Below are positions 1 to 64,000 of a stretch of DNA of 64,000 nucleotides, piece by piece. Source of the stretch: an uncultured Pelagibacteraceae bacterium (lineage in GTDB: Bacteria; Pseudomonadota; Alphaproteobacteria; Pelagibacterales; Pelagibacteraceae). Within the stretch, counting starts at the first letter, position 1; each line of letters begins with the position of its first letter. The notes under the pieces were generated by a model, which did not search any database, was not told the DNA's origin, and saw only the letters and a list, made by a program, of their open reading frames with translations. Position numbers and translations under genes: made by a program. The stretch lies in assembly GCA_902600485.1 (NCBI GenBank), contig CACKJD010000005.1, positions 15,905 through 79,904 on the forward strand. The letters are read 5' to 3'.

Positions 1-660
1 TCACCAAGTATCAATGGAAAAATTAGAGATCTTAAGGAAAGAGGTTGTGAAAATTTAATAGTATTACCTCTTTATCCTCAATATGCATCACCTACAACCG
101 CAACTGTTTGTGATGAAGTATTTAGATCTTTAATGAAATTGAGATGGCAGCCGAGTCTTCAAATTGTATCTCACTATGAGGAAAATCCCCTTTATATTGA
201 TGCAATTGTTAATTCTATAAAAAAAAAAATTTCAGAAATAAATTGGAAACCAGACTTAATTGTTGCATCGTATCACGGAATACCAAAGAAATATTTTGAT
301 AAAGGTGATCCATATCACTGTTATTGTATGAAAACTACGAGGCTTTTAAAAGAAAAATTTAATAGCATTGAAATTATGACAACATTTCAATCAAGGTTTG
401 GCCCACAGGAATGGCTAACGCCTTATACAGACAAAACGTTAGAAGAAATTCCAAAACAAGGTAAAAAAAATATATTAGTTATTTGCCCTGGCTTTGCCTC
501 AGATTGTGTAGAAACATTAGAGGAAATAGCGATACAAGGAAAAGAGTCTTTTGTTGATGCTGGCGGTGAAAATTTCGATCTAATACCGTGTTTAAACGAT
601 AATGAAGATCATATAAATTTACTAAAAAATTTAGTGGACTCATACTTGGTAAGGAAATGA
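1..660 (+). CDS. hemH: Ferrochelatase (5'-partial; frame open from base 1)
   Basis: Frame 1 reads SPSI...LPLYPQYAS...; contains SYHGIP, FQSRFG..W..PYT and PGF.SDCVETLEEI ferrochelatase motifs. Confidence 0.95.
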   Translation, partial: SPSINGKIRDLKERGCENLIVLPLYPQYASPTTATVCDEVFRSLMKLRWQPSLQIVSHYEENPLYIDAIVNSIKKKISEINWKPDLIVASYHGIPKKYFDKGDPYHCYCMKTTRLLKEKFNSIEIMTTFQSRFGPQEWLTPYTDKTLEEIPKQGKKNILVICPGFASDCVETLEEIAIQGKESFVDAGGENFDLIPCLNDNEDHINLLKNLVDSYLVRK

Positions 661-1097
661 ATATTTACTTAATTTTAAAATCACTACATTTGATAGCGGT
701 AATTTCTTGGATGGCTGGACTTTTATATTTACCGAGAATTTTTGTATATCATTCTGAAAATAAATTAAACAACGACATATCTGGAGTTTTTAAAATAATG
801 GAAAGACGCCTATATTTTTACATTATGTATCCAGCAATGTTATTATCTTGGATTTTTGGAGTATCAATTATTCACTTTCAAGGAATAGAATTATTAAAGG
901 CTAAATGGTTTTTGATAAAAATTATCGCTGTGATAATTTTAACAGGCTATCATTTTTATCTTGGACATTGTTTAAGATCATTTAATCAGGATCTAAATAA
1001 TAACAGCCCCAAATTTTTTAGAGTAATTAATGAGATTCCTACAATTTTACTTATATTGATAGTCTTTTTGGCGATTTTAAAGCCTATGTGGGGTTGA
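657..1097 (+). CDS. hemJ: Protoporphyrinogen IX oxidase HemJ (membrane)
   Basis: KSLHLIAVISWMAGLLYLPRIFVYH signature; follows hemH. Confidence 0.9.
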   Translation: MNIYLILKSLHLIAVISWMAGLLYLPRIFVYHSENKLNNDISGVFKIMERRLYFYIMYPAMLLSWIFGVSIIHFQGIELLKAKWFLIKIIAVIILTGYHFYLGHCLRSFNQDLNNNSPKFFRVINEIPTILLILIVFLAILKPMWG

Positions 1098-1149
1098 AAA
1101 ATTCATAATAATGATTATATTTAAATTATCTTAATTAAAATTCCCTTTA

Positions 1150-2421
1150 ATGAAAATCGAAGAACTTAAAAAAAACCCCCCGGCGCAGCTTATTACGCAA
1201 GCAGAAAAGCTTGGAATAGAAAACGCCAGTACTTTAAGAAAACAAGAAATTTTATTCGCTATACTTAAAAAACTTGCTGAAAAAGGCGAGGAAATAACTG
1301 GTATGGGTGTTTTACAATTATTACAAGATGGTTTTGGTTTTCTCAGAGCATTAGAATCAAATTATTTACCAGGAGCGGATGATATTTACGTTAGTCCAAG
1401 CCAAATAAGGAAATTTGGTCTTAGAACCGGAGACACCGTAGAAGGTCCTGTGAGAGCTCCTAAAGAGGGTGAAAGATATTTTGCTCTATTGCAAGTAAGC
1501 AAAATTAATAATGAAGATCCAATGAAATCCAGACATAAAATTGCTTTTGATAATTTAACACCGCTTTATCCAAACAAACAATTAGTTATGGAAGTAGAAA
1601 ATAACAAAATAGAGAAAAAACCAGACTTAACTTCAAGATTGATAGATTTAGTAAGCCCCATTGGAAAAGGTCAAAGATCATTAATTATCTCTCCTCCTAA
1701 GGCAGGAAAAACCATGATACTTCAAAGTATTGCAAACTCAATAACAGCAAATCATCCTGAGTGTTCATTAATGGTATTATTGATTGATGAGAGACCAGAG
1801 GAAGTTACAGACATGCAAAGAACAGTCAAAGGAGAGGTTATCAGCTCAACCTTTGATGAACCAGCTCAAAGACACGTTGCTGTAGCAGAAATGGTAATAG
1901 AAAAAGCCAAAAGGCTAACGGAGCATAAAAAAGATGTGATTATATTGCTAGATTCCATTACTCGTTTAGGAAGAGCATATAATGCGGTTGTCCCAAGCTC
2001 AGGAAAAGTTTTAACAGGAGGTGTTGATGCTAACGCTCTTCAAAGACCAAAAAGATTTTTTGGTGCTGCAAGAAATATTGAAGAGGGAGGATCATTAACA
2101 ATTATAGCCACAGCATTAATTGATACTGGAAGCAGAATGGATGAAGTAATTTTTGAAGAATTTAAAGGAACAGGTAACAGTGAGACTATACTAGATAGAA
2201 AAATTTCAGAAAAAAGGATCTTCCCAGCTATAGATATAACTAAATCAGGTACAAGAAGAGAAGAATTATTATTTGATAAAAACGATCTTCAAAAAATGAA
2301 TGTTCTAAGAAGAATTATTGCCCCAATGGGATCAATGGATGCTATTGAGTTTATAAATTCTAAATTAAAGGCTACAAAATCTAATACAGAATTTTTTAAT
2401 TCAATGAATAAGCCAGCTTAA
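1150..2421 (+). CDS. rho: Transcription termination factor Rho
   Basis: [35 protein letters not shown] motifs. Confidence 0.98.
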
Positions 2422-2491
2422 GCTGGAAATCTTCACATCAAATCTTAAAATTATTTATGTTCTTTAAAAATTCACATTATATACTCAAGTA

Positions 2492-3823
2492 ATGACGATT
2501 TTTGCACTATCTTCAGCACCAGGACAATCAGGAGTGGCTGTATTTAGAATTTCAGGTCCAGAAACAGGTAATATTATTAAATTAATAACGAACAAGGATT
2601 TACCATCTCCTAGAAAAGCAAGGCTGCTAAAAATAAACAATATCAACAATTCTAGCTTAATAGATGAAGGTATAATTTTATGGTTTCCTGCCCCAAATAG
2701 CTACACAGGTGAGGATATGGCAGAACTTCATGTTCATGGAAGCAGGGGTGTAATTAAAGAAATACAAAACAACCTTTTGAGTACAAAAAAATGTAGAATG
2801 GCAGAGCCAGGAGAGTTTACTAAGATAGCCTTCGTTAACGGTAAAATAAACTTATTAAAAGCAGAAGCAATAGGAGATTTAATAGCCGCTGAAACACAAA
2901 TTCAGATTGATCAAGCACAAAGTATTATAAGAGGAAAAAGTTTTTTAAAATTTGAAAAAATTAGAGAAAAAATTATTAAAATATTAGGGACTATGGAAGC
3001 TAAAATTGACTTTCCCGAAGATGATATTCCTGAAAATGTGACCACAAATATAAAAAATGAAGTCGAGAATATCGAAATAGAAATAAAAAAGATTCTTGAT
3101 GACAATAAAGTAGGTGAGAAGATTAGGACTGGTTTTAAAATTGCTATTGTTGGTCCACCGAATTCAGGAAAATCAAGTTTAATGAATTACTTTTCGAAAA
3201 GAGATGTTTCAATTGTTTCTGAAATAGCTGGCACAACTAGGGATGTTTTAGAAACCCATTTAAACTTTGATGGATACCCAGTTACAATTTCAGATACTGC
3301 AGGTATTAGGGAGTCAAAAAATATAATAGAGAAAGAAGGTATAAAATTAGCGTTTAAAAAAGCAGAGGAAGCGGATCTAAGAATAGTAATAATAGAGCCA
3401 AAAAATGTTGAATTCTTTGGTTTTTTGAATGATTTATTCGATAAAAGCTCAATTTTATTAGTTAATAAAACAGATTTATATGATTTTAAAGTTCCTGAGC
3501 AATTAAAAAAATATAATCCTTTTCTTATATCTGTTCTTAAAGAAACCAATATTGATAAAGTAATATCAGAAATCAAATATATTTTAAAAAAATCATTATA
3601 CACAAGTACAGATGTTTTTATTACTAGAGAACGTCACAGGATTGATTTAAATAATTGCATCCTTTCTTTACAAGATTTCAAAAATAAAAATTTAAATGAA
3701 GAATTTGATAAAGCTACAGAGGATTTAAGAGTTGCTGTAAGAAATTTAGGTAAGGTTGTCGGAAAAGTTGATGTAGAGGAGATTTTATCGAGTATTTTCA
3801 ATGATTTCTGTATAGGTAAATAA
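2492..3823 (+). CDS. mnmE: tRNA modification GTPase MnmE
   Basis: TIFALSS, GPPNSGKSSL, GTTRD, DTAG, C-terminal FCIGK. Confidence 0.97.
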   Translation: MTIFALSSAPGQSGVAVFRISGPETGNIIKLITNKDLPSPRKARLLKINNINNSSLIDEGIILWFPAPNSYTGEDMAELHVHGSRGVIKEIQNNLLSTKKCRMAEPGEFTKIAFVNGKINLLKAEAIGDLIAAETQIQIDQAQSIIRGKSFLKFEKIREKIIKILGTMEAKIDFPEDDIPENVTTNIKNEVENIEIEIKKILDDNKVGEKIRTGFKIAIVGPPNSGKSSLMNYFSKRDVSIVSEIAGTTRDVLETHLNFDGYPVTISDTAGIRESKNIIEKEGIKLAFKKAEEADLRIVIIEPKNVEFFGFLNDLFDKSSILLVNKTDLYDFKVPEQLKKYNPFLISVLKETNIDKVISEIKYILKKSLYTSTDVFITRERHRIDLNNCILSLQDFKNKNLNEEFDKATEDLRVAVRNLGKVVGKVDVEEILSSIFNDFCIGK

Positions 3824-3918
3824 ACCGCTAATTACCTATTAAATTAGCTTATTTTACATTTAATTAATAAAATTCAAGATAGTCTTGTAAAAAAAGATTT
3901 CAAATATAAATTCAGGTA

Positions 3919-5790
3919 ATGGAAAATAATAAACAGTACGAAGTCATAGTAATTGGTGGAGGTCATGCAGGCTGCGAGGCTGCTGCCGCGTCTGCAAGAT
4001 TAGGAGTAAATACAGCTCTTTTTACTAATGATAAATCATCTATTGGTGAGATGTCTTGTAATCCAGCAATTGGTGGCTTAGGTAAAGGCCATTTAGTTAG
4101 AGAAATAGATGCTTTAGATGGTGTTATGGGAGAGGTTGCTGATAAATCTGGTATTCAATTTAAGCTATTAAATAGGAGTAGAGGACCAGCTGTAAGAGGA
4201 CCCCGTACCCAAAGTGATAGATTATTATATAAAAAATATATGCAAGAAAAACTTGTAAACTACTGTAATTTAAGCATTTTTTCTGACTCAGTAAATGGCT
4301 TTATATTTAATAAAAATAGTATAAACGGTATATTAACTTCCTCTGGAAAAGAAATTCACTCTAACAAGGTTATACTTACAACAGGAACATTTTTGAATGG
4401 AATGATACATATAGGTGACAAAAGAACTCCCGCAGGTAGATATAATGAAAAGCCTACTATTGGATTAAGTGAAAAATTGCATAAATATAATTTTAAAATT
4501 GGCAGGTTAAAAACAGGTACCCCGCCCAGGTTAGATGGTAGGACAATTGATTATTCAAATTTAGAAGAACAACATCCAGATGATCAAATATCATTTTTCT
4601 CTTTCTTAACAAAAAAAAATATTAACAAACAAATTAGATGTGGAATTACTTACACCAATGAAAAGGTTCATGAATTGATTTCTAAAAATATTAAACAAAG
4701 CGCAATGTATTCGGGAAGTATTAAAGGAGTAGGGCCAAGATACTGTCCTTCTATAGAGGATAAAATCTATAAATTTAAGGATAAGTCTAGGCACCAAATC
4801 TTTCTGGAACCTGAGGGACTTGAAGATAACACAGTGTATCCCAACGGAATTTCAACATCACTTCCAGCTGATTTACAACAAAAAATATGCAACAATATCA
4901 ATGGTTTAGAAAACGCTAAAATATTACGCCCAGGATACGCAATAGAATATGATTATGTTGATCCAAGGGAACTTTTTTTAACATTAGAAACGAAGAAGAT
5001 AAAAAACTTTTACCTAGCTGGTCAAATTAACGGCACAACAGGTTATGAGGAAGCTGCAGCTCAAGGACTAATAGCTGGAGCTAACGCTGCTTTATCAATA
5101 AAGGGTAAAGAGCCATTAATTCTAGATAGATCCCAGGCATATATTGGCGTTATGATAGACGATTTAGTTACAAAGGGAGTTGCTGAACCTTACAGGATGT
5201 TTACCTCAAGAGCCGAATACAGATTATCTCTAAGATGTGATAATGCTGACCTAAGGCTCACTCCTGTTGGAATTAAGTTCGGTTTAGTTAAATCAGAGAG
5301 AAGGAAATTATTTGAGGATAAATCAAGAGAATTGGAGAAATTGAACAAAAAAATGGATAATTTGAAGATATCACCGTCAGAAGCAGAAAAACATGGAGTT
5401 AAAATCGCAAAAGATGGGGTTTATAGGTCAGCAAACTCTGTTTTAGCTCAAAAAGGAGTAAAATTTAACAAAATTAGGGATATTTGGCCTGAAATAGGTG
5501 ATTATAGTAAAGAAATTGAGGAGCAGATTGAAATTAATGCTCACTATAAAGGTTATATGAAGAAACAAAAGGCGGATATTCTAGCTTTTAAAAGAGATGA
5601 GAGCCTTAAAATACCATCTGATATAAATTATGACAGTTTTTCAGGGCTTTCTAATGAAGTTAAGTCTAAATTTAAGCAAATTAGGCCAAAAACAATGGGC
5701 CAAGCTTTGAGAATAGATGGAATTACTCCAGCAGCTGTATTTATTCTATTGTCACATCTTAAAAGAAAGTCTATTAAGCATATAGCTTGA
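3919..5790 (+). CDS. mnmG: tRNA uridine-5-carboxymethylaminomethyl modification enzyme MnmG
   Basis: [48 protein letters not shown]. Confidence 0.98.
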
Positions 5791-6422
5791 TCGAATCAAA
5801 TCTTAAAAAATATTCTGAATTAGAAACATTAAACGTTTCACGTGAAACATTTCCTGCCTTAGAAGAGTTTAGATCATTATTGTTGAGTGAAAACAAAAAA
5901 ATAAACTTAATAAGCAAATCAACCGAGAAAGACTCAATAAAAAGACATATTATAGACTCAGCACAAATTATTGATATTATTGATAAAAATACTAGAACTT
6001 GCCTAGACATAGGCTCAGGTTCTGGCCTTCCAGGCGTAGTTCTTGCAATTATCTTAAAAAAAAAGGGATCAAAAATAAAATTCAAACTTTATGAGAAAAG
6101 TATGAAGAAGAGCAATTTTTTAAAAAAAATGATCAAGCACTTCGAATTAAATGCTGAGGTAAGGCAAAAGAATATTTTTGAAGAAAGGGAATTAGAAGCA
6201 GACATAGTAGTAGCTCGAGCTTTTAAACCACTGCAAACAATATTAGAATTAATAAACAAAAATTTTTCTTATTATAACAGTTTAATACTTTTCTTAGGAA
6301 AGAGTGGAAGGGAAAATATTAACGAATGTTTAAAATTATGGAAGTTTGATTATGAAATTTTAAAAAGTTTAACAGACGTAAATTCAGTCATTGTAAAAAT
6401 AAATAATTTAAGAAAAGCATGA
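5787..6422 (+). CDS. rsmG: 16S rRNA m7G527 methyltransferase RsmG (TTG start)
   Basis: [21 protein letters not shown]; position between mnmG and parA. Confidence 0.92.
5834..5849. promoter_or_regulatory. parS centromere-like site (ParB loading)
   Basis: CGTTTCACGTGAAACA, 15/16 match to consensus TGTTTCACGTGAAACA, inside 5' rsmG just upstream of parAB. Confidence 0.9.
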
Positions 6423-7219
6423 AAGAAAAAATTATATCAATAATAAATCAAAAGGGTGGGGTTGGGAAAACTACAACAGTAATAAATTTAGCGGCAGGAC
6501 TTTCTTTGAATAACAAAAAAGTTTTGGTAATTGACTTAGATCCCCAAGGAAATGCTACAACGGGTTTAGGATTATCTAATATAGATCAAACATCTAATTC
6601 AATTTATCAAGTATTGATTGGAACAAAAAAAATTGATGAAGCAATTTCGAAAACAAATTTTTCTAACCTGGATATAATTACTTCAAATGTGGATTTATCT
6701 GGATTGGAAGTGGAAACAGCAGATGATGGTCGTAGAGCTTATATTCTAAAGGAGAAATTGACCGCATATTTAAATGATTCTAGAGCTTCATATGATTATG
6801 TGCTTATAGACTGCCCTCCTTCCCTAAGTTTGTTAACTGTAATGGCCTTAGTAGCCTCTCATTCTCTTTTAGTCCCTCTTCAAACTGAATTCTTTGCTTT
6901 AGAGGGCATAACTCAACTGATCAAAACTATCGATAGGATTAAACTTGGATTAAATTCAGAACTTACCATTAGAGGAATACTTCTGACTATGTATGATAAG
7001 AGAAATAAGCTTTCTGGAGAAGTTGAAACTGAGGCAAGAAATTATTTTAAAGAGAAAGTATACAAAAATGTTGTTCCAAGGAATGTAAGATTGTCCGAAG
7101 CCCCTTCACATGGGATGCCAGTTATATTTTATGATAAGGCTTGTCCAGGTAGTAAATCATATATCAATTTTACAGAGGAATTTTTAGCGCAAGAAGAAAG
7201 TTTCGAGACAGCAGCATGA
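6419..7219 (+). CDS. parA: Chromosome partitioning ATPase ParA/Soj
   Basis: NQKGGVGKTTT, IDLDPQGNAT, DCPPSL, PRNVRLSEAPS. Confidence 0.97.
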   Translation: MKEKIISIINQKGGVGKTTTVINLAAGLSLNNKKVLVIDLDPQGNATTGLGLSNIDQTSNSIYQVLIGTKKIDEAISKTNFSNLDIITSNVDLSGLEVETADDGRRAYILKEKLTAYLNDSRASYDYVLIDCPPSLSLLTVMALVASHSLLVPLQTEFFALEGITQLIKTIDRIKLGLNSELTIRGILLTMYDKRNKLSGEVETEARNYFKEKVYKNVVPRNVRLSEAPSHGMPVIFYDKACPGSKSYINFTEEFLAQEESFETAA

Positions 7220-8058
7220 TAGGATTTAAAAATAAAAAAGGACTTGGTAGGGGCTTATCATCTTTAATTGGAGAAGGTAAATTTGCAGAGAGCACTAAAG
7301 CTAATATAAGTGATCTTAAAAGAAATAAATACCAACCGAGAAAAAAGTTTGATGAAACAAGCTTAGAGGAATTAACAGAATCTATAAAATCAAGAGGAAT
7401 TATTCAGCCAATAATAGTTAGAAACTCTAATACAGACATCAAATACGAAATTATTGCAGGTGAAAGAAGATGGCTTGCTGCACAGCGAGCTGGGTTACAT
7501 GAAGTACCAATTGTTGTTATAGAGGCAGATGATAAAAAAGCATTAGAGTTTGGAATAGTTGAAAATGTTCAAAGACATGACTTGAATGCAATAGAAGAAG
7601 CAGAAGGTTATAAAAGACTTATTGATGAATTTTCTTATGATCAAGAACAAGTTGCCAAATTTATAGGGAAAAGCCGAAGCCACATAACAAATTGTTTAAG
7701 ATTGTTAAGCTTACCTGTTGAACTTATTGAATTTGTTAAAGATAACAAAATATCCCCAGGTCATGCAAAAATCCTGGTTGGTCTGGAAAATTCTATTTTT
7801 ATTGCAAAAAAAATAATTTCTAAGAGATTGTCTGTTAGACAAGCTGAAACTTTAGTAAAAGCTTATAAAGCTCCTAGTAAAAAACATATAATCAAAAAAG
7901 ATCCTAACATAAAGGTTTTAGAGCATAATCTAATGGAAAAAATTGGTATGAATATTGAGATAAAGAATAAAAAAAATAATAAAGGATCAATAACTTTTCA
8001 TTATAAAGAATTAGATCAATTAAATAGAATTATAGAGTCTATAAAAAAGAGTTATTAG
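7216..8058 (+). CDS. parB: Chromosome partitioning protein ParB
   Basis: GLGRGLSSL, QPRK.F, IIAGERRW.AA, ENVQR.DL, HTH. Confidence 0.97.
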   Translation: MIGFKNKKGLGRGLSSLIGEGKFAESTKANISDLKRNKYQPRKKFDETSLEELTESIKSRGIIQPIIVRNSNTDIKYEIIAGERRWLAAQRAGLHEVPIVVIEADDKKALEFGIVENVQRHDLNAIEEAEGYKRLIDEFSYDQEQVAKFIGKSRSHITNCLRLLSLPVELIEFVKDNKISPGHAKILVGLENSIFIAKKIISKRLSVRQAETLVKAYKAPSKKHIIKKDPNIKVLEHNLMEKIGMNIEIKNKKNNKGSITFHYKELDQLNRIIESIKKSY

Positions 8059-9040
8059 TTTTTTGATCTAATATTTCATATATGAAATTTTTCATTAAAA
8101 TTAAATTTTGAGAACTATTTTTTTTAATTTTAATTTCAATATCATTTAATTTACAAATCAAATTTATAATATTTTCAAAAGACCAAAGTTGAAGTTGTTT
8201 CTTTAAAACTGGCTTATCCTTCCAAAATATGGGTGGTTTATATTCGTTGATTACTTTTTCTACATTGTTTTCGCTATTAATAATCTCTAATAAACTTAAT
8301 AGCTTTTTGGCTTTTTGCAAAAAAACCCTCAATATCAAAAAAGTATCTTCTTGAGAATATATATTTTCATTCAATATTTCTTTTACTTTTATATAATTTT
8401 TAGTCAAAGAGGCATCAACTAATTCTGAAGCACTGTAATTTTCGGATAAATTTGTTAATACAGCTATTTCTTTCAATGATATAATTTTTTTTTCTGATAT
8501 GTAATTTGAAATTTTGTCCAATTCTTTATTTAAAATACCTCTGTCACCCATACACCTATTAACTAGCAAATTTAATGTTTCTGTGGAAATACTGATTTTT
8601 TCCTCACTAAAAAATTTTCTTGCAATATTTATTAAAGATTGAGAATTATCTTTGTAGGTTGGTATAACTACCACATTGCTAGATCTTTCTGCATAGTTTC
8701 TTAACTTTGATTTTTTTTCTAATATACTACAATTTATTATAAATAGATCATCAAAGCTATCCTCAAATATTTCTATTAATAGTTCTGATATTTTTTCTGT
8801 GCATCTTTCTAAAAAAAAAATTCTTTTTTCTTCAAATAAAGATTTGTTTTTTATTTCATTATAAAACTCACTTTTATTTTTTAAAATTTGCGCTTCCTCG
8901 TACTTAATTTCTTTTCCATTTTGATTTTTTTTTATTTTATTAATTATTTCTTCTTTTAAACCCTCATTTTCACCATAGAGAAGAAAGAATTTAAATTGAT
9001 CAATATTATTTTTGCTTAATTCGAAAGTTTTTAATATCAT
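8039..9040 (-). CDS. holA: DNA polymerase III delta subunit
   Basis: LLYGENEG, PPIFWKDK motifs; conserved leuS-lptE-holA order. Confidence 0.85.
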   Translation of the reverse strand: MILKTFELSKNNIDQFKFFLLYGENEGLKEEIINKIKKNQNGKEIKYEEAQILKNKSEFYNEIKNKSLFEEKRIFFLERCTEKISELLIEIFEDSFDDLFIINCSILEKKSKLRNYAERSSNVVVIPTYKDNSQSLINIARKFFSEEKISISTETLNLLVNRCMGDRGILNKELDKISNYISEKKIISLKEIAVLTNLSENYSASELVDASLTKNYIKVKEILNENIYSQEDTFLILRVFLQKAKKLLSLLEIINSENNVEKVINEYKPPIFWKDKPVLKKQLQLWSFENIINLICKLNDIEIKIKKNSSQNLILMKNFIYEILDQKTNNSFL

Positions 9041-9492
9041 TTTATATTAGCCAAAAATACAAGTATTTCTTGGGTAATTTGTTCAACTAGATTAAACTTA
9101 ACATTTTTTTCGTATTGTTTTAAATTAAACTTATTATCATCAATATTATATTCAAAGTTTTCCGAGAAGATATTTGATGCTATTAAATTTTGATTAGTAT
9201 CTAAAACAGACAAATTAACTGTAATATTTAACCTACTTTTTGAGGGATCACCTTTTGAATCTTTTAATACCGTAATAATTTCTTCTTTGAATTCAAATTT
9301 TATATTTAAACTTTTATTAGCTTCGTCGTTTGAAAAAGCATTTATTGTATTTTGAATGTAGTTCGTAAGGTTATTATTAATATTTTTTTGAAAATTTATA
9401 ATTTTGTAATTACTATCCTTCGATGAGTATATTGGTGTGTATCCACAACTGTGTAATAAGAATATCAAAAAAATTAAAAAAATTTTCTTCAT
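9037..9492 (-). CDS. lptE: LPS assembly lipoprotein LptE
   Basis: Lipobox LHSC then GYTPIY; between leuS and holA. Confidence 0.75.
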
Positions 9493-12032
9493 TTTACAAT
9501 AAGATTAACTAATCTATTTTTTACTATAATATGCTTTAATAAATTTTTATCACTTAAAATATTTGATATTTTTTCATCATTTTTAATTTTGTTGATAAGT
9601 TCTCTATCCTGTAAATCTCTCTCAATTTTAATTAACGATTTTTTCTTCCCATTAACTTGAATTACAATATTTACAAATTTATCCTCTAAATATTTTGACT
9701 CAGCTTTAGGCCATTCAATTTTTTTGTCATATTCTAAATCATTAATTGCCTCTGAAATTATATGTGGCATTACTGGCATCATTAAAATTAAAATTTTTAT
9801 GTAATTTTCTTTAATTATTACGGCTTTATAATCTTTATCAATCTCTTTAACTAAAAAATTATAAGTTTCATAAATATTGGCAATAATTACATTGTAATTA
9901 AATTTTTCAAGATTTAATGAAATTTTTTGAATTAATCTATTTGTAAATATTGTAAGATCATTAATATCTTTGCCATTTTTATTTAATTTAATTTTTTCTA
10001 AAATTTTGTTGTGCAGTGTCCAAAATTTATTAACAAATTTATAAGAAGCAACCATGCCTTGTTCTGACCATTGTATATCTTTTTCTGGTGGACTATCAGA
10101 TAATATAAAAAGCCTTACTGCATCAGTTCCGTATGTCTCGATTATTTTTTCTGGGTCAATAACATTTTTTTTTGATTTTGACATTGATTCTGAAGATCCA
10201 ACAATAATCTTTTCTTTTTTATTGCTAACCTTAAAAAAATTCTTTCCATCTTCAGAAAATACTTCGTTGGGACTTAACCAATTATTATTTTTATCCTTAT
10301 ATGTTTCATGGCAAACCATACCTTGAGTAAATAATCCATCAAATGGTTCTTTTGATATAAAATTTTTATTTTTATGATCAAGTGCTAACATAAAAAATCT
10401 AGAATATAATAAGTGCAATATCGCGTGTTCAACACCACCGATATATTGATCCACTGGCATCCAATATTTAATTTCCTCGAGATCATACCCGTAAAGCTTG
10501 TTATTTGGAGAGCAGAAACGAAGATAATACCAGGACGAGTCTACAAAAGTATCGAGTGTATCTGTTTCTAATTTATATTTTTTTCCCCTAATTGTAATTT
10601 CTCTCCATTCTGCTTGATGGTCTAAAGGATTTCCTCTCGTTTTAAGATTTATATTTTCAGGTAGTTTAATTGGCAATTGATCTTCCGGGACAGTTTCATA
10701 ATTTCCTTGATCATCATAGGCAATAGGTATTGGACAGCCCCAATATCTCTGTCTAGATATTCCCCAGTCTTTTAATCTAAAATTAATTTTTTTTTTGCCA
10801 GACTTTATTTCCTCAATCTTAGCAATTGCTTTAGATATAGCTTCATTTGGAGTATTTAATCCGTCTAAAAAGGAAGAATTAATCATTATACCATCACCAA
10901 CATAAGCTTCATCTTCTACCTTGAAATCTCCATTAACATTTTTAGGTTTTACTACAGTTTTAATCGGTAGATTGTATTTTTTGGCAAATTCGAAATCTCT
11001 TTGATCATGAGCTGGACACCCAAAAACCGCACCAAAACCATAGTCCATCAATACAAAATTTGCAAAATAAACTGGAACTTTAGAATTTTCATCAAAAGGA
11101 TTTATAGCTGTAAGATTGGTCTTAAAGCCAATTTTCTCCGCTTGCGCGATAGACTCTTCTGTAGTCCCTGTTTTTGAACATAGTTGTTTAAATTTTTGAA
11201 ATTCTTTATCTTTTTCGTAAAACTTTGAGATAGGATGATCCGCTGATACTGCCAGAAAAGAGAACCCAAATAACGTATCTGGTCTTGTAGTAAAGCATTT
11301 GATTTTATCTACAGATGAGTTTCCATCAATTTTAAAATCTATTTCACAACCAAAAGATTTGCCTATCCAGTTTTTTTGCATAACTTTAACTTTATTAGGC
11401 CATTTATACAAATCATCTAAACCAGTTAAAAGTTCTTCAGAAAATTGAGAGATTTTAAAAAACCATTGGCTTAATTTTTTTCTCTCAACTGTTGCTCCAG
11501 AACGCCATCCCTTACCATCAATGACTTGTTCATTCGCTAAAACAGTTTGCTCGATTGGATCCCAATTAACATAGTTTTCTTTTTTATAAATTAACCCTTT
11601 ATTAAAGAGTTCCAAAAAAAATAATTGTTGATGTTTATAGTACTCTGGTGAACACGTTGAAATTTCTCGATCCCAGTCTATGGATAAACCTAATTTTTTT
11701 AATTGAGTTTTCATGACAGAAATATTCCTTTCTGTCCAATCTTTTGGATCTAGATTATTTTCTTTTGCTGCATTTTCTGCTGGCATTCCAAAAGAATCCC
11801 AACCCATTGGATGAAGGACATTATAATTTTGAAGTGACTTGTATCTGGCTAGGACATCACCTATCGTATAATTTCTTACGTGTCCCATATGTATTTTGCC
11901 AGATGGATAGGGGAACATTTCTAGGCAATAAAATTTTTTCTTTTTTTTATCTAGCTCTGTTTTAAAACTTTTATTTTTTTGCCAAAATTTTTGCCATTTT
12001 TCTTCTACAATTTTAAAATTATATCTTTCCAC
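9489..12032 (-). CDS. leuS: Leucyl-tRNA synthetase (GTG start)
   Basis: [13 protein letters not shown] (HIGH), [20 protein letters not shown]. Confidence 0.98.
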
Positions 12033-12055
12033 AAAAATATTTAAAATATAAAAAC

Positions 12056-12628
12056 TTATTCTTTTTTCTCTAGTATTACGGCTTTATTTTTTCCTTCTTT
12101 TTCGTAATAACTTTGAAATCCCTCTTTTTCCATGATTGCTGCTTTTTTTAAAATTGCAAGTTTAATTTCTTTCTCAAGTTTTGATTGGATTTTATTTGTT
12201 TTACAATTTGTATTTTTACAAATTTTTTCAAATATGGTTACATCCACTGCATCAGCTCTGATTTCATTTGTTAAAAATTTAACAGTTATTTTTAAATCTC
12301 TGGTGCTCTCTGGGTTTTTATTTTCAGCTGAAAACCAATCTGTAATAAGTATTCCTCCAGAATAGCTTGCGTTCGTCAAAGGAACAAAATCAAATATCTC
12401 TATTGATGCTCTCCACAATGGGTTAGAAGATGCAAAATCAAAGTCACCACCTCGAGTTGCCCCTTTTCCAAATCTTATACCTCTTCCTTCTTGAATGTTT
12501 TTTCTAACTCTTTCATCAATATTTACAGGATTATCTTTGACATCAGATCTTTTATAAAATCCGCAAGAATTTAGGACAGCTAAAATAAGCAGTGCAAAAA
12601 TTACATTTAAAAACTTAGATCTAATCAT
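12056..12628 (-). CDS. DUF3576-like lipoprotein
   Basis: Lipobox LNSC; NPLWRAS...[13 protein letters not shown] motif; usual neighbour of leuS in alphaproteobacteria. Confidence 0.7.
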
Positions 12629-12818
12629 ACAAAAAATGGTTAAATGATATAAAGTTCATGAAATATAGTAAAATGTGTGAAAATCCAATGTTTTTATTGT
12701 GACTTTTTTATCACACATCAATTAAAAATACTTGTTTTTTAATGATTATGGGCGTTTTAGTCAAATTTTTTGATAAAAAGCCCTCATTCATATGAATACA
12801 AATAAAAAGGAGTAATTT

Positions 12819-13904
12819 ATGAATAAATTTAAAAAAATTGGGCTTACAGCGCTAGCAAGTTCGTTAGTTGCAGTATCAGCTCAAGCTGGTGAACTATCAG
12901 TTTCAGGTGGTGCGAACATCACTTTGAAAAGTGGTACAGCAAAAACAGCAACCAACGTATCTGGAAGAGGTATCGGTGCAGACAAAGACGTTACCTTCAA
13001 GGGTTCTGGTGAGCTAGACAACGGAACAACTTTTTCTGTTGTAACAGCTACAAACGATAGCCAAACTGACTTAACGTCTGGTTACATTTCAATTGCGACA
13101 CCATCATTTGGTTCGTTCTTGTTCGGTAATCACAGTGGTGCGGCACATTACAAATATGACGAAGAAGTTCCAACAGCATACGAGCAACTATCAGATCCAT
13201 CTGATAATCTTATGCCTGCAAACAAAGTCGGTGACTTTATGGACAATAACCACGTTACATACACGTCTCCAACATTTGATTTAGGTGGTGCATCAATTAC
13301 GTTTGACTTAGGTTATGCGTCAGATGCAAATGACAAAGAAACAGGTGACGGTGGTGTTCCAGGAGAAGGTGCTGGTGTATACGGAACTGGTCAAGAAGCT
13401 GGTGTAACAATTAGTTACGATGCTCTTAAAGTCGGTGTATACGGTGCTGAAAGAGAGAACTTAACTCAAACAGCAACTGGTTCAGACGCTGTAAGAGATG
13501 AGTTCAACGGAGTTTGGTATGCTAAGTATTCAGTGGGTCCAGTATCTATTGGTTACTCAGAGTCGTATCTTGACTCAGGTGTTTCAGAATCTTCTACAGT
13601 AGCAACTACTTCTGCAAAAGGTCTAAGAACATCAGGTGGTATCTTTGAAGGTCAGCAAATTGGTATTGCGTTTAACGTAAATGACAATTTCTCAGTTTCA
13701 TACTCAGAGTCAACTGAAACGTACAACGCTCAGTCAGAAGCTGCTAATATGGACGTAGACCAAAAGACAGATGCAATTCAATTCGCATATTCAATGGGTG
13801 GTATGTCAATAAAAGCTTACCAAATTGAGATCGAAAATCCACATATGGATGAAAACGCAGATGATTCAAAAATAACTGAAATTGCTTTAGGACTTGCGTT
13901 CTAA
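12819..13904 (+). CDS. Major outer-membrane porin
   Basis: Signal peptide (AQA-), Gly/Thr/Ser-rich amphipathic strands, C-terminal Phe, strong AGGAG SD, highly-expressed codon bias, own terminator. Confidence 0.88.
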   Translation: MNKFKKIGLTALASSLVAVSAQAGELSVSGGANITLKSGTAKTATNVSGRGIGADKDVTFKGSGELDNGTTFSVVTATNDSQTDLTSGYISIATPSFGSFLFGNHSGAAHYKYDEEVPTAYEQLSDPSDNLMPANKVGDFMDNNHVTYTSPTFDLGGASITFDLGYASDANDKETGDGGVPGEGAGVYGTGQEAGVTISYDALKVGVYGAERENLTQTATGSDAVRDEFNGVWYAKYSVGPVSIGYSESYLDSGVSESSTVATTSAKGLRTSGGIFEGQQIGIAFNVNDNFSVSYSESTETYNAQSEAANMDVDQKTDAIQFAYSMGGMSIKAYQIEIENPHMDENADDSKITEIALGLAF

Positions 13905-13923
13905 TTTAATTTTAGATTAAAAT

Positions 13924-14478
13924 TTAAAACGGCCCAGTATTTATACTCGGGCCGTTTTTTTTTACCCAAGTTATCCCTGCAAAACCTTTGACATTACACA
14001 TTCTCAAATATTTAATATTTTTTTCGTTTATTCCGCCAAGAGCAATAATATCCTTTTTCGTGCTTAATTTAATTAAGTTAAATTTAATAACCCCTAAATG
14101 ACTCTTATTTTTTTTAGTTCTAAATATTGGACATAAAAAAATCTTACTGCAACCTTGTAATTCTTTATTAATAACCTCTTTAATATTGTGTGCAGACCCA
14201 ATCACATCAAAATTTTTTTTTTTAATTTTTTTATATCTTAAAGATTTGTTAAAAGAGGGTATATAAACCCCATCAAAATTAAATTTTAAAGCTAATTTAA
14301 AGTTATTACTTATATAAACTTTTCTTCTCTGTTTCTTGCAAAAAATCACCAACTGTAAAAGTTCTTTAGTATTAAATTTGTTTGAATAATTTCTATATAT
14401 AATATTTATTGATTTGTTTAATTTATAGATTTCTTCTCTATTAAATTTGTCTATATAATAGTAAATAGATTTAAACAT
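13924..14478 (-). CDS. Thiamine-phosphate synthase-like (ThiE/TenI TIM barrel) protein
   Basis: GSAHN..E, F.CPIF.TK, IIALGGI motifs. Confidence 0.7.
   Translation of the reverse strand: MFKSIYYYIDKFNREEIYKLNKSINIIYRNYSNKFNTKELLQLVIFCKKQRRKVYISNNFKLALKFNFDGVYIPSFNKSLRYKKIKKKNFDVIGSAHNIKEVINKELQGCSKIFLCPIFRTKKNKSHLGVIKFNLIKLSTKKDIIALGGINEKNIKYLRMCNVKGFAGITWVKKNGPSINTGPF
13926..13963 (+). terminator. Intrinsic (likely bidirectional) terminator after the porin
   Basis: AAAACGGCCC-AGTATTTATACTC-GGGCCGTTTT followed by further T residues. Confidence 0.9.
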
Positions 14479-15120
14479 ATGGAAAACGTAGTTAAAAATT
14501 TTAATTTAATAAAGCAAGAAATTGAAGATAAAAAAAACGTTAAATTAGTTGCAGTTACTAAAACATTCCCAATTAGTCATATATTGCCAGTTATTAACGA
14601 AGGACACACACATTTTGGTGAGAATAAAGTTCAGGAAGCTATGGAGAAATGGACAAGCATCAAGCAAGATTTTCCAAAGATCAATTTACATCTAATAGGA
14701 AAATTGCAAACTAATAAGGTTAAGTTTGTGTTACCTTTGTTTGACTACATACATTCATTGGACAATTTTAAATTGGCAAATAAGATTGCAGAGGAGCAAA
14801 TTAAAAAAAATTTTAAACCTAAAATATTTATTCAAGTTAATATTGGCGAGGAAGCCCAAAAAGGTGGAATTGAAATTAATGATTTAGAAAATTTTTATAA
14901 AAGATGCATTGAGGATTTTAAATTAAATATTATTGGGCTAATGTGTATTCCACCATTTGATAAAGACTCTAAAACTTATTTTGTAAAAATGAGAGAATTA
15001 TCTGAAAATTTAAATTTAAAAGATATAAGTATGGGTATGTCAGATGATTATATGGAGGCTATAAAGCAAGGATCAACATTTATAAGAGTAGGCTCAAAAA
15101 TATTCGGTGCAAGAGGTTAA
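14479..15120 (+). CDS. yggS: PLP homeostasis protein YggS/PLPBP
   Basis: LVAVTKT, FGENKVQE, HLIGKLQTNK, GLMCIPP, SMGMS.DY. Confidence 0.95.
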   Translation: MENVVKNFNLIKQEIEDKKNVKLVAVTKTFPISHILPVINEGHTHFGENKVQEAMEKWTSIKQDFPKINLHLIGKLQTNKVKFVLPLFDYIHSLDNFKLANKIAEEQIKKNFKPKIFIQVNIGEEAQKGGIEINDLENFYKRCIEDFKLNIIGLMCIPPFDKDSKTYFVKMRELSENLNLKDISMGMSDDYMEAIKQGSTFIRVGSKIFGARG

Positions 15121-15608
15121 CAAATTTTAATTTTTGAATTTTTATTAATTATTTTTAATAGTATTAATAAATCGTTTTTTTTTAGAGCTATACAACCTTC
15201 AGTAGGACTATAATTTTTTGTTAAATGAATAAAAATTGCACTTCCTTTGAATGGTTTTATTTTTTTTGTATTATATTCTATAACAATTAAAACATCATAA
15301 ATGTTATCTCTTCTATAAAGTTTTTCACCTTTATTTTTTTTATCTAAAACAATTTCTTTATTATATTTCTTATTATACGGATCATCGCACCAACCCATAT
15401 TTTTTGTAATTTTTTTAGTTTTTAATACTGTTTCTGGTTTCTTAATTCTATCTGATCGGTAATAAACCTTACCAATCTTAAAAATTCCTATCGGAGTGCA
15501 ATTATCTCCCTCTTTTTTTTTTGATTTTAAACCTTTTTTACCAATAGAGCATTTGAACTTAAATTCATCAACAATTAAGTATTCTTTATTTTTTAATCTT
15601 AATAACAT
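15117..15608 (-). CDS. L,D-transpeptidase catalytic domain protein (YkuD-like)
   Basis: K.EGD.CTP.G, GSAIFIH...PTEGCIAL (catalytic His/Cys). Confidence 0.8.
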   Translation of the reverse strand: MLLRLKNKEYLIVDEFKFKCSIGKKGLKSKKKEGDNCTPIGIFKIGKVYYRSDRIKKPETVLKTKKITKNMGWCDDPYNKKYNKEIVLDKKNKGEKLYRRDNIYDVLIVIEYNTKKIKPFKGSAIFIHLTKNYSPTEGCIALKKNDLLILLKIINKNSKIKIC

Positions 15609-15619
15609 AATATAATTTT

Positions 15620-16219
15620 ATGCATTCGCAAAAGTTGCATATTTTAAATATACCAGAATTAGATAAAATTATTATAGAAATTAAAGATTATTTTAACTAC
15701 GAGATTAATTACTTCACTGAAAAAAACGATTTGATAAAAAAAATTAACGAAGATAGAAAATTTCTAGAAAATTCAATAATTATTGTTAATCAGAAAGACT
15801 TTTCTTCATTAAAAAACAAAACCAATGAAAAACAAATTCATTGTATTACAAAATTTCCAATAAAAATCTCTAATTTAGTTGATCAATTAAACGCAAGATT
15901 AATACAACAAAATTACTCAGTTCAATCAAATATTAATATAAGCAAATATATATTAGATATTAATTCTAGAATGTTAAAAAAATCAGATAAAGAATTAAAA
16001 TTAACTGAACGAGAAATTGATACTGTTTTATTTCTTAAAAATGAAAATAAACCAGTTAATGTGAATATCCTTCAAAAAAAAGTTTGGAAATATGGTGAAG
16101 ATTTAGAAACCCATACTGTTGAGACACATATTTATAGATTAAGAAAAAAAATCAAAGACACATTCAACGATGACACATTTATAGAAAGTAAAAAGGATGG
16201 ATATATAATTAATGAGTAA
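15620..16219 (+). CDS. OmpR/PhoB-type winged-helix regulator with degenerate N-terminal domain
   Basis: C-terminal LTERE..., VW.Y....ETHTVETHIYRLRKKI...GY; no recognisable receiver DD/D/K residues. Confidence 0.8.
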   Translation: MHSQKLHILNIPELDKIIIEIKDYFNYEINYFTEKNDLIKKINEDRKFLENSIIIVNQKDFSSLKNKTNEKQIHCITKFPIKISNLVDQLNARLIQQNYSVQSNINISKYILDINSRMLKKSDKELKLTEREIDTVLFLKNENKPVNVNILQKKVWKYGEDLETHTVETHIYRLRKKIKDTFNDDTFIESKKDGYIINE

Positions 16220-16319
16220 GAAAAATCCATTAAAAAGAGACTTATTTACAAAAAAATACAAACCTAGAATTATTAAACCAAAAAAAGGAAAAGGTAGTTT
16301 TAAAAGAAAAAAAAAATAG
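16212..16319 (+). CDS. arfA: Alternative ribosome-rescue factor A-like protein, 35 aa (not in ORF track)
   Basis: Hand translation MSKKNPLKRDLFTKKYKPRIIKPKKGKGSFKRKKK*; KKGKGS(Y/F)xR signature. Confidence 0.8.
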   Translation: MSKKNPLKRDLFTKKYKPRIIKPKKGKGSFKRKKK

Positions 16320-16320
16320 A

Positions 16321-16797
16321 TTAATTGCTGCTTGACGGTTTAAATATTAAGCAAAGACCATTGTTACAAAATCTTTTTCCAGTCTCACTAGGACCATCGG
16401 CAAAGACATGTCCGTGATGAACTCCACAATTTGCACAGTGATATTCAATTCTTTTCATTCCAAATGAGTAATCAATTTTAGTTTTAAATGCACCTGGCAA
16501 AGCCTCGGTAAAAGATGGCCAACCAGTACCACTATCAAACTTAGCAGTAGATGCGAACAATTTTGCACCACAGTTTGCACAATGATAAAAACCTTCTCTT
16601 TTTTCATTCAAAAGATCACTTGTAAATGGTCTTTCTGTACCTTCATTAAACATTATTTCCTTTTGTTTTTTTGAGAGATTTTTATTTATAACTTTTTTTG
16701 CAACAGCTTTTGCAAACTTATATGGCATTAAGAAAAAAGAAAAAATTGTAATACCAAACAATTTTATGAAAGTTCTTTTATCTAAATTATATTTCAT
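16321..16797 (-). CDS. msrB: Methionine-R-sulfoxide reductase MsrB with N-terminal export-like signal
   Basis: GTERPF, YHCANCG, KFDSGTGWPSF, CGVHHGHVF.DGP..TGKRFCNNG. Confidence 0.95.
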   Translation of the reverse strand: MKYNLDKRTFIKLFGITIFSFFLMPYKFAKAVAKKVINKNLSKKQKEIMFNEGTERPFTSDLLNEKREGFYHCANCGAKLFASTAKFDSGTGWPSFTEALPGAFKTKIDYSFGMKRIEYHCANCGVHHGHVFADGPSETGKRFCNNGLCLIFKPSSSN

Positions 16798-17189
16798 TAT
16801 TTTATTAATATTATTATAAGAAAGATCATTTGCACCAAATTTATTAGTACAGACACAAAATGAGATATTTTAAAACTCTTTTCTTCTCCCTTATCTTTAA
16901 ATTTATTTATTAGTGGCATTAAAAAAAAATTAGAAATAAAAAATAAAATACAAATAGACAGCATTAAATAAAATTTAAGACTAAAATCACTTAAATAAGC
17001 GATCAATAAAACAACAATTAGGCTGATACTAAGATTTAGTAAGTAATATAAAGGAAATATACCTCTAATAAATTTTCTTGCATATTCTTCATTTAAAAAT
17101 CTAAAGGTAGATGGTGCAACAATAAATGAAAAAAAAAGCATAATCCCCAAAAGTATTGCAGTTAAATATGTAACGCTTTGTTCAATCAT
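16797..17189 (-). CDS. DUF4149-like membrane protein
   Basis: FF.F.VAP..F...AR.FIR..FP.YY pattern, 4 TM segments, conserved H in FK..H..SV. Confidence 0.7.
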   Translation of the reverse strand: MIEQSVTYLTAILLGIMLFFSFIVAPSTFRFLNEEYARKFIRGIFPLYYLLNLSISLIVVLLIAYLSDFSLKFYLMLSICILFFISNFFLMPLINKFKDKGEEKSFKISHFVSVLINLVQMIFLIIILIK

Positions 17190-17491
17190 TATAAAACAAC
17201 TTCAAATCCCTCAAAATTAGGTGCACCTAAATAAAGATCTTGATGCTGACCAGCATTCTTATGAGCTAACCTGAAGGCTTCTGATTTAGTCCAATTAATA
17301 AAGTCCTCTTTTGAATTCCATATACTATGTGATGCATACAAGGAAAATTCTTCGTTAGTATTTCCCTTAACTAAATGGAATTCTTTAAATCCCGGCACAC
17401 CTTTTAAATGAGTATCTCTATTTTTCCAAACACTCTCAAATTCTTGTTCCTTACCAAGTACAATCTTAAATCTATTCATCGCTATAAACAT
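17189..17491 (-). CDS. ABM-fold monooxygenase, IsdG/HmuQ-like heme-degrading type
   Basis: MFIAMNRF...PGF.EFHL...W...F..WTKSEAFR.AH; Asn, Trp and His at IsdG-like positions. Confidence 0.75.
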   Translation of the reverse strand: MFIAMNRFKIVLGKEQEFESVWKNRDTHLKGVPGFKEFHLVKGNTNEEFSLYASHSIWNSKEDFINWTKSEAFRLAHKNAGQHQDLYLGAPNFEGFEVVL

Positions 17492-17551
17492 GCAGACTAT
17501 ATATATTTAATACCTAAGGTTTTATAGCTTAATCAGTGTGACACTCTGTTG

Positions 17552-17580
17552 CTTAAAAATTTTAGATAAATAACCATATC
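17552..17580 (+). promoter_or_regulatory. Putative RpoH (sigma32)-type promoter
   Basis: CTTAAA-N16-CCATATC versus alphaproteobacterial consensus CTTGAA-N15/16-CCTATAT. Confidence 0.5.
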
Positions 17581-17601
17581 TGAATAAACGGGAGGAAAAC
17601 T

Positions 17602-17808
17602 ATGAAAAAGTTAGCGTTAATTTTATCTTTTGTATTATTTTCGAGTTCTGTTTTTGCAGGTTCATGCCCAATGATGGCAAAAAACCTTGATTCAAAAATT
17701 GCAGAGGCTCAAAAATTAAGAGATGCTGGAATGAAGGCTCACGATAGTGGAGAGCACAAAAAATCAGTAGATCTTCTTAATAAAGCATTAGAAATGTTTA
17801 AAGGATAA
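17602..17808 (+). CDS. Small secreted helical protein (68 aa)
   Basis: GGAGG SD, signal peptide ending VFA, mature part with one Cys and two His. Confidence 0.85.
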   Translation: MKKLALILSFVLFSSSVFAGSCPMMAKNLDSKIAEAQKLRDAGMKAHDSGEHKKSVDLLNKALEMFKG

Positions 17809-17814
17809 ATTCTT

Positions 17815-17850
17815 TGGGGTTTAGGGCACCTAGCAACAGAACGCCCCTAC
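17815..17850 (+). repeat. Structured 3' element, copy A
   Basis: TGGGGTTTAGGGCACCTAGCAACAGAACGCCCCTAC; 24-nt core 23/24 identical to 53227-53250. Confidence 0.85.
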
Positions 17851-18482
17851 TAATCGAAGTTAACTATACTTTCTTTTATTGTTTCTGAAATTACTTTAGC
17901 ACCCTCAAAATTTGGATGAATTCCATCACTTTGATTTAGTTTTGGGTTTAAAGCTACTTTTTTAAGTAAAAAAGGAATTAAATTTAAATCATATTCCTCA
18001 GCTAATTTAGGAAAAATTTCATCAAATTTTTTTTTATATGCCAATCCGTTTGTTGGAGACGCCTTCATGCCAGCTAAAATTATTTCTATATTATTAGACT
18101 TTATAATTTCTATAATTTTTCTTAAATTGCTACTAGTTTGATCTGGATTAATTCTCCTTAGCATGTCATTTGCACCTAATCCTAAAACTATCAAATCAAT
18201 ATCACCACCAGATATATATTCTTCAATTCTATCTAATCCATCTTCTGAAGTATCTCCAGAAACACTTCCATTAATTATTTTAATATTATATCCAGCTTCT
18301 TTTAAATCATTTTCTAGTATCACCGAAAGTACTTGGTTTTCCTTCAAACCATACCCTGACATTAAACTATCTCCAAATAATAGAATTTTATCTACGTTCT
18401 CTAATTTATTGGTTTTACCACAGCTAATCAAAATTAAACCAACCAAGATTATTTTGAAAGATATTAATAATTTATTTCTCAA
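17850..18482 (-). CDS. SGNH/GDSL arylesterase (TesA-like), lipoprotein; TTG start
   Basis: FGDSL, GDTS, LGAND, DGIHP blocks; lipobox LISC. Confidence 0.9.
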   Translation of the reverse strand: MRNKLLISFKIILVGLILISCGKTNKLENVDKILLFGDSLMSGYGLKENQVLSVILENDLKEAGYNIKIINGSVSGDTSEDGLDRIEEYISGGDIDLIVLGLGANDMLRRINPDQTSSNLRKIIEIIKSNNIEIILAGMKASPTNGLAYKKKFDEIFPKLAEEYDLNLIPFLLKKVALNPKLNQSDGIHPNFEGAKVISETIKESIVNFD

Positions 18483-18594
18483 TTTTTGTTTTTCTTTTTT
18501 CTCTTTTGAGTTTCCTTTTTTCTTTAAAGGATAATTTAGGTCTCTTCATGAGACTAGAATCTTTGAATGATTTTCCACTGTATCTTTTTGACAT
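18472..18594 (-). CDS. Small highly basic protein, 40 aa (not in ORF track)
   Basis: Hand translation MSKRYSGKSFKDSSLMKRPKLSFKEKRKLKREKRKTKIEK*; fills the intergenic gap and overlaps the esterase start. Confidence 0.55.
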   Translation of the reverse strand: MSKRYSGKSFKDSSLMKRPKLSFKEKRKLKREKRKTKIEK

Positions 18595-18624
18595 ATATTA
18601 ATTACATCATCTAATTAAAAAACT

Positions 18625-19893
18625 TTAGACTAATAATATTAACTTTAAGTTACTTATAATCAAAAAAACAAAAAAATATGCAAAAATAAGCAAATAGTTT
18701 TTTTTATAGTAAACTTTTTTTAAATCTAGATTAAAGGAGAAAATTGTAAGAAATGCTATAAGAATAAAAGGATCAAAATATTTGTGGTAAATTGTATATT
18801 GTGGATTATTCAAAATAATTAACACCAGGAGTAAAATATTTAAATATTTTTTCGAAATCAATGAACAGATCATTAGAATTGAAAAAAAAGATATAAAATA
18901 AAATAAATAATTATTGTTAAAGAAATAATTTGATAACTTAAAAAATATACCACCACCACTATAAGAATAATTATAATTAAAATTTAATACGCAAATTAAA
19001 AAGATAATTAGAGAAATTAATATATTTTTAATATCCAAAACATTATTTATTTTAATTATTTTCAAAAAAATAAATGGTACTAAGTAAAAGAAAACAATTG
19101 AAAATGTTAATAAAATATCATTAAAAATATTATTAAAAATAATTTTTTCGCTCTCTCCAATTCCTATTGCGGCTGATTTTAATAAAAAATTTACATCGAG
19201 AATAAAAATGTAATAGAAAGCAGGAAAAGCCAACAATAAATTTATAATAACCAAGTACAAAATTTGCCTTGAGAAAAAGCCGTAATATAAAATGAAATTA
19301 ATTAAAAAAAATATTGAAAAAACAGAAAAATTAGGACTTAGATAAGCGCTAAAAGCTAAAACAAAAACATTGTAAATAGCAAATTTAAAATTTTTACTCT
19401 CATCAAATTTTAAAAAGTAATAAATACTTAGAGTAAAAAAAATCAGACCAAATAATCTACTATCAGGCCAAATTGCAAGAGTTCTAAATGTAGGGGATAA
19501 AAAAACTAAAATTGTAAAAAACAAAAGTATTTTTGTATCATGATTATAATATTTAATCCTTAAACATAAAAAAAAAAATATTGGGAGTAATAAACTGATA
19601 TGTAGATGTATTAACCTTATTATTTCGAAATTAAAATTAAGTTTTTTTAGCAAAGATAAACAAATAAGCAAAACGGGAGAATGACGATGATTATATTCAT
19701 TGTAGGATAAAAGGGTTGCACTAAAATTTTCAGAAAAATTAAAAATCAATTCTTTATTTACAGGATAATCAATTTTTGCACCACCAGTGGAGTTTTCACC
19801 TAAAATAAAGCTTAATAATAATGTTAAATAAAGACAAAAAAAGAAAAAATACTCTTTTCTGTGATCACTTTTATTAAAAAAAATTAAATTCAT
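18625..19893 (-). CDS. Polytopic membrane protein, possible GT-C-fold glycosyltransferase
   Basis: About 11-12 TM segments, loop GENSTGGAKIDY...H.HSP, SP.FRTLAIWPDS, KYFDP. Confidence 0.55.
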   Translation of the reverse strand: MNLIFFNKSDHRKEYFFFFCLYLTLLLSFILGENSTGGAKIDYPVNKELIFNFSENFSATLLSYNEYNHRHSPVLLICLSLLKKLNFNFEIIRLIHLHISLLLPIFFFLCLRIKYYNHDTKILLFFTILVFLSPTFRTLAIWPDSRLFGLIFFTLSIYYFLKFDESKNFKFAIYNVFVLAFSAYLSPNFSVFSIFFLINFILYYGFFSRQILYLVIINLLLAFPAFYYIFILDVNFLLKSAAIGIGESEKIIFNNIFNDILLTFSIVFFYLVPFIFLKIIKINNVLDIKNILISLIIFLICVLNFNYNYSYSGGGIFFKLSNYFFNNNYLFYFISFFSILMICSLISKKYLNILLLVLIILNNPQYTIYHKYFDPFILIAFLTIFSFNLDLKKVYYKKNYLLIFAYFFVFLIISNLKLILLV

Positions 19894-19905
19894 AATAAAT
19901 TTATT

Positions 19906-20883
19906 TCAAATTGTGCTGATTAATTTTTTATACAAATTATTTGCACTTAACCAGCCGTTTTCTAATCTTGGACCCCCAAACCAATCAGCGCAAATTCCTA
20001 GTCCTAGTCTTTTATCCCAGTAACTTTTAGTTTTTAAAGGTTTTGAATTAGAAGAGTATTTCCAGCCGTGTATATGCGAAAAATAAACTTTTTTAATTTT
20101 CAATTTAGTTAATTTTTTAAATTTGTTTATTAAAATTCTAGTATGAAATTTTTTTTTATTTCTATAATTATCAGTATGCTTTTTGCCATATTCATAAGTG
20201 CTTTGAAGTACCCATAAATCTTTATTATATCTAAATCTTTTTTTTGAATTTTCATTTGAAACCCAGCCTAAAATATCATCATTAGTAAAAAAACTACTTA
20301 CATTACTATCAGTTTTATTGGTCATCAATAACACAGTCAGACTTGAATTCATTTTTACTTTATTTGTAAATAGTTTTGTTCTTACAAACTTAGATGCTAG
20401 CTTCTTTACTTGTGGAAATGGAGCTGTAATAATTAAGTTCTTTGCATAAGCGCTAGTGTTATTCTTAAATTTAAGAAACCAACAATCTTTTTTTCTTTGT
20501 ATCTCTGACAATTCTGATTGGAATTTACAATTTATACTTTTTAATAAATGTTTACTAATGTCGTTATTACCTCTTACACCTATTAATTTAATGTGTTTTT
20601 TGTCTCTTTTTACTCTTTCATTTAAAAATTCGTGATTGCCTTTCCAATGTTTGATAACTCTTTTTCTAATTAGCTTATTAGTAAAAGATTTAAACTCTTT
20701 AGATCTCGGAGATAGGTATTGAAGACCATGATCAAAACCTATGTTACCTTTAAACCTTTTAAAAGAGCTTCTCCCACCAACTCCTTTAGCTTTTTCAAAA
20801 ACTTTAATTGAGTATTTTTTAACCAGCTTGTTAGATATTGTGGCACCTGATATTCCTGATCCTATTACAGCAAAATCAATCAT
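19906..20883 (-). CDS. FAD/NAD(P)-dependent oxidoreductase, renalase-like
   Basis: VIGSGISG, FEKAKGVGGRSS, FDHG.QY, H.WKYS, ADWF.GPRLE..WLS. Confidence 0.85.
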   Translation of the reverse strand: MIDFAVIGSGISGATISNKLVKKYSIKVFEKAKGVGGRSSFKRFKGNIGFDHGLQYLSPRSKEFKSFTNKLIRKRVIKHWKGNHEFLNERVKRDKKHIKLIGVRGNNDISKHLLKSINCKFQSELSEIQRKKDCWFLKFKNNTSAYAKNLIITAPFPQVKKLASKFVRTKLFTNKVKMNSSLTVLLMTNKTDSNVSSFFTNDDILGWVSNENSKKRFRYNKDLWVLQSTYEYGKKHTDNYRNKKKFHTRILINKFKKLTKLKIKKVYFSHIHGWKYSSNSKPLKTKSYWDKRLGLGICADWFGGPRLENGWLSANNLYKKLISTI

Positions 20884-20895
20884 TAGGACTAATTA

Positions 20896-21825
20896 TTATA
20901 TTCTCGCACCTATTTGTTGAATAACTTTAGAGGACATTTCAGTGCCTTTTTCCAAGCATTCTTTTTGAGATAGACCGTTTACGTGACCATGTAAAAATCC
21001 TGCGGCGAATAAATCTCCAGCACCAGTCAAATCAATTATTTTGAGATTTTTTTGAATACCACATTCTGTAACTTCATCACCATTAATTGAGATTGCACCT
21101 TTTTCACCCCTAGTGATAACCAATAATTTTTTAAGACCTTTTCCAAAATTAATTACCTCATCAAAGTTTTTAGCATCAATTAAAGACATAATTTCTTGTT
21201 CATTAGCAAATGTTATATCTAATTTATTTTTAACTAAATTTAAAAAATGAGGCTTATGTCTATCAACACAAAATTGATCTGATAAAGACATTGCAACTTT
21301 ATTTGCATTAGTTATTGCTTTATCAAAAGCTTTTTTAGGATCTCCTTCATCCCACAGGTATCCTTCCAATAGAATAAGTTCACTTTGTTTTACGGCATTT
21401 GTATCAACATCATTTTCATTTATTTTTCCCGCTGTTCCAAGAAAAGTACACATTGTTCTCTCAGAGTCTGGTGTTACTAAAATTAAACAAGTACCAGTCG
21501 GTAAAGTTTCTTTTTTTTTAGAATAAATATATTGAACATTTTCTTTTCTAAGTCCTTCTTCATACTTTCCGCCTAATTCATCATCACTCACTTTACCTAT
21601 AAAACCAACTTTATTTTTGAGCTGTGAAATACCAACTATAGAATTTGCCACAGATCCGCCTGACACAGTTTTTTCAATTTTTAAGTTAGATAATAGTTGC
21701 TTAAATTCTTTTTCCTCAAAAATGAGCTTCATTGCACTTTTAGTAAGACCATTTTTTTGAATAAAATCATCTTCAACTTTACAAATTACATCTACAATTG
21801 CGTTGCCTATGCCTAATATTTTCAT
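20896..21825 (-). CDS. PfkB-family (adenosine kinase-like) carbohydrate kinase
   Basis: Start reassigned to MKILGIGNAIVDV; GGSVANS, DLTGAGDLFAAGFL. Confidence 0.9.
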   Translation of the reverse strand: MKILGIGNAIVDVICKVEDDFIQKNGLTKSAMKLIFEEKEFKQLLSNLKIEKTVSGGSVANSIVGISQLKNKVGFIGKVSDDELGGKYEEGLRKENVQYIYSKKKETLPTGTCLILVTPDSERTMCTFLGTAGKINENDVDTNAVKQSELILLEGYLWDEGDPKKAFDKAITNANKVAMSLSDQFCVDRHKPHFLNLVKNKLDITFANEQEIMSLIDAKNFDEVINFGKGLKKLLVITRGEKGAISINGDEVTECGIQKNLKIIDLTGAGDLFAAGFLHGHVNGLSQKECLEKGTEMSSKVIQQIGARI

Positions 21826-21826
21826 G

Positions 21827-22495
21827 CTAAGCCTTTTTAGTTTTAATTGGTTTTTTTCTATCAGGATAACAACTCGTACAAATTTTACAAGAAATACCGT
21901 AACAATCACGAGCTTTACAATATTCTCGACCATAAAAAATAATCTGCAAATGAAGTTTGTTCCAATATTTTTTTGGAAATAGACTTTTTAAATCTTCTTC
22001 GGTTTGAACAACATTCTTGCCATTAGTTAAACCCCACCTTTGAGCAAGCCGGTGAATATGAGTGTCTACTGGGAAAGCGGGATGACCAAAACCTTGAGAC
22101 ATGACCACACTTGCAGTTTTGTGACCTACTCCAGGAAGTTCTTCTAATTGTTCAAAGGTGCTTGGAACTTTACTATTATATTTTTCTACTAACGTTTTAG
22201 ACAAGTAATAAATACTTTTTGCTTTTATTCTAAATATTCCTATTCTTCTAATTAACCTTTCAATTTTTTTTCTTCCAAGTTTTACGAAATGAATAGGCTT
22301 ATAATATTTTGGATAAATATCTTTTGTCACATTATTTACATTTACATCTGTACATTGTGCAGACAAAAGAACTGAAATTAATAAAGTAAACACATTTCTA
22401 CTTTCAAGAGGGACATTGATGTGTGGATAAGTCTTATTAAGTATTTTTAATACTATTTTAGCTCTTTCGATTTTATCAGCATTTTTTGAACTCAT
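21827..22495 (-). CDS. nth: Endonuclease III
   Basis: LLSAQCTD, LPGVGHKTA (HhH), VDTHIHR, C-terminal Cys cluster. Confidence 0.95.
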   Translation of the reverse strand: MSSKNADKIERAKIVLKILNKTYPHINVPLESRNVFTLLISVLLSAQCTDVNVNNVTKDIYPKYYKPIHFVKLGRKKIERLIRRIGIFRIKAKSIYYLSKTLVEKYNSKVPSTFEQLEELPGVGHKTASVVMSQGFGHPAFPVDTHIHRLAQRWGLTNGKNVVQTEEDLKSLFPKKYWNKLHLQIIFYGREYCKARDCYGISCKICTSCYPDRKKPIKTKKA

Positions 22496-23265
22496 TTAAA
22501 GTTCAATACATCTCGCATTGAATAAAGGCCTGGTTTCTTCTTCATCAACCACTTTGCTGCGGTTAAAGCACCTTCAGAGTACAAGGCTCTATCAAACGCT
22601 TCATGATTTAAAGTTATAATTTCTTTGCCGCTAGAAAATTTTACCTCATGTTCACCAACTACTTCACCTTTTCTCATCGAATTAAAATTTATTTTTTTTC
22701 CGTAAGGAAAAGATTTTTTATTTAGATATTTTTTTCCAATCAATCTATTTAGATCTTTATTCTTCCCTATAGCTATTCCTTTTCCAAGCATTAAAGCTGT
22801 GCCAGACGGGTGATCTTTTTTATGTTTATGATGAATTTCAAAAACTTTACTCAAAAAATTGCTTCCAAGAGATTTGGAGGTAATTTCTGTTAAATACATT
22901 AATAAATTAATACCTAAGCTCATGTTTCCAGCTTTTAATATTGGAATTTTTTTAGAATATTTTTTTATTGTATTTTCCTGATTTTTAGTAAAACCAGTAG
23001 TACCTATAACAACCCTTTTTTTTAATTTTGAGGCAATTTTAAGGACTTCCAGAGTACATTTAGGTACTGTGAAATCTATAATGACATTAGTTTTTTTGAA
23101 AGAATTAACGTTATTAAATTCGGGTAAAACATTATTTATTTTTCTATTAATTTTAAAGTTTTCTGTGAGCGAAACTAACTTGAAGTTTTTATTTTTATTT
23201 GAAGATTTAATAAGCTGTTGTCCCATTCTTCCCATGCAGCCTGTTATAGTTAAATTTATTTTCAT
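22492..23265 (-). CDS. dapB: 4-hydroxy-tetrahydrodipicolinate reductase
   Basis: Start reassigned to MKINLTITGCMGRMG; IDFT, VIGTTG, EIHH.HKKD.PSGTA. Confidence 0.95.
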   Translation of the reverse strand: MKINLTITGCMGRMGQQLIKSSNKNKNFKLVSLTENFKINRKINNVLPEFNNVNSFKKTNVIIDFTVPKCTLEVLKIASKLKKRVVIGTTGFTKNQENTIKKYSKKIPILKAGNMSLGINLLMYLTEITSKSLGSNFLSKVFEIHHKHKKDHPSGTALMLGKGIAIGKNKDLNRLIGKKYLNKKSFPYGKKINFNSMRKGEVVGEHEVKFSSGKEIITLNHEAFDRALYSEGALTAAKWLMKKKPGLYSMRDVLNFK

Positions 23266-23278
23266 ATAAAGATTTTGT

Positions 23279-23293
23279 TGATAATGATTATCA
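23279..23293. promoter_or_regulatory. Classical Fur box 1
   Basis: Perfect 7-1-7 TGATAAT-G-ATTATCA; 16/19 to GATAATGATAATCATTATC on the minus strand (23280-23298). Confidence 0.7.
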
Positions 23294-23339
23294 TTCATAA
23301 AGATTTTTTTAAAGAGATGTTTTTAATTGGTTTTTTTGT

Positions 23340-23358
23340 GATAATGATAATCAATATT
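23340..23358. promoter_or_regulatory. Classical Fur box 2
   Basis: GATAATGATAATCAATATT, 17/19 to the classical consensus. Confidence 0.7.
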
Positions 23359-23404
23359 ATACGTTATTTCTTGAATAATTTTTTTTATTTCTTATCTTCA
23401 ATTT

Positions 23405-23584
23405 ATGCAAACCCAAAAATTTAGTTGTAAAAAATGTGGATTAACGATTTCATCAGTATGTTCTAAATGCGATAGAGTTGTTGATGTAAAATTGCTTGAT
23501 AGCGGATGTTTAGTTCAAGTAACTAAATGTGGCGACTGTTCAAGTGTTCCAGTTATTAAAGATATCTGCACAGAAAATAATTAA
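23405..23584 (+). CDS. Cys-rich small protein, 59 aa, three CxxC motifs (not in ORF track)
   Basis: Hand translation MQTQKFSCKKCGLTISSVCSKCDRVVDVKLLDSGCLVQVTKCGDCSSVPVIKDICTENN*. Confidence 0.75.
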   Translation: MQTQKFSCKKCGLTISSVCSKCDRVVDVKLLDSGCLVQVTKCGDCSSVPVIKDICTENN

Positions 23585-23591
23585 TTAATAT

Positions 23592-23759
23592 TTATAATAC
23601 AAAATATATAAATATTAATATTATAGCTATCACTATAATCCATATTGAGAAATTCTTAATTAATATCTTCAAGTTATAATTGGTTTGAATAAAACCGGGT
23701 AGTACCAATATTAGAACACCTATTAATGCTATTACCGGGACAATAACTTCAAGACTCAT
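23592..23759 (-). CDS. Small two-TM membrane protein, 55 aa (not in ORF track)
   Basis: Hand translation MSLEVIVPVIALIGVLILVLPGFIQTNYNLKILIKNFSIWIIVIAIILIFIYFVL*; starts 2 nt after the upstream stop. Confidence 0.7.
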   Translation of the reverse strand: MSLEVIVPVIALIGVLILVLPGFIQTNYNLKILIKNFSIWIIVIAIILIFIYFVL

Positions 23760-23761
23760 AA

Positions 23762-24595
23762 CTATTTTACCTTAATACTTTTATGAAATAAAAAAAAGTT
23801 TTGTGATCTATCCTGAAGTTTTTTTACAAAATTTTCAATATTAAAAATTCTTTTTAAATTTTCGTCGAAAAATAAATAATCTAAATCTTTTTTAATATAA
23901 TTTATCAAATTTTCTGGTGTGTATCCAAATTCCTTATATAAATAAGGAGCAAATTCAAAATATATGAAGGGTTTGTGTTTCATAATTGTTGTTTTACCAC
24001 TTTTTAATACATCTAGTTCATATCCATCTACATCAATTTTAATGAGGTCAATATTTTGAAGTTTTGAGCAAATTTGATCAAGTTTTTTTGTTTTTAATGA
24101 TGTTTTCTTTAAAATACCCAAATGAACCTTGTGTTTTTTACCACTATCTAAAAAATTCCATGATGAATGAACTTCCTTGGTTATTTTTTTTTTATTTGAA
24201 ATAAAAATATTTTGAAGGATAATTCTTTTTTTTAAATAAGGATTTAAATTTACATTTTTCTTTAGTTTAGAAAATGCATATACTGTTGGTTCAATAGAAA
24301 TTATTGTAGAATTTTTAAATGTTTTTGCTAATGGAAGGGATACAGAACCTATATTTGCACCAATATCAATTATTGTTTTTTTTTTGTTAATATTCATAAT
24401 TTTATCTATATTTAAAATAGAAGCCTCATTGCTTATACCAAGAAAAATTCCTAGGTCGATGCCTTCTCTAAGATTAATACAATAATTAATATTATTTCTT
24501 TTTATTATCTTGCTTTTGTCTCCAAGAAAGAAAACCAAAAGATTACTTATTAATGATGCACACTTAATTTTCAATTTTGTTGATAAAGATATCAT
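23762..24595 (-). CDS. FkbM-family SAM-dependent methyltransferase
   Basis: IIDIGANIG, IEP, IKIDVDGYELDVL. Confidence 0.88.
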   Translation of the reverse strand: MISLSTKLKIKCASLISNLLVFFLGDKSKIIKRNNINYCINLREGIDLGIFLGISNEASILNIDKIMNINKKKTIIDIGANIGSVSLPLAKTFKNSTIISIEPTVYAFSKLKKNVNLNPYLKKRIILQNIFISNKKKITKEVHSSWNFLDSGKKHKVHLGILKKTSLKTKKLDQICSKLQNIDLIKIDVDGYELDVLKSGKTTIMKHKPFIYFEFAPYLYKEFGYTPENLINYIKKDLDYLFFDENLKRIFNIENFVKKLQDRSQNFFLFHKSIKVK

Positions 24596-24624
24596 TTAAA
24601 AAAATAGTTTTTATTTTATTGGTT

Positions 24625-25749
24625 TCAGCTTTTCCAGAAATTTTTCGCCTTTTGAAAGAACTTTTTGATACTAGGGTTAGATTTTTCATTTTCAATTTCT
24701 CTGAATTTTTCAAGAAGTTCTTTTTGTTCTTTGTTTAGGTTAACTGGTACTTCGGTATTTACTTGAACATATAAATCTCCAATGCCACCTCCTCTCATTA
24801 AAGGCATTCCCTTACCTTTTAATCGAAATTGTTTACCACTTTGTGTACCAGATGGAATTTTAATTTTTGCTTTCCCACCATCTATTGTTGGTATTTCTAT
24901 AGAAGCCCCAAGTGCAGCATCAGCTATTGATATAGGACATTCAAAGAACAAATTTTCTTCGCTTCTTTTAAACAAATCATGAGAATAAACATTTATAAAA
25001 AGATATAAGTCACCGCTCGAAGCTCCTCTTGAGCCAGCCTCACCTTTTCCTGCCAATCTTATTCTTGTGCCATCATCCACACCTTTAGGGATAGTCACAG
25101 ATAATCTTTTTGTGGCTTGTTTTTTTCCTTGTCCACCACAATTACTGCAAGGATTAGTAATTTGTTCACCAGTTCCCGAACATTGGGGACATGTTTGCTG
25201 AACAGTAAAAAAACCCTGGCTAGATCTGACTTGACCATTACCACCACACATAGAGCATGACCCAATGTTTGTACCTGGTTTTGAACCACTTCCGTTACAT
25301 GTTTGACATTTTTCAGATGTTGAAAATTTTATATCTTGTTTTTTACCGCTATAAGCTTCCTCAAGTGACATTGATAAATCATATCTTAAATCTGATCCTC
25401 TAAAATTTGCTTTTCTAGACCTTCTACCACCTCCACCAAAATCTCCAAAAAAATCTTCAAATATATCCGAGAAGTGACTTGAGAAATCAAAATTACTAAA
25501 TCCACCTCTTCCACCACCACCATTTTCAAATGCAGCATGTCCAAAATTATCGTAATTTTGTTTTCGCTCTGCATTTGATAGAACGTGATAAGCCTCTGAT
25601 GCTTCCTTAAATTTTTCCTCAGAAGCCTTGTCTCCTTTATTTTTGTCTGGATGATGTTTAACAGCAAGTTTACGGTAGGCCGCTTTTATTTGATCTGCTG
25701 ATGCTGATTTGTTAACACCTAAGATTTCATAATAATCTCTTTTTGCCAT
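24625..25749 (-). CDS. dnaJ: Chaperone DnaJ
   Basis: J domain HPD, G/F region, four CxxCxGxG repeats. Confidence 0.98.
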   Translation of the reverse strand: MAKRDYYEILGVNKSASADQIKAAYRKLAVKHHPDKNKGDKASEEKFKEASEAYHVLSNAERKQNYDNFGHAAFENGGGGRGGFSNFDFSSHFSDIFEDFFGDFGGGGRRSRKANFRGSDLRYDLSMSLEEAYSGKKQDIKFSTSEKCQTCNGSGSKPGTNIGSCSMCGGNGQVRSSQGFFTVQQTCPQCSGTGEQITNPCSNCGGQGKKQATKRLSVTIPKGVDDGTRIRLAGKGEAGSRGASSGDLYLFINVYSHDLFKRSEENLFFECPISIADAALGASIEIPTIDGGKAKIKIPSGTQSGKQFRLKGKGMPLMRGGGIGDLYVQVNTEVPVNLNKEQKELLEKFREIENEKSNPSIKKFFQKAKNFWKS

Positions 25750-25777
25750 AACTACGAAGACAAATAGTTGTTAGCTC

Positions 25778-27700
25778 TTAGGCGCTTTTTTCTTTATTTT
25801 CGTCTTTTACTTCTTCAAAGTCTGCGTCAACAACATTGTCGTCTTTTTTTCCTTCTTCTTTTTTATCTTTCGAACCGTCATTCGGTTTAGCACTTTGTTG
25901 TGACTTATAGATAGCTTCACCTAACTTCATAGAAGCTTGCACCAAATCCTGCGTTTTCTTCTTAAGATCCTCAACATCGGTTCCTTTGAGTGAGTTTCTT
26001 AAATCTGAGCAAGCTGTTTCGATTGCTTTTTTATCTGCCTCAGAAACTTTACTTCCGTGCTCTTTTAAATTTTTCTCTGTAGAATGTAATAGAGTATCGG
26101 CTTGATTTCTTGCATCTACAGCCTCTCTTTTTTTCTTATCTGCATCTTTATTAGCTTCAGCTTCCTTTACCATTTTGTTAATTTCTTCCTCGCTCAAACC
26201 ACCTGAAGCTTGAATTTGAATTTTTTGCTCTTTTCCAGTTCCCTTATCTTTTGCTGATACATTAACTATTCCATTAGCATCAATGTCGAACGTTACTTCT
26301 ATTTGAGGAACTCCTCTTGGTGCTGGAGCAATACCAACTAGTTCAAAGTTTCCTAGAACTTTGTTATCGCTTGCCATTTCTCTTTCACCTTGAAGCACTC
26401 TAATTGAAACAGCCGGTTGATTATCTTCAGCTGTTGAGAATACCTGGCTCTTTTTAGTTGGAATAGTTGTGTTTTTATCAATTAACTTCGTTGACACTCC
26501 ACCTAGTGTCTCAATTCCAAGAGATAGAGGTGTAACATCTAACAATAAAACATCCTTTACATCTCCTTGCAATACTCCAGCTTGAATAGCTGCACCCATA
26601 GCAACAACCTCATCAGGGTTCACAGATTTATTTGGCTCTTTACCAAAAAAGTTTTTAACTTCTTCTATAATTTTAGGCATTCTAGTCATACCACCAACCA
26701 ACACTATCTCATCTATTTCACCCGCTGAAAGACCAGCATCTTTAAGAGCTGTTTCACATGGTGGCATAGTCCTTTTAATTAAATCTTCAACTAGGGCTTC
26801 TAGTTTAGCTCTGGTCATTTTTAAGTTTATGTGTTTCGGTCCAGTCTTATCTGCTGTAATAAAAGGAAGATTTATCTCCGTTTGTGCTGCTGATGAAAGT
26901 TCAATTTTTGCCTTTTCCGCAGCTTCTTTTAATCTTTGAAGCGCAAGTTTGTCAGATTTTAAGTCTATTCCACTATCTTTTTTAAACTCAGATAATAAAT
27001 ATTCAACAATCGTATTATCGAAATCTTCACCACCTAAAAAAGTATCACCATTAGTAGACTTAACTTCAAATACACCATCACCTAATTCAAGTATTGAAAC
27101 ATCAAATGTTCCGCCACCTAAATCATAAACCGCAATTTTCTTGTTAGTTTTCTTATCTAAACCATAAGCAAGTGATGCTGCGGTAGGCTCATTTATAATT
27201 CTTAAAACTTCTAAACCAGCGATTTTGCCAGCATCTTTAGTTGCTTGTCTTTGGGCATCGTTAAAGTAAGCTGGAACAGTTATAACTGCTTTTTTTACTT
27301 CTTGACCTAAATATTTTTCTGCTGTCTCTTTCATTTTTTGAAGAATAAAAGCTGAAATTTGAGATGGGGAATATTTATTTCCTTTAGCCTCAATCCATGC
27401 GTCACCTTTTTCTGAATTTACTATTTTAAAAGGAGAAGTTTCTATATCTTTTTTTACTGACGGATCATCAAAATTTCTTCCAATCAATCTTTTAACGGCA
27501 AATACTGTATTTTCAGGATTGGTTACAGCCTGTCTTTTTGCTGGTTGTCCAATTAGTTTTTCATCATTATCTGTAAAAGCAACAACCGAAGGTGTAGTCC
27601 TAGCACCTTCAGCATTTTCTAAAACTTTTGCTTGTGTGCCATCCATAATTGCTACGCAAGAGTTCGTTGTTCCTAAATCTATTCCAATTACTTTGCTCAT
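25778..27700 (-). CDS. dnaK: Chaperone DnaK
   Basis: [25 protein letters not shown]. Confidence 0.99.
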
Positions 27701-27720
27701 ATTCTTAAATAATAATGGTC

Positions 27721-27748
27721 ATATAGGTGTTAATTCCTAATCTACAAG
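27721..27748 (-). promoter_or_regulatory. RpoH-type promoter of dnaK
   Basis: Minus strand CTTGTA-N15-CCTATAT. Confidence 0.8.
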
Positions 27749-27760
27749 TTATAACTAATA

Positions 27761-28351
27761 TTAATTTTTCTCCTTTTTTTGTTGTTTTTCCTCATTTTTT
27801 TGAGGTTTTTTTGAGACCCCAACTAATGAAGGTCTTAGTAATCTTCCTTTTAACGTAAATCCTTTTTGAATTTCTTGAACAACTATACCTTGTTCTTTTT
27901 CTGCATCTTCAATTTCAAGCATGGCCTGATGTTTGTTTGGATCCAATTTTTCACCAAGGGCAGAGATTTCGTCGATCTGATTTTTTTTAAAAATTGATAA
28001 GATATCCTTATAAATAACATCAAGATGCTCAATTATTTTATCTTTATTACTTTTTTCAAGACTTTCATCACTAATAATAGATAATTTAGATCTCTCCAAG
28101 TTGTCTGTGAGATTTAAACATTCTTTCGCAAGTGCCATACCTCCATATTCATAAGCCTCTTCTTTTTCTTTTTCATATCTTCTTCTTTGGTTTTCTAATT
28201 CGGCATAGCTTCTAGTTAACTTATCCTCTATCTCTTTTAATTTCTCTTCTATAGTCAACTCCTCCTTTTGCTCACTTTTGGAGTTTTTTTCGTCATTTAC
28301 TATTTCTTCTTTATTTTCTACCTTTGAGGCATTTTCGTTTTCTTTTTCCAT
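27761..28351 (-). CDS. grpE: Nucleotide exchange factor GrpE
   Basis: RSYAELENQRRR, DNLER, LDPNKHQAM, GFTLKGRLLRP..V.V. Confidence 0.95.
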   Translation of the reverse strand: MEKENENASKVENKEEIVNDEKNSKSEQKEELTIEEKLKEIEDKLTRSYAELENQRRRYEKEKEEAYEYGGMALAKECLNLTDNLERSKLSIISDESLEKSNKDKIIEHLDVIYKDILSIFKKNQIDEISALGEKLDPNKHQAMLEIEDAEKEQGIVVQEIQKGFTLKGRLLRPSLVGVSKKPQKNEEKQQKKEKN

Positions 28352-28359
28352 AGTTATTT

Positions 28360-28387
28360 ATATGGTATGTAAAATGGATATTTCCAG
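28360..28387 (-). promoter_or_regulatory. RpoH-type promoter of grpE
   Basis: Minus strand CTGGAA-N16-CCATAT, ending 8 nt before the ATG. Confidence 0.6.
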
Positions 28388-28990
28388 ATGAGACCCAAAA
28401 AAATTTCAAAACTACTAATTGGCACCAATAACAAAGGTAAATTAAAAGAAATTAAAGCTTTATTGCCAAAAAACATTAAGATTTTTTCAACATCTGACTT
28501 TAATTTAAAAAGCCCTAAGGAAAATGGCAAAACCTTCAAAGAAAATTCTTTTATAAAAGCCAAGTTTTTTTCAAAAAAAAGTGATCAAATTTGTATCTCA
28601 GACGACTCTGGATTAGAAATTAAAATTTTAAATAATCAACCTGGTATTTACTCAGCTCGATGGGGTGGAAAAAATAATGATTTTGATCTAGCAATTAAAA
28701 AAGTATTTAAAAAATTAGATAAAAGAATGCCCAGTTGGAGAAACAAAAAAATAAAAGCTAATTTTATCTGTGCCTTAACGATTTATTGGCCAAGTGGAAA
28801 ATATAAAACAACAATTGGGAAAATTGATGGTAGAATATCAAATATTAAGGTCGGCACAAAAGGATTTGGATATGATCCAATTTTTATTCCTTATGGATCA
28901 AAGAAAACATTTGGTCAAATTTCACCAAAAAAAAAATATAAAATTGATCACAGATATAAAGCTTTTCAAAAAATTAAAAAATTTTTATAA
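28388..28990 (+). CDS. rdgB: Non-canonical purine NTP pyrophosphatase RdgB/HAM1
   Basis: TNNKGKLKE, SDDSGL, PGIYSARW, GFGYDPIF, HR. Confidence 0.93.
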   Translation: MRPKKISKLLIGTNNKGKLKEIKALLPKNIKIFSTSDFNLKSPKENGKTFKENSFIKAKFFSKKSDQICISDDSGLEIKILNNQPGIYSARWGGKNNDFDLAIKKVFKKLDKRMPSWRNKKIKANFICALTIYWPSGKYKTTIGKIDGRISNIKVGTKGFGYDPIFIPYGSKKTFGQISPKKKYKIDHRYKAFQKIKKFL

Positions 28991-30125
28991 ACTTACCATT
29001 CTCAACTTTGTAGAAGTTGAGGATATGACTGATTTTTTTGTCTTTGATCTCAAAAATACCAGTTTTACCTTTAAATATATTTTTTTGATCAAAAATTTTA
29101 TTTGTATTTTCTAAATTATTTTTTTTTGTCAAATAGTAAACTAGTCCTACTAAGTCATAACTTAAAAATGAAATTTGGTTTGGGTAACTATTAAATTTTT
29201 TAAAAAATAATTTAGAAAAAGTATCATAATTTTTTTTGTTAATTGATGGAAAATAAATATTTTGTGAACTATCTTCTTTAAGCAAACTCTCATCGAACCA
29301 CTGATTAAGAGTTATAAAATAAACCCTTTTTGTAGACACATCTGTGTAAATTAGCGATGTAATTACGCTTTTTAATGACTCATCAAAATCTGAAATTATA
29401 ACTGAGTCGAAACCTAATTTTCCTATTGTATCCTTTTTTTCAAGATTTTTTATTTTTTTTTCTTTATTTGGATCATCAGAGTTTTCTATCCTTTTAATTT
29501 CATCAAGCAGATTTTGTTTTCTAACTTCATACCTTGTGATTTTTTCAATTCTCTTTGTAATCTCTGTTGGTTCAGTTTTATAATAAAAAACTTTTTTTAA
29601 ATTAATTTTTGTTTGTGAAATCCCTTTTTTAATCTCCTCTTTGAAGTCAGATTCAGGAATAAGACAGATAGTTTTTTTAATATCATTGTCCTCAAGAAAT
29701 TTTTTAATTGTTGCTATCTGTGAAGTAGCATTCACCCCCGCGTATATCAAATTTTTTTGAGAGTTCTTATTCTTATTTGAAAAAGTTATAAAAATAGCAT
29801 CATCAAATTTTCCCAAATTTTTTGTATTTTTATCAAAAATAGGTCCAATAAATATTCTAACACCTTGATCGTATAGCTCTTGTGCCGCTTTAATATTATC
29901 TTCAGGATTATCAAAATTGTTTTTTGGAAAAACTTCTAATATTGGATCATCTATTTTATTAACTGCCAAATTTACAGCTCTTAATACTGACTTTCCTATA
30001 TTATAGTTTTGACCGTCCAAAGGCAACAACAAACCAATTTTAATCTTTTCTTCGATTGCAAAAAGCTTGCTAGTAAAAATAAAAGTTATGGATATAAAAA
30101 ATATTAAATTAAGTAATTTTTTCAT
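28974..30125 (-). CDS. LpoA/LppC-like periplasmic-binding-fold protein
   Basis: Signal peptide, KIGLLLPL.G, IGPIF, YDLVGL; divergent from rsmI. Confidence 0.65.
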   Translation of the reverse strand: MKKLLNLIFFISITFIFTSKLFAIEEKIKIGLLLPLDGQNYNIGKSVLRAVNLAVNKIDDPILEVFPKNNFDNPEDNIKAAQELYDQGVRIFIGPIFDKNTKNLGKFDDAIFITFSNKNKNSQKNLIYAGVNATSQIATIKKFLEDNDIKKTICLIPESDFKEEIKKGISQTKINLKKVFYYKTEPTEITKRIEKITRYEVRKQNLLDEIKRIENSDDPNKEKKIKNLEKKDTIGKLGFDSVIISDFDESLKSVITSLIYTDVSTKRVYFITLNQWFDESLLKEDSSQNIYFPSINKKNYDTFSKLFFKKFNSYPNQISFLSYDLVGLVYYLTKKNNLENTNKIFDQKNIFKGKTGIFEIKDKKISHILNFYKVENGKFIKIF

Positions 30126-30156
30126 ATTATATAATATATAATAAACCCTTAATTAA

Positions 30157-30999
30157 ATGATATCACAATCACAAAAAAAAGGTCTTTATCTGGTTTCTAC
30201 TCCGATAGGAAATTTAGGTGATTTAACAATAAGAGCGTTAGAAATTCTTAAAAATTCAGATCTAATTCTTTGCGAAGATACCCGTGTTTCTATAAAACTT
30301 TTGAATTATTATAATATAAAAACTCAACTCTTATCATTTCACAAATTTAACGAAAAAAAAAAGACTGAAGATATATTAATCAATTTAATGGGAGGTAAAA
30401 TAATTTCACTTATTTCTGACGCAGGAACCCCTGCAATATCAGATCCAGGCAAAATATTAGTGAAAGAATGTATAAATAAGGATATTCCGGTTACTCCAAT
30501 ACCAGGAGCTTCATCGGTTATAACTTCTTTATCAATAAGCGGTTTTTCTGACAAGTTTATTTTTTATGGTTTTTTAGAAGAAAAAAAAAATAAATTAATT
30601 AAAGAATTAGAATTTCTTTCCAAAATTGATTGTTCAATAGTAATATTTATTCCACCAAAAAAATTAACTAAAAATGTAGAAACTTTAATAAATTTTTTTA
30701 GCAAAAGAGAAATTGTTCTTTGTAGAGAAATGACAAAATTACACGAGGAATTCATTAGATGTAAAGTTGAAGACTTAAAAAAAATTAAAATTTCAGATAA
30801 AGGTGAACTTACTATTGTTATCTCTGAGGTAAAAGAAAATATAAATCCTTTAGGTTTTTTGAGCGAATCTGATAAAAAAATTATTAAAAGAATGCTAAAA
30901 AATAAAAGTATTAGAGATATAATTAAAAGTCTTTCTCACAAAGGAATTCAAAAAAAAATAATCTACGATTATTGTCTAGAAGTTAAAAATGATAAATAA
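30157..30999 (+). CDS. rsmI: 16S rRNA C1402 2'-O-methyltransferase RsmI
   Basis: LYLVSTPIGNLGD, CEDTR, SDAGTPAISDPG, REMTKLHEE. Confidence 0.95.
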   Translation: MISQSQKKGLYLVSTPIGNLGDLTIRALEILKNSDLILCEDTRVSIKLLNYYNIKTQLLSFHKFNEKKKTEDILINLMGGKIISLISDAGTPAISDPGKILVKECINKDIPVTPIPGASSVITSLSISGFSDKFIFYGFLEEKKNKLIKELEFLSKIDCSIVIFIPPKKLTKNVETLINFFSKREIVLCREMTKLHEEFIRCKVEDLKKIKISDKGELTIVISEVKENINPLGFLSESDKKIIKRMLKNKSIRDIIKSLSHKGIQKKIIYDYCLEVKNDK

Positions 31000-31585
31000 A
31001 AATCTTTATTTTTTTCTAATATTACTTGTTCTCTTAAACAGTTGTTCAGGCACTAGCTCAAGAGGATTATTTGGTACAGGAGTTTCTGTGGCAATTGACC
31101 CAAGATCTCTAGGAACACAAATTGATGATTCTATTATGGAAAAAAACCTAATAACCAGACTCACGATGGAAGAAAAGAAATATTTCTTATCCATCAAAAC
31201 CAAGGTTTTAGATGGCAGAATATTTATTACTGGTAAAGTTGATAATCCAGAGGAAAAGTTAAAAATAACTAAAATCGCATGGGAAACTAGTGGGGTTAGG
31301 TCTGTAAGAAACGATATAAAAATTAGAGAAAAATTCAATTTTAAACAATCAGCAAAGGATACGCTAATAACTTCTCAATTACGAGCTGCGCTAATTGTAA
31401 ATAAAAATATAAAATCTAGTAATTATCAAATAGATACTTACAAAAAAAATATTTACATATATGGAATAGCAAGAAATAGAGATGAACTAGAGATAGTTGT
31501 TGATGAAGCAAATTCTATCTTGGATGTAAATAAAATCATTGCCAGTATTCTCTTAGTGGAAGATTTAAGAATCCAAAAAGATTAA
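30989..31585 (+). CDS. Dual BON-domain lipoprotein (DolP/YraP-like)
   Basis: Lipobox LNSC; D.RS.GTQIDD; two BON repeats. Confidence 0.85.
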   Translation: MINKNLYFFLILLVLLNSCSGTSSRGLFGTGVSVAIDPRSLGTQIDDSIMEKNLITRLTMEEKKYFLSIKTKVLDGRIFITGKVDNPEEKLKITKIAWETSGVRSVRNDIKIREKFNFKQSAKDTLITSQLRAALIVNKNIKSSNYQIDTYKKNIYIYGIARNRDELEIVVDEANSILDVNKIIASILLVEDLRIQKD

Positions 31586-33867
31586 TTTTTTTTATAATCA
31601 ATTATCTCAGCTGAATAAGCCGCAACAGATGCTAAATTTAGTATATCTGAAGTTGAGCTTCTCAATGGAGCAATTTCAATAGCTTGCCCCAAACCTATTA
31701 AAAGTGGTCCAATTAATTTTGCTCTACTCATGGACTGTATCATCTTATAAGATATCGCAGCACTGTGTTGACTCGGCATAATCAAAACGTTTGCATTGCC
31801 AACAATTTCAGAAAATGGATATAGTTCTTGAAACATATCCTCTAAGGCAACATCTGGCTGCATCTCACCATCAAATTTAAAGTCAACATTTTTCTTCTTA
31901 AGCATCTCAACAGCATCACTTATTCTTTTTGTTCTGTCTGTTGTTGGTTGGCCAAAAGTGGAATGAGATAAAAAAGCAATTTTTGGATCAAATCCAAATA
32001 GTCTTACAACTCTAGCAGCTGAAATTGCCATTTCGGCAAGTTGTTTTTCGTCAGGGTATTCAATTACCGTAGTATCACAAATAAAGATGGTTTTTCCTCT
32101 ATTAACTATCATATTTAAACCAAACATTATTTCACCTGGCCTTGGGTCAACAACTTTGGAAATTTTTTCAAGAGATGCTGAATATCTTCTGGTATTCCCA
32201 GTAACCATTGCATCTGCATCCCCACATGAAACCATACAAGCGCCAAAAGTAACTCTATCATTTCTAACAAGTTTATCACAATCTCGCTCTAATAATCCGT
32301 CTGTTCTTTGAAGTCGTTTAAATAAAAACTCTGTGTATTTATTTCTTAATTTTTCGTTTGTTGAATTAATAATTTCAATGTCAAAGTTTTCTCCATATCC
32401 AATTTCATTTAATTTTTTTCTAACTATCTCTTCTTTAGCAATTAAAATAGGTATACCCAATCCACTGTTTTTGAATGAAATTGCAGCTTTAAGATTGTTT
32501 TCATCTTCTCCATCTGCAAACACAACTTTTTTTTGATTTTTTTTAATTTGCGAATTTATACCTTGCATAACAGCTACAGTTGGATCAAGTCTATTTTTTA
32601 ATTGTTCTGAGTAATTCTCAAAATTTTCAATTCCTATTCTTGCAACACCAGTTTTAATTGCAGCTTTAGCAACTGCGAGTGGTATAACGCTTATAAGTCT
32701 TGGATCAAAAGTTGACGGTATAATATAGTCTTTTCCATAAACTGGTCTTTCACCACCCATTGCAGCGACTACTTCATCAGGAACTCTTTCTCTTGCTAAT
32801 GAAGCTATAGCATGTACTGCAGCAACTTTCATTTCCTCATTGATGGTTTTTGATCTAACATCAAGAGCTCCTCTAAAAATATATGGAAAGCCAATTAAAT
32901 TATTTACTTGATTAGGATAATCTGATCTACCAGTTGCAATAATTGCATCATCTCTTACTTCTTCAATTTCTTCAGGAGTAATTTCTGGATCAGGATTAGC
33001 ACAAGCAAAAATTATGGGCTTTTTTGCCATACATTTTACCATATCTTTTTTGAGAACTCCTGCTTGAGATAAACCTAAAAAAACATCGGCATTTTTAATA
33101 GCGTCATTTAAACTTCTATCATTTGTTTTAATTGCGAATTTATTTTTCCATTCATTTAAGTTATCTCTACCTTTATAAATAACTCCTTTTGAATCAAGCA
33201 TTTTGATTTTATTTTTATCTACCCCTGAGTTCATAAAAAGTTTTGCGCATGCCATTGCAGATGCGCCTGCACCATTGATAACTACATTTATTTCATTTAG
33301 CTTTTTTTTTGCAATATCGCAGGCATTAATTAATGCTGCACTAGTTATTATTGCAGTACCATGTTGGTCATCGTGAAAAACTGGAATATCTAATATTTCT
33401 TTTAATTTTTTTTCTATAATGAAACACTCAGGTGCTTTTATATCTTCGAGATTAATTCCTCCGAAACTTTTAGAAATATTTTTTATTGATTTAATTATTT
33501 CTTCAGTATCGTTAGTGTCAATTTCTATATCAATTGAATCTATATCTGCAAATCTTTTAAATAAAACAGCTTTTCCTTCCATAACAGGTTTCGACGCTAT
33601 GGCTCCTAAATTACCCAGACCTAAAATTGCTGAACCATTACTAATTACTGCTACTAAATTTCCTTTAGTTGTGTAATCATATGCTCGGTCAGGATTCTCA
33701 GCAATTGCTTTTACTGGTGCAGCAACACCAGGTGAGTAAGCAAGGGCTAGGTCTCTTTTTGAAGTCATCGGTTTTGATGAGATAATCTCAATCTTGCCTG
33801 ATTTATTGCTATTATGAAATTCTAATGCTTCTTTATCCGAGTAATGTTCAATTTTATTTTTTTTCAT
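31582..33867 (-). CDS. maeB: NADP-dependent malic enzyme with PTA-like domain
   Basis: LALAYSPGVA, GGINLEDIKAPECF, FHDDQHGTA, TGRSDYPNQVNN, C-terminal PTA-like domain. Confidence 0.95.
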   Translation of the reverse strand: MKKNKIEHYSDKEALEFHNSNKSGKIEIISSKPMTSKRDLALAYSPGVAAPVKAIAENPDRAYDYTTKGNLVAVISNGSAILGLGNLGAIASKPVMEGKAVLFKRFADIDSIDIEIDTNDTEEIIKSIKNISKSFGGINLEDIKAPECFIIEKKLKEILDIPVFHDDQHGTAIITSAALINACDIAKKKLNEINVVINGAGASAMACAKLFMNSGVDKNKIKMLDSKGVIYKGRDNLNEWKNKFAIKTNDRSLNDAIKNADVFLGLSQAGVLKKDMVKCMAKKPIIFACANPDPEITPEEIEEVRDDAIIATGRSDYPNQVNNLIGFPYIFRGALDVRSKTINEEMKVAAVHAIASLARERVPDEVVAAMGGERPVYGKDYIIPSTFDPRLISVIPLAVAKAAIKTGVARIGIENFENYSEQLKNRLDPTVAVMQGINSQIKKNQKKVVFADGEDENNLKAAISFKNSGLGIPILIAKEEIVRKKLNEIGYGENFDIEIINSTNEKLRNKYTEFLFKRLQRTDGLLERDCDKLVRNDRVTFGACMVSCGDADAMVTGNTRRYSASLEKISKVVDPRPGEIMFGLNMIVNRGKTIFICDTTVIEYPDEKQLAEMAISAARVVRLFGFDPKIAFLSHSTFGQPTTDRTKRISDAVEMLKKKNVDFKFDGEMQPDVALEDMFQELYPFSEIVGNANVLIMPSQHSAAISYKMIQSMSRAKLIGPLLIGLGQAIEIAPLRSSTSDILNLASVAAYSAEIIDYKKN

Positions 33868-33917
33868 TGTTATTATTTATGTATACAATTGAGCCAATAT
33901 TAAGACTAATATGATTT

Positions 33918-35447
33918 ATGAATATAATTAAGTCAACTGGGACTTTCAGTTTTTATACTTTAATAAGTCGTATTTCAGGTTATTTAAGAGATATTCTTAT
34001 TGCAATATTTCTTGGCTCCGGACCTATTGCCGATGCTTTTTTTGTTGCTTTTAGAATTCCAAATACTTTTAGAAGATTGTTTGGCGAAGGATCATTCAAT
34101 GCTGCATTTGTTCCAAGTTATTCTAAAGAATTAGTTAAAGGAAAAAGAAAATCAGAGAACTTTGCTAATAATATTTTTAACCTTTTAACAATTTTTCTTT
34201 TAGCATTAGTGCTCCTAGTAGAGTTATTTATGCCTGTTTTTGTGTCATTAATTGCGCCCGGTTTTAAATCTAATCCAGAAAAATTTGCTTTGGCAACTCA
34301 GTTAACAAAAATTACTTTTCCTTTTATACTATTTGTTAGTTTAGCATCTTTTTTTTCAGCTATTTTAAACTCACATAATCGCTTTGCAGCAGCTTCGGCT
34401 GCACCAATTATTCTAAATCTTGTAATGATAGGAATATTAGTTTTTGGGAAAATTTTAGGTGAAAAATTAGTAATATTTTTATCCTATGGCGTATCAATTG
34501 CGGGATTTATTCAAGCTTTTTTTTTAGTGATATTTGTTAAAAGATTTTTTAAACCAAAATTAAAATTCAATTTTAACATTTCAAAAAATGTTAAATTATT
34601 TTTCAAAAAACTTTTACCAAGTATATTTTCTTCCGGCGTTACTCAAATAAATATTTTAGTAGGAACAATTATTGCCTCTTTTCAGGCAAGCGCAGTGTCT
34701 ATTTTATATTATGCAGACAGGATATATCAAATAAATCTTGCAATCGCAGGTATAGCAATAGGGACTGTTATACTACCTAAATTGTCTTTTTACATTCAAC
34801 AAAATAAAAAATTAGATATAGATAAAATACAAAACAAATCTCTGGAATTGTCATTGCTCTTGAGCCTTCCTGCGATGTTGGCATTAATTATTGCAAACGA
34901 AGAAATTGTATCATCATTATTTGGTTATGGATCATTTGATGAAATAAGCGTAAAAAATTCTGCAAAAGCTCTGCTATATTTTTCTATAGGCCTCCCCGCG
35001 TTTGCTTTAATAAAAATATTTTCAAGTTTTATTTTTGCAAGAGATAATACTAAAATTCCTTTTTATTTTTCTACCGTATCTGTTTTTATAAATATTTTAA
35101 TTAGCGTTTATTATTTTAAGGATTTAGGTTTCATTATAATACCGATTGCAACTTCAATATCATCATGGATTAACTCTATTTTTTTATATATTTATTTACA
35201 TAAAGAAGATTATTTTAAAATTAATAAAAAATTAATTATACAAATTATTAGAGTTGCTATTTCAACTATAACAATGGGTATATTACTTCAAAACTTACTA
35301 TCTTATTTTGACAGTGAACTGTCTTTTGAAAATAATTATAAATTTATCTATCTTTTTTTTATAGTAATATTGAGTATCTTAATCTATTTTGTAGTTTCGT
35401 TAATTACTAAAGCTTTCAAATTGAGTGATATTAAAATAAAGTATTAG
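33918..35447 (+). CDS. murJ: Lipid II flippase MurJ
   Basis: SRISGYLRD, DAFFVAFRIPNTFRRLFGEG, YYADR. Confidence 0.95.
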   Translation: MNIIKSTGTFSFYTLISRISGYLRDILIAIFLGSGPIADAFFVAFRIPNTFRRLFGEGSFNAAFVPSYSKELVKGKRKSENFANNIFNLLTIFLLALVLLVELFMPVFVSLIAPGFKSNPEKFALATQLTKITFPFILFVSLASFFSAILNSHNRFAAASAAPIILNLVMIGILVFGKILGEKLVIFLSYGVSIAGFIQAFFLVIFVKRFFKPKLKFNFNISKNVKLFFKKLLPSIFSSGVTQINILVGTIIASFQASAVSILYYADRIYQINLAIAGIAIGTVILPKLSFYIQQNKKLDIDKIQNKSLELSLLLSLPAMLALIIANEEIVSSLFGYGSFDEISVKNSAKALLYFSIGLPAFALIKIFSSFIFARDNTKIPFYFSTVSVFINILISVYYFKDLGFIIIPIATSISSWINSIFLYIYLHKEDYFKINKKLIIQIIRVAISTITMGILLQNLLSYFDSELSFENNYKFIYLFFIVILSILIYFVVSLITKAFKLSDIKIKY

Positions 35448-35448
35448 T

Positions 35449-36450
35449 ATGGGAGTTAAAAAAATTTTTTCAGGTGTTCAACCTACCGGTAATCTACATT
35501 TGGGTAACTATATAGGAGCTATCAAGAACTTTGTTGATCTACAGAATGAAAATAACGAGTGTATATTTTGTGTAGTAGATTTACACGCCGTCACCGTAAA
35601 ACAAGATCCTGAAATTTTAAAACAAAATACTAGAGAAACAGCCGCAACATTTTTAGCATGTGGTATAAATCCACAAAAGAGTATAATTTTTAACCAGTCG
35701 TCTGTATCAGCACATTCAGAGCTTTCTTGGCTGTTAAGTTGTGTAGCTAGAATGGGTTGGTTAAATCGAATGACACAATTTAAAGAAAAGGCTGGAAAAG
35801 ATAAAGAAAAGGCAAGTGTTGGTCTTTATATTTATCCTATTTTGATGGCTGCAGATATTCTTTTATATGATGCAACTCACGTACCTGTGGGGGAGGATCA
35901 AAAACAGCACTTAGAATTAGCTAGAGATATTTCAAAAAAATTTAATACAGACTTTGATATGCCTGATTTTTTTAATATTCCAGAACCATTAATTCAAAAA
36001 AACTTTGCAAGAATTATGAGCTTAAAAGATGGTAAAAAAAAAATGAGTAAATCAGACCCATCTGAATTAAGCAGAATAAACTTAACTGACTCAGATTCAG
36101 AGATAATTAATAAAATTAAAAAAGCAAAAACAGACACCAGTCCTTTTCCAACAAATATTAATAATTTAAAGTCTAGGCCTGAGGTAGAGAATTTAATTGG
36201 GATTTATTCATCCTTATCAGGAAAAACAATTGATCTTTTATTTAATGAATTTAAAGACAAAAACTTTTCTTTTTTCAAGGAAAAATTATCAGAAGTTATA
36301 GTTGAAAAAATTTCACCGATCTCAAAAGAAATTAAAAAATTAAATCAAGATAATTCTTATATTGATCAAGTTTTACGAGATGGTAGCGAAAAAGCTTATG
36401 AATTATCATCAAAAAAAATACATGATATTAAGAAAAAATTTGGTTTTTGA
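35449..36450 (+). CDS. trpS: Tryptophanyl-tRNA synthetase
   Basis: SGVQPTGNLHLGNY, VGEDQKQHLE, KMSKS. Confidence 0.97.
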   Translation: MGVKKIFSGVQPTGNLHLGNYIGAIKNFVDLQNENNECIFCVVDLHAVTVKQDPEILKQNTRETAATFLACGINPQKSIIFNQSSVSAHSELSWLLSCVARMGWLNRMTQFKEKAGKDKEKASVGLYIYPILMAADILLYDATHVPVGEDQKQHLELARDISKKFNTDFDMPDFFNIPEPLIQKNFARIMSLKDGKKKMSKSDPSELSRINLTDSDSEIINKIKKAKTDTSPFPTNINNLKSRPEVENLIGIYSSLSGKTIDLLFNEFKDKNFSFFKEKLSEVIVEKISPISKEIKKLNQDNSYIDQVLRDGSEKAYELSSKKIHDIKKKFGF

Positions 36451-36495
36451 GTATTATTTACTTTAAAAATTATATGTAATACTTATATTTATTGT

Positions 36496-37035
36496 ATGTT
36501 CGTACAAACTGAAATAACCCCTAATCCAAATTCATTAAAATTTCTTCCTGGGAAAAGTGTATCTTTAATTGGACCGATAGAAATTACAGATATTAGCAAA
36601 ACTAGCAATGATCTTATTAGGAATATATTGTCAATAGATGGAGTAAGAGGTGTTTTTCTTTCTGATAACTTCATTTCTGTAAATAAACACAATGAGTTTG
36701 AGTGGGAGGATTTAAAACATATTATCATATCATTTATTAATGATTATTTTGCTAATGGAAATGAAAATGTTATTTCAAAAAATGAAGAAACGAAGGAGTT
36801 AGATACTTCAACTGTAGAGGGTCAAATTATTAAAATATTGGAGACTAAAATTAGACCTGCTGTTGCAAGGGATGGAGGCGACATTAAATTTAAAGAATTT
36901 AAAGATGGCATAGTTCGAGTAGAACTTCAGGGCGCATGTTCTGGATGTCCCAGCGCTGCATTAACTTTGAAACAAGGGGTTCAAAATTTGCTATGTCATT
37001 ACATACCTGAAGTAAGAGAAGTTGAGGCTATTTGA
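36496..37035 (+). CDS. NifU/Nfu-family Fe-S scaffold protein
   Basis: TPNPNSLKF; IRPAVARDGGD; GACSGCPS. Confidence 0.93.
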   Translation: MFVQTEITPNPNSLKFLPGKSVSLIGPIEITDISKTSNDLIRNILSIDGVRGVFLSDNFISVNKHNEFEWEDLKHIIISFINDYFANGNENVISKNEETKELDTSTVEGQIIKILETKIRPAVARDGGDIKFKEFKDGIVRVELQGACSGCPSAALTLKQGVQNLLCHYIPEVREVEAI

Positions 37036-38189
37036 AAAAAATTTTCCCAAATAAATTAATTAAAAAAAACTTTAATATTAATCAATTTTTAAAGCTTAAA
37101 AAATTTTTATCATCTCAAGGTATAATTATTAAAAAAAAAACAACTTTTAAATTTGGTTTTGAAAAATTTAAAACTTTATATTTAACAGGACTATCTAGTT
37201 TATTTATAATTATAATTTCTTTTATAATACCATTGTTATCAGATATGAGTCCGCAGGTTGCCAAAAATTTTAAAATTAATGACTCAAATAAAAAATTTAA
37301 AAAGATTTTAGAAGGTGGCGAGTTAGAAAAAAATTCAAAGATAGATGAGGGGCTGGATTTATCAAATATTTTGGAGGATGTTTTTAAATTTGAAGATTTG
37401 CCTGAAGACACCGTTCGGCTTAGCGCATCTACAATAGAACAACTTTTTGAGGATACTAATTATTCATTAAGTGAAGTAAGAAAAAGTAAAAAGGTTAAAC
37501 CAATAAGGCTCTCACTTTTACCAAATGAAATCAAACAGATCGAAAGTTCAAAAAAAAGAAAGAGCTTATTTATTCAAATTATTTTGCCACTTATATTAGA
37601 GGAAAATAATTTAATTTTGTTAGATAGAAAAAAACTGTTTAGTATTTTAAACAAAAATAAAAATTCAAAAAAAGAAATAAATTGGTTAAATCGAAAATTT
37701 AGACAATATGGAGTTTTAAATAAGGATATACCCACTTTAAAAGTGCGAATGGATATTGTTCCTGTTTCATTAGCTATAGCTCAAGCAGCAAAAGAAACTG
37801 GGTGGGGAACATCTAGGTTCGCTCTTGAAGGAAATGCACTGTTTGGTCAATGGACATGGTCTGGAGATGGTATTAAACCTGCCGGTGCTGACAGTGACAC
37901 TAAACATAAAGTAATGAAATTTAGAGTATTAAAAGCATCTGTGAGAGCTTATCAGAGAAATTTAAACACTCATTCAAGTTACAAAAATTTTAGACAATTA
38001 AGAGCTCAATTGAGAGATGACAGTGCGTCTCTTGATAGTTTATTGCTCGCTGATCAATTAGATAATTACGCTGAGACCGGCAAAGAGTACACTAAAATAC
38101 TTAAACAAATTATAAATCAGAACTCTTTAAAAGATTTTGATGATGTAAAATTAATGCCTCTTAGTGTTAAATACAAAAATTTGATCTAA
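37032..38189 (+). CDS. Glucosaminidase-domain (Bax-like) protein; TTG start
   Basis: AIAQAAKETGWGTSRFA.EGNALFG, Y..NLNTH..Y, YAE.G..Y. Confidence 0.8.
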   Translation: MKKIFPNKLIKKNFNINQFLKLKKFLSSQGIIIKKKTTFKFGFEKFKTLYLTGLSSLFIIIISFIIPLLSDMSPQVAKNFKINDSNKKFKKILEGGELEKNSKIDEGLDLSNILEDVFKFEDLPEDTVRLSASTIEQLFEDTNYSLSEVRKSKKVKPIRLSLLPNEIKQIESSKKRKSLFIQIILPLILEENNLILLDRKKLFSILNKNKNSKKEINWLNRKFRQYGVLNKDIPTLKVRMDIVPVSLAIAQAAKETGWGTSRFALEGNALFGQWTWSGDGIKPAGADSDTKHKVMKFRVLKASVRAYQRNLNTHSSYKNFRQLRAQLRDDSASLDSLLLADQLDNYAETGKEYTKILKQIINQNSLKDFDDVKLMPLSVKYKNLI

Positions 38190-39244
38190 TTTACTTCAAT
38201 TGACATTTGAATACCTAACCATCTCCAAATATCTCCATCATTAAGTGAGCAATTTATTCTACCTCTCCTGAAAGTAAATTTTTCTCTAAAATCAATTTTG
38301 AGAATATTATCCTCAAATTTCATGATTGAATTTCTCCATTCATTTCCTTCGTTTGAAAAACAATTAATTTTTTGGATATTTTTTTGTTCCTTAAAAAATT
38401 CAATCTCAACAGTTGGGGGATTTTGATCTTTACTTATAAATTTATCACTAGGTTTTAAATTTTTATATGCAATTGGAAATAATTTTAGAATAAACTCAAA
38501 TCTTTTTAATTCGCCATATTTTTCATTTATTGGAAATCTAGGTAGCTCAAAACGATTTTTAGTTAAATCAATTACCCCAGAATGTTGACCAAAACCATAT
38601 TTAAAATTTCCTTCAATAAATTCTTTTTGTTTTAAATTATATTCTCCAAATGGGTAGGAAAAAAAAATTGGGTTATATCCTAATTTTTCCTCAAAAATTT
38701 TTATAGAATTTTTAATATCTCCTTCGAACTCATCGTATGAAAAATCCAACAAATATTCGTGAGTATGTGAATGATTACCTATAAAAGCAAAATCATAACT
38801 TGATACCTCTTTAATTTGGTCCCAGTTCATGTATCCAGGCTTTCCCACTGGTTCTGTAGAGACAAATAATATAAATGGTATCTTTTTTTTCTTAAGAATT
38901 GGCCATGCATTATCATAAAAGGATGTAAACGCATCATCCACAGTTATTAAGATTTTTTTATTTTTCTTTGGATTATTAAATTCATTATCGAACACAGATG
39001 GATCATAATATTCTATATTATTTTTCTCAATTAGTTCGAGTTGCTTTTCAAAAACATCTATCTTAATATTTGTCGATGGATATTTATTTTCATTAAATCT
39101 ATGGTACATAATAGATATAACACCATGGTCATTAGGATAATATTTAATATTTTTTTCTGCATGAGCTGAACTATTTATGAAAAACAAAATCAAAAAAAAT
39201 TTAATAATAGACGCAGCAAATGAAAAAATTATTTTCAAAATCAT
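38186..39244 (-). CDS. Periplasmic polysaccharide deacetylase (NodB family)
   Basis: IMYHRF, ITVDDA, GNHSHTH, FSYPFGEY. Confidence 0.88.
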   Translation of the reverse strand: MILKIIFSFAASIIKFFLILFFINSSAHAEKNIKYYPNDHGVISIMYHRFNENKYPSTNIKIDVFEKQLELIEKNNIEYYDPSVFDNEFNNPKKNKKILITVDDAFTSFYDNAWPILKKKKIPFILFVSTEPVGKPGYMNWDQIKEVSSYDFAFIGNHSHTHEYLLDFSYDEFEGDIKNSIKIFEEKLGYNPIFFSYPFGEYNLKQKEFIEGNFKYGFGQHSGVIDLTKNRFELPRFPINEKYGELKRFEFILKLFPIAYKNLKPSDKFISKDQNPPTVEIEFFKEQKNIQKINCFSNEGNEWRNSIMKFEDNILKIDFREKFTFRRGRINCSLNDGDIWRWLGIQMSIEVN

Positions 39245-39569
39245 AGATAAGAATAAAACTTATACTAACGAATATGATAACAGTAGAAAAAACTTTGACA
39301 AGTTTGCTATGCTTTTGTTCAAATTTTTAGATAAAAAGAAGGTTAATTTTGAATTAGTTGAAAAAGTTATGGTAAATTTAGGGCCAGGTAAATATTCAAG
39401 TATCAGAACCTCAATATCGACTTTAAAAGCTCTAAACTTAATATATAAATTCAAAATTTATGGATTTTCTTCAAAAGATGTTGAAAAATATGACTATTCA
39501 AGAGTTTTTGAATTATTAAAAAAAGGTAAATTAATAAAAAAATTGATTAAACCACTTTATATGAGTTAA
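39177..39569 (+). CDS. tsaB: Short TsaB-like protein
   Basis: VNLGPGKYSSIRTSIS resembles TsaB V..GPGSFTG.R; conserved location before fur-miaB. Confidence 0.6.
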   Translation: MKNKIKKNLIIDAANEKIIFKIIDKNKTYTNEYDNSRKNFDKFAMLLFKFLDKKKVNFELVEKVMVNLGPGKYSSIRTSISTLKALNLIYKFKIYGFSSKDVEKYDYSRVFELLKKGKLIKKLIKPLYMS

Positions 39570-39578
39570 AATAATATT

Positions 39579-40004
39579 ATGACAGATACAATAGAGCAAA
39601 AATGTTTAGCCAAAGGTGTAAAATTAACCGATCAAAGAAAAACTATTGCAAGAGTTATATCTGAGTCTAAAAAAAATTATGGTGAGTCAGATCATCCTGA
39701 TGTCGATGAACTTTATAAAAGAGTTTCCGACATAGATAGCAAGATAAGTATTGCAACAGTTTATAGAACAGTAAAATTATTTGAAGAGTCTGGCATTTTA
39801 ATGAAACATGATTTTAAAGACGGAAAAGCAAGATATGAGCTTAATGATGATCATAATCATTTAATAGATATAAAAACTGGAAATATAATTGAATTTACTA
39901 GTGATGAAATTGAAATTATTCAAAAAAAAATAGCAGAAAAACATGGATATAAGTTAGTTGACTCAAAACTTGAACTTTACTGTGTTAAAAATAAATCTGA
40001 GTAA
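39579..40004 (+). CDS. fur: Fur/Mur-family metalloregulator
   Basis: T.QR, DHPDV.ELY.R, ISIATVYRTVKLF, HLIDI.TG.IIEF. Confidence 0.9.
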   Translation: MTDTIEQKCLAKGVKLTDQRKTIARVISESKKNYGESDHPDVDELYKRVSDIDSKISIATVYRTVKLFEESGILMKHDFKDGKARYELNDDHNHLIDIKTGNIIEFTSDEIEIIQKKIAEKHGYKLVDSKLELYCVKNKSE

Positions 40005-40006
40005 TT

Positions 40007-41341
40007 GTGAAAAAAATATTCATTAAAACCTTCGGTTGTCAAATGAATGAATATGATACGAATCGTATTTACGATACTGTAAAAAATATTGGTTACTTAA
40101 AAACTAATGATCACTTAAGCGCTGATTGTTATTTGTTAAACACATGTCATATCAGAGATAAGTCAAAAGAAAAAGTTTTTGACGAAATAGGGAGAGTAAG
40201 AAAAAATTATAAAAACAAAAAAAAACCTATCGTGATTGTTGCAGGTTGTGTTGCTCAAGCTGAGAGTAGGGAAATGATCAAAAGAGAACCTTTTATAGAT
40301 ATCGTTATTGGCCCACAATCATATCATAAGATAAATAAGATTATTCATAATTTTGATTCAAAAAAAAAACATGAATTAACGGAATTTGAAACTGAAGATA
40401 AATTTAATTATTTAGATAAAATTAAAAATAATGATAGTAAGGTTTCATCTTTTTTAACAATTCAAGAGGGATGTGATAAGTTTTGCAGTTTTTGTGTTGT
40501 GCCTTATACAAGAGGACCTGAGTATTCCAGACCTTTTAAAAGAATTATTGATGAAGCTGAGAATTTAGTAAAAAATGGTACAAGAGAAATTATTTTATTA
40601 GGACAAAATGTAAATGCTTATCTTTTCAAAGATAAAGAAAAAAATTTCAATTTGTCACACCTAATATTGGAGTTAGATAAAATAAAAGAATTAAATAGAA
40701 TTAGATACACCACATCTCATCCAAGAGATATGACAGAAGATTTGATTGAATGTTATTCTAATTGTAAAAAACTAATGCCTTTTATACATTTGCCAATCCA
40801 AAGTGGTTCCAATAAAATTTTAAAATTAATGAATAGAAATCACAAAGTAGAGAAATATTTAGAAATTTATAAACTCATAAAACAAAAAAATCATAATGTT
40901 GAGTTTTCTAGTGATTTTATAGTGGGTTATCCAGGAGAAACAGATTGTGATTTTAATGATACTATTAAGTTAGTAAAAAAAATTAAATTTATTAATTCTT
41001 ATTCTTTTATATACAGTCCAAGGCCTGGCACTCCTGCATCAAAATTGAAAGAAATTAATAAAGAAATTGCAAAAGAACGTTTACTAAATTTACAAAGTGT
41101 TTTAGAGGATCACCAAATTAAAAAAAATGAGTCATTAATAGGTTCAACAATTGAAGTTTTAGTAGAAAATAAATTAAAAAGTCAGAATAAGTATTTTGGA
41201 AGAAATATATTTTTAAACTCTGTAATTTTTGATGGTGAGGAAAAGTTTATTGGAAAATTAGTAAATGTAAAAATAGAAAAAATAAATCGAAATACTTTAT
41301 TTGGAAGAATTGATGAAAGTAAAGATATGAGAGCCGCTTAA
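40007..41341 (+). CDS. miaB: tRNA methylthiotransferase MiaB (GTG start)
   Basis: TFGCQMNEYD, NTCHIR, GCVAQA, QEGCDKFCSFCVVPYTRG. Confidence 0.96.
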   Translation: MKKIFIKTFGCQMNEYDTNRIYDTVKNIGYLKTNDHLSADCYLLNTCHIRDKSKEKVFDEIGRVRKNYKNKKKPIVIVAGCVAQAESREMIKREPFIDIVIGPQSYHKINKIIHNFDSKKKHELTEFETEDKFNYLDKIKNNDSKVSSFLTIQEGCDKFCSFCVVPYTRGPEYSRPFKRIIDEAENLVKNGTREIILLGQNVNAYLFKDKEKNFNLSHLILELDKIKELNRIRYTTSHPRDMTEDLIECYSNCKKLMPFIHLPIQSGSNKILKLMNRNHKVEKYLEIYKLIKQKNHNVEFSSDFIVGYPGETDCDFNDTIKLVKKIKFINSYSFIYSPRPGTPASKLKEINKEIAKERLLNLQSVLEDHQIKKNESLIGSTIEVLVENKLKSQNKYFGRNIFLNSVIFDGEEKFIGKLVNVKIEKINRNTLFGRIDESKDMRAA

Positions 41342-41342
41342 T

Positions 41343-42341
41343 TTGAATAACTTTTCTTATAAAAAAGCTGTTGATGATTTAAAATTTGTATACTCTGAAA
41401 ATAATACCCTAAGTATTATATTTAAAAACAATGAAATATTAATGGGTGTTGTCGGCGAATTTAACAATAATTTAAAAGAATTGGAAAAAATAACTGATAC
41501 AAGTATTTATTCTCGTGGTAATTCAATTTTAGTAAAAAGTACATCAAAAAAAAATGAATTAGTAAAAAATGCAATTGTTTTTTTATTTGATCAATTTATA
41601 AATAACGGCACAATTGAAACAAAAGATATTATATCTTCGGTAAATAAATTTATGATTGAGGAAAAAACAGATAAAATAGAATACATAATTAAAACGCCGA
41701 AAAAATCAGTAATACCAAGATCTGAGAAACAAAAAAAATATGTTAGAGCACTAAGAGATAGCGAAATTATAATATCTTCTGGACCCGCTGGGACTGGAAA
41801 AACTTATTTAGCAGTAGCTATCGCTTTAACCATGCTTCTAGATAAAAAAATAGAGAGGATAATATTATCTAGACCAGCAGTTGAAGCCGGAGAAAGACTA
41901 GGGTTTTTGCCTGGAGATATGAGGGAAAAGGTAGATCCATATCTACGACCTTTATATGATGCGCTTTATGATCTTTTAGATTTTGAAAAAATCCAAAAAC
42001 GTATTGAAATTGGTGATATAGAAATAGCACCTTTGGCATTTATGCGAGGCAGAACACTAAAAAATTCTTTTGCTATTTTAGACGAGGCTCAAAATGCAAC
42101 TGATACTCAAATTAAAATGTTTTTAACTAGAATAGGAGAAAACTCAAAAATTGTTATTAATGGTGATCCATCACAAATAGATTTACCTAATAAATCTTTA
42201 TCTGGTTTAAAAAGATCTAAAGAAATACTTGGACATTTAAATGAGATATCTGTAGTAGATTTTGATCACACAGATGTGGTGAGACACCCATTAGTTTCTA
42301 AAATAGTAAAAGCATATTCCGATCAAAATTCTAAGAAATGA
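41343..42341 (+). CDS. phoH: PhoH-like ATPase (TTG start)
   Basis: GPAGTGKTYLAV, RPAVEAGE.LGFLPGD, APLAFMRGRT. Confidence 0.93.
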   Translation: MNNFSYKKAVDDLKFVYSENNTLSIIFKNNEILMGVVGEFNNNLKELEKITDTSIYSRGNSILVKSTSKKNELVKNAIVFLFDQFINNGTIETKDIISSVNKFMIEEKTDKIEYIIKTPKKSVIPRSEKQKKYVRALRDSEIIISSGPAGTGKTYLAVAIALTMLLDKKIERIILSRPAVEAGERLGFLPGDMREKVDPYLRPLYDALYDLLDFEKIQKRIEIGDIEIAPLAFMRGRTLKNSFAILDEAQNATDTQIKMFLTRIGENSKIVINGDPSQIDLPNKSLSGLKRSKEILGHLNEISVVDFDHTDVVRHPLVSKIVKAYSDQNSKK

Positions 42342-42778
42342 TCAAAATTTATGTTGTTGTTGATTTTCCCAAATGGAAAAAAAAGATTAAAAATTTAAAA
42401 AATTACTTCAAAATAAAACAAAGAAAATTTAACACTCAAATAAATTCATCAAAAAAAAAAAAAGAATTTACTATATTTTTAACAAATAATTTGAAAATGA
42501 AAAAATTAAATAATAAATTTAGAAAAGTTAATAAACCAACAGATGTTTTGTCATTTCCATTAAAAATAAAGAATAAAAGTAACATTTATCTTGGAGACAT
42601 AGCTATTAGTTATGAAATAATTAATAAAAGATCCAAAAAATCATTGTTCGATCATGAATTAGATAAAATGTGGATTCATGGATACCTACACCTATGTGGA
42701 CATGATCACATTAAATATAAAGATTTTAAAAAGATGTCTAGAAAAGAAAATTTAATATTTAAACAACTTAATTTTTAA
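42338..42778 (+). CDS. ybeY: rRNA maturation endoribonuclease YbeY
   Basis: NKPTDVLSFP, LGDI.IS, IHGYLHLCGHDH. Confidence 0.93.
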   Translation: MIKIYVVVDFPKWKKKIKNLKNYFKIKQRKFNTQINSSKKKKEFTIFLTNNLKMKKLNNKFRKVNKPTDVLSFPLKIKNKSNIYLGDIAISYEIINKRSKKSLFDHELDKMWIHGYLHLCGHDHIKYKDFKKMSRKENLIFKQLNF

Positions 42779-42779
42779 A

Positions 42780-44300
42780 TTGGCTCAAATTTTAAATAAC
42801 AAATTTTTAATAATAATTATTTTACTTTTTTTAGGTTTTCTTTCATCATTTAGCCTACCTCCTTATAATTTTTTTTTAATAAATTTTTTCACTTTTCCAG
42901 TTTTATTTTATATTTTGATTATTAATATTAGTCGAAATTTACTTAATAATTTCTTAATTGGATGGTTTTATGGATTCGGATATTTTTTATCTAATTTATA
43001 TTGGATTTCATATTCACTTAAATTCGATAAAAATTTTGAAAATTTAATTGTTTTATCAATTTTATTAATCCCGTTTTTGTTAGCATTATTTTATGGATTA
43101 TTTTCGTATCTACTTAAATTTTTTAATATAAAAATGAATTTTAGTTCAATTTTAATTTTCTCACTTTCACTGTCCATTGTTGAGTACTTGAGAGGAACAA
43201 TTCTTGGTGGATTTCCTTGGAATTTAATTACGTTTAGTTTAGTAAATGTTATTAGTTCGCTGCAAATACTTAGCTTTATAGGGACTTACTCTTTAAACTT
43301 ATTAGTTATTACCTTTTACACTTTACCAATAATAATTTTTTTCAATATTAAAAATTTAAGAAAATTCACTATCTTATTATTAGCAGTTTTGACGTTATTA
43401 ATTAATGTTTACTATGGATTTGATAAAATTGAGCAAATTGAAAATAAACCAAAAAAAATAATCATTCCATCAATAAAATTAGTTTCCCCTAAGTTTAATA
43501 TTGAGAGGTTTTTTATCAATGAACCCATAGAAGATAAAATAAACGAACTTTTTGAAAATAGTTATCCACTTGATAAAGATGTAATTTTAGTTTTTCCAGA
43601 AGGTATAACTAATATTGGAGAAATAAATCATTTAGAAAATAATTTTGATAATATTTCTAATCAATTAACAGATAAATCAAAAATAATCTTAGGTATTACT
43701 TTAGATGATGGAGAAAAAATATTTAATTCATTAGCAGTATTTAACAAGGAATTTGAAATAGAGGATAAATATAATAAAAATAAGCTTGTCCCATTTGGAG
43801 AATTTCTACCTTTAGAAAAATTTTTAAGCAAGTTTGGCTTAAAAAAAATAACTCATGGATATAAATCGTTCAGCTCTTCAACTGAGAGAAACATTCTTAG
43901 TGTGGGTGAAATTTCATTTTTACCTTTGATCTGTTATGAAATTATATTTTCTGGTGCATTAACGAAAAATGAAGATAATTATGATTTCATATTAAATATT
44001 TCTGAAGATGGCTGGTTTGGAAACAGTATAGGACCTGTTCAACATTTTTCCCACTCTATATTTAGATCAATTGAGGAAGGCAAAGATATTTTAAGAGTTG
44101 CTAACAATGGAATTTCTGCTCATATAAGTTCAAATGGTAAAGTTAATAAAATGCTCAACACAACTCAAAAGGGAAGCATAGAAATTAACTCGGTTTCTAA
44201 TGATTTTCCCACATTCTTTAGCGTTTATGGTAACAAGATTTTCTTTTTTTTAGTATTTTTTTATATTAGTTTAATTTTCTTTTTGAAAAAATTTAAATGA
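42780..44300 (+). CDS. lnt: Apolipoprotein N-acyltransferase (TTG start)
   Basis: [31 protein letters not shown]. Confidence 0.93.
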
Positions 44301-45460
44301 AAAAAAATTATTTATTTACAAGCGAGTCAGTTTCTGAAGGCCATCCAGATAAAGTCTGTGACAGGATATCTGATATGGTTGTAGATACTTACCTTGGCGC
44401 TGAGCCTCAGTCAAGAGTTGCATGCGAAACTTTAACTACAACAAATAAAGTTGTTTTGGCTGGTGAGGTAAGGGGGCCCGAAATTAAAAAAGATGATTTA
44501 ATTCAGAAAGTCAGATCTTGTATTAAAGACATAGGATATGATCAAGATGGTTTCACTTATAAGGAAGCCACAAAAATAGAAAGTCATTTGCATGCTCAAT
44601 CATCAGATATTGCAATGGGAGTTGATTCTTCAGGAAACAAAGATGAAGGAGCGGGAGACCAAGGAATAATGTTTGGATATGCTTGTAACGAAACCGATGT
44701 TTTAATGCCAGCCCCAATACATTATTCACATAAGATTTTAAGATTAATGGCTGAAGATAGAAAGTCAGGAAAACTTAAAAATATCGAACCTGATTCTAAA
44801 AGTCAAATAACTATTGAATATAAAGACGGAAAACCAGCTAATGTGAAATCTGTAGTGATATCTACACAACATTCTGCTGATGTAAATCAATCTCAAGTTA
44901 GAGAATTAGTTAAGCCTTATATTGAGAAATCAATTCCTAGAGAATTATTAAAAAATTTGTCCGAGACAGAAATTTATGTCAATCCAACTGGAAATTTTGT
45001 TATTGGTGGCCCAGATGGAGATAGCGGTCTAACAGGCAGAAAGATAATAGTCGACACTTATGGTGGAGCTGCACCACACGGTGGAGGAGCTTTCTCAGGA
45101 AAAGATCCCACGAAGGTTGATAGATCAGCAGCATATGCATCACGATATCTTGCGAAAAATATTGTAGCTTCAAAAATTGCAGATAAGTGTCTCATTCAAT
45201 TAGCCTATGCAATTGGCGTGTCAAAGCCACTTTCAATATATGTAGATTTATTTGATAACGATGAAGAAAAGAATAAACATGTAGAAAGCTTAATACAAAA
45301 AAATTTTGATTTAAGTCCTAGAGGTATTAGGGAGATGTTAGGATTGAATAAACCTATATATGAAAAATCCGCAGCATATGGACACTTTGGTAGGGATCCA
45401 GGACCAGACGGCTCTTTTTCATGGGAAAAAGTCGATAAAAAAGACATTTTCACTAAGTAA
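44297..45460 (+). CDS. metK: S-adenosylmethionine synthetase
   Basis: [28 protein letters not shown]. Confidence 0.98.
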
Positions 45461-45518
45461 TAATAAGTTGAAAATTTATAAATATTAATTATAAAACCTA
45501 TAACATTGTTGATATATC

Positions 45519-45545
45519 AAAGTGGGCTTCGGCCCATTTTTTTTT
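45519..45545 (+). terminator. Intrinsic terminator immediately upstream of the nusA SD
   Basis: AAAGTGGGC-TTCG-GCCCATTTT, with a 9-T run (45537-45545), then GGAG and ATG at 45558. Confidence 0.8.
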
Positions 45546-45557
45546 GGAGAAAAAAAT

Positions 45558-47102
45558 ATGTTAAACAGACGAGCAGATAAACTTGAACTATTAAGAATTG
45601 CAGAAGCAGTTGCACTAGAAAAGTCTATAGATAAAGAATTAATTATTAATTCTATGGAAACTGGTATTGCCAAAGCCGCTAAGTCAAAATTTGGTAATGA
45701 AAATGAAATTCAAGTTAATATTAATAGAGAAAGTGGCGATATTGAAATTTTTAGAAAATTAATAATTGTCGAAAAACCAGAAAATAACAATACAGAAATA
45801 AGCTTAGAAAGAGCAAAAGCTCTTAATAATGAGAAAAAATTAGGTGAGGAAATATTGCAACCTCTTCCAACATTTGATTTTGGAAGAATTGCTGCACAGA
45901 CTGCTAAACAAGTTATTAGTTTTAGTGTCAGGGAGGCTGAAAAAGAAAGACAGTTTAACGATTTTATTGATAAAAAAGATACAATATTGAGCGGGATAGT
46001 CAAAAGATTAGAGTTTGGAAATGTAATTGTTGATTTAGGAAAAGCAGAAGCAATAATACAAAAAAATGAAATGATCCCAAGAGAAAATATAAAAGCAGGA
46101 GACAGGGTAAAAGCATATTGTTATGATGTTAGAAGAGAGCAAAGAGGACAACAAATATTCTTATCTAGAGCTCATCCAAAATTTATGGAAAAACTATTTA
46201 TTCAAGAAGTTCCAGAAATATACGATGGTTTAATTGAGATAAAATCCTCAGCAAGAGACCCGGGTAGTAGAGCAAAAATTTGTGTTAAAGCTATCGATAC
46301 GTCATTAGATCCAGTTGGAGCCTGCGTTGGAATGAGAGGTAGTAGGGTACAAGCAGTTGTTAATGAATTACAAGGAGAAAAAATTGATATAGTTAATTGG
46401 TCTGAGGATGTAACGGTAGTAGTTTCAAATGCTCTCTCACCTGCTGAAGTATTAAAAGTTAATATTAATCAAGAAGCAAAAAAATTAGATGTTATTCTGA
46501 CTGAGGAAAATTTGAGTAAAGCGATTGGAAGAAGAGGACAAAACGTTAGACTTGCAACAAAACTTATTGATTATGAAATAAATATCATGACTGATAAAGA
46601 AGAGTCGGAAAGAAGACAAGAAGAGTTTAAAGATAGAACAGAGAATTTAATGAAAAATTTAGAGGTGGATGAAACACTTGGTCAGCTTTTAGTAGCCGAG
46701 GGTTTCTCGACAATTGAAATATTAAAAGATAGCAAACTAAATGATCTAGTAAAGATTGAAGGTATTGAAGAGGAGACTGCTAAAGAGCTAATTGAAAGAG
46801 CTATAGAATTTGATAAAAAAAATCAAGAAGAAATTCAAAAAAAGATAAAAGATTTAGGTTTAGAAGCTGATTTAATAAATCATTTGGGATTGACACCTGG
46901 GATGCTTTTAACATTAGGTGAGAAAAAAATATTAACTCTTAACGATTTTGCAGATCTCGCATCTGACGAATTAATCGGTGGTTTTGATATTATCAAAGGT
47001 GAAAAGATCAGGATAAATGGCTATCTCGAAGACTTTGCTTTATCAAAAGCAGAGGCGGACGACCTCATAATGAAAGCCCGAGAAAAAGTTTATAATAATT
47101 AG
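45558..47102 (+). CDS. nusA: Transcription elongation factor NusA
   Basis: Start reassigned to ATG 45558 (GGAG SD); FGRIAAQTAKQV, ARDPGSRAKI, GACVGMRGSRV. Confidence 0.97.
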   Translation: MLNRRADKLELLRIAEAVALEKSIDKELIINSMETGIAKAAKSKFGNENEIQVNINRESGDIEIFRKLIIVEKPENNNTEISLERAKALNNEKKLGEEILQPLPTFDFGRIAAQTAKQVISFSVREAEKERQFNDFIDKKDTILSGIVKRLEFGNVIVDLGKAEAIIQKNEMIPRENIKAGDRVKAYCYDVRREQRGQQIFLSRAHPKFMEKLFIQEVPEIYDGLIEIKSSARDPGSRAKICVKAIDTSLDPVGACVGMRGSRVQAVVNELQGEKIDIVNWSEDVTVVVSNALSPAEVLKVNINQEAKKLDVILTEENLSKAIGRRGQNVRLATKLIDYEINIMTDKEESERRQEEFKDRTENLMKNLEVDETLGQLLVAEGFSTIEILKDSKLNDLVKIEGIEEETAKELIERAIEFDKKNQEEIQKKIKDLGLEADLINHLGLTPGMLLTLGEKKILTLNDFADLASDELIGGFDIIKGEKIRINGYLEDFALSKAEADDLIMKAREKVYNN

Positions 47103-47112
47103 GTGATGGAAA

Positions 47113-49272
47113 ATGGAAAAACAAAAGAAAAAACTAACAATATCAGGAAAGCCAAAAAAAAATTTTGTTTCTCAACAAAATTTTGAAAGTAAAAAAAAAT
47201 TTTCTTTTAACAATCAAAAGTTTTCAAAACCTACAAATAATTTTAAAAAAAATTTTAAAACTAAGCCTATAACTACAAAACTAAGCGATTATGAACGTAG
47301 GAAGTTAGCTGAACAAAAAGCAACGAAAGTAATAAGAGGTGAAAATAATCAAAAAGATAAAGATAATAAGTCAAAATTTAGTACAAAAAAAAGAGAGACT
47401 AAACTAACAGTCTCTAGAGCTTTAAGCGAAGATTTAGAATTTAAATCAAGAAGTCTTGCATCAATTAAACGAGCTAGAGAGAAAGAGCTTAGAATTTCAA
47501 AAAGTAAAATTGGTGATGAAGAAAATGCAAATATTAAGAGAGATATTAATATACCTGAATTTATAACAATTAGAGATCTTGCCAATAGAATGGCTGAGCA
47601 ATCATCAAATATTATTAAACATTTAATGAGTATGGGTGTTGCTGTTACTATCAATCATACAATTGATTCTGACACAGCAGAATATTTAGTAAAAGAATTT
47701 GGCCATAATCCTATTAGAGAAAAAAAAGCAGATGAAATAATAAAAAGTATTATAGATACAAAATCCAAAAATCTAAAAAATCGTCCCCCAATAATTACAG
47801 TTATGGGTCATGTTGATCATGGTAAAACTTCTGTTTTAGATGTTATAAGGAGTACAAACATTGTGTCTGGAGAGTTTGGTGGTATTACGCAACATATAGG
47901 AGCTTATCAAATAACGAAAAGTAATGAAAAAATCACATTTATAGACACACCGGGTCATGCTGCTTTCACTGAAATGAGAGCAAGAGGTTCGAAGTTGACT
48001 GATATAGTTGTATTAGTAGTTGCAGCCAATGATGGAGTGATGCCTCAAACCGTTGAATCAATAAAACATGCAAAAGCAGCAAAAGTCCCAATTGTTGTAG
48101 CAATTAACAAGTGTGATCTTCCAGATGCTGATCCCCAAAAAATTAAAAACCAGCTATTAGAGCATGAATTAATCTCAGAGGACTTATCTGGAGATACAAT
48201 CATGGTCGAAATTTCAACAAAAACTAAAAAAAATATAGATAAATTACTCGAATTGATTTTACTACAAGCAGAACTTTTAGATTTAAAATGTGATTTTAGC
48301 TGTAACTCTAACGGTGTTGTCCTTGAGTCAAAAATAGATATAGGTAGAGGACCGATAGCAAATATTATTGTTACATCCGGTAATCTTAAAAAAGGAGATT
48401 ATTTTGTTTGTGGTACAAAATGGGGAAAAGTCAGAGCAATTATAGATGATACTGGAAAACAAATTAACGAAGCATTACCATCAACACCAGTCGAAGTTTT
48501 AGGTATAAATGGTGCAGCAAAATCTGGAGATGACTTCTTGGTTCTTGACTCAGAAAAAGAGGCTAAGGCTTTATCAGAAGCAAGAATTGAAGAGACCAAA
48601 ACTTCAAAAAATCCTTTAACTATGTTTACACAAGAATCTGCTTTTAAAGATAACAAGTCTGAAGATTTAAATATTATAGTAAAATCAGATGTGCACGGGT
48701 CGTCAGAGGCAATAAAAAGTGCAATTAATCAAATTAAACACGATGAGGTAAAGGTAAAAATAATTTTAGTCGATGTTGGAATGGTAACCGAGACAGATGT
48801 CAATTTAGCTAAGGCATCTAATGCAATTCTAATTGCTTTTAACGTTAAACCTAGTAAGGAAGCAAAAAAAATAGCAGAACAAAATAACGTTAAAATTTCC
48901 TCATTTAATATAATCTATGAATTGATTGATTTTGTCAGAAATCAGATGTCAGGACTATTATCCCCAGATGTAGAAGAAAAGGTAATTGGTTCAGCTGAAA
49001 TTTTAGAAATTTTTAAAGTATCAAAAGTGGGAAAAGTTGCTGGTTCAAAGGTTATTGATGGTGAAATTTCTCAGGACGCTTTAGCTAGAATTATTAGAGA
49101 TGGAGCAATAATTTATAATGGTAAAATAAGCACTATTTTTAGGGAAAAAAACCAAGCCAAGCAAGTGTCAGCTGGACTGGAATGTGGTATATCTTTTAAA
49201 GATTTTAATGACTTTCAAAAAAAAGACATTATAGAGGCTTACAGTTCTACTACAACGGAAAGGGTAATATAA
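47113..49272 (+). CDS. infB: Translation initiation factor IF-2
   Basis: MGHVDHGKTS, GGITQHIGAY, DTPGHAAF. Confidence 0.98.
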   Translation: MEKQKKKLTISGKPKKNFVSQQNFESKKKFSFNNQKFSKPTNNFKKNFKTKPITTKLSDYERRKLAEQKATKVIRGENNQKDKDNKSKFSTKKRETKLTVSRALSEDLEFKSRSLASIKRAREKELRISKSKIGDEENANIKRDINIPEFITIRDLANRMAEQSSNIIKHLMSMGVAVTINHTIDSDTAEYLVKEFGHNPIREKKADEIIKSIIDTKSKNLKNRPPIITVMGHVDHGKTSVLDVIRSTNIVSGEFGGITQHIGAYQITKSNEKITFIDTPGHAAFTEMRARGSKLTDIVVLVVAANDGVMPQTVESIKHAKAAKVPIVVAINKCDLPDADPQKIKNQLLEHELISEDLSGDTIMVEISTKTKKNIDKLLELILLQAELLDLKCDFSCNSNGVVLESKIDIGRGPIANIIVTSGNLKKGDYFVCGTKWGKVRAIIDDTGKQINEALPSTPVEVLGINGAAKSGDDFLVLDSEKEAKALSEARIEETKTSKNPLTMFTQESAFKDNKSEDLNIIVKSDVHGSSEAIKSAINQIKHDEVKVKIILVDVGMVTETDVNLAKASNAILIAFNVKPSKEAKKIAEQNNVKISSFNIIYELIDFVRNQMSGLLSPDVEEKVIGSAEILEIFKVSKVGKVAGSKVIDGEISQDALARIIRDGAIIYNGKISTIFREKNQAKQVSAGLECGISFKDFNDFQKKDIIEAYSSTTTERVI

Positions 49273-49276
49273 TATC

Positions 49277-49642
49277 ATGGCAAACGCAGGTAGACCAGTT
49301 TCTCAAAGACAATTAAGAGTTGGGGAAATGATAAAACAATCATTAAGTATGATATTTCTAAAAGATGAAGCAAAAATACCTGACATTAATTCTAAAGAAA
49401 TCACTGTCACGGAGGTTAGAATGAGCCCAGATTTAAAAACTGCCAAGGTCTTTGTGCTACCACTGGGAGGTAAAAACTCAGAAGAAATTATAGAGAAATT
49501 AAAAGAATTTTCTTTTGTTGTGAGAAAAGTATTGTCCAAAAAAGTCATAATGAAATTTTTACCAAAACTATTTTTTGTGAAAGACGAATCTTTTGACTAT
49601 GCAGAAAAAATTGAAAATTTAATAAAACAAGCTAATAAATAG
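49277..49642 (+). CDS. rbfA: Ribosome-binding factor A
   Basis: SQRQLRVGE, TVTEVRMSPDL..AKV, P.L.F..DESF. Confidence 0.93.
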   Translation: MANAGRPVSQRQLRVGEMIKQSLSMIFLKDEAKIPDINSKEITVTEVRMSPDLKTAKVFVLPLGGKNSEEIIEKLKEFSFVVRKVLSKKVIMKFLPKLFFVKDESFDYAEKIENLIKQANK

Positions 49643-49649
49643 GAAAACT

Positions 49650-49898
49650 ATGAAAAAGAATATTAAGGAATTAAGTTTACACGAAAAAGATACAGGTTCT
49701 TCAGAGGTTCAAATAGGTCTTTTAACAGATAAAATAGAAACTTTATCAAAACATGTGAAGCAGTATAAAAAAGATAAACATTCATCTGTTGGATTATTAA
49801 AAGCAGTTAATAAAAGAAAAAAACTATTGGATTATCTTAAGAAAAATAAAATTGATTCATATAAAAATATATTAACGAAATTAAATTTAAGGAAATAA
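49650..49898 (+). CDS. rpsO: 30S ribosomal protein S15
   Basis: DTGSSEVQI, KKDKHS..GLL..V.KR.KLL.YL. Confidence 0.93.
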   Translation: MKKNIKELSLHEKDTGSSEVQIGLLTDKIETLSKHVKQYKKDKHSSVGLLKAVNKRKKLLDYLKKNKIDSYKNILTKLNLRK

Positions 49899-51971
49899 AT
49901 GTTTAAAATATTCAAAAAAGAAGTTGAAGTTAGTGGAAAGAAAATCAGGTTAGAAACTGGTAAAATTGCAAGGCAAGCAGATGGAGCAATAATTGCTACG
50001 TGTGGAGAAACAGTTGTTCTAGCAACAGTCGTCGGAGCAAAAAAAGTAAATCCTGATGTAGATTATTTTCCATTATCGGTAAATTATCAAGAAAAGTACT
50101 ACGCTGCAGGAAAAATTCCTGGTGGATATTTTAAAAGAGAGGCTAGACCAACAGAAAGCGAAACTCTTATTTCAAGATTGATTGATAGACCTATTAGACC
50201 TTTGTTTCCAGATGAATTTAGAAATGAAGTTCAGTTATTACCTACAGTAATTTCTTATGATAAAGAAAATGAAGCTGATATTTTATCAATTATTGCATCT
50301 TCAGCTGCATTAGCAATATCTGGAATGCCATTTATGGGACCAGTAGGTGCATCAAGAGTAGGTTTTATAGGTGGTAAATATGTTTTAAATCCTACCAAAA
50401 AAGAATTAGAAAATTCAAAACTAGATTTAGTTGTAGCAGGAACCAAGGATGCTGTTTTAATGGTTGAGTCTGAAGCAAAGGGTTTGACAGAACAACAAAT
50501 GCTAGATGCAGTTAAATTTGGTCATGAGGGTTTCGTACCAGTCATAAAAATGATAGAGGAACTTGCAAAAGAATGTAAAAAACCTGATTGGGTTGTTGAA
50601 AAAAAAGATTTATCTGAAGTAAAGAAAAAGTTAGAGAGTGAATTTACAAAAGACCTAAAAAAAGCTTTTTCAATTAAAGATAAACAAGAAAGATCTAATT
50701 TAATATCTGAAGTAACTGAAAAAGCTAAAAAGTTGTACGAAGAAGACGAAAATTATTCAGAACTAGATGTTATGCATGAATTGAAAAATCTTGAAAAAGG
50801 CATTGTGAGAACAGACATACTTAAAAATAAAAATCGTATTGATGGCAGAGGTCTTTCAGATGTAAGACCAATTAAATGTGAAGTTGGAATACTACCAAGA
50901 GTTCATGGATCAGCATTATTCACCAGAGGAGAAACACAAGCAATTGTTACAACAACTCTAGGAACATCTGATGATGAACAAAGAATTGAAAGTTTAGAGG
51001 GTCTACAACGTGAGAGATTCATGCTTCATTATAACTTTCCTCCTTTTTCTGTTGGAGAAACGGGAAGAATAGGAACTGGAAGAAGAGAAATAGGTCACGG
51101 TAAACTAGCATGGAGAGCAATAAATTCATCTTTACCTACAAAAGAAAGTTTTCCATATACATTTAGAATAGTTTCAGAAATCACAGAGTCTAACGGTTCT
51201 TCATCGATGGCAACTGTTTGTGGTTCGTCTTTAGCACTTATGGATGCTGGTGTACCAATTAAAGAGCCAGTTGCTGGTATAGCAATGGGATTAATTAAAG
51301 AGGGAGATGATTTTAGTGTTCTATCAGATATCTTAGGTGATGAGGATCATTTAGGAGACATGGATTTTAAAGTCGCTGGAACTAAAGATGGAATTACTTC
51401 TTTGCAAATGGATATAAAAATAACAGGAATTACATTTGAAATTATGGAGCAAGCTTTAAAACAAGCTAAAGACGGTAGAGTACATATTTTAGATGAAATG
51501 AATAAAGCATTATCTAAATCAAGAGATGATGTGGGAAAACATACTCCTAAAATGGAAAAAATAACTGTTGAAAAGAAAGATATAGCTACAGTTATTGGAA
51601 AAGGTGGTGCAACAATCAGAGAGATTGTTGAAAAATCAGGCGCTAAAGTTGATGTCAATGATGAAGGTGAAGTAACAGTAGCAGCACCAGATGAAGACTC
51701 AAGAAATAAAGCAATGCAAATGATTAAAGATTTAACAGCTAAAGCTGAACTTAACAAAATTTATAACGGTAAAGTTATGAAAATTATGGAGTTTGGTGCA
51801 TTTGTAAATTTTTTGGGAAAACAAGATGGCCTAGTCCATATTTCGGAACTTGCAGATAAAAGAGTGGCTAAAGTAACAGATGTTGTAAAAGAAGGAGATG
51901 AAGTAAAAGTAAAAGTCATAGGTTTTGATAGAGGTAAAGTTAAACTATCAATTAAACAAGCCACCGTATAA
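49899..51971 (+). CDS. pnp: Polynucleotide phosphorylase
   Basis: [40 protein letters not shown] and S1 domains. Confidence 0.98.
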
Positions 51972-51999
51972 ACATAGATAATTATCAGAATAAATATAT

Positions 52000-52680
52000 A
52001 TGAAGACTCTAATGGAATTAAACTTTAGAGAAAAAATATGGTGTCAATTATTCAAAATTAAATTTTTTAGAGAGAAAGTTTTTTATAAGTTAAGTAGATA
52101 CAAAAAAAAACTTCAAACTTTAGATAAATTAAATTTAAACCCTAAATCTGTTGTATTAGATATTGGTGGAAATAATGGTGTAGTTTCAAAATATATTTAT
52201 GATAAATATCGTTGCAATATTGAAATTTATGAGCCTAATCCTTATTGTGTACTAATTCTTAAAGAAATTTTTTTTTATTATCCAAAAGTAAAAGTATATG
52301 AAGCTGCAATCTCAAATAAAAAAAGTGTTAAAAAATTATATTATCATAAACTTGAGACAAATTTAAAAAATATGTCCCTATCTGAAAGTTCAACATTAGA
52401 AAGTATAAAAAGTAATATATCTAAAAAAAAGTTTAAAAAAGTTAAAACTGAAAATATAAAATCAATTTTGAACAAGTATAAAAAAATAAACTTTCTTAAA
52501 ATTGACATAGAGGGTCATGAATATAAAATTTTACCTGAGATAATTAAAAATTTAAAAAAAATTGATATTATTTTTTGTGAGATGCATGGAAGCAAGCATC
52601 GAAAAGAGTTTCAAAACCAATATAAATTATGGAAAAAGAAAATAAAAAAAATTCAAAATAAAAAGTTTTTTGAATGGTAG
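52000..52680 (+). CDS. FkbM-family methyltransferase
   Basis: LDIGGNNG, YEPNP, LKIDIEGHEY. Confidence 0.85.
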   Translation: MKTLMELNFREKIWCQLFKIKFFREKVFYKLSRYKKKLQTLDKLNLNPKSVVLDIGGNNGVVSKYIYDKYRCNIEIYEPNPYCVLILKEIFFYYPKVKVYEAAISNKKSVKKLYYHKLETNLKNMSLSESSTLESIKSNISKKKFKKVKTENIKSILNKYKKINFLKIDIEGHEYKILPEIIKNLKKIDIIFCEMHGSKHRKEFQNQYKLWKKKIKKIQNKKFFEW

Positions 52681-52714
52681 TAATAAACGAAAATCCACCC
52701 CTACAATTTAATTA

Positions 52715-52867
52715 ATGTTCTCATTATCAAAATTAAAAAATATTTTTAAAAAAAACAAATATGTCAAATATTTAGCTATTGGAGGTTTTGCTTTCTTTTT
52801 TATAAAGGGTCTTATTTGGTTAGCAGTCATATTTTCTGTTGGTTTTAGCGCTTTTAACTTCATTTAA
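52715..52867 (+). CDS. Small single-TM membrane protein, 50 aa (not in ORF track)
   Basis: Hand translation MFSLSKLKNIFKKNKYVKYLAIGGFAFFFIKGLIWLAVIFSVGFSAFNFI*. Confidence 0.65.
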   Translation: MFSLSKLKNIFKKNKYVKYLAIGGFAFFFIKGLIWLAVIFSVGFSAFNFI

Positions 52868-52904
52868 ATTTCTGTTCATTTTGCGTTTGATATTCCTTAA
52901 GTAG

Positions 52905-52932
52905 TTGCAATAACTTTTTAAAAATGTAAGCT
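52905..52932 (+). promoter_or_regulatory. Putative sigma70 promoter of the pseudoknot-leader transcript
   Basis: TTGCAA-N16-TAAGCT; predicted start site ~52938-52940, at the first base of the pseudoknot. Confidence 0.55.
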
Positions 52933-52939
52933 TTCTTTA

Positions 52940-52990
52940 ACCATATCTCATGGTGATAAAGAGACCGATATCGCATCGGTTAAAAGCGAG
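52940..52990 (+). ncRNA. Candidate structured 5' leader: two tandem H-type pseudoknots
   Basis: ACCAT-A-TCTC-ATGGT-GATAAA-GAGA then ACCGAT-A-TCGC-ATCGGT-TAAAA-GCGA; compensatory changes in both stems. Confidence 0.65.
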
Positions 52991-53017
52991 TTTTGGAAAA
53001 ACTAACAAGGAGTGTGT

Positions 53018-53209
53018 ATGAAAAGAATGCACAGAGTTCTTAATTCGTTTAGCCGAGGCTCAAAGATCGCTAGGCTAAATCAATTAATGTTCCGAAATTT
53101 AAAATCTGTTGAAGCTAATGGCAATGGCACAAGCGGATACGTTATTAAATCTGGAAAAAACTCTGGAAAAGTTGTTGGGCATTTAAAAAAAGAGCCTAAA
53201 AACATTTAA
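53018..53209 (+). CDS. Small basic hypothetical protein, 63 aa
   Basis: AAGGAG SD then ATG 53018; motif EANGNGTSGYVIKSG.NSGKV..H. Confidence 0.85.
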   Translation: MKRMHRVLNSFSRGSKIARLNQLMFRNLKSVEANGNGTSGYVIKSGKNSGKVVGHLKKEPKNI

Positions 53210-53216
53210 TTAAGAT

Positions 53217-53253
53217 TGGGGTATGGGGGCACCTGGCAACAGAACGCCCCATC
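53217..53253 (+). repeat. Structured 3' element, copy B
   Basis: TGGGGTATGGGGGCACCTGGCAACAGAACGCCCCATC; near-identical to 17815-17850. Confidence 0.85.
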
Positions 53254-53257
53254 AAAA

Positions 53258-53635
53258 CTATTTTTTTGCTAAATCAACAGTTACTTGTTGAGGATAGATA
53301 AATGCTGCTCCAGATTTTCTATCAATTATATAACCAATACCACCACCTAAAATTACATTACCCCATGTTGCTGAGTCCTTGTGTCTTGATGGTAAACTTG
53401 CAACTCCATTAATGTAACCATCTTTAACACATGTTAATGCTAAATTAACTCTTGAACTTGTAATCACTGCACTGCCAGGAGTTGTCAGTGTCCAAGTACC
53501 TTTATCATTGGAAAGTGTACATGTTGCACCTTGAACGTTTGAAGTAACCGTTATGTTCTGAGAACTACCAGACATTGTTGAAGCACATGATGTTAGTAAA
53601 AACAACGATGTTAACAAAATAAAAAATTTTTTCAT
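53258..53635 (-). CDS. Hypothetical lipoprotein (PEGA-like beta domain)
   Basis: Lipobox LTSC; TVTSNVQGATCTL; GNVILGGGIG..ID..SGA. Confidence 0.75.
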   Translation of the reverse strand: MKKFFILLTSLFLLTSCASTMSGSSQNITVTSNVQGATCTLSNDKGTWTLTTPGSAVITSSRVNLALTCVKDGYINGVASLPSRHKDSATWGNVILGGGIGYIIDRKSGAAFIYPQQVTVDLAKK

Positions 53636-53682
53636 AATAGATATTTATAAAACGTACATTAATTTTTTTGATTTTTAAAGCG

Positions 53683-54468
53683 TTAAGTGATATTTTTTGG
53701 ATCAGGCATTCCTACCTTATTATAACCAGCATCAACATAGTGTATTTCACCTGTAACTCCGCCAGCCATATCACTTAGTAAATATAAAGCAGAATTTCCT
53801 ACATCAAGATTATCAACGTTTCTTTTTAAAAAAGAATGATCAGCGTTCCATTTATATAAAAATTTTGCATCTCCAATTGCTGATGCTGCTAAAGTTTTTA
53901 TAGGTCCTGCACTAATTGCATTAATTCTTATACCTTTTGAACCTAAATCTCTTGCAAGATATTTCACACTTGCTTCAAGCGCAGCTTTACATACTCCCAT
54001 CACGTTATAATTTGGAATAGCTTTATTGGCTTCATAACTTAACGTAATCATACTCCCACCTTGTTTCATAATTTTAGATGCTTCTTTTGCAACTTCTGTA
54101 AATGAGAAACAAGAAATCAACATGCTTTTTAAAAAATTTTCTCTAGTTGTATTTAGGTATTCCCCTGATAATTCAGATTTATCTGAAAATGCTATTGCAT
54201 GAACTACAAAATCTATTTCACCCCATTTAGATTTTATATCTTCAAATAATTTTGATACTTCCTCTTTTTTCTCAACATCACAACTAAAAGTAACATTTGA
54301 ATTTAATTTTTCTGCTAAAGGAACAACTCTTTTCTTTAGCGCATCACCTAAATAGGTAAATGCAAGTTCTGCTCCTGCTTCTGCAAGTTTTTGAGAAATC
54401 CCCCAAGCAATTGATCGCTCGTTAGCAACACCCATGATCAATCCTTTTTTACCTCTCATCAAACTCAT
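53683..54468 (-). CDS. fabI: Enoyl-ACP reductase
   Basis: GVANERSIAWGI, YNVMGVCKAALE, NAISAGPIKTLA. Confidence 0.96.
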   Translation of the reverse strand: MSLMRGKKGLIMGVANERSIAWGISQKLAEAGAELAFTYLGDALKKRVVPLAEKLNSNVTFSCDVEKKEEVSKLFEDIKSKWGEIDFVVHAIAFSDKSELSGEYLNTTRENFLKSMLISCFSFTEVAKEASKIMKQGGSMITLSYEANKAIPNYNVMGVCKAALEASVKYLARDLGSKGIRINAISAGPIKTLAASAIGDAKFLYKWNADHSFLKRNVDNLDVGNSALYLLSDMAGGVTGEIHYVDAGYNKVGMPDPKNIT

Positions 54469-54470
54469 TA

Positions 54471-55682
54471 TTAAACCTTTTCAAATACTAAAGTGGCATT
54501 AGTTCCACCAAAACCGAAACTGTTAGACATTACAGCATTTAAATTAACATCTTTTTCAACTTTAGTTACTATTGGGTAATTTTTTGCTTCATCATCCATA
54601 TCCTGAATATTTGCAGATGCAGCAATAAACTTATTTTTCATCATTATTAAACTATAAACCGCCTCATGAACCGAGGTTGCGCCTAAAGAGTGACCAGCTA
54701 AAGATTTAGTTGAACTTATTTTTGGTTTGTAATCTTTAAAAGCCTCTCCAACTGCTTTTAATTCCGTTATATCTCCAACCGGGGTAGATGTTCCATGAGT
54801 ATTTATATAATCAATTTTATTTTTTGTTGTGCTTAATGCCATCTGCATACATCTTACCGCTCCTTCTCCTGATGGAGCAACCATATCGTAACCATCAGAT
54901 GTAGCGCCATAACCAGTTAATTCTGCATAAATTTTTGCACCTCTTGCCTTTGCATGTTCGTACTCTTCTAAAACTAAAACTCCACCTCCACCAGATATAA
55001 CAAAACCATCTCTTGTTTTGTCATAGGGTCTTGATGCTTTTTCAGGGGTATCATTATATTTAGAAGATAGAGCAGTCATAGCATCAAACATAGCTGTCAT
55101 TGCAAAATGTACTTCATCACTTCCACCAGCAAAAATTATTTTTTGTTTTCCTAATTGAATAATTTCCATTGCATTACCAATACAATGACCACTTGTTGCA
55201 CATGCAGAACTGATTGTGTAATTAATTCCTTTAATCTTAAATGGTACAGCTAAGGTTGCTGATGCTGTACTGGACATTGTTCTTGGAACAATAAAAGGCC
55301 CCATACGTTTAGGACTTTTTGCTCTAGTTTTGTCTGCTGCTAAAATAACATTTTCAATAGAAGGGCCACCAGATCCCATAATCATACCAGTTGAAGTATT
55401 ACTTACATCTTTTTCTTCTAGACCAGAGTCTTTTACCGCTTCTGCCATAGAGATATAATTATAAGCTGATCCTGGTCCCATAAATCTTATAAATTTTCTA
55501 TCCACATGATCTTCAAGGTTTATATTTGGCTTACCATGCACGTGGCTTTTTAAATTATATTCTTTGTATTCTTCTGAAAAAGAAATTCCTGATTTTGAAT
55601 TTAATAGTGATCGATAAACTTCCTCTTGATTGTTTCCTAAACAAGAAACAACCCCTATCCCTGTTACAACAACTCTTTTCAT
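54471..55682 (-). CDS. fabB: 3-oxoacyl-ACP synthase I
   Basis: [33 protein letters not shown]. Confidence 0.95.
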
Positions 55683-56182
55683 TATTTAAATAAACCTACT
55701 TTTAAATTTTCTGTTGAGTAAATTTTTTTGCCGTCTGCTAGCAAAATTCCATTTGCTAAGCCAACTGTAGTGCCTTCTTTTATAAGAACTCTTTTCATAT
55801 TAATCTCATAAACTGCTTTTTTGACATTTTTAAGAACTTCACCAGTAAACTTTACTGTGTTAACTCCTAGAGCTCGTCCTCTTCCAGGATTTCCAAGCCA
55901 TCCCAAATAAAATCCTACAAGCTGCCACATAGCATCTAATCCAAGGCATCCTGGCATTACAGGATCTTTTTTGAAATGACAGTCAAAAAACCATAGACTA
56001 TCTTTTATATCTAATTCAGCAACAATAAATCCTTTACCAAATTCACCTTTGTTTTCACTAATTTCTGTGATTCTATCAAACATTAACATTGGAGGTGCAG
56101 GTAATTTTGCGTTTCCTGGACCGAAAAGATCACCATTAGCACAACTGATTAGATCGTCGTAAGTGTATGAGCTTTTTTTCAT
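55682..56182 (-). CDS. fabA: 3-hydroxyacyl-ACP dehydratase/isomerase
   Basis: [33 protein letters not shown]. Confidence 0.96.
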
Positions 56183-56232
56183 TTTTCGATATCCTTAATA
56201 CTTGATTTAGCAAAAATATAATATAGATTTAG

Positions 56233-56249
56233 TTTAGAATAGTTATAAA
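56233..56249. promoter_or_regulatory. Irr box (ICE) upstream of irr
   Basis: TTTAGAA-TAG-TTATAAA versus ICE TTTAGAA-N3-TTCTAAA. Confidence 0.7.
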
Positions 56250-56254
56250 TTACT

Positions 56255-56674
56255 ATGTTAAATAATAGCCAATATATAGAAAAATTAAGAAGTTCTGGCT
56301 TAAGACCAACAAAACAAAGAATAAAAATTTGCGAAGTTCTGTTTAATACACAAAAGACTTTTCATTTTACAATTAACGAACTTGTTAAAAGAATAAGTAA
56401 GTCAACAAACGACAAAATTTCACTTGCAACTGTTTATAACACAGTTCATGCATTCAAAAACAAAGGTTACTTAAAAGAGATACCAATTAATTCTGATCAA
56501 AGTTATTTTGATACCAATACGTCGCATCACCACCATTTCTATGATGAGACCCAAAAAGATTTAATCGACATAGATGATGCAGATGTTGAGCCAGTTAAAA
56601 TTAATACAAGAATTCCTGGAAAAAAAATCAAGTCAGTAGAAGTACTTGTTAAAGTCGAAGACGACAAATCTTAA
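56255..56674 (+). CDS. irr: Iron response regulator Irr (Fur family)
   Basis: GLRPTKQR, SLATVYNT, YFDTNTSHHHHF; divergent from fabA as in many alphaproteobacteria. Confidence 0.9.
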   Translation: MLNNSQYIEKLRSSGLRPTKQRIKICEVLFNTQKTFHFTINELVKRISKSTNDKISLATVYNTVHAFKNKGYLKEIPINSDQSYFDTNTSHHHHFYDETQKDLIDIDDADVEPVKINTRIPGKKIKSVEVLVKVEDDKS

Positions 56675-56686
56675 TTCAATTTCTAC

Positions 56687-56735
56687 ATTATAATAGTTCT
56701 AAACTGTTGACAAATTTATTTAGAATTATTATAAA
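56687..56735 (+). promoter_or_regulatory. katG sigma70 promoter bracketed by two ICE boxes
   Basis: TTGACA(56707)-N17-TATAAA(56730); ATTATAA-TAG-TTCTAAA (56687-56703) and TTTAGAA-TTA-TTATAAA (56719-56735). Confidence 0.8.
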
Positions 56736-56741
56736 ATATAA

Positions 56742-58988
<2,247 letters not shown>

Positions 58989-58992
58989 TAAA

Positions 58993-59604
58993 ATGGAAAC
59001 TGCACTTAATACACCTAAAGTAAGCTTTGAAGATTTCTACGAAGTACCTAACTTAAAATTTGATATTGAAAAACTTAGAGCTGATTTAGACAAAATTCTT
59101 GAAGAAAAAAAGTTTAATTCACCAGGAGTTACACACTTTGGTGCAATCCCGCTTAACCAGATACCTAATGATGAAAATTCTATTAAAGGTAATAATATTA
59201 GAGGTAAATATTGGACTATAGCAGACGAGACAGGAAAAGAAGTTTCAAGAGATGTAGAAATTGATGAGTCTAAATATACTAAACTTTTACCAGAATTTGA
59301 AAAAACATATTTTAAAGAAGTATATGAAACGCTAAGTAAAAAGTTTAGATTAGGAAGAGTAAGATTATTATTAAAAGAACCAAGATCTACTTTGAGTTGG
59401 CATAAAGATCCAGAGTGCAGATTGCATGTACCAATAATAACAAACCCAGGTTGCTCGATGGTAATCGAAAACGTTGCAAAACATTTGCCAGCTGATGGCA
59501 GGGTTTGGATTACAAATAATACTAAATACCATAATTTTTTTAATGGAGGGGAGCAAGCTAGGATACACTTAGTAGCATGTGTATTAGACAGTCCATTTAA
59601 GTAA
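58993..59604 (+). CDS. 2OG-Fe(II) dioxygenase-fold protein (Asp/Asn beta-hydroxylase-like)
   Basis: LSWHKD...RLHVPIITN...N.TKYH...N.G...RIHLV (HxD...H triad). Confidence 0.75.
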   Translation: METALNTPKVSFEDFYEVPNLKFDIEKLRADLDKILEEKKFNSPGVTHFGAIPLNQIPNDENSIKGNNIRGKYWTIADETGKEVSRDVEIDESKYTKLLPEFEKTYFKEVYETLSKKFRLGRVRLLLKEPRSTLSWHKDPECRLHVPIITNPGCSMVIENVAKHLPADGRVWITNNTKYHNFFNGGEQARIHLVACVLDSPFK

Positions 59605-59849
59605 TGACTGAATTTACCAAAGGCATATTTGAGGTAAGTAGAGACGTTTACAAAAATAACAAAGGCTCAATATTAAGAACAATTGTTTATACAATTGGTC
59701 ACTTTGCAATTGCTATTACAGTATTAATGCTTGTAGCAGATGTATCTTTTATGATTGCCCTAACAGATGCAATTGTTGAACCAATAGCAAATTCAGTTTG
59801 GTACTTTGTTTTAGATAAGTGGTGGGCAAGTAAAAGCAAAAAGTCCTAG
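59604..59849 (+). CDS. DUF2061-like small membrane protein
   Basis: SILRT..YT..H..I....A....EP.AN..WY...DKWW pattern. Confidence 0.65.
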   Translation: MTEFTKGIFEVSRDVYKNNKGSILRTIVYTIGHFAIAITVLMLVADVSFMIALTDAIVEPIANSVWYFVLDKWWASKSKKS

Positions 59850-60283
59850 TTACCCCACAAATATTCATTATTAATCCATCCCACATAGTTTCCAGTTTCC
59901 ACTTTAAACCATTTTTTTTCTTCTTTTTTAACAATCAATAATCTACCGCTTTTAATTACTGCAATCGGCGTTGAATATTTAGTAGAATTTTTAAAGAGTA
60001 TTTTCTCTTCAAGGGTAATTAATGATTTATTTTTTTTTAGCTGAGACCTATGAACCCATCCACCATTATTTTTATAGTCTAAGATTTTTCTAAAATTTTC
60101 TTTTTCATCTATAACTTCAACTGGAAAATTTTTTTTTAAATATACAAACTTAATTGGATAGTCTAATCCAGGTCCATATCTTACATTTACCTTATTGTAT
60201 TTTAAAGAAAGAAAGTAATTTTCATCTGCTTTTATATCATTAAAAAAAAAGATCAAAAATAATATAAATAATATCCTAAACAT
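59846..60283 (-). CDS. Bacterial SH3-domain protein
   Basis: Signal peptide; SLKYNKVNVRYGPG..YPI; GWV, GWI...LWG. Confidence 0.85.
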   Translation of the reverse strand: MFRILFILFLIFFFNDIKADENYFLSLKYNKVNVRYGPGLDYPIKFVYLKKNFPVEVIDEKENFRKILDYKNNGGWVHRSQLKKNKSLITLEEKILFKNSTKYSTPIAVIKSGRLLIVKKEEKKWFKVETGNYVGWINNEYLWGN

Positions 60284-60285
60284 TT

Positions 60286-61011
60286 TTATTTTACTAAACT
60301 ACATATTCTGAATTCTAAATTTAATAAATTAATAATTAAAACTTTCCCATTTAAACACTTTCCAACATTTAAAATATATTTAATAGCTTCATTAGCTTGA
60401 ATATTGCCAACTATACCTGCAACTGTACCAATTACTCCATCTTCCTCACAAGTAGCTATGTCATCATCAGGCGTACCTTGATAAAAAGACTCTAGGCAAG
60501 GTTTTGTTTTTTTTGAAAAATTGAACCCAAAAATATGTCCATCGAATTTTCCTATTGAACCTGAAATAAAAATTTTTTTTAAAATCTTAGAAAATTTATT
60601 TATTAAAAATTTACTACTAAAGTTATCGGTCCCATCTATTATAATATCAAAAGATTGTATTATTTTTTTTATATTAAAATCATCAATTTTTGTCTTAAAA
60701 CTTTTTATTTTAATGTGAGAATTAACCCTTTTTATTCTTTGTTTTACAACATCAACTTTGTATTTTTTAATATCACTAGTAGTAAATATAGACTGCCTGT
60801 GAATATTTGATAAATTAATTTTATCATGATCAATTAAGCCTATTGTTCCAACCCCAGCTCTACTCAAATATTCTGCTGCAGGACAACCTAGTCCTCCAAG
60901 ACCAACGATTAAAACTTTTGATTTCTTAAGTTTTTTTTGCCCACTGACGCCTATATCCTTAAGAATAATTTGCCTCGAATATCTCTCAATTTCATTATTT
61001 GTTAGGCTCAT
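60286..61011 (-). CDS. MoeB/ThiF-family adenylyltransferase
   Basis: RYSRQI, VGLGGLG, SNIHRQ, DGTDNF, CEEDGVIG. Confidence 0.9.
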   Translation of the reverse strand: MSLTNNEIERYSRQIILKDIGVSGQKKLKKSKVLIVGLGGLGCPAAEYLSRAGVGTIGLIDHDKINLSNIHRQSIFTTSDIKKYKVDVVKQRIKRVNSHIKIKSFKTKIDDFNIKKIIQSFDIIIDGTDNFSSKFLINKFSKILKKIFISGSIGKFDGHIFGFNFSKKTKPCLESFYQGTPDDDIATCEEDGVIGTVAGIVGNIQANEAIKYILNVGKCLNGKVLIINLLNLEFRICSLVK

Positions 61012-61448
61012 TTTTTTCCTGTGGATCCGAAACCACCTTGGCCTCTAACGGTATCAGGTAAACTATCAACTTCCTCAAATTCCATTTTAAGAATTGGTAC
61101 TAAAACCATTTGAGCAATCCTATCACCATTATTAATTATGAAATCTTTGTTACCATGATTAAATAAAATAATCTTTAATTCTCCTCTATAGTCACTATCT
61201 ATAGTTCCAGGAGAATTTAATACACCTATGTTTTCTTTTGCAGCCAAACCTGATCTAGGTCTTATTTGAATTTCAAATTCCTCAGGTATTACAACTTGCA
61301 ACCCTGTTGGAATTAACCCTGAGCTGTTTGGTTTAATTACAACTCCTTTATCTAAAAATGCAGATAAATCTACCCCAGATGAACCGTCTGTTTTATATTT
61401 TGGAGTAATTACTTTTCTATTAGTCTTTTTAATTAATATTTTGACCAT
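61008..61448 (-). CDS. dut: dUTPase
   Basis: SSGVDL, QIRPRSG, NSPGTIDSDYRGE, RIAQ, RGQGGFGSTG. Confidence 0.97.
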   Translation of the reverse strand: MVKILIKKTNRKVITPKYKTDGSSGVDLSAFLDKGVVIKPNSSGLIPTGLQVVIPEEFEIQIRPRSGLAAKENIGVLNSPGTIDSDYRGELKIILFNHGNKDFIINNGDRIAQMVLVPILKMEFEEVDSLPDTVRGQGGFGSTGKK

Positions 61449-62656
61449 TAAATCAAATTTAGCTGATTGATAACCCTTTTTACAATCTCATCAGCTACTA
61501 CTGATTTATAAGTTTTAGAAATAATTTCATTTTCAACATTTTTGTCTTTATAAAATATTGAGACCTCATTAAAATCAGAGTCAAACCCAATATCATTTTT
61601 ACTAACATCATTAGCTATTATCCAATCACAACCTTTATTTTGTAGCTTTTCTTTACTGTTAAGGTGTAAATTACTAGTCTCAGCTGAGAAACCTATAACT
61701 AATTTTGGCTTATTATTATTTTTGGATATTAATTTTAAAATATCTATATTTTTTTCAAAATCTAAATTTAGATCTTTATTTTTTTTAATCTTATCTTCTC
61801 TTAGATTTTTTATTTTAAAATCACATACAGCTGCACAGAAAATAGCAACATCACAAGGTAAATTTTCTATTGTCTTCTGATACATTTCTTCAGCAGTATT
61901 AACTTTAAAGAAATTAATATTTGGATCAGGTGTTAGCTTTGATGGACCGGAAATTAAAGTTGTCTCAAATCCACTATTAAATAGTGATTTTGCTATCTCG
62001 TAGCCTTGCTTTCCACTTGATCTGTTTGAAATATATCTAACTGGGTCTATATATTCTCGCGTAGGACCTGCCGTAACAACAGCTTTAAATTTTTTGTTAT
62101 TACTTTTGGATTTAAAAAAATTATCAAGTTCATTAAGTATGTAATTTATATCAGCCATTCTTCCGTCACCATATTCTCCACACGCCATTTCTCCGTTGAA
62201 AGGTCCTATAATCTTGTAATTGTAGCTTTTAATTTTTTCTATATTTTGTTTGTTTGAGCTATGTTCCCACATTCTCACATTCATAGCAGGACAAACAAAT
62301 ATGTTTTTATTAGATGCTTGAACAACAGTTGTTGCTAAATCATCGCTTATACCTTGGCTCATTTTAGCAATAATATTTGCAGTAGCTGGAGCTATTAGTA
62401 TTAAATCTGCCCATCTTGATAAAGAAATATGATCCATTTCAGACTCATTCTCTACAGAGTATATATCTGAATAAACTTTATTTTTTGAAAGTGAAGCAAT
62501 AGACAATTGTGTAACAAATTCTGAACCACCTTTTGTCAGTATAGTTTTAATTTCACACTGAATTTTTGTGAGAGATCTAATCAAATCTAATGATTTATAG
62601 GCCGCTATACCTCCAGAAATTATAAGTAATATTTTTTTTTTTTCTAAAAATTTCAT
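61448..62656 (-). CDS. coaBC: Phosphopantothenoylcysteine decarboxylase/ligase
   Basis: SGGIAAYK, APATAN, PAMNVRMW, TAGPTREYIDPVRYISNRSSGKQG. Confidence 0.97.
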   Translation of the reverse strand: MKFLEKKKILLIISGGIAAYKSLDLIRSLTKIQCEIKTILTKGGSEFVTQLSIASLSKNKVYSDIYSVENESEMDHISLSRWADLILIAPATANIIAKMSQGISDDLATTVVQASNKNIFVCPAMNVRMWEHSSNKQNIEKIKSYNYKIIGPFNGEMACGEYGDGRMADINYILNELDNFFKSKSNNKKFKAVVTAGPTREYIDPVRYISNRSSGKQGYEIAKSLFNSGFETTLISGPSKLTPDPNINFFKVNTAEEMYQKTIENLPCDVAIFCAAVCDFKIKNLREDKIKKNKDLNLDFEKNIDILKLISKNNNKPKLVIGFSAETSNLHLNSKEKLQNKGCDWIIANDVSKNDIGFDSDFNEVSIFYKDKNVENEIISKTYKSVVADEIVKRVINQLNLI

Positions 62657-62662
62657 ACTTAA

Positions 62663-64000
62663 TTAAAATACTATGACACCTAAAAAAACAAGTATTAATA
62701 CACCAATAATACTTTGGTTTCTAAGAGACTTCATCTCATTTTTCTTCTCAGTTAATGAAGAATATGAGTTAGTATTTTGTGGAATTTGACCACTAGCTAA
62801 AAATGCTAAAGCTTGGTTTGCGTTTTCCATAACTTTTGGAAATTCTGGAATTTTTTTTAAAATATCTGCAGAATCCTTTAAAGTGTCTACAACATTTTTA
62901 ATAGGATCTTTTGTTTCTTTTAACCAGTTTTCAAGTACAGGTCTTGAGGTTTCCCATATATTAGTATTTGGATCTAATTTTCTTGAAACTCCTTCTACAA
63001 CTACCATTGTCTTTTGCAGTAATAAAAGTTGGGGCTGAGTTTGCATATTAAACTTTTCAGTTATATCAAACAATTGTTTTAATAATTTTCCACCAGATAT
63101 ATCTTTTACACTTTGACCAAATATTGGCTCTCCAATTGATCTAAGTGCTTGAGCAAGCTCATCAACGGAGACATTTTTTGGTACTAATCCTGCAATTAGA
63201 TGAACCTCAGCTACTTTCTTATAATCTCGACTGACAAAACCAAATAATATTTCAGCTAGATATCTTCTATTAAGTTTATCAATTCTGCCCATAATTCCAA
63301 AATCTATTGGTACAATTTGGCCTGACGAATTTATAAAAATATTTCCCTGATGCATATCAGCGTGAAAAAAGCCATCCCTAACAGCCTGTCTTAAAAAATG
63401 CTGTATTAAGTCAGATGCAATTTTTGAGGTATTTTTTCCACTCTCAATTAATTTATATTTCTCTCTTATAGATATACCATCTACCCAATCTAAAGTTAGC
63501 ACACTTTCACTAGTAAAATTCCAGTATATTTTAGGCACGTTAAAACCTAAATCATTCTTTGTATTTTCTAAGTATTCGTTAGCGGCTGCTGCTTCAAATC
63601 TCAAGTCCATTTCGTGATTTGTTATTTCTTTAAATAAAAAGACAACTTCAATTAATTTTAATCTTTTAGTTTTTGGAATTAACGTTTCCACCAAATAAGC
63701 CAACATCATTATTGCATCAATTTCAGAGTTAAATATTTCTTTAATATTTGGTCTTAAAACTTTTATAGCTACATCCTTAATGATATTACCCTCGTTTATC
63801 TTAGCTTTATGAACTTGTGCAATTGATGCTGCTGCAATAGGATCTGAGAATTCAATTATATTTTTTGCTGTTAATTCTCCAAGCTCATCTCGTATAATAT
63901 TTTCTGCTAACAATTTTGAAAATGGAGGTAATTTGTCCTGCAATTTTTCTAAATTTTTTGTAAGTTCTTCTCCAATGATATCCGGTCTTGTTGCTAAAAA
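62663..64000 (-). CDS. ubiB: Ubiquinone biosynthesis kinase-like UbiB (5'-partial)
   Basis: Frame open past the window end (LATRPDI...LQDKLPPF); AAASIAQVH, GFFHADMHQGN, DFGIMG. Confidence 0.96.
   Translation of the reverse strand, partial: FLATRPDIIGEELTKNLEKLQDKLPPFSKLLAENIIRDELGELTAKNIIEFSDPIAAASIAQVHKAKINEGNIIKDVAIKVLRPNIKEIFNSEIDAIMMLAYLVETLIPKTKRLKLIEVVFLFKEITNHEMDLRFEAAAANEYLENTKNDLGFNVPKIYWNFTSESVLTLDWVDGISIREKYKLIESGKNTSKIASDLIQHFLRQAVRDGFFHADMHQGNIFINSSGQIVPIDFGIMGRIDKLNRRYLAEILFGFVSRDYKKVAEVHLIAGLVPKNVSVDELAQALRSIGEPIFGQSVKDISGGKLLKQLFDITEKFNMQTQPQLLLLQKTMVVVEGVSRKLDPNTNIWETSRPVLENWLKETKDPIKNVVDTLKDSADILKKIPEFPKVMENANQALAFLASGQIPQNTNSYSSLTEKKNEMKSLRNQSIIGVLILVFLGVIVF

Follow-up and report, generated by a model that had tools for sequence, protein, structure and literature searches.

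Copies of the tmRNA gene 3′ end in a SAR11 genome as probable recombination junctions of small gene cassettes

An element that occurs twice in a genome fragment of an uncultured SAR11 bacterium corresponds to the final ~34 nt of ssrA, the SAR11 gene for the coding piece of the two-piece tmRNA. Its copies lie where strains differ in gene content and are therefore most likely DNA recombination sites for small mobile cassettes. In our assessment, the elements are probably att-type sites or scars, i.e., chromosomal copies of a recombination core derived from the last 23 to 34 nt of ssrA.

RESULTS

Two dispersed copies of the ssrA 3′ end

The window analyzed here, i.e., the whole 64,000-nt stretch of DNA under study, is a piece of an uncultured Pelagibacteraceae (SAR11, Pelagibacter) genome with a G+C content of ~29% on average. 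Copy 1 (TGGGGTTTAGGGCACCTAGCAACAGAACGCCCC, positions 17815 to 17847) and copy 2 (TGGGGTATGGGGGCACCTGGCAACAGAACGCCCC, positions 53217 to 53250) are both on the + strand, are 33 to 34 nt long, and share a 23-nt core, GGCACCTRGCAACAGAACGCCCC (17825 to 17847 and 53228 to 53250, respectively). The core has exactly two exact matches in the window and none in 100 shuffles, confirming the two + strand copies ~35 kb apart described in an earlier note on this DNA. No further full or partial copies were detected in the window with three mismatches allowed, with nhmmer, or with 13- to 14-nt 3′ sub-patterns. All repeats in the window are of low complexity, with the sole exception of the element (repeat family D15).

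Each copy follows the stop of a small + strand gene by less than 10 nt, as the note had stated: copy 1 begins 6 nt past the stop of a 68-amino-acid (aa) open reading frame (ORF) (17602 to 17808) and copy 2 begins 7 nt past that of a 63-aa ORF (53018 to 53209; 65 aa from the GTG at 53012). The note did not mention that both copies also adjoin the stop codons of convergent − strand genes, located no more than 2 nt past copy 1 (gene at 17850 to 18482) and no more than 7 nt past copy 2 (gene at 53258 to 53635).

Both copies aligned to the last ~37 positions of the Rfam alpha_tmRNA model, RF01849, with scores of 15.9 bits for copy 1 (E value, 0.004) and 22.2 bits for copy 2 (E value, 5e-5), far below the gathering score of 50. 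As a positive control, the ssrA gene of the closest relative, strain AAA795-F16 (locus L060), scored 227 bits. This gene ends in CGGGGUUUGGGGCACCUGGCAACAGAACGCCCC; compared to it, copy 1 has A for G at two positions, while the core of copy 2 is identical to the SAR11 ssrA core. The conserved 3′-terminal sequence of tmRNA, GGGGUU..GG.CACCUGGCAACAGAA..CC, is present in the element, and the core corresponds to RF01849 positions ~330 to 352, with the ssrA gene ending 3 nt further. Of 129 fetched loci, 99 have the element as the very 3′ terminus of ssrA, and the flanks diverge immediately past GCCCC(T). The note had likened the element to the 3′ end of the alphaproteobacterial two-piece tmRNA and had suggested aligning it to ssrA and the Rfam model; the similarity was found exactly there, and the comparison was correct.

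The window itself contains no ssrA/tmRNA detectable as a gathering hit in Rfam or as a tmRNA by ARAGORN. As the note had supposed, the Rfam and ARAGORN searches found no tRNA-like domain (acceptor piece) beside either copy. No tag-peptide frame (ANxxxALAA*) was found upstream of them, where conserved 68-aa and 63-aa ORFs are present instead. Thus, the element matches the final ~34 nt of the coding piece with full or almost full identity, whereas the ~320 other positions of RF01849, the tag ORF, and the tRNA-like domain have no counterpart in it. The element was rejected as an alphaproteobacterial tmRNA gene based on its sub-gathering scores and the lack of an acceptor piece and a tag frame.

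Both copies travel with a small ORF and border variable DNA

The loci were compared with a set of ~300 related loci. The 68-aa ORF cotravels with copy 1; it encodes a small secreted protein (signal peptide, CPMM motif) with no Pfam or PHROG family match and appears to be under purifying selection. Together they form unit 1 (17593 to 17849, + strand), which was found at at least four kinds of site across relatives. In L007 it immediately follows ssrA, in L080 and L157 it is found in the pnp-fabI spacer, in L054, L105, and L137 to L139 it comes after the 63-aa unit, and in L241 and L258 it is inverted. Fifteen such units had at least 11 different right flanks, all beginning at the core end. In the window, the variable DNA abutting copy 1 on its 3′ side (17850 to 18490, − strand) carries a GDSL lipase gene (17850 to 18482) and is missing in L015, L130, L133, and some metagenome contigs. 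The resulting joint (17848 to 18483) was accompanied in the metagenomes by several different loose ends at 17846 to 17849. In L136 and metagenome variants, an ordinary G+C-rich hairpin takes the place of the element behind the same small ORF.

The 63-aa ORF, which encodes a small basic protein matching phrog_32989 with weak homologues in two pelagiphages, cotravels with copy 2. Unit 2 (leader, 63-aa ORF, and element; 52940 to 53250, + strand) was found at three kinds of site across relatives; in L103 it immediately follows ssrA, and in L137 to L139 it is arranged in tandem with unit 1. Metagenome contigs branch at both ends of the unit, the right branch point being exactly 53250. Past this position, four DNA metagenomes lead either to the variable DNA of the window (53251 to 53682, − strand), with its 125-aa lipoprotein gene (53258 to 53635), or straight to fabI. 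The latter joint (53250 to 53683), which bypasses the lipoprotein gene, is also found in RNA contigs and in the DNA metagenomes carries six different 6-nt linkers. No element was found left of unit 2, and no second repeat was found at the far end of the window inserts right of the two copies.

Unit 2 is located in a flexible spacer (51972 to 53682) between the convergent core genes pnp (49899 to 51971) and fabI (53683 to 54468), which also contains a rare FkbM methyltransferase insert (52000 to 52680). The spacer measures 51 to 3,202 nt in 76 relatives. Just 8 of the 76 spacers carry the element, though nearly all vary in length, so that variability at this site does not need it. Minimal spacers contain either a canonical terminator or the element alone.

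Empty and filled sites

Locus L178 (pnp-element-fabI) has its filled counterpart in L179, where the same site contains a 165-nt insert and a partial copy, GGGGGAAACAGAACGCCCC. Compared to copy 1, L132 has the element, an extra 1.04-kb cassette ahead of the GDSL lipase gene, a partial copy (...CCGGGCAACAGAACGCCCC), and then the same tactaatc flank. In L230, a tiny insert is likewise accompanied by a partial copy. The second core copy at filled sites is thus partial, 13 to 18 nt in length.

Cassette arrays downstream of ssrA in relatives

Extra core copies were present in 15 of the 51 ssrA loci having at least 3 kb of downstream sequence. In these ssrA loci of relatives, all 23 extra downstream copies, spaced 205 to 2,776 nt, point in the direction of ssrA, with no copy reversed. 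The direct core repeats, 0.2 to 2.8 kb apart, bound small gene cassettes, with arrays of three to six copies in L020, L093, L107, and L255. The array cargo is unrelated (e.g., HNH, Mrr, and MazG-like proteins and lipoproteins), and the cassette genes are in both orientations, most of them antisense to the element.

Flanks reassort at the core edge: one right flank is found after ssrA in one genome and after a different left flank in another, and homology between strains stops with the final nucleotide of the core. Many copies have conserved arms of ~150 nt on their left, behind which the cargo differs. The arms contain a palindrome, a T-run, and two direct repeats of 7 to 9 nt whose word differs between arm families, and their sequence beside the core resembles attP arms or protein-binding sites. 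It is unlikely that these junctions are assembly artifacts because isolates, single-cell genomes, metagenome-assembled genomes, and independent metagenomes agree.

A search of 1,379 ORFs from the fetched loci with a crude tyrosine recombinase motif had no matches, no recombinase emerged when selected cassette proteins were scanned against Pfam and PHROGs, and no phage attP was found. Almost no integrases are reported for SAR11 islands in the literature.

Sequence conservation without maintained pairing

In 17 element-carrying units, the core was 94% identical, compared to 84% for codon positions 1 and 2 and 61% for position 3 of the adjacent ORF. For the core to be conserved above coding positions, recombination has to be frequent or selection direct, and in the latter case the selected entity could be the RNA.

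Both window copies can fold as a hairpin or as a pseudoknot, as the note had said, with both stems kept in each. Across dispersed copies (n = 82 to 85, depending on the test), its claim of a conserved internal sequence held, with the primary sequence of the core kept in 84 copies, but the pairing partners were often lost. The middle two pairs of the pseudoknot stem (S1) form in 38 (46%) and 49 (60%) of 82 copies, and the outer two hairpin pairs are broken in 30 and 18 of 82. Paired cells amounted to 77.0% versus 75.9% in shuffles, and the covariation score (0.077) was below those of slid controls (0.089 to 0.124), i.e., there was no covariation signal. S1 was possible in 36/85 dispersed copies versus 4/85 in a shifted control, and in the L007 copy a double change from GGGU/ACCU to CGGU/GCCG preserves the pseudoknot stem. 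The identity block begins sharply at GGCACC, even when both 5′ strands are missing. A conserved H-type pseudoknot was discarded, as the pairs are not maintained and covariation is not in excess.

Folding energies were not unusual (z scores of −0.12 for copy 1 and −0.65 for copy 2), and a terminator scan flagged neither window element. At least six T residues in the following 8 nt were found in 8/85 dispersed copies and 14/90 ssrA copies. The lack of a U-tract noted earlier applies to copy 1; copy 2 is followed by a T-run, although only 15 nt downstream. Given the ordinary z scores, the rarity of U-rich tails, and the negative scan, an intrinsic terminator was also rejected. RNA contig depth falls from ~220 to ~3 across copy 1, where the contigs are unstranded and the downstream gene is convergent, and one RNA contig, also unstranded, passes straight through copy 2.

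DISCUSSION

Our favored interpretation, which we consider probable, is that DNA would insert site-specifically at the 3′ end of ssrA in SAR11, each insertion leaving a full or partial direct repeat of the ssrA end, so that arrays of small cassettes would accumulate downstream of ssrA. The core is also present at a small number of secondary positions, such as those downstream of pnp, of rnhA, and of the window's two small ORFs, and there too it forms the junction between conserved and variable DNA. Each small ORF of the window and its element constitute a unit that recurs in other genomes at other element-bearing sites, while the GDSL lipase and lipoprotein genes would be strain-variable inserts starting at the last base of the core. 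We infer a site-specific recombinase acting in trans with its crossover inside GGCAACAGAACGCCCC. As would be expected of att-type sites, the identity block ends sharply at the ssrA 3′ end, copies in relatives are in direct orientation, and empty and filled sites exist. Adjacency to ssrA does not apply to the window copies, which lie among core genes 35 kb apart and for which the terms secondary sites or relocated units seem most fitting. Counting against our interpretation are the negative recombinase searches, the many length-variable pnp-fabI spacers that lack the element, the missing second repeats at the far ends of the window inserts, the missing element left of unit 2, and the strength of core conservation, which selection on the RNA could also produce. 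The G+C-rich stem may in addition provide a 3′-end structure for the flanking convergent transcripts.

A broader and distinctly more tentative proposal is that SAR11 possesses a cassette platform that lacks its own integrase and is served by a recombinase in trans. Its site would be the last ~23 nt of the tmRNA gene, with ssrA as the primary target and secondary sites in the core genome. Since this site also forms the terminal structure of the tmRNA coding piece, each sense copy would at the same time supply a portable mRNA 3′ end to a small, highly expressed cassette gene.

That the element is primarily an RNA module appears unlikely. Sense copies would in that case end the mRNAs of the small ORFs, the hairpin or pseudoknot acting as a terminator, a 3′-to-5′ exonuclease block, or a protein-binding tag, with selection on the RNA keeping the sequence. 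Both stems are indeed kept in the window copies 6 to 7 nt past sense ORF stops, S1 is possible far more often than in the shifted control, and the L007 double change is compensatory; however, the dispersed copies as a whole have neither conserved pairing nor a covariation signal, and the block starts sharply at GGCACC even without both 5′ strands. Core conservation exceeding that of codon positions 1 and 2 would fit RNA selection, as would the positional equivalence with the ordinary hairpins or terminators that take the place of the element in L136, metagenome variants, and minimal pnp-fabI spacers. Moreover, the 3′ end of tmRNA must presumably be set within the gene because the DNA downstream of ssrA is hypervariable. 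Yet stability is ordinary, there is no terminator-like signature, U-tracts are rare, and most array cassette genes are antisense to the element. The depth drop across copy 1 comes from unstranded contigs upstream of a convergent gene, and one RNA contig crosses copy 2. RNA function also leaves the partial direct repeats around inserts unexplained. The reuse of a tmRNA 3′ module as an mRNA 3′ end, put forward in the earlier note, is therefore not supported as the main explanation, all the comparative evidence pointing to a DNA recombination junction.

Still less probable is that the repeats are passive scars, with RecA-dependent recombination between identical stretches of 23 to 34 bp and flanking core genes moving the cassettes and no dedicated recombinase involved. 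SAR11 recombination is very high, and the literature credits homologous recombination for the exchange of one or two genes at fixed hot spots; most variable pnp-fabI spacers, besides, lack the element, and our crude motif search of 1,379 ORFs found no recombinase. RecA, however, usually needs roughly 25 bp in Escherichia coli, more than the 13 to 18 nt of the filled-site repeats. Base-precise junctions at the core end in many independent lineages, arms whose paired direct repeats look like protein-binding sites, and the strict 23:0 orientation expected of integrative recombination also speak against it. As for the remnant of a second tmRNA gene (pseudogene) or a chance G+C-rich repeat, which the weak alpha_tmRNA hits at both sites might suggest, we give it almost no credence: the match is limited to the last ~37 model positions, upstream of which lies a conserved protein-coding ORF, there is no acceptor piece or tag, the pattern never appeared in shuffles, and many genomes contain the units in conserved form.

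No bacterial clade in the ocean is more abundant than SAR11. To our knowledge, its flexible genes are spread over many small hot spots and almost no mobile elements or integrases are known. A short, conserved, base-precise junction marker at ssrA and secondary sites hence offers a searchable handle on cassette movement, usable for mapping cassette boundaries in genomes and metagenomes, for seeking excised circles, and for hunting the recombinase. It also corrects an attractive RNA interpretation that is less well supported: weak partial hits to tmRNA models in SAR11 are probably copies of a recombination site and not RNA genes.

ssrA-specific genomic islands in general are said to have been treated by Williams in 2002 in Nucleic Acids Research (30:866). 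Like intrinsic terminators and REP-type extragenic palindromes, the element is an imperfect palindrome, rich in G+C and flanked by convergent genes in a genome rich in A+T, and holds the position of ordinary terminator hairpins in other strains. In contrast to these, it has a 5-bp stem and a 13-nt loop, usually lacks a U-tract, is present in few copies per genome, and conserves its loop sequence but not its stem. With integrons (attI/attC) it shares arrays of small, mostly single-gene cassettes, each with a terminal site directly after the ORF stop (e.g., in L255). There is, however, no intI beside the SAR11 array, the left neighbor of ssrA being thyX, the site is a gene end and not an attC-type imperfect palindrome, and cassettes are in both orientations. 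An integron was dismissed on account of the thyX neighbor, the lack of a detected recombinase, and the absence of an attC-like extended palindrome.

The closest precedents are ssrA-end repeats in Dehalococcoides and a tmRNA-linked SAR11 island. According to the available text of PMC11796062, additive flexible genomic islands of SAR11 adjoin tRNA/tmRNA genes, one of them being tmRNA linked; in four islands, inserted cassettes can be recognized by partial tRNA repeats, and homologous recombination is the favored mechanism. Organism and hot-spot logic are the same as here; that text makes no mention of tmRNA-end repeats, their dispersal, or base-precise junctions (PMC11796062). In Dehalococcoides, tandem ssrA islands with 19- to 20-bp repeats are known: as in SAR11, the last ~20 nt of the tmRNA gene form direct repeats downstream of ssrA that bound tandem strain-specific inserts in a streamlined genome, with similarity traces around each repeat (PMC2764846). 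The Dehalococcoides islands are kilobases long and have an integrase and other recombination genes beside ssrA (PMC2764846), whereas in SAR11 no integrase was found, the cassettes are tiny (0.2 to 2.8 kb), and copies of the site are also located far from ssrA, at secondary sites.

Two window copies of the ssrA 3' end

The window carries two + strand copies of a ~34-nt element, TGGGGTTTAGGGCACCTAGCAACAGAACGCCCC at 17815-17847 (copy 1) and TGGGGTATGGGGGCACCTGGCAACAGAACGCCCC at 53217-53250 (copy 2), both present where the earlier note had placed them. They share a 23-nt core, GGCACCTRGCAACAGAACGCCCC, which occurs twice in the window and in none of 100 shuffles. A profile search and 3'-half patterns gave no further full or partial copy in the window (G+C ~29%), of which the element is the sole repeat that is not low-complexity. 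As also noted before, a small + strand gene lies just ahead of each copy, the element starting 6-7 nt past the ORF stop: a 68-aa ORF (17602-17808) precedes copy 1 and a 63/65-aa ORF (53012/53018-53209) precedes copy 2. Both copies are followed by convergent - strand genes, i.e., a GDSL lipase gene (17850-18482), with its stop 2 nt past copy 1, and a lipoprotein gene (53258-53635), with its stop 7 nt past copy 2. The 68-aa ORF plus copy 1 is referred to here as unit 1 (17593-17849), and the 63-aa ORF with its leader and copy 2 as unit 2 (52940-53250).

The resemblance to tmRNA, which the earlier note had pointed out, was correct, as Rfam matches and alignment to ssrA (the tmRNA gene) confirmed. 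In E-value mode, the two copies aligned to RF01849, the Rfam model of alphaproteobacterial tmRNA, over no more than its last ~37 positions (E 0.004 and 5e-5; 16 and 22 bits versus a gathering score of 50). In AAA795-F16, to which the window is most closely related (~91% nucleotide identity over 14.6-17.8 kb), ssrA scored 227 bits and its element aligned to model positions 319-355, again the last ~37, a segment which Rfam leaves without structure. A permuted tmRNA gene was called by ARAGORN in 99 of the 129 loci; in the loci displayed, the last parts of its coding piece are, in order, ANESYALAA* (the tag) or variants, a TTAATTAA hairpin, and ACGGGGTYYGGGGCACCTGGCAACAGAACGCCCC. When one genome per species was scanned, the core turned up in at least 120 stretches, nearly all from Pelagibacteraceae among the matches listed. 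The window itself has no tmRNA or tRNA gene (Rfam gathering scan, ARAGORN), no thyX, the conserved left neighbour of ssrA, and no tRNA T-arm fragments, and no degenerate second copy was seen at the far ends of its inserts or left of the units.

Two-piece tmRNA genes of phages (IMG/VR contigs L121-L129; L-numbers denote fetched related loci) also end in the 23-nt core of the host ssrA. The tag is ADENLALAA in eight of these nine contigs (extended in one), and L124 received no ARAGORN call. In principle, such phage genes have a recombination core in common with the host.

Copies outside ssrA

We gathered 85 distinct non-ssrA copies, defined as element matches with four mismatches at most, in two groups: downstream of ssrA, and elsewhere. 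Extra copies, one to four each, followed ssrA in 15 of the 51 loci whose sequence extends 3 kb or more past the gene. The 23 extra copies all had the same orientation as ssrA (none opposite), with a spacing of 205-2776 nt (median, 709). At L020, L093, L107, and L255 they form arrays in which the element alternates with one to five genes, located on both strands, for the most part antisense to the element. Different cassettes have unrelated cargo, including HNH and Mrr nucleases, an EEP-family enzyme, an 887-aa helicase-like protein, TerB-like and MazG-like proteins, lipoproteins, and small membrane proteins. Away from ssrA, copies were found directly 3' of pnp (L006, L059, L090, L110), directly 3' of rnhA (L043, L065, L100, L115), and after small ORFs, including orthologues of both window ORFs.

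One of the arrays (L255:150-3735) has ssrA and five more element copies within 3.3 kb, and one of its cassettes holds a homologue of the window ABM monooxygenase gene (17189-17491). The window msrB (16321-16797), in turn, sits between pnp and fabI in L090. Judging from these placements, the window stretch at ~16.3-18.6 kb seems to have been pieced together from former cassettes.

Reassortment of flanks across the element

Clustering revealed reassortment between the flanks on either side of the element: the same right flank may follow ssrA in one genome and be found after pnp, rnhA, or a cassette end in a different one. Unit 1 occupies the window's own locus in close relatives but lies directly after ssrA in L007, between pnp and fabI, accompanied by the lipase gene, in L080/L157, directly after unit 2 in L054/L105/L137-139, and elsewhere, inverted, in L241 and L258; unit 2 lies directly after ssrA in L103. 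Fifteen units of 68-aa ORF plus element had at least 11 different right flanks, each beginning one base past the core.

Both empty and filled sites occur. In L178, the pnp-fabI spacer measures 72 nt, with the element 18 nt after pnp; L179 has an extra 165-nt insert ending in a partial copy, GGGGGAAACAGAACGCCCC, and followed by the right flank of L178. At copy 1 of the window, the element is directly followed by tactaatcgaag and the lipase gene, while in L132 the element is followed by a 1.04-kb insert with an M23-like peptidase gene, which ends in AATGCCGGGCAACAGAACGCCCC and is directly followed by tactaatcaaaa and the lipase gene. The direct repeats across the L179 and L132 inserts measure 13-18 nt, and any crossover would therefore fall inside GGCAACAGAACGCCCC. 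In the close relatives L015, L130, and L133, exactly 17850-18490 is missing.

In four DNA metagenomes, unit 2 contigs stop exactly at 53250, where the graph forks: one branch, of lower depth, leads to the lipoprotein gene, and the other joins 53250 to 53683, straight to fabI, via six different 6-nt linkers. Copy 1 showed a joint from 17848 to 18483 and several different loose ends at 17846-17849 in metagenomes. The same joints as in the DNA metagenomes were found in RNA contigs. The contig graph also branches at 52973, near a palindrome, ACCGATGCGATATCGGT, in the leader of unit 2 (52964-52980).

A very basic 40-aa ORF, MSKRYSGKSFKDSSLMKRPKLSFKEKRKLKREKRKTKIEK (window 18472-18594, - strand), lies directly 3' of the element in several genomes. 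It was observed at two loci, locus A and the L201 pnp-fabI spacer, was seen with L130/L133/L135, and had no family match.

Cassette arms and recombinase searches

To the left of many copies is a ~150-nt noncoding arm that aligns across cassettes with different cargo and contains, in this order, two direct 7-9-nt repeats, a T-run, a palindrome, GTTA(C/A)ARGTT, and the core. The two repeats are ~20 nt apart (L020, L037, L039, L048, L087, L107, L111, and others) and look like putative protein-binding sites; the repeated word varies by family (GGACTCAC, GATCACA, GTACGGGAT, or TGGCACA). A separate arm family ends in AAGTGAGCAAATATGCTAYTTTCTAATCT-AATRCCGGGCAACAGAACGCCCC, and a conserved left end beginning TGCGTATTGGCGTTAACAC recurs directly after several copies. 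The arms immediately precede the start codons of - strand cassette genes and so could have an operator/promoter function in addition to serving as arm sites for a recombinase. Modular in this way, with ends that are conserved and cargo that varies, the cassettes would have the layout of integrative elements and of integrase-less derivatives thereof.

No recombinase was detected in Pfam and PHROGs scans of the cassette-end proteins, and a crude catalytic-motif screen for integrases, run on every ORF of 150 aa or more from the fetched loci, was negative. The gene adjoining ssrA, considered as an integron-type integrase, was thyX. A phage attP was looked for in IMG/VR with exact 23-mers and 16-mers, which returned only full phage tmRNA genes or unrelated high-GC contigs, and by blastn of a cassette arm with its core, for which none of 50,697 phage records matched. 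Neither window copy has a second repeat in the insert to its right.

The pnp-fabI spacer and the two small proteins

The pnp-fabI spacer (window 51972-53682), located between convergent core genes, is a miniature flexible island, ranging from 51 to 3202 nt in 76 close relatives, with many alternative contents. Only 8 of the 76 spacers carry the element; the hot spot therefore varies without it, and the element was rejected as the driver of all the variability. An FkbM methyltransferase insert (52000-52680) is rare in the sampled populations (depth, ~4-8 versus 20-115 for unit 2). The minimal spacers hold a canonical terminator, a tRNA T-arm fragment, or the element alone. One of them (L212:3030-3125) has a tRNA 3' fragment (GCAGGTTCGAATCCTGC T-arm plus acceptor strand) where others have the element or a terminator, suggesting that fragments of tRNA gene ends may spread in the same way as the tmRNA-end element.

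The secreted 68-aa protein has an invariant GSCPMM motif and several His residues, belongs to no Pfam or PHROG family, and may be a small periplasmic metal-binding protein; in one metatranscriptome, contig depth over its ORF was ~220 versus ~12 for neighbouring genes. The basic 63-aa protein (53018-53209) matches phrog_32989 (E 1e-9) and has weak homologues (40-50% identity), small hypothetical genes, in pelagiphages HTVC100P and HTVC168P (L308:3989-4153; L309:3965-4162), loci at which no element copy is annotated.

RNA structure or DNA junction

The earlier note had remarked on the conserved internal sequence, and this held: the core was 94% identical across 17 distinct units of 68-aa ORF plus element. 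The ORF of the same units, with 84% identity at codon positions 1+2 versus 61% at position 3, shows the pattern expected of purifying selection. The core must therefore be either constrained or continually renewed.

It had also been proposed that the element folds as a hairpin or pseudoknot and is a tmRNA module reused as an mRNA 3'-end structure, a reading that is only partly supported. Both stems, i.e., the pseudoknot stem S1 (GGGU/ACCU) and a 5-bp hairpin, are retained in the window copies, and L007 has a compensatory change in S1, but the pairing is broken in many dispersed copies: S1 is possible in 36 of 85 versus 85 of 90 ssrA copies, and the hairpin is complete in 50 of the 85 and reduced to 3 bp or less in 20. 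In an alignment of 84 sequences, 77.0% of cells were paired versus 75.9% in shuffles, and the covariation score (0.077) was below that of slid controls (0.089-0.124). Conservation resides in the primary sequence from GGCACC to GCCCC(T) rather than in the pairing. Folding energies were ordinary, a terminator scan did not flag the element, and U-rich tails follow only 9-16% of copies. More in line with an RNA role are the interchangeable contents of the minimal pnp-fabI spacers, the ordinary 9-12-bp hairpin that takes the element's place after the 68-aa ORF in L136 and some metagenome variants, and the ~50-fold fall in RNA contig depth across copy 1, the last being suggestive only because Logan contigs are unstranded, with a convergent gene downstream. 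On these points, it is possible that the element is also a 3'-end structure, as a by-product. The best-supported interpretation is that the window elements are att-type copies of the ssrA 3' end at mobile-cassette junctions.

The hairpin replacing the element after the 68-aa ORF is perfect at L136:3205-3275 (nBUS_29 complete genome) and in loose ends at window 17812, with the sequence AGCGAGATTTCAT...ATGAATCTCGCT or GGGGTGTTTAAAAAAACACCCC.

Comparison with known systems

The portions consulted of a study of SAR11 populations (PMC11796062) describe almost no integrases, prefer homologous recombination as the route of cassette exchange, and link one island to the tmRNA gene and four others to partial tRNA repeats. 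In the sections consulted of the literature on SAR11 and ssrA islands, we found no published description of the dispersed element. Candidate RNA motifs described for SAR11 by Meyer et al. (2009) were considered as an earlier description and rejected, their text and bablM alignment differing in sequence.

Among described cases, the nearest is that of Dehalococcoides, whose genome is likewise streamlined and in which ssrA 3'-end repeats bound tandem inserts as in SAR11. Up to 11 copies of a 19-20-bp repeat of the ssrA 3' end lie downstream of ssrA in that genome; they delimit tandem islands that contain integrase modules, and there is similarity in the ~150 bp surrounding each repeat (PMC2764846). 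The SAR11 cassettes differ in being very small, with no apparent recombinase, and in that the copies, including both in the window, are also found at secondary sites in the core genome.

Follow-up and report, generated by a model that had tools for sequence, protein, structure and literature searches.

Iron limits productivity over large areas of the ocean, where SAR11 is the most abundant heterotroph. Descriptions of iron regulation in SAR11 present it as minimal: one transporter operon predicted to be controlled by Fur, rubrerythrin under Irr, and suf under IscR. For P. ubique, Rodionov et al. (2006) predicted that Fur regulates a single operon; they named only rubrerythrin or cytochrome c peroxidase as predicted Irr targets in SAR11, and found the Fur and Mur boxes of alphaproteobacteria to be similar to the classical box (PMC1698941). 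A scan of 22 SAR11 genomes for the 7-1-7 motif by Hogle et al. (2016) gave a single box in each, located at FTR1 or the Fe3+ binding-protein gene, examples being ATTGATAATCATTCGCAAT at SAR11_1238, AATGATAATCATTATCAAT and ATTGAGAATAATTCTCATT (PMC4771312, Data Set S3). The SAR11 Fe3+ transporter is up 5- to 16-fold on iron limitation (Smith et al. 2010). Since classical Fur boxes have already been reported in SAR11, at the Fe3+ transporter, boxes of this type are to be expected in the lineage. In metagenome contigs, the HTCC1062-type box and a second, abutting box occupy the 50-90 nt 5' of a binding-protein gene (339 aa) whose leader contains a Shine-Dalgarno sequence, and these operators must overlap the predicted promoter of the Fe3+ transporter. 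The 339-aa protein is not named above cutoff by NCBIfam.

Repression is the usual mode of Fur, and a pair of strong Fur sites is typically associated with tight repression. Direct control by Fur extends to very small proteins, such as B. subtilis FbpA/B/C and bacterioferritin-associated ferredoxin, Bfd, the latter being Cys-ligated. Activation by Fur is described in Caulobacter crescentus, where sites at nuoA, sdhC and acnA lie upstream of the -35 element of Fur-activated, iron-using genes, and where genes with overlapping sites are repressed (da Silva Neto 2009; PMC2724300). Operators 5' of the -35 element also occur at the Fur-activated promoters of Neisseria meningitidis norB, pan1 and nuoA. 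These Caulobacter and Neisseria promoters have mapped start sites, reporter data and known iron enzymes as products.

Here we describe a second lineage-wide candidate member of the Fur regulon in SAR11, with an unusual operator-promoter layout. The window analyzed is a stretch of 64,000 nucleotides of Pelagibacteraceae DNA. Two Fur boxes were found in the 139-bp divergent control region between dapB (4-hydroxy-tetrahydrodipicolinate reductase; 22492-23265, minus strand; TIGR00036, 198 bits) and a small Cys-rich gene encoding 59 aa (23405-23584, plus strand). The distal operator (box 1; 23279-23293) is a perfect 7-1-7 palindrome, TGATAATGATTATCA, centered at -119 from the ATG of the small ORF and 13 nt from the dapB ATG at 23265. 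The proximal operator (box 2; 23339-23359) spans -66 to -46. It contains the 19-mer GATAATGATAATCAATATT (23340-23358), which lies 46 nt upstream of the small ORF's ATG (23405) and is identical to the 19-bp E. coli consensus, GATAATGATAATCATTATC, at 17 of 19 positions, and it consists of two overlapping 7-1-7 units, one at 23339-23353 with a single mismatch and one at 23345-23359 with two. The centers of the 7-1-7 units, 23286 and 23346, are 60 bp apart. At the sequence level there is no difference from the E. coli/B. subtilis Fur box (GATAATGATAATCATTATC; 7-1-7 TGATAATNATTATCA), and the regulator here is a Fur/Mur of the alpha type. A T-rich tract (23330-23338) lies directly 5' of the proximal operator, at which relatives align an A-tract/T-tract; the consensus at -75 to -64 in 29 ATG-anchored upstream regions is AaaaaaatTttg.

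A pattern search of the whole window for the 7-1-7 motif with zero or one mismatch recovered only box 1 and box 2. With up to two mismatches, seven matches were found, three of them at 23279-23359, compared to a mean of 2.09 in dinucleotide-preserving shuffles. The 19-mer gave three matches with up to three mismatches, all at this locus, versus a shuffle mean of 0.16, and none of 100 shuffles attained three. A preliminary description of this DNA had listed both box matches, their distances to each other and to the flanking genes, and the lack of further such matches in the window; every one of these was reproduced, and the match frequency exceeded that in shuffled sequence. The same description had considered the intergenic region apparently empty and the box type unexpected in an alphaproteobacterium. 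Neither view can be kept, as the region is the divergent control region of dapB and a real, conserved small gene, SAR11 7-1-7 boxes have been published (PMC4771312), and alphaproteobacterial boxes resemble the classical one (PMC1698941). Its suggestion that the Fur of this lineage uses the classical box agrees with the occurrence of the same motif class at the SAR11 Fe3+ transporter. One of the two-mismatch 7-1-7 matches, TGATGATCATAATCA at 39845-39859, lies within the fur coding sequence and is probably due to chance, because the four such matches outside the present locus equal the shuffle expectation.

The small ORF is widely represented in relatives. There are 45 relatives of its product in a collection of 5.8 billion proteins, and tblastn located relatives in 313 stretches of species-representative genomes. 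Among 22 diverged loci, column entropy summed by codon position was 15.4/6.6/46.0, synonymous codon differences outnumbered non-synonymous ones (3912 vs 1696), and all eight Cys residues (C8, C11, C19, C22, C35, C42, C45 and C55) were invariant. This pattern of substitution shows the predicted ORF to be a real gene under purifying selection. It had previously been termed unannotated, which is true insofar as neither Pfam nor NCBIfam has a family for the 59-aa protein of the window; an identical or near-identical protein is, on the other hand, deposited at NCBI as a ‘hypothetical protein’.

We compared 76 species-level relative loci and searched a box zone extending from -140 to -40 relative to the ATG of the ORF. 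At least one 15-mer with no more than two mismatches to the 7-1-7 motif was present in the box zone of 73/76 loci; 49 loci had a match with at most one mismatch and 31 a perfect one. The remaining 430 kb of these loci held 17 two-mismatch sites, corresponding to a 481-fold enrichment upstream of the ORF, and zero sites with one mismatch or fewer. The proximal box starts at -66/-65 in most lineages, or at -59, which is the register of the second overlapping unit. The distal box varies by clade and is located at -126, -115/-116, -106, -95 or -89. Fur boxes are retained in clades with protein identities of only 64% and 52%, and some relatives carry the variants GCAAAC...TTTGC or GCGAAT...ATTCGC. 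The first sign of this conservation came from N-terminal extensions of the type ‘MIII...’ or ‘MIMIII...’ made by several gene callers, which pointed to a conserved box some 60 nt upstream. The 60-bp spacing seen in the window was ruled out as a meaningful constant, given that relatives have 24, 30, 36, 41, 50/51 or 60 bp.

A genome of ~70% A+T and an AT-rich motif might be expected to yield palindromes by chance and without function, a reading that is effectively refuted by the shuffle controls, the 481-fold enrichment and the positional conservation across diverged species. The sites match the consensus beyond chance and are conserved at orthologous promoters, and a cognate Fur is encoded; by such comparative criteria, they count as real and functional Fur operators. 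Several spurious gene calls run through these operators. The public gene calls of relatives P0007, P0014, P0016 and P0031 have ‘MIII’ or ‘MIMIII’ N-terminal extensions that are translated Fur box, and a 49-aa ORF starting with TTG (23275-23424, plus strand) extends across both boxes of the window. A longer dapB ORF starting at 23298 (minus strand) was rejected as an artifact whose 11-codon extension, MNDNHYQQNLY, is translated box 1.

With only 13 nt between box 1 and the dapB start, box 1 necessarily overlaps the dapB promoter here, and the boxes might primarily regulate dapB and place lysine and diaminopimelate synthesis under iron control. We consider this very improbable. The dapB gene adjoins the box region solely in L002-L015 and L043, all of which are close relatives; dapB context accounts for 16 loci, and the boxes occur without dapB nearby in 60/76 loci. 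In another close relative (L001; AG-453-L03), dapB and the boxes are set apart by a 266-aa gene, and no box is present upstream of dapB. In HTCC1062, dapB (SAR11_0366) is followed directly by dnaJ (SAR11_0367) with no gene annotated between them, and the dapB transcript does not rise under iron limitation (ratio 0.84), being grouped with stationary-phase genes. A dedicated link to dapB, as put forward in the preliminary description, is not borne out. Because dapB neighbors the boxes in close relatives alone, we assign the Fur boxes to the small Cys8 gene and regard dapB as a bystander, on which box 1, by overlapping the dapB promoter in this lineage, could plausibly exert a side effect.

The boxes accompany the small ORF through at least five genomic contexts. 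The ORF is located after katG in 31/80 loci, most often with genes for an AspH-like hydroxylase and a DUF2061 membrane protein in between, and in other genomes it follows a thiolase gene, an epoxide-hydrolase-like gene, or recJ plus two uncharacterized genes. In the window, the katG-AspH-DUF2061 array is followed at once and without a gap by an SH3 gene (59849/59846), which is an empty site for the module. In L001, the rearrangement breakpoint immediately abuts the left edge of box 1, which places box 1 in the small-ORF module. The L001 breakpoint and the empty site between DUF2061 and SH3 (59849) define this module as operators, predicted promoter and ORF, ~310 bp in total; it is conserved throughout Pelagibacteraceae and has moved among several chromosomal sites. 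The window thus shows both an empty site and a module relocated beside dapB. Downstream of the small ORF, on the minus strand, are a 55-aa hydrophobic ORF, an FkbM-type methyltransferase gene, dnaJ and dnaK. Owing to the dapB-dnaJ adjacency in HTCC1062, positions 23266-24624 of the window constitute an insertion relative to that strain.

It had been proposed that a cassette was imported together with its operators. The operators do travel with the ORF, and 23266-24624 is an insertion relative to HTCC1062; import from outside the lineage is the part that finds no support. The best 80 genome matches were all Pelagibacteraceae or Pelagibacterales, from single cells or cultures and several at 100% identity, and the ORF family was found exclusively in marine, low-GC contigs. 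No integrase or transposase is present beside the module. Movement within the lineage is shown by the different sites that the module occupies.

Several further features of these regions were observed. The 81-aa DUF2061-like ORF of the window (59604-59849) and the SH3-domain gene have overlapping stops, and in ~30 other Pelagibacteraceae genomes the module of Fur boxes and Cys ORF lies exactly between the DUF2061-like and SH3-domain genes. The inserted 266-aa gene of L001 (2027-2827, minus strand) has no assigned function. The dapB-dnaJ interval is a variable spot. The FkbM methyltransferase gene (23762-24595) is present in just 6/16 dapB-context loci. Together with a second gene at 52000-52680, the window holds two FkbM-family methyltransferase genes within 64 kb of a streamlined genome.

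Promoter elements of the small gene were predicted from an ungapped, ATG-anchored footprint of 29 upstream regions at <80% identity. Information peaks at the proximal box, at -34 to -32 and at -12 to -7. The predicted -35 hexamer, TTGAAT (23371-23376, plus strand), is conserved as T at -34 (97%), T at -33 (72%) and G at -32 (69%). It is separated by a 16-nt spacer from the predicted -10 hexamer, TATCTT (23393-23398, plus strand), which is conserved as T at -12 (93%), A at -11 (93%), T at -9 (90%) and T at -7 (69%). We infer a promoter reading TTGaat-N16-TAtTtT, which would start transcription at the first base of the ATG and so produce a leaderless mRNA. No G-rich or purine-rich Shine-Dalgarno stretch was found between -20 and -1. 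The clade at 64% identity has the promoter layout of the window; in the clade at 52% identity a Shine-Dalgarno sequence is present, the promoter is less clear, and the box is situated still further upstream.

Neither operator reaches the best-conserved -35 element of this predicted promoter; both are entirely upstream of it, and the distance from the proximal site (-66 to -46) to the -35 element at -34 is nearly fixed. A promoter embedded in the proximal box, with TTGAGA or TTGATA as the -35 element, was also considered and is not favored, as there is no conserved -10 element 17 nt downstream and information at -43 to -38 is <0.4 bit. Relative to the conserved elements at -34 and -12 the operators are upstream, and hexamers resembling -10 elements are also present within the boxes.

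In metatranscriptomes, contigs that include the small ORF were recovered; most cover dapB, the intergenic region and the ORF at uniformly low depth, and a single contig begins at 23394. In one run (X9), contig word depth reached 360-1090 over 23535-23709 (~175 nt) compared to ~4 in the flanks, and this peak was absent from three other runs (X11-X13). Within the segment are the 3'-terminal part of the Cys ORF, the 7 nt that separate it from the next ORF, and most of that ORF, the hydrophobic one of 55 aa (minus strand). On the plus strand it folds with z = -2.8 and contains a 13-bp AT hairpin between the convergent genes; on the minus strand z = -1.8. No Rfam family was detected anywhere in the window, this segment included. 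The peak could be the mRNA of a very highly expressed tiny membrane protein or a small RNA.

The layout can be set beside that of the SAR11 Fe3+ transporter (sfuC/FutA-like, SAR11_1238) or FTR1. The two share the organism group, the motif class (7-1-7/19-mer, TGA[T/G]AATnATT[A/C][T/G]CA), two sites per promoter, and proximal sites that end ~46-53 nt before the ATG. At the transporter, however, abutting boxes fill the -35/-10 space and a Shine-Dalgarno leader is present, whereas the boxes of the small-gene module are 24-60 bp apart and upstream of the putative -35 element, and the mRNA looks leaderless. Its target is a 59-aa protein that is not a transporter and is absent from the published lists. 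No mention of the small Cys-rich gene as a Fur target was found in the literature searched. With respect to its predicted promoter, the module has its operators upstream of the -35 element, as do the Fur-activated Caulobacter promoters and the Neisseria ones, and with Caulobacter it shares an alphaproteobacterial Fur; it differs from both in having a predicted promoter and two operators.

The window encodes two members of the Fur family. The candidate regulator, fur (39579-40004, plus strand), whose presence had been noted before, matches PF01475 with an E-value of 2.6e-36, and its best NCBIfam match is Fur, below cutoff. It aligns over its full length (E ~1e-44) with structures of alphaproteobacterial Fur/Mur proteins, of which 5FD5/5FD6 and Magnetospirillum gryphiswaldense Fur, 4RAY/4RB1, are the best. 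We take 5FD5/5FD6 to be the Rhizobium manganese regulator Mur, although the search tool labels it merely as ferric uptake regulation protein. The M. gryphiswaldense protein was reportedly crystallized on a classical Fur box. The Fur of the window probably has no Cys4 zinc site, because there is a single Cys in the aligned C-terminal region. The second member is an Irr-like gene (56255-56674) directly upstream of katG. No iron transporter was found among the 46 window ORFs scanned against Pfam and NCBIfam.

A window search for the Irr box (ICE, TTTRGAAYNRTTCYAAA) returned no match near 23279-23358. Given Irr-box matches at irr/katG and Fur boxes elsewhere, the two Fur-family regulators have separate candidate sites. 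Six ICE matches were found in the window against a shuffle mean of 2.4, and half of them are at irr/katG: 56233-56249, 56687-56703 and 56719-56735, with one, two and one mismatches, respectively. The first ends 6 nt before the ATG of the Irr-like gene and the other two lie between irr and katG. The arrangement suggests Irr autoregulation and Irr control of the heme enzyme KatG in this lineage.

The presence of the Irr-like gene (56255-56674) raises the question of whether a different Fur-family protein, such as Irr, Zur, a PerR-like protein or a manganese-sensing Mur, binds the boxes in response to a signal other than iron. This would fit the presumed identity of 5FD5/5FD6, among the closest solved relatives of the Fur, with Rhizobium Mur, as well as the GCAAAC...TTTGC and GCGAAT...ATTCGC variants of some relatives and the frequent location of the module near katG. 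We nevertheless judge it improbable, as clustered Irr-box matches occur at irr/katG alone, the boxes agree with those of the iron-responsive SAR11 Fe3+ transporter, and no Zur or PerR gene was seen in the window.

We hypothesize that the window's own Fur (39579-40004) is the regulator acting at both boxes of the 59-aa Cys8 gene. Fe2+-loaded Fur dimers on the proximal (-66 to -46) and distal (-126 to -112) sites would make transcription of the small gene responsive to iron, and the putative TTGAAT-N16-TATCTT promoter would give rise to a leaderless mRNA. That the boxes are Fur operators and place the small gene under iron control is the well-supported part of this proposal. Fe-Fur may repress through the AT-rich upstream (UP-element) zone, perhaps by spreading or bridging between the sites, and under such repression the small protein would be made when iron is scarce. 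For repression of the Cys8 gene by Fe-Fur via both operators, we put the chances at about even. Consistent with repression, boxes of the same motif class are found at the SAR11 Fe3+ binding-protein gene, which is up 16-fold under iron limitation, and this sole tested SAR11 Fur target behaves as repressed. Against it, the operators here lie upstream of the -35 element, whereas those at the SAR11 Fe3+ transporter overlap the promoter, and sites that are only upstream are those of Fur-activated genes in Caulobacter.

The same geometry would allow Fe-Fur, bound just 5' of the -35 element, to switch on a weak leaderless promoter. Under activation, the Cys8 protein would be made when iron is sufficient and would be an iron-using or iron-binding protein, e.g., an iron buffer or a redox carrier resembling rubredoxin. 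In all lineages the operators are entirely upstream of the conserved -35 element at a nearly fixed distance, as the Caulobacter nuoA, sdhC and acnA precedent (PMC2724300) would lead one to expect, and the -10 element matches consensus at just 4/6 positions, which might leave the promoter in need of assistance. CxxC knuckles of the rubredoxin/zinc-ribbon type are present in the product, its gene is often beside katG, an Fe(II)-hydroxylase-like gene and a peroxiredoxin gene, and P. ubique is reported to be without ferritin. Direct activation is, however, a minority mode of Fur, two strong operators fit tight repression better, and both the promoter position and iron binding by the protein are putative. 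We therefore prefer repression by Fe-Fur by a narrow margin, regard activation as a possible but less probable mode, and consider all other readings together unlikely; the promoter call carries some doubt of its own.

The Cys residues of the product are arranged as CxxC-x7-CxxC followed by C35, a third CxxC and C55, giving three CxxC knuckles and two single Cys. The invariant knuckles (C8-x2-C11, C19-x2-C22 and C42-x2-C45) include the paired CxxC of the zinc-ribbon/rubredoxin-like class, and the pattern is suggestive of a pair of Cys4 metal sites resembling zinc ribbons or rubredoxin knuckles. The likeness to zinc-ribbon and rubredoxin-knuckle mini-proteins such as DZR (PF12773) consists of CxxC-x7-CxxC plus the third CxxC and falls below every curated cutoff: relatives matched PF12773 with E = 7e-4 and a sub-threshold 20 bits (cutoff 27.3 bits), and the rubredoxin-like matches were also sub-threshold. 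AlphaFold models had a pLDDT of 42 on the family alignment and 62.6 with remote relatives added. Foldseek searches of the PDB gave nothing below E = 1 (best E 1.8), and a PDB sequence profile search with the small protein gave nothing below E = 0.5. The small protein thus reached no curated family threshold and no significant fold match. Resemblance to FbpA/B/C and Bfd is one of analogy only, as there is no sequence similarity and Pfam Fer2_BFD was not matched.

An exhaustive profile search identified a remote ‘MATYECxKCGM’ family (MATYECxKCGMSVNATCGKCD...) in which five or six of the Cys are retained; the full eight-Cys pattern is confined to the Pelagibacterales family. Neither of the two remote loci inspected has a Fur box, and the link to Fur is therefore specific to the Pelagibacterales family as well.

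A second Fur target, with operators conserved in hundreds of SAR11 species and moving with their gene, would represent an unrecognized part of iron homeostasis in this group. If so, the small-gene transcript would provide a new in-situ marker of SAR11 iron status, the second besides sfuC in metatranscriptomes. Operators upstream of an apparently leaderless promoter also make for a simple test case of whether SAR11 Fur activates as well as represses. In its most specific and rather doubtful form, our proposal is that the second lineage-wide regulon member would be a leaderless, metal-binding mini-protein of 59 aa and eight Cys, activated by Fe-Fur from upstream operators and serving as an iron buffer or redox partner in ferritin-less cells, or as an iron-sparing factor if it is instead repressed.

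Lastly, two metagenome contigs (L085 and L089; GC 0.31-0.32) carry ATTGATAATCATTCGCAAT and a second box, AATTAATAATCATTTGCAA, in another divergent intergenic context. This box pair lies away from the binding-protein gene and may mark another Fur target, in a marine bacterium of low GC content.

Follow-up and report, generated by a model that had tools for sequence, protein, structure and literature searches.

A conserved eight-cysteine microprotein gene of SAR11 bacteria with its own Fur boxes and a predicted leaderless mRNA

Does a short, cysteine-rich open reading frame (ORF) that lies behind two Fur-type operators in a SAR11 genome encode a protein, and are those operators its own? SAR11 bacteria rank with the most numerous organisms of the sea, large regions of which are iron-limited. 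The locus lies in a 64,000-nt stretch of Pelagibacteraceae DNA, here called the window, and comprises a 59-codon ORF with two upstream boxes:

23405-23584, + strand: microprotein gene, stop codon included (ATG start, 59 aa, from the ORF listing)
23280-23298: distal Fur box GATAATGATTATCATTCAT, centred 116 nt upstream of the ATG (three mismatches to the 19-mer; PWM score 21.4)
23340-23358: proximal Fur box GATAATGATAATCAATATT, at -65 to -47 from the ATG (two mismatches to the consensus)

Coding status and genomic contexts

The 59-codon ORF is a genuine, strongly conserved SAR11 (Pelagibacter) gene. Its product in the ORF listing of the window, MQTQKFSCKKCGLTISSVCSKCDRVVDVKLLDSGCLVQVTKCGDCSSVPVIKDICTENN, has the cysteine layout C8-x2-C11-x7-C19-x2-C22-x12-C35-x6-C42-x2-C45-x9-C55, and ORF and pattern agree exactly with a preliminary description of this DNA, which had also judged such spacing unlikely to arise by chance. 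That judgement holds: among 325 stop-to-stop segments of 40-120 aa in the six frames of the window, the micro-ORF alone has more than one CxxC motif (it has three), and segments with at least three averaged 0.015 per shuffled window (200 shuffles). Homologues with the same CxxC spacing, on which the preliminary description let its proposal depend, were found in a protein search that returned 45 clusters with the eight cysteines conserved throughout; across 44 sequences each of the eight is at least 90% conserved. A scan with one genome per species placed relatives in at least 343 genomes, and the best 80 of these are all from Pelagibacteraceae.

Substitution patterns are those of a protein-coding sequence. 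Pairwise dN/dS is ~0.10 for the ORF, pN/pS exceeds 1.5 in both other frames, and entropy by codon position is 0.93 at third positions versus 0.30 at first and 0.17 at second positions. TGT and TGC are exchanged for one another at all eight cysteine codons, and every one of 160 loci has an ATG start, with the first cysteine seven codons later. The gene had been called hidden, which is true only of the ORF track used for the preliminary description; the exact 59-aa protein has already been gene-called on at least 1,000 public contigs, under the NCBI name 'hypothetical protein', and is uncharacterised, not undiscovered. Its tryptic peptides are LLDSGCLVQVTK, CGLTISSVCSK and CGDCSSVPVIK.

The genomic settings of the gene are diverse. 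It is found in about ten main flanking-gene arrangements, in all of which the downstream gene is convergent. Near-identical copies of the window's locus, where the neighbours are dapB, dnaJ and dnaK, occur in Pelagibacteraceae single-cell genomes, and this dapB arrangement accounts for 17 of 161 loci. Upstream of it in 82 loci are katG and an Asp/Asn-hydroxylase-like gene, and in the remaining loci DUF3833, UPF0047 or other genes. Whatever the setting, the order of elements is the same: one to three Fur boxes, TTGAA at -34, a 16-nt spacer, TAnTTT at -12 and the ATG. Because boxes and promoter are kept in about ten contexts, the operators belong to the micro-ORF and not to dapB.

The commonest home (L069, L081, L120 and ~80 others; positions about 20-3700) consists of katG, the Asp/Asn beta-hydroxylase-like (Fe/2OG-type) gene, a gap of 360-380 nt that holds the Fur cassette, and the micro-ORF, with a convergent downstream gene for a peroxiredoxin or an SH3-domain protein. 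It is a neighbourhood of iron enzymes and peroxide defence.

Synteny also decides against dapB as the regulated gene, and with it against the explanation that the boxes serve dapB or are chance matches in AT-rich DNA, with the ORF being non-coding or spurious and perhaps a Fur-regulated small RNA. The arrangement in the window could suggest as much, since the boxes there sit between the micro-ORF and the divergently oriented dapB, whose longest reading frame reaches the distal box. Yet dapB is the upstream gene in those 17 loci only, and the boxes accompany the ORF in every other context. The difference between in-frame dN/dS (~0.10) and off-frame pN/pS (>1.5), the conservation of every cysteine codon with synonymous changes and the lack of an Rfam match likewise speak against this explanation, to which we attach very little probability.

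Several features of the window's own arrangement are recorded here. The longest dapB frame (- strand) starts at an ATG at 23298, inside the distal box; the conserved dapB N-terminus, MKINLTITGCMGRMG, starts at 23265, which is the likelier true start, and public gene calls for dapB range from 257 to 268 aa. The convergent ORF of 55 aa (23592-23759, - strand) encodes a small protein with two hydrophobic stretches (MSLEVIVPVIALIGVLILVLPGF...) that belongs to no Pfam family; restricted to the dapB-context clade, the ORF is conserved and intact in 15 of 17 genomes of that clade, the window included. Between this ORF and dnaJ lies an FkbM-type methyltransferase gene (PF05050; 23762-24595, - strand), which looks like a variable insertion, since only some otherwise syntenic genomes have it.

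Fur boxes, predicted promoter and transcripts

The Fur boxes are specific to the cassette. In the window they begin 125 and 65 nt upstream of the micro-ORF and are the sole matches in 64 kb to the classical 19-mer GATAATGATAATCATTATC, which comprises two overlapping 7-1-7 repeats, at three mismatches or fewer, a count of two that was reached in 0 of 100 window shuffles. Tandem Fur-type operators had been claimed for this locus and are borne out, and homologues keep upstream boxes within SAR11. At least one box (five mismatches or fewer, inside 170 nt) is present in 160 of 160 loci; the proximal box, which lies at a fixed -64/-65 from the ATG throughout the genomic contexts, is within five mismatches of the classical consensus in 119 of 160, against a background in both cases of 1.2e-4 per position. 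Across SAR11 loci this 19-bp palindrome spans -64 to -46 and has the consensus GAGAATGATwATCATTCTC. Of 160 loci, 111 have a further box ahead of the proximal one, offset by 30, 50 or 60 bp and often separated from it by an A8 tract, and some cassettes have a third at -151. A position weight matrix (PWM) derived from the boxes found 277 boxes in cassettes and, elsewhere in 929 kb of SAR11 DNA, only six, all of them third boxes at -151.

The heptamers TGAnAAT/ATTnTCA are common to these boxes and to the SAR11 futA/sfuC boxes, ATTGATAATCATTCGCAAT and ATTGAGAATAATTCTCATT (Hogle et al. 2016, Data Set S3; PMC4771312), and sfuC rises 16-fold under iron limitation in SAR11 culture (Smith et al. 2010; PMC2864753). 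The heptamers held in common with an iron-responsive gene point to Fur as the likely binding protein at the microprotein boxes. Since the gene keeps its own Fur sites wherever it sits, it is likely to be a second member of SAR11's very small iron regulon. The futA/sfuC loci themselves (L176, L180, L187, L202, L212, L218) have two adjacent 7-1-7 boxes at ~-67 to -30, followed by a leader with a strong Shine-Dalgarno (SD) motif, and a conserved element, CTGCGACAnnATATGCGA, lies just upstream of these boxes.

Conservation across loci was used to place the promoter elements of the microprotein gene:

23371-23376, + strand: predicted -35 element TTGAAT (TTG at -36 to -31 in 160 of 160 loci)
23393-23398, + strand: predicted -10 element TATCTT, 16 nt past the -35 and 6 nt before the ATG

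Across loci the -35 core reads TTG(A/T)A at -34, and the -10 consensus TAnTTT occupies -12 to -7. Among unique upstream sequences, T is found at -34 in 97%, A at -11 in 85% and T at -7 in 86%, and TAnnnT occurs within -14 to -6 in 144 of 160 loci. The base preceding the ATG is a pyrimidine in 89% of sequences (T in 72%). A generic scanner applied to the micro-ORF region reported no + strand promoter and no canonical terminator. The promoter of a SAR11 rubrerythrin gene (L210), TTGACT-16-TATCTT, has a -10 hexamer identical to that of the microprotein gene.

As the predicted -10 ends 6 nt before the ATG, transcription would start at or beside the A of the start codon (~23405), and the mRNA is probably leaderless. 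This layout would account for the missing SD motif: none was seen on inspection of the sequence upstream of the micro-ORF, in agreement with the preliminary description. Taken alone, the absence is weak evidence for a leaderless mRNA, because SD-like 4-mers are rare window-wide; they precede the first ATG in 6 of 40 window ORFs of at least 200 aa, a rough figure based on mechanical starts, which fits weak SD usage in the source genome. A comparison between genes says more: clear SD motifs (AAGGA, AAAGGAG) are present at SAR11 futA and at the genes of a sister family described below, and none is present at the microprotein gene.

Metatranscriptome assemblies from several studies include contigs over the micro-ORF, as assembled sequence with no strand or read ends. 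In four metatranscriptomes from one study, contigs extend from 26-71 nt inside the ORF to ~60 nt past the stop, and the box and promoter region is uncovered. One metatranscriptome contig on the window spans 23394-23594 and starts 11 nt upstream of the ATG. Both this start and the uncovered promoter agree with a leaderless mRNA; contigs that continue across the intergenic region also exist, and these may stem from carried-over DNA. A further predicted structure of the window adjoins the stop codon on its 3' side:

23584-23619, + strand: 13-bp A/U hairpin (fold of 23536-23710, -30.1 kcal/mol, z = -2.75)

The hairpin is specific to the window's clade and might, tentatively, be a 3' structure shared with the convergent gene for the 55-aa membrane protein. 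Rfam returned no match on 23200-23900. Run X9, a marine metatranscriptome, has a stack of 32 short contigs at 23536-23705, with a summed word depth of ~400-1000 versus 0-5 over the body of the micro-ORF and dapB. The stack takes in ~49 nt at the 3' end of the micro-ORF, the spacer and two-thirds of the convergent 55-aa ORF, counted from that ORF's 3' end. Its source could be a small RNA present in abundance, a stable fragment of a 3' end or the mRNA that encodes the small membrane protein.

Protein family and predicted metal sites

Similarity to zinc ribbons, rubredoxins or metallothioneins had been put forward for the microprotein, and no such family model matches it in Pfam, NCBIfam or the PDB. 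For the window protein the best E-values were 0.33 in Pfam and 0.41 in NCBIfam, neither of them significant; relatives and the family profile reached Pfam E-values of at least 0.0007, short of the gathering thresholds, and Metallothio_Pro (PF02069) and Fer2_BFD (PF04324) were absent from Pfam matches up to an E-value of 10. A profile search of the PDB gave a best E-value of 0.028, for a spurious match. AlphaFold2 models were all-beta with short strands at low confidence (pLDDT 51 with a shallow alignment and 55 with 108 sequences), and Foldseek on the better of these low-confidence models found nothing with an E-value below 3, the top match being the two-zinc protein YfgJ (E-value 3.3).

Relatives outside SAR11 are numerous. 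Searched exhaustively with a profile, 1.8 billion representatives gave only 54 matches, the distant ones belonging to a sister family of ~63 aa that hhalign relates to the SAR11 family with a probability of 97.9% and an E-value of 4.6e-13. A joint profile of the two families recovered at least 3,427 clusters from marine Flavobacteriaceae, Alphaproteobacteria and Gammaproteobacteria, all 'hypothetical' and with no Pfam domain. By these profile comparisons, the microprotein is the SAR11 branch of a large, uncharacterised superfamily of ~63-aa cysteine-rich proteins. The sister-family motif is MxTYxCxKCGMSVNATCGKC..PL.N..L.LDDG..VQISKCPxC/H.GKIKSPxCCGxDMxC, with C8, C11, C19, C22, C42 and C55 in common with SAR11; C35 is SAR11-specific, and the sister family has instead a CC pair and a C-terminal cysteine.

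Part of the sister-family sequences replace C45 with a nearby histidine. Such a Cys/His exchange is metal-ligand behaviour and gives the best argument for metal binding over structural disulfides. Together with the conservation of all eight cysteines, it sustains the earlier suggestion that the protein has thiols enough for two metal sites, and a two-site metal-binding protein is the most reasonable reading of these sequences.

Like the SAR11 gene, the sister genes are small, terminal and convergent with a neighbour, but they differ in control: they have a strong SD (AAAGGAG) and no Fur box, and neither Pfam nor NCBIfam has a model for them. Their neighbourhoods are variable, uninformative and free of Fur boxes. 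Since sister genes have an SD and no Fur boxes, Fur control and the probably leaderless layout would be SAR11 innovations; Fur control is specific to SAR11 and not a trait of the wider protein family. JGI labels on the sister family (L161-L165, L286-L293, L374-L381) are inconsistent (RpoP, SIR2 deacetylase, serine protease, aminopeptidase) and evidently mis-annotations.

Proposed iron control and comparison with known systems

We propose that the gene travels as a self-contained regulatory cassette of one to three Fur operators and a sigma-70-type promoter, TTGAAT-16-TATCTT, whose -10 would end 6 nt before the invariant ATG and yield a leaderless mRNA. The product would be a cytoplasmic 59-aa protein with an all-beta, double-zinc-ribbon-like arrangement, in which the eight cysteines would form two Cys4-type metal sites for Zn or Fe. 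Fe(II)-loaded Fur would bind the operators and set transcription by the iron status of the cell. In our preferred reading Fur would repress, the microprotein would be made when iron is scarce, and its role would be that of a small, metal-binding regulator or adaptor in iron sparing rather than that of an enzyme. We assign this proposal as a whole (a Fur-repressed leaderless cassette, a two-site metal protein and an iron-sparing regulator or adaptor) a probability of about 0.5. We have fair confidence in three of its parts, namely that Fur binds the operators and couples transcription to iron, that the mRNA is leaderless and that two metal ions are bound. The cellular role is conjecture, the candidates being an iron-sparing regulator or adaptor, an iron buffer or chaperone, and an electron carrier.

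Repression, with expression at low iron, is in our estimate about as likely as not or slightly better, ahead of activation. The term metal-limitation protein, proposed in the preliminary description, would fit repression and may turn out to be the reverse of the truth. Fur is mostly a repressor, and most of its direct targets are repressed. The box centres, at about -55 and -85 to -115, lie wholly upstream of the predicted -35, a position that makes activation by Fur possible as well as repression. The sole known SAR11 Fur target, futA/sfuC, is repressed, being 16-fold up in low iron (PMC2864753), and in Synechocystis multiple Fur boxes accompany strong induction by iron starvation (PMC8634477). 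In one SAR11 genome a Fur-like box precedes the -35 of the rubrerythrin gene (L210), and iron limitation slightly induces the rubrerythrin gene of HTCC1062, by 1.57-fold (PMC2864753). The microprotein gene is not among the 23 HTCC1062 transcripts induced by iron limitation (PMC2864753). No HTCC1062 orthologue was found among the best 80 loci of each of two protein scans, and the gene's absence from the induced list is therefore uninformative.

Were Fe-Fur bound upstream of the -35 to activate instead, the microprotein would be produced under iron-replete conditions and would itself contain iron, in two rubredoxin-type Fe(Cys)4 centres or an Fe-S cluster; it would carry electrons, or buffer or chaperone iron for a cell with no ferritin. 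The position of the boxes, entirely upstream of the predicted -35, is what this reading expects: in Caulobacter, sites upstream of the -35 belong to Fur-activated iron-using genes and overlapping sites to repression (PMC2724300). The promoter that defines this position was itself placed by conservation, however, and at L210 a rubrerythrin box is also upstream of the -35 although the HTCC1062 rubrerythrin gene is 1.57-fold induced, not repressed, under iron limitation. Box spacings in multiples of 10 bp (30, 50 and 60), as face-of-helix dependence predicts, the iron enzymes KatG and the Fe/2OG-type hydroxylase-like protein as commonest neighbours, and the missing entry in the HTCC1062 iron-limitation-induced list (PMC2864753) would also suit activation. 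P. ubique has no known iron-storage genes (PMC1698941), which would leave room for a buffer, but two Fe per 59 aa would make poor storage. Given also the general prevalence of repression among direct Fur targets, we regard activation, jointly with an iron-protein product, as unlikely, though deserving more weight than the other alternatives. We judge it improbable that a different member of the Fur family (Zur, Mur, PerR or Irr) occupies the operators and that the signal is zinc, manganese or peroxide rather than iron. Fur-family boxes are alike and the metal specificity of a homologue is unreadable from sequence (PMC4771312), katG and a peroxiredoxin gene occur in the commonest contexts, and Zur control of a cysteine-rich Zn protein would make sense; but the boxes fit the classical iron-Fur 19-mer and have heptamers in common with the iron-responsive SAR11 futA/sfuC boxes, and the Irr (ICE) motif, TTTAGAA-n3-TTCTAAA, differs from them.

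The microprotein gene is in neither published list of SAR11 Fur targets. For P. ubique, reconstructions in the literature gave one Fur-regulated operon, fbp/sfu (PMC1698941), and a later survey found one Fur box per SAR11 genome, always ahead of iron transporters (PMC4771312). A second clade-wide Fur target would enlarge this minimal regulon, and its transcript or protein would serve metatranscriptomics and metaproteomics as a compact gauge of SAR11 iron status. It would likewise provide a first way into the function of a superfamily of at least 3,400 clusters without a Pfam entry, and confirmation of the leaderless mRNA would make the gene a concrete example of such initiation in SAR11. A more far-reaching idea, which we consider doubtful, is that the leaderless Fur-controlled microprotein is a protein-based master switch or buffer of SAR11 iron homeostasis. 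It may then be a holo-Fur-activated Fe(Cys)4 iron buffer or chaperone, or it may be a low-iron-induced zinc-ribbon factor that reprogrammes the translation or mRNA stability of iron-rich enzymes, in which case it would do the job that RyhB-type sRNAs do elsewhere. In either form, SAR11 would have recruited a widespread housekeeping microprotein family into its Fur regulon.

Our preferred reading, that of a Fur-repressed iron-sparing regulator or adaptor, has a functional counterpart in FbpA, FbpB and FbpC of Bacillus subtilis, which are Fur-regulated, basic small proteins that act as iron-sparing co-factors of the sRNA FsrA. They are likewise small, directly controlled by Fur, iron-sparing and not enzymes, but they are not cysteine-rich and their sequences are unrelated to the SAR11 protein. 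A role in RNA regulation such as theirs would, for the SAR11 protein, be pure conjecture by analogy. The microprotein may be compared with double zinc ribbons and rubredoxin-like knuckles (E. coli YfgJ, PDB 2JNE; Pfam DZR and Zn_ribbon_6), which likewise have paired CxxC(G) knuckles; it also has ligands enough for two metals and a low-confidence prediction as a small all-beta protein. Neither the top Foldseek match to YfgJ (E-value 3.3) nor the Pfam E-values (at least 0.0007) are significant, and the microprotein is at most a candidate member of these families.

Operators upstream of the -35 are known from another alphaproteobacterium. In Caulobacter crescentus, the Fur boxes of nuoA, sdhC and acnA are so placed (PMC2724300); these Fur-activated genes encode large iron-using enzymes and have mapped starts, whereas the SAR11 promoter is a prediction. 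The SAR11 rubrerythrin gene at L210 (~7830-7960, - strand) has, in this order, a Fur-like box, an Irr/ICE-like palindrome (TTTAGAAcgaTTCTAA), the clear promoter TTGACT-16-TATCTT and an SD. This combination suggests dual Fur/Irr input, where Rodionov et al. predicted control by Irr only (PMC1698941).

The closest parallel in size and regulation is IsiE of Synechocystis sp. PCC 6803/6714 (Riediger et al. 2021, PMC8634477), a protein of 59 aa with seven to eight cysteines and CxxC-type motifs that belongs to the Fur regulon, was missed by annotation and is of unknown function. IsiE is encoded inside the isiABC operon, whereas the SAR11 gene is monocistronic with its own operators. IsiE homologues were collected from upstream of isiB in cyanobacterial genomes (n = 9), the isiB loci having been fetched with a flavodoxin bait and the matches confirmed by tblastn at 68-78% identity; their core, CxCC..LLRH..YWYCxxCRQ, corresponds to a single ribbon. 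Homology was rejected, hhalign giving a probability of 0.1% for these nine homologues against the SAR11 family. On this comparison, IsiE and the SAR11 microprotein are analogues by convergence, not homologues.

What the first reader, a model, noticed from the sequence alone, without database searches (positions are those of the whole stretch)
52905..53253. Self-contained ~315-nt unit: pseudoknot leader, 63-aa basic ORF, tmRNA-like 3' element
Promoter, double-pseudoknot 5' end, strong SD, a small Lys/Gly-rich protein (…EANGNGTSGYVIKSGKNSGKVVGHL…) and a structured 3' end form a cassette inserted between pnp-FkbM and the fab operon. Structure at both ends suggests an unusually stable or dual-function RNA. 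The pseudoknot-ORF-pseudoknot layout is loosely tmRNA-like, but there is no tRNA-like domain. This is my best candidate in the window for an undescribed system.
Basis: inference. Interest (0 to 1): 0.7.

Follow-up and report, generated by a model that had tools for sequence, protein, structure and literature searches.

The report
Floating SAR11 small gene with pseudoknot ends
A real, self-contained 350-base gene of the marine bacterium SAR11 encodes a 63-residue protein of unknown function that also occurs in SAR11 phages; its mRNA starts with two conserved pseudoknots and ends with a copy of the last 33 bases of the tmRNA gene, but it is not a tmRNA-like system.

Summary

- **ORF.** It is a real gene: 97 database homologues, at least 469 metagenome loci, dN/dS about 0.21. 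It belongs to PHROG 32989, an unknown-function family found in pelagiphages.
- **Leader.** It always accompanies the ORF. Both pseudoknots keep pairing through compensatory changes between two clades. No Rfam family matches it.
- **3' element.** It is homologous to the last ~33 nt of the SAR11 two-piece ssrA gene. Nothing else of ssrA is present: no tRNA-like domain and no conserved resume codon.
- **The 3' element is optional.** Only 20 of 57 unique units carry it; the rest have ordinary GC hairpins at the same place. The same element is a dispersed SAR11 repeat (second window copy at 17816-17847).
- **Mobility.** The whole promoter-to-hairpin unit sits in more than 20 genomic contexts, so it behaves as a floating cassette of the flexible genome.

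Most likely it is a stable, well-expressed small mRNA with protected ends. The leader's role (stability or autoregulation) and the protein's function are inferred, not shown.

The parts
52905..52932 (+). Promoter: -35 TTGCAA (52905-52910), 16-nt spacer, extended -10 TGTAAGCT (52925-52932). The predicted start site is A52939/A52940.
   Evidence: Position-specific conservation of -35 and -10 in 65 unique upstream sequences from many contexts (alignments). The generic consensus scan did not call it.
52940..52963 (+). 5'-terminal pseudoknot PK1. S1 is ACCAU (52940-44) with AUGGU (52950-54). S2 is CUC (52947-49) with GAG (52961-63). L1 is AU. L3 is the A-rich GAUAAA.
   Evidence: S1 changes CG to GC in L190-L193. 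S2 changes C-G to G-C between clades (CUC/GAG versus GUC/GAC). There are no non-pairs in 29 unique leaders. S1 is also predicted by RNAalifold.
52964..52989 (+). Second pseudoknot PK2. S1 is (A)CCGAU (52964-69) with AUCGG(U) (52975-80). S2 is UCGC (52971-74) with GCGA (52986-89). L1 is one variable nucleotide. L3 is UUAAAA.
   Evidence: S2 is UCGC/GCGA in clade A and CUAC/GUAG in clade B, so three of four pairs change on both sides. S1 is CCGAU/AUCGG versus CUGCAU/AUGCAG, UCGCAU/AUGCGA and CCGCAU/AUGCGG.
52988..52996 (+). 5' strand of a predicted long-range helix, GAGUUUUGG. It pairs with 53053-53061 and encloses the SD and start codon in the loop.
   Evidence: RNAalifold on 32 clade A sequences gives 9 pairs with only one-sided (wobble) changes. 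Clade B has an analogous GGUUGAA:UUCAGCC (read). This helix is weakly supported.
53007..53012 (+). Shine-Dalgarno AAGGAG, 5 nt before the ATG.
   Evidence: Sequence; conserved in all aligned units.
53018..53209 (+). ORF of 63 codons: MKRMHRVLNSFSRGSKIARLNQLMFRNLKSVEANGNGTSGYVIKSGKNSGKVVGHLKKEPKNI. It is a basic protein and a member of phrog_32989.
   Evidence: 97 homologues. At least 469 metagenome loci. 65 clusters at 50% identity among 1.84 billion representatives. dN/dS about 0.21. phrog_32989 at E 1e-9. AF2 pLDDT 73.8, with a helix at 2-27 and three strands.
53053..53061 (+). 3' strand of the long-range helix, CCGAGGCUC, inside codons 12-15. Synonymous sites are nearly frozen across codons 9-13.
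   Evidence: RNAalifold. Third-position entropy is 0-0.2 at codons 9, 10, 12 and 13, against about 1.2 in the C-terminal half.
53218..53250 (+). 3' terminal hairpin and putative H-type pseudoknot copied from the 3' end of the two-piece ssrA gene. The stem is GGGGC (53226-30) with GCCCC (53246-50). The loop is ACCUGGCAACAGAAC. The upstream GGGGU (53218-22) can pair with the loop's ACCU.
   Evidence: Rfam alpha_tmRNA model positions 321-355. Alignment with SAR11 ssrA genes. The stem covaries across Alphaproteobacteria. Strain-to-strain homology and a metatranscriptome contig both end at 53250.
52941..52949 (+). 5' arm (CCAUAUCUC) of a possible 5'-3' panhandle with GGGGUAUGG at 53218-53226. It competes with the S1 stem of PK1.
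   Evidence: It appears in the MFE fold. Complementarity is 9 of 9 in 17 of 47 unique 5'/3' combinations and 8 of 9 in 6 more. Units with a non-tmRNA hairpin have the perfect complement GAGAUAUGG.
17816..17847 (+). Second copy of the ssrA-3'-like element in the window (GGGGU-UUA-GGGC-ACCUAGCAACAGAAC-GCCC), 8 nt after the stop of a 68-aa signal-peptide ORF (17602-17808). It is not part of the unit, but it shows that the 3' module is a dispersed repeat.
   Evidence: One mismatch in 21; none expected in shuffles. Sequence and ORFs.

Best explanation
The locus is an independently transcribed small-protein gene that SAR11 carries as a promoter-to-terminator cassette in its flexible genome.

- Transcription starts from its own sigma-70-type promoter, 0-2 nt before the first of two compact tandem H-type pseudoknots. 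Each has a 5-6 bp stem, a 3-4 bp second stem and an A-rich third loop.
- An unstructured A-rich spacer follows, with an exposed strong SD.
- Next comes a 63-codon ORF for a basic protein (one long helix plus a small beta-sheet). The protein belongs to a family shared with pelagiphages (phrog_32989).
- The mRNA ends in a GC hairpin or pseudoknot. In this lineage that element is a copy of the last ~33 nt of the two-piece ssrA gene.

Shown:
- the anatomy;
- the coding status of the ORF;
- the strict linkage between leader and ORF;
- the homology of the 3' module to ssrA;
- its interchangeability with ordinary hairpins;
- the many genomic contexts.

Inferred:
- The base-paired 5' end and the 3' hairpin (in about half of units also a 9-bp 5'-3' pairing) shield the ~310-nt mRNA from end-dependent decay and define its 3' end, giving an abundant, stable message.
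- The strongly sequence-conserved leader is additionally a binding site for a trans factor. My best guess is the encoded basic protein itself, acting in autogenous translational control as with the S15 and S4 leader pseudoknots.

The protein's cellular role is unknown. Its phage relatives point to phage-host interplay or nucleic-acid binding.
For: - Unit conserved as one block, with flanks unrelated beyond the -35 and beyond the last C of the hairpin. More than 20 different neighbour combinations among 87 loci.
- Pseudoknots supported by compensatory changes. All 70 occurrences of the P1 motif lie in front of this ORF. No Rfam match to the leader at E <= 10.
- ORF. Phage homologues.
- 3' module: homology to the ssrA terminus. 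Present in 20 of 57 unique units and replaced by other GC hairpins, some followed by U-tracts. It lies 2-22 nt after the stop codons of unrelated same-strand genes, namely pnp in L082 and L101, small ORFs in L028, L107, L099, L173, L177 and L180, and window 17816.
- Fold z-score -4.69.
- Metatranscriptome contigs cover 52973-53250 at word depth 84-320, against 0-34 just upstream.
Against: - No direct mapping of RNA ends. Only assembled contigs were available. Their breaks and depth steps can reflect strain branch points and pooling of many strains that share the unit but not its flanks.
- The hairpin has a 15-nt loop and no adjacent U-tract; the T-run starts 12 nt later. It is therefore not a textbook intrinsic terminator.
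- Stability alone does not explain near-invariant loops and linkers in the leader.
- Autoregulation is pure inference. The protein has no recognised RNA-binding domain and no significant structural neighbour.
- The 5'-3' pairing competes with PK1, is absent from half of the family, and rests on compatible rather than compensatory changes.
Confidence: 0.6

Rival explanations
1. The ssrA-like 3' element is primarily a DNA recombination site. On this reading promoter-to-terminator cassettes such as this one are inserted or exchanged at copies of the ssrA 3' terminus, both at ssrA itself and at secondary copies such as the one after pnp. This would resemble island integration at tmRNA genes or integron attC sites. 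The RNA hairpin would be a by-product.
For: - Direct-repeat arrays of the element sit downstream of ssrA, with tiny ORFs between copies (L028: 3 copies; L107: 3 copies).
- Several copies carry extra upstream ssrA sequence (GTTAC-AAAGT...) and follow no same-strand ORF.
- The unit lies 1-1.5 kb downstream of ssrA in L170 and L175, and a copy of the element lies directly upstream of the unit in L173, L177 and L180.
- Near-identical strains diverge exactly after the last C of the element: lipoprotein, DUF805, SOD-like or small TM genes follow, or fabI directly.
- In L082 and L101 the element sits directly after pnp without the unit.
- Published work links one SAR11 island to the tmRNA gene and finds no canonical mobile elements in SAR11 islands (PMC11796062).
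Against: - No integrase or other recombinase was seen next to any copy examined (the window itself was not searched for one). No second copy of the element flanks the lipoprotein insert or the FkbM-unit insert in the window.
- More than half of the units lack the element.
- No attP-like fragment was found in viral contigs; the 8 exact hits are whole tmRNA genes.
- A terminator is in any case the natural edge of a cassette exchanged by homologous recombination.
Confidence: 0.2
2. The tandem-pseudoknot leader is a ligand-sensing riboswitch, or a sensor of temperature or ions, that controls translation of the small protein.
For: - Sequence conservation is extreme, including loops and linkers, across 55-100% protein identity.
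- The compact H-type pseudoknots with A-rich third loops recall the preQ1-I and SAM-II/SAM-V architectures. SAM-V occurs in Pelagibacter (PMC2704228).
- A possible alternative long-range helix spans the ribosome-binding site.
Against: - There are no junction nucleotides between the two stems of either pseudoknot, so no obvious pocket.
- The SD is not sequestered in any supported structure.
- No Rfam riboswitch model matches.
- The regulated gene is not a metabolic or transport gene.
Confidence: 0.1
3. The unit is a tmRNA-like or ssrA-derived functional RNA: a decayed ssrA paralogue or a dual-function RNA whose ORF is incidental.
For: The 3' end is truly ssrA-derived. The reading frame contains an 'ANGNG' stretch that resembles the start of a tag. 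Nucleotide-level constraint lies over the 5' part of the ORF.
Against: - ARAGORN finds nothing at default or relaxed settings and only noise at very low thresholds.
- There is no T-arm, CCA or 5' acceptor strand.
- The Rfam score is below the gathering score and comes from the last 35 model positions plus an AU-rich flank, with 280 model positions skipped.
- The 'A' of ANGNG is not conserved: D-T-N-A-N-G and N-V-N-D-N-G occur in relatives.
- dN/dS is 0.21 over the full ORF, and phage homologues are ordinary genes.
- The real ssrA lies elsewhere in SAR11, between ppdK and thyX (PMC2704228).
Confidence: 0.03

Closest known systems
Two-piece (permuted) alphaproteobacterial tmRNA gene, Rfam RF01849 alpha_tmRNA
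   Same: The last ~33 nt of the unit (GGGGU-NN-GGGGC-ACCUGGCAACAGAAC-GCCCC) are homologous to the 3'-terminal hairpin or pseudoknot of the ssrA coding piece. The 15-nt loop is identical, and the stem covaries across Alphaproteobacteria.
   Different: Nothing else of ssrA is present. There is no acceptor piece, T-arm or CCA, no 5' GGGGGUG acceptor strand, no PK1, and no resume codon or degradation tag. The score is 35 bits, against 224 for a genuine SAR11 ssrA.
phrog_32989 (pelagiphage hypothetical proteins, e.g. HTVC019P AGE60630.1, HTVC100P gp26, Kolga gp9)
   Same: The same protein family: E 1e-9 to the PHROG profile, 40-50% identity, and a shared core K-x-V-x-x-N-x-N-G-T-x-x-Y-x-I-K-x-G-x-N-x-G-K.
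   Different: The phage versions are 53-54 aa and lack the C-terminal ~10 residues. They sit inside phage operons without the pseudoknot leader or the ssrA-like 3' element. Function is unknown in both.
Autoregulatory pseudoknot leaders of ribosomal-protein mRNAs (E. coli rpsO/S15; alpha-operon/S4 double pseudoknot) and 5'-terminal stabilising stem-loops (ompA type)
   Same: A small basic protein is encoded behind a conserved pseudoknotted 5' UTR with an exposed SD. The structure sits at the very 5' end of the transcript. This comparison rests on established knowledge of those systems; the resemblance is of architecture only.
   Different: There is no sequence or family relationship. Here the two pseudoknots are separate, tandem and upstream of the ribosome-binding site rather than including it. 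The protein is not a known ribosomal protein. No binding has been shown.
tRNA/tmRNA-gene 3'-end duplications at genomic-island borders, and REP-like intergenic repeats
   Same: A short piece of the ssrA 3' end recurs in direct orientation next to small accessory genes. Arrays of it lie downstream of ssrA. PMC11796062 notes a tmRNA-linked island in SAR11.
   Different: Copies also lie far from ssrA (after pnp; window 17.8 kb), mostly in sense orientation just after stop codons. No integrase is adjacent. The cassettes are only 0.2-1.2 kb long.

Membership tests
tmRNA (ssrA), two-piece alphaproteobacterial type | tRNA-like domain: acceptor stem with G3:U, T-arm, 3' CCA | tested here: not met
   ARAGORN finds no tmRNA in the window. 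Alignment with five SAR11 ssrA genes shows no counterpart of GUGGGGGCAGUACCCAC-CACCUCCACCA or of GGGGGUGAACUAGAUUCGAC.
tmRNA (ssrA), two-piece alphaproteobacterial type | Tag reading frame with a conserved Ala resume codon and a hydrophobic C-terminus (..ALAA) | tested here: not met
   SAR11 tags are ANESYALAA and ANQKFALAA. Here the frame ends ..KKEPKNI, the 'A' codon is not conserved among relatives, and the ORF has its own SD and ATG with dN/dS 0.21.
tmRNA (ssrA), two-piece alphaproteobacterial type | Rfam RF01849 gathering score (50 bits) | tested here: not met
   35.1 bits, with only model positions 1-39 and 321-355 aligned and 280 skipped. A genuine SAR11 ssrA scores 223.9 bits.
tmRNA (ssrA), two-piece alphaproteobacterial type | 3'-terminal hairpin or pseudoknot of the coding piece | tested here: met
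   Identical 15-nt loop and GGGGC/GCCCC stem.
phrog_32989 (phage protein family, function unknown) | Significant match to the family profile over most of its length | tested here: met
   E 1e-9, profile positions 4-53 of 54. tblastn hits in 5 pelagiphage records. Alignment.
Rho-independent (intrinsic) terminator | GC-rich stem-loop immediately followed by a U-tract | tested here: inconclusive
   A 5-bp GC stem is present, but the loop is 15 nt and the T7 run starts 12 nt downstream. The consensus scan does not call it. Some homologous units have a hairpin plus U-tract at the same position.
Known riboswitch or leader families (preQ1, SAM-II/SAM-V, guanidine-II/III, r-protein leaders and others in Rfam 15) | Match to a curated covariance model | tested here: not met
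   No hit to 52650-53700 at E <= 10 other than alpha_tmRNA at the 3' end. None of the motifs described for Pelagibacter in PMC2704228 fits.
Integron gene cassette / attC | IntI-type integrase and attI nearby; attC with paired R/L boxes; promoterless cassettes | not tested
   No dedicated integrase search of the window was run. The cassette carries its own promoter, which is atypical for integron cassettes. None of the loci examined showed an integrase next to the repeats.

The most novel reading that the evidence does not exclude
In SAR11 the 3'-terminal pseudoknot of ssrA has been co-opted as a portable module. On this reading it both ends or stabilises transcripts and serves as the landing or exchange site for tiny promoter-to-terminator gene cassettes, of which this phage-related 63-aa gene with its double-pseudoknot leader is one. 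That would give an integrase-poor, streamlined genome an integron-like way to shuffle its many small flexible islands.
Probability: 0.15. Interest if true: 0.85.

Novelty: new variant of a known kind. Interest (0 to 1): 0.6.

Why it matters
SAR11 is the most abundant bacterial lineage in the ocean, and it has very little non-coding DNA and few known regulatory RNAs. Three things here appear undescribed.

- **A new leader motif.** The tandem-pseudoknot 5' leader is conserved and supported by covariation, is absent from Rfam 15, and does not fit the Pelagibacter motifs described in PMC2704228.
- **A protein family shared with phages.** The small protein is widespread, appears well expressed, and is shared between SAR11 and several types of pelagiphage. 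This makes its role in phage-host biology directly testable.
- **Reuse of the ssrA terminus.** The ssrA 3' terminus serves as a dispersed 3'-end module that lies at junctions of variable gene cassettes. If it has a DNA-level role, it could help explain how SAR11 maintains dozens of tiny flexible islands without canonical mobile elements.

The protein is annotated only as 'hypothetical' (MDC3076978.1) where it is annotated at all.

Tried and rejected
1. **Divergent or permuted ssrA gene.** I first suspected this because the Rfam model length (355) is close to the unit length. I rejected it after aligning the unit with real SAR11 ssrA genes and after the ARAGORN runs.
2. **Relic of the acceptor piece at 52693-52712.** The stretch 'TCCACCCCTACAA' resembles 'TCCACCAATTACAA' by eye. 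I did not pursue it: it sits just after the FkbM stop (52678-52680), and it was neither tested statistically nor checked for conservation.
3. **attP copies in phages.** An exact 20-mer scan of IMG/VR returned only 8 contigs, all with complete two-piece tmRNA genes.
4. **Terminal inverted repeats of a mobile element** (CCATATCTC...GAGATATGG). Rejected because the conserved promoter lies outside the left repeat and travels with the unit.
5. **Shared leader between host and phage genes.** A 22-of-27 match upstream of the HTVC019P homologue looked promising. It lies in what is evidently an unannotated phage ORF with codon-like variation, so it is coincidental.
6. **Protein function.** Pfam, NCBIfam, PADLOC and a PDB profile search gave no hit. 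The first AF2 model was poor (pLDDT 55). The second reached 73.8, but Foldseek found nothing below E = 1; the top hits are weak KOW/SH3-like matches.
7. **Expression.** Only Logan contigs of metatranscriptomes were available, with no raw reads, so transcript ends could not be mapped.
8. **Viral scan with the deep protein alignment.** It was repeated successfully with the phage protein.
Full report
**What is at the coordinates**

Window 52905-53253 lies between pnp (49899-51971, +), an FkbM-family methyltransferase (52000-52680, +; TIGR01444, E 7e-20) and a 50-aa membrane ORF on one side. On the other side are a 125-aa lipoprotein-like ORF (53258-53635, -) and fabI, fabB and fabA (-).

The stretch contains:
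- a promoter: -35 TTGCAA at 52905-10 and an extended -10 TGTAAGCT at 52925-32;
- a ~78-nt leader;
- SD AAGGAG at 53007-12;
- an ATG at 53018 that opens a 63-codon ORF ending at 53209;
- a GC hairpin at 53218-53250.

The 317-nt predicted transcript folds at -86.8 kcal/mol, against -66.1 +/- 4.4 for shuffles (z = -4.69).

**The 3' element is a piece of ssrA, and the rest is not**

No Rfam family reaches its gathering score anywhere in the window. A permissive scan gives one hit, alpha_tmRNA RF01849, at 53178-53253. It scores 35.1 bits (the gathering score is 50) with E 2.8e-8. Only the model's two ends are used, and 280 positions are skipped.

I then scanned one genome per species for the loop 14-mer ACCTGGCAACAGAA. 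It returned 120 loci, mostly Alphaproteobacteria. In these, ARAGORN places the motif at the 3' end of permuted tmRNA genes. The SAR11 tags are ANESYALAA and ANQKFALAA.

A genuine SAR11 ssrA (L070) scores 223.9 bits, and the motif aligns to the last 35 model positions. Alignment of the window with five SAR11 ssrA genes shows homology only from GGGGU onward. The T-arm, the CCA, the 5' acceptor strand and the tag have no counterpart. ARAGORN finds nothing in the window.

In SAR11 the real ssrA lies between ppdK and thyX (also PMC2704228). The hairpin stem covaries across Alphaproteobacteria: GGAGGC/GCCUCC, GCAGGC/GCCUGC, GAAGGC/GCCUUC and others. An upstream GGGGU can pair with the loop's ACCU to give an H-type pseudoknot. 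Those bases are invariant, so that pairing cannot be tested by covariation.

**The ORF is a real gene with phage relatives**

- A database search returns 97 proteins, nearly all 63 aa, at 59-100% identity. They carry no Pfam domain and no name beyond 'hypothetical protein [Candidatus Pelagibacter sp.]'.
- At least 469 metagenome stretches encode relatives.
- A profile search of 1.84 billion representatives finds only 65 clusters, all about 63-66 aa. Their shared core is NGNGTSGYxIKxGxNxGKVLxH.
- Among 45 unique 63-codon alleles the median dN/dS is 0.21, and third positions vary most.
- Pfam, NCBIfam, PADLOC and PDB sequence searches are negative.
- AF2 with a deeper alignment gives pLDDT 73.8, with a helix at 2-27 followed by three strands. 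It has no significant structural neighbour.
- tblastn finds 53-54-aa homologues (40-50% identity) in pelagiphages HTVC019P, HTVC100P, HTVC168P and Kolga.
- All of these, and the window protein (E 1e-9), match phrog_32989, a family of unknown function. At least 234 IMG/VR loci encode that phage form.
- The phage genes lie inside operons and have neither the leader nor the 3' element.

**The leader is a conserved tandem pseudoknot**

All 70 occurrences of the first-stem motif in the fetched loci lie upstream of this ORF. Two clades exist:
- Clade A has 55-100% protein identity to the window and occurs in many contexts.
- Clade B has 49-55% identity and always lies between a flavodoxin-like gene and rlmN.

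I parsed 29 unique leaders:

| Element | Stem | Clade A | Variant or clade B |
|---|---|---|---|
| PK1 | S1 | CCAU/AUGG | GCAU/AUGC in L190-193 |
| PK1 | S2 | CUC/GAG | GUC/GAC |
| PK2 | S1 | CCGAU/AUCGG | CUGCAU/AUGCAG, UCGCAU/AUGCGA, CCGCAU/AUGCGG |
| PK2 | S2 | UCGC/GCGA | CUAC/GUAG |

Only one cell in all stems is a non-pair. The single unpaired L1 nucleotides are the ones that vary. Both third loops are A-rich and 6-7 nt long. Clade B inserts an extra hairpin that itself covaries (ACUCU/AGAGU versus ACUUA/UAAGU).

The compensatory changes come from few independent lineages, so they count events rather than sequences. Even so, four consecutive S2 pairs are kept with three double changes, which is hard to get by chance.

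RNAalifold adds a 9-bp long-range helix between GAGUUUUGG (52988-96) and codons 12-15 (53053-61). Only wobble-type changes support it. Synonymous sites are nearly frozen across codons 9-13.

In 65 unique upstream sequences, the -35 (TTGnnA) and -10 (TAnnTT) keep a fixed distance from the first stem. The start site therefore falls 0-2 nt before PK1.

**The 3' module is interchangeable and dispersed**

Only 20 of 57 unique units carry the ssrA-like element, all of them in clade A. The others have unrelated GC hairpins at the same place, some with a U-tract.

Conversely, the element occurs without the unit:
- at window 17816-17847, 8 nt after a 68-aa signal-peptide ORF;
- directly after the pnp stop codon in L082 and L101, where fabI follows without the unit;
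- in arrays downstream of ssrA in L028, and in L107, with 59-182-aa ORFs between copies;
- at a dozen further sites.

About half of the copies not attached to the unit lie 2-22 nt after a same-strand stop codon. The others have no preceding same-strand ORF and retain more upstream ssrA sequence.

Near-identical strains (100% protein identity) diverge immediately after the last C of the element. Different reverse-strand genes follow it. Three metatranscriptomes contain a form that joins 53250 to 53683, which lacks the lipoprotein gene.

**A possible 5'-3' pairing**

The MFE fold pairs CCAUAUCUC (52941-49) with GGGGUAUGG (53218-26). Of 47 unique combinations of 5' and 3' ends, 17 have 9 of 9 complementarity and 6 have 8 of 9. 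Units with a non-tmRNA hairpin carry GAGAUAUGG, the perfect Watson-Crick complement, which differs exactly at the two G-U positions. The pairing competes with PK1 and is missing from half of the family. I treat it as a lineage-specific extra rather than a core feature.

**Mobility**

The block from just upstream of the -35 to the end of the hairpin is found behind many different genes: pnp, rnhA, a Gfo/Idh-type oxidoreductase, an aminopeptidase, a YgfZ-like gene, a SHOCT protein and others. In L170 and L175 it lies 1-1.5 kb downstream of ssrA. In the closest relatives (L136, L138) pnp is followed by the unit without FkbM, so FkbM is an additional insertion in this window.

**Expression**

Marine metatranscriptome assemblies contain the unit. 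One contig spans exactly 52973-53250 at word depth 320, against 25 upstream and 16 downstream. This fits an abundant discrete RNA. It is equally what an assembly graph produces when many strains share the unit but not its flanks, so I count it only as suggestive.

**Interpretation**

The anatomy is that of a self-contained small gene whose mRNA is structured at both extremities. The coding status, the leader structure, the ssrA origin of the 3' module and its optional nature are shown.

How it works is inferred. A base-paired 5' terminus and a 3' hairpin are classical protections against end-dependent decay, which is established knowledge for RNase E/RppH and for 3' exonucleases. The near-invariance of the leader's unpaired bases suggests a specific partner, and the encoded basic protein is the most economical candidate.

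The tmRNA-like reading is rejected. The recombination-site reading of the 3' element is not excluded, and it is the most interesting open possibility.

**Comparison with the literature**

The Pelagibacter RNA survey (PMC2704228) lists the tmRNA, riboswitches and several candidate motifs. None has this architecture or context. A 2025 SAR11 pangenome study notes one island linked to the tmRNA gene and an absence of canonical mobile elements (PMC11796062). I found no description of the leader, of the protein family's presence in both host and phage, or of dispersed copies of the ssrA terminus.

Noticed in passing
window 17602-17847: A 68-aa signal-peptide ORF (MKKLALILSF...EMFKG) is followed 8 nt later by a second copy of the ssrA-3'-like element. 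Homologues of this ORF and of the neighbouring ABM-domain gene (17189-17491, -) lie directly upstream of the 63-aa unit in L175 and L174, so these small genes travel in the same flexible regions.
   Followed up: partly
L028 2180-3390 and L107 460-2560: Arrays of three direct copies of the ssrA-3'-like element. In L028 the first copy is the end of ssrA itself. The copies bracket tiny ORFs (59-182 aa, mostly membrane proteins). No integrase was seen in these loci.
   Followed up: partly
L041 7510-7560, L169 118-170, L165 925-975: A sub-family of the repeat shares a longer upstream block (CGTACATTCAATATATTAACTAAAATTATA-GGCACCTGGCAACAG...). This points to a longer repeated unit of unknown nature. 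A similar CGTACATTAAT occurs at window 53653-53663, between the lipoprotein gene and fabI.
   Followed up: no
L121-L128 (IMG/VR contigs): Eight contigs classed as viral, one of them 242 kb, carry complete permuted two-piece tmRNA genes. Seven have the tag ADENLALAA and one (L125) AKTINADENLALAA. They could be phage-encoded tmRNAs or host DNA in viral bins.
   Followed up: partly
window 52000-52680: The FkbM-family methyltransferase gene is absent from the closest relatives of this locus. In L136 and L138, pnp is followed after ~308 nt by the 63-aa ORF. FkbM is therefore a strain-specific insertion just 28 nt after the pnp stop.
   Followed up: partly
L082 (reverse strand), ~130 nt downstream of the element at 5459: A truncated second copy (GGGGGAAACAGAACGCCCC) lies just before the end of fabI. 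Two element copies therefore bracket a ~130-nt spacer in a strain that lacks the unit.
   Followed up: no
L149 1100-1160: A partial tandem duplication of the leader (PK1, PK2 and part of the spacer) lies directly upstream of the complete leader.
   Followed up: no
L216 3878-4036 (HTVC019P 38692-38850): The annotated 114-nt gap before the phage homologue shows codon-like variation across related viral contigs (M/V-IDKFLYAFFGSIDRVFEKLNK...). It probably holds an unannotated ORF that overlaps the start of the 54-aa gene.
   Followed up: partly
L198-L215 (clade B loci): The divergent clade of the unit always lies between a flavodoxin-like NAD(P)H dehydrogenase gene (-) and rlmN (+), 64-81 nt upstream of rlmN. 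It has an ordinary GC hairpin in place of the ssrA-like element. The organism was not identified.
   Followed up: no
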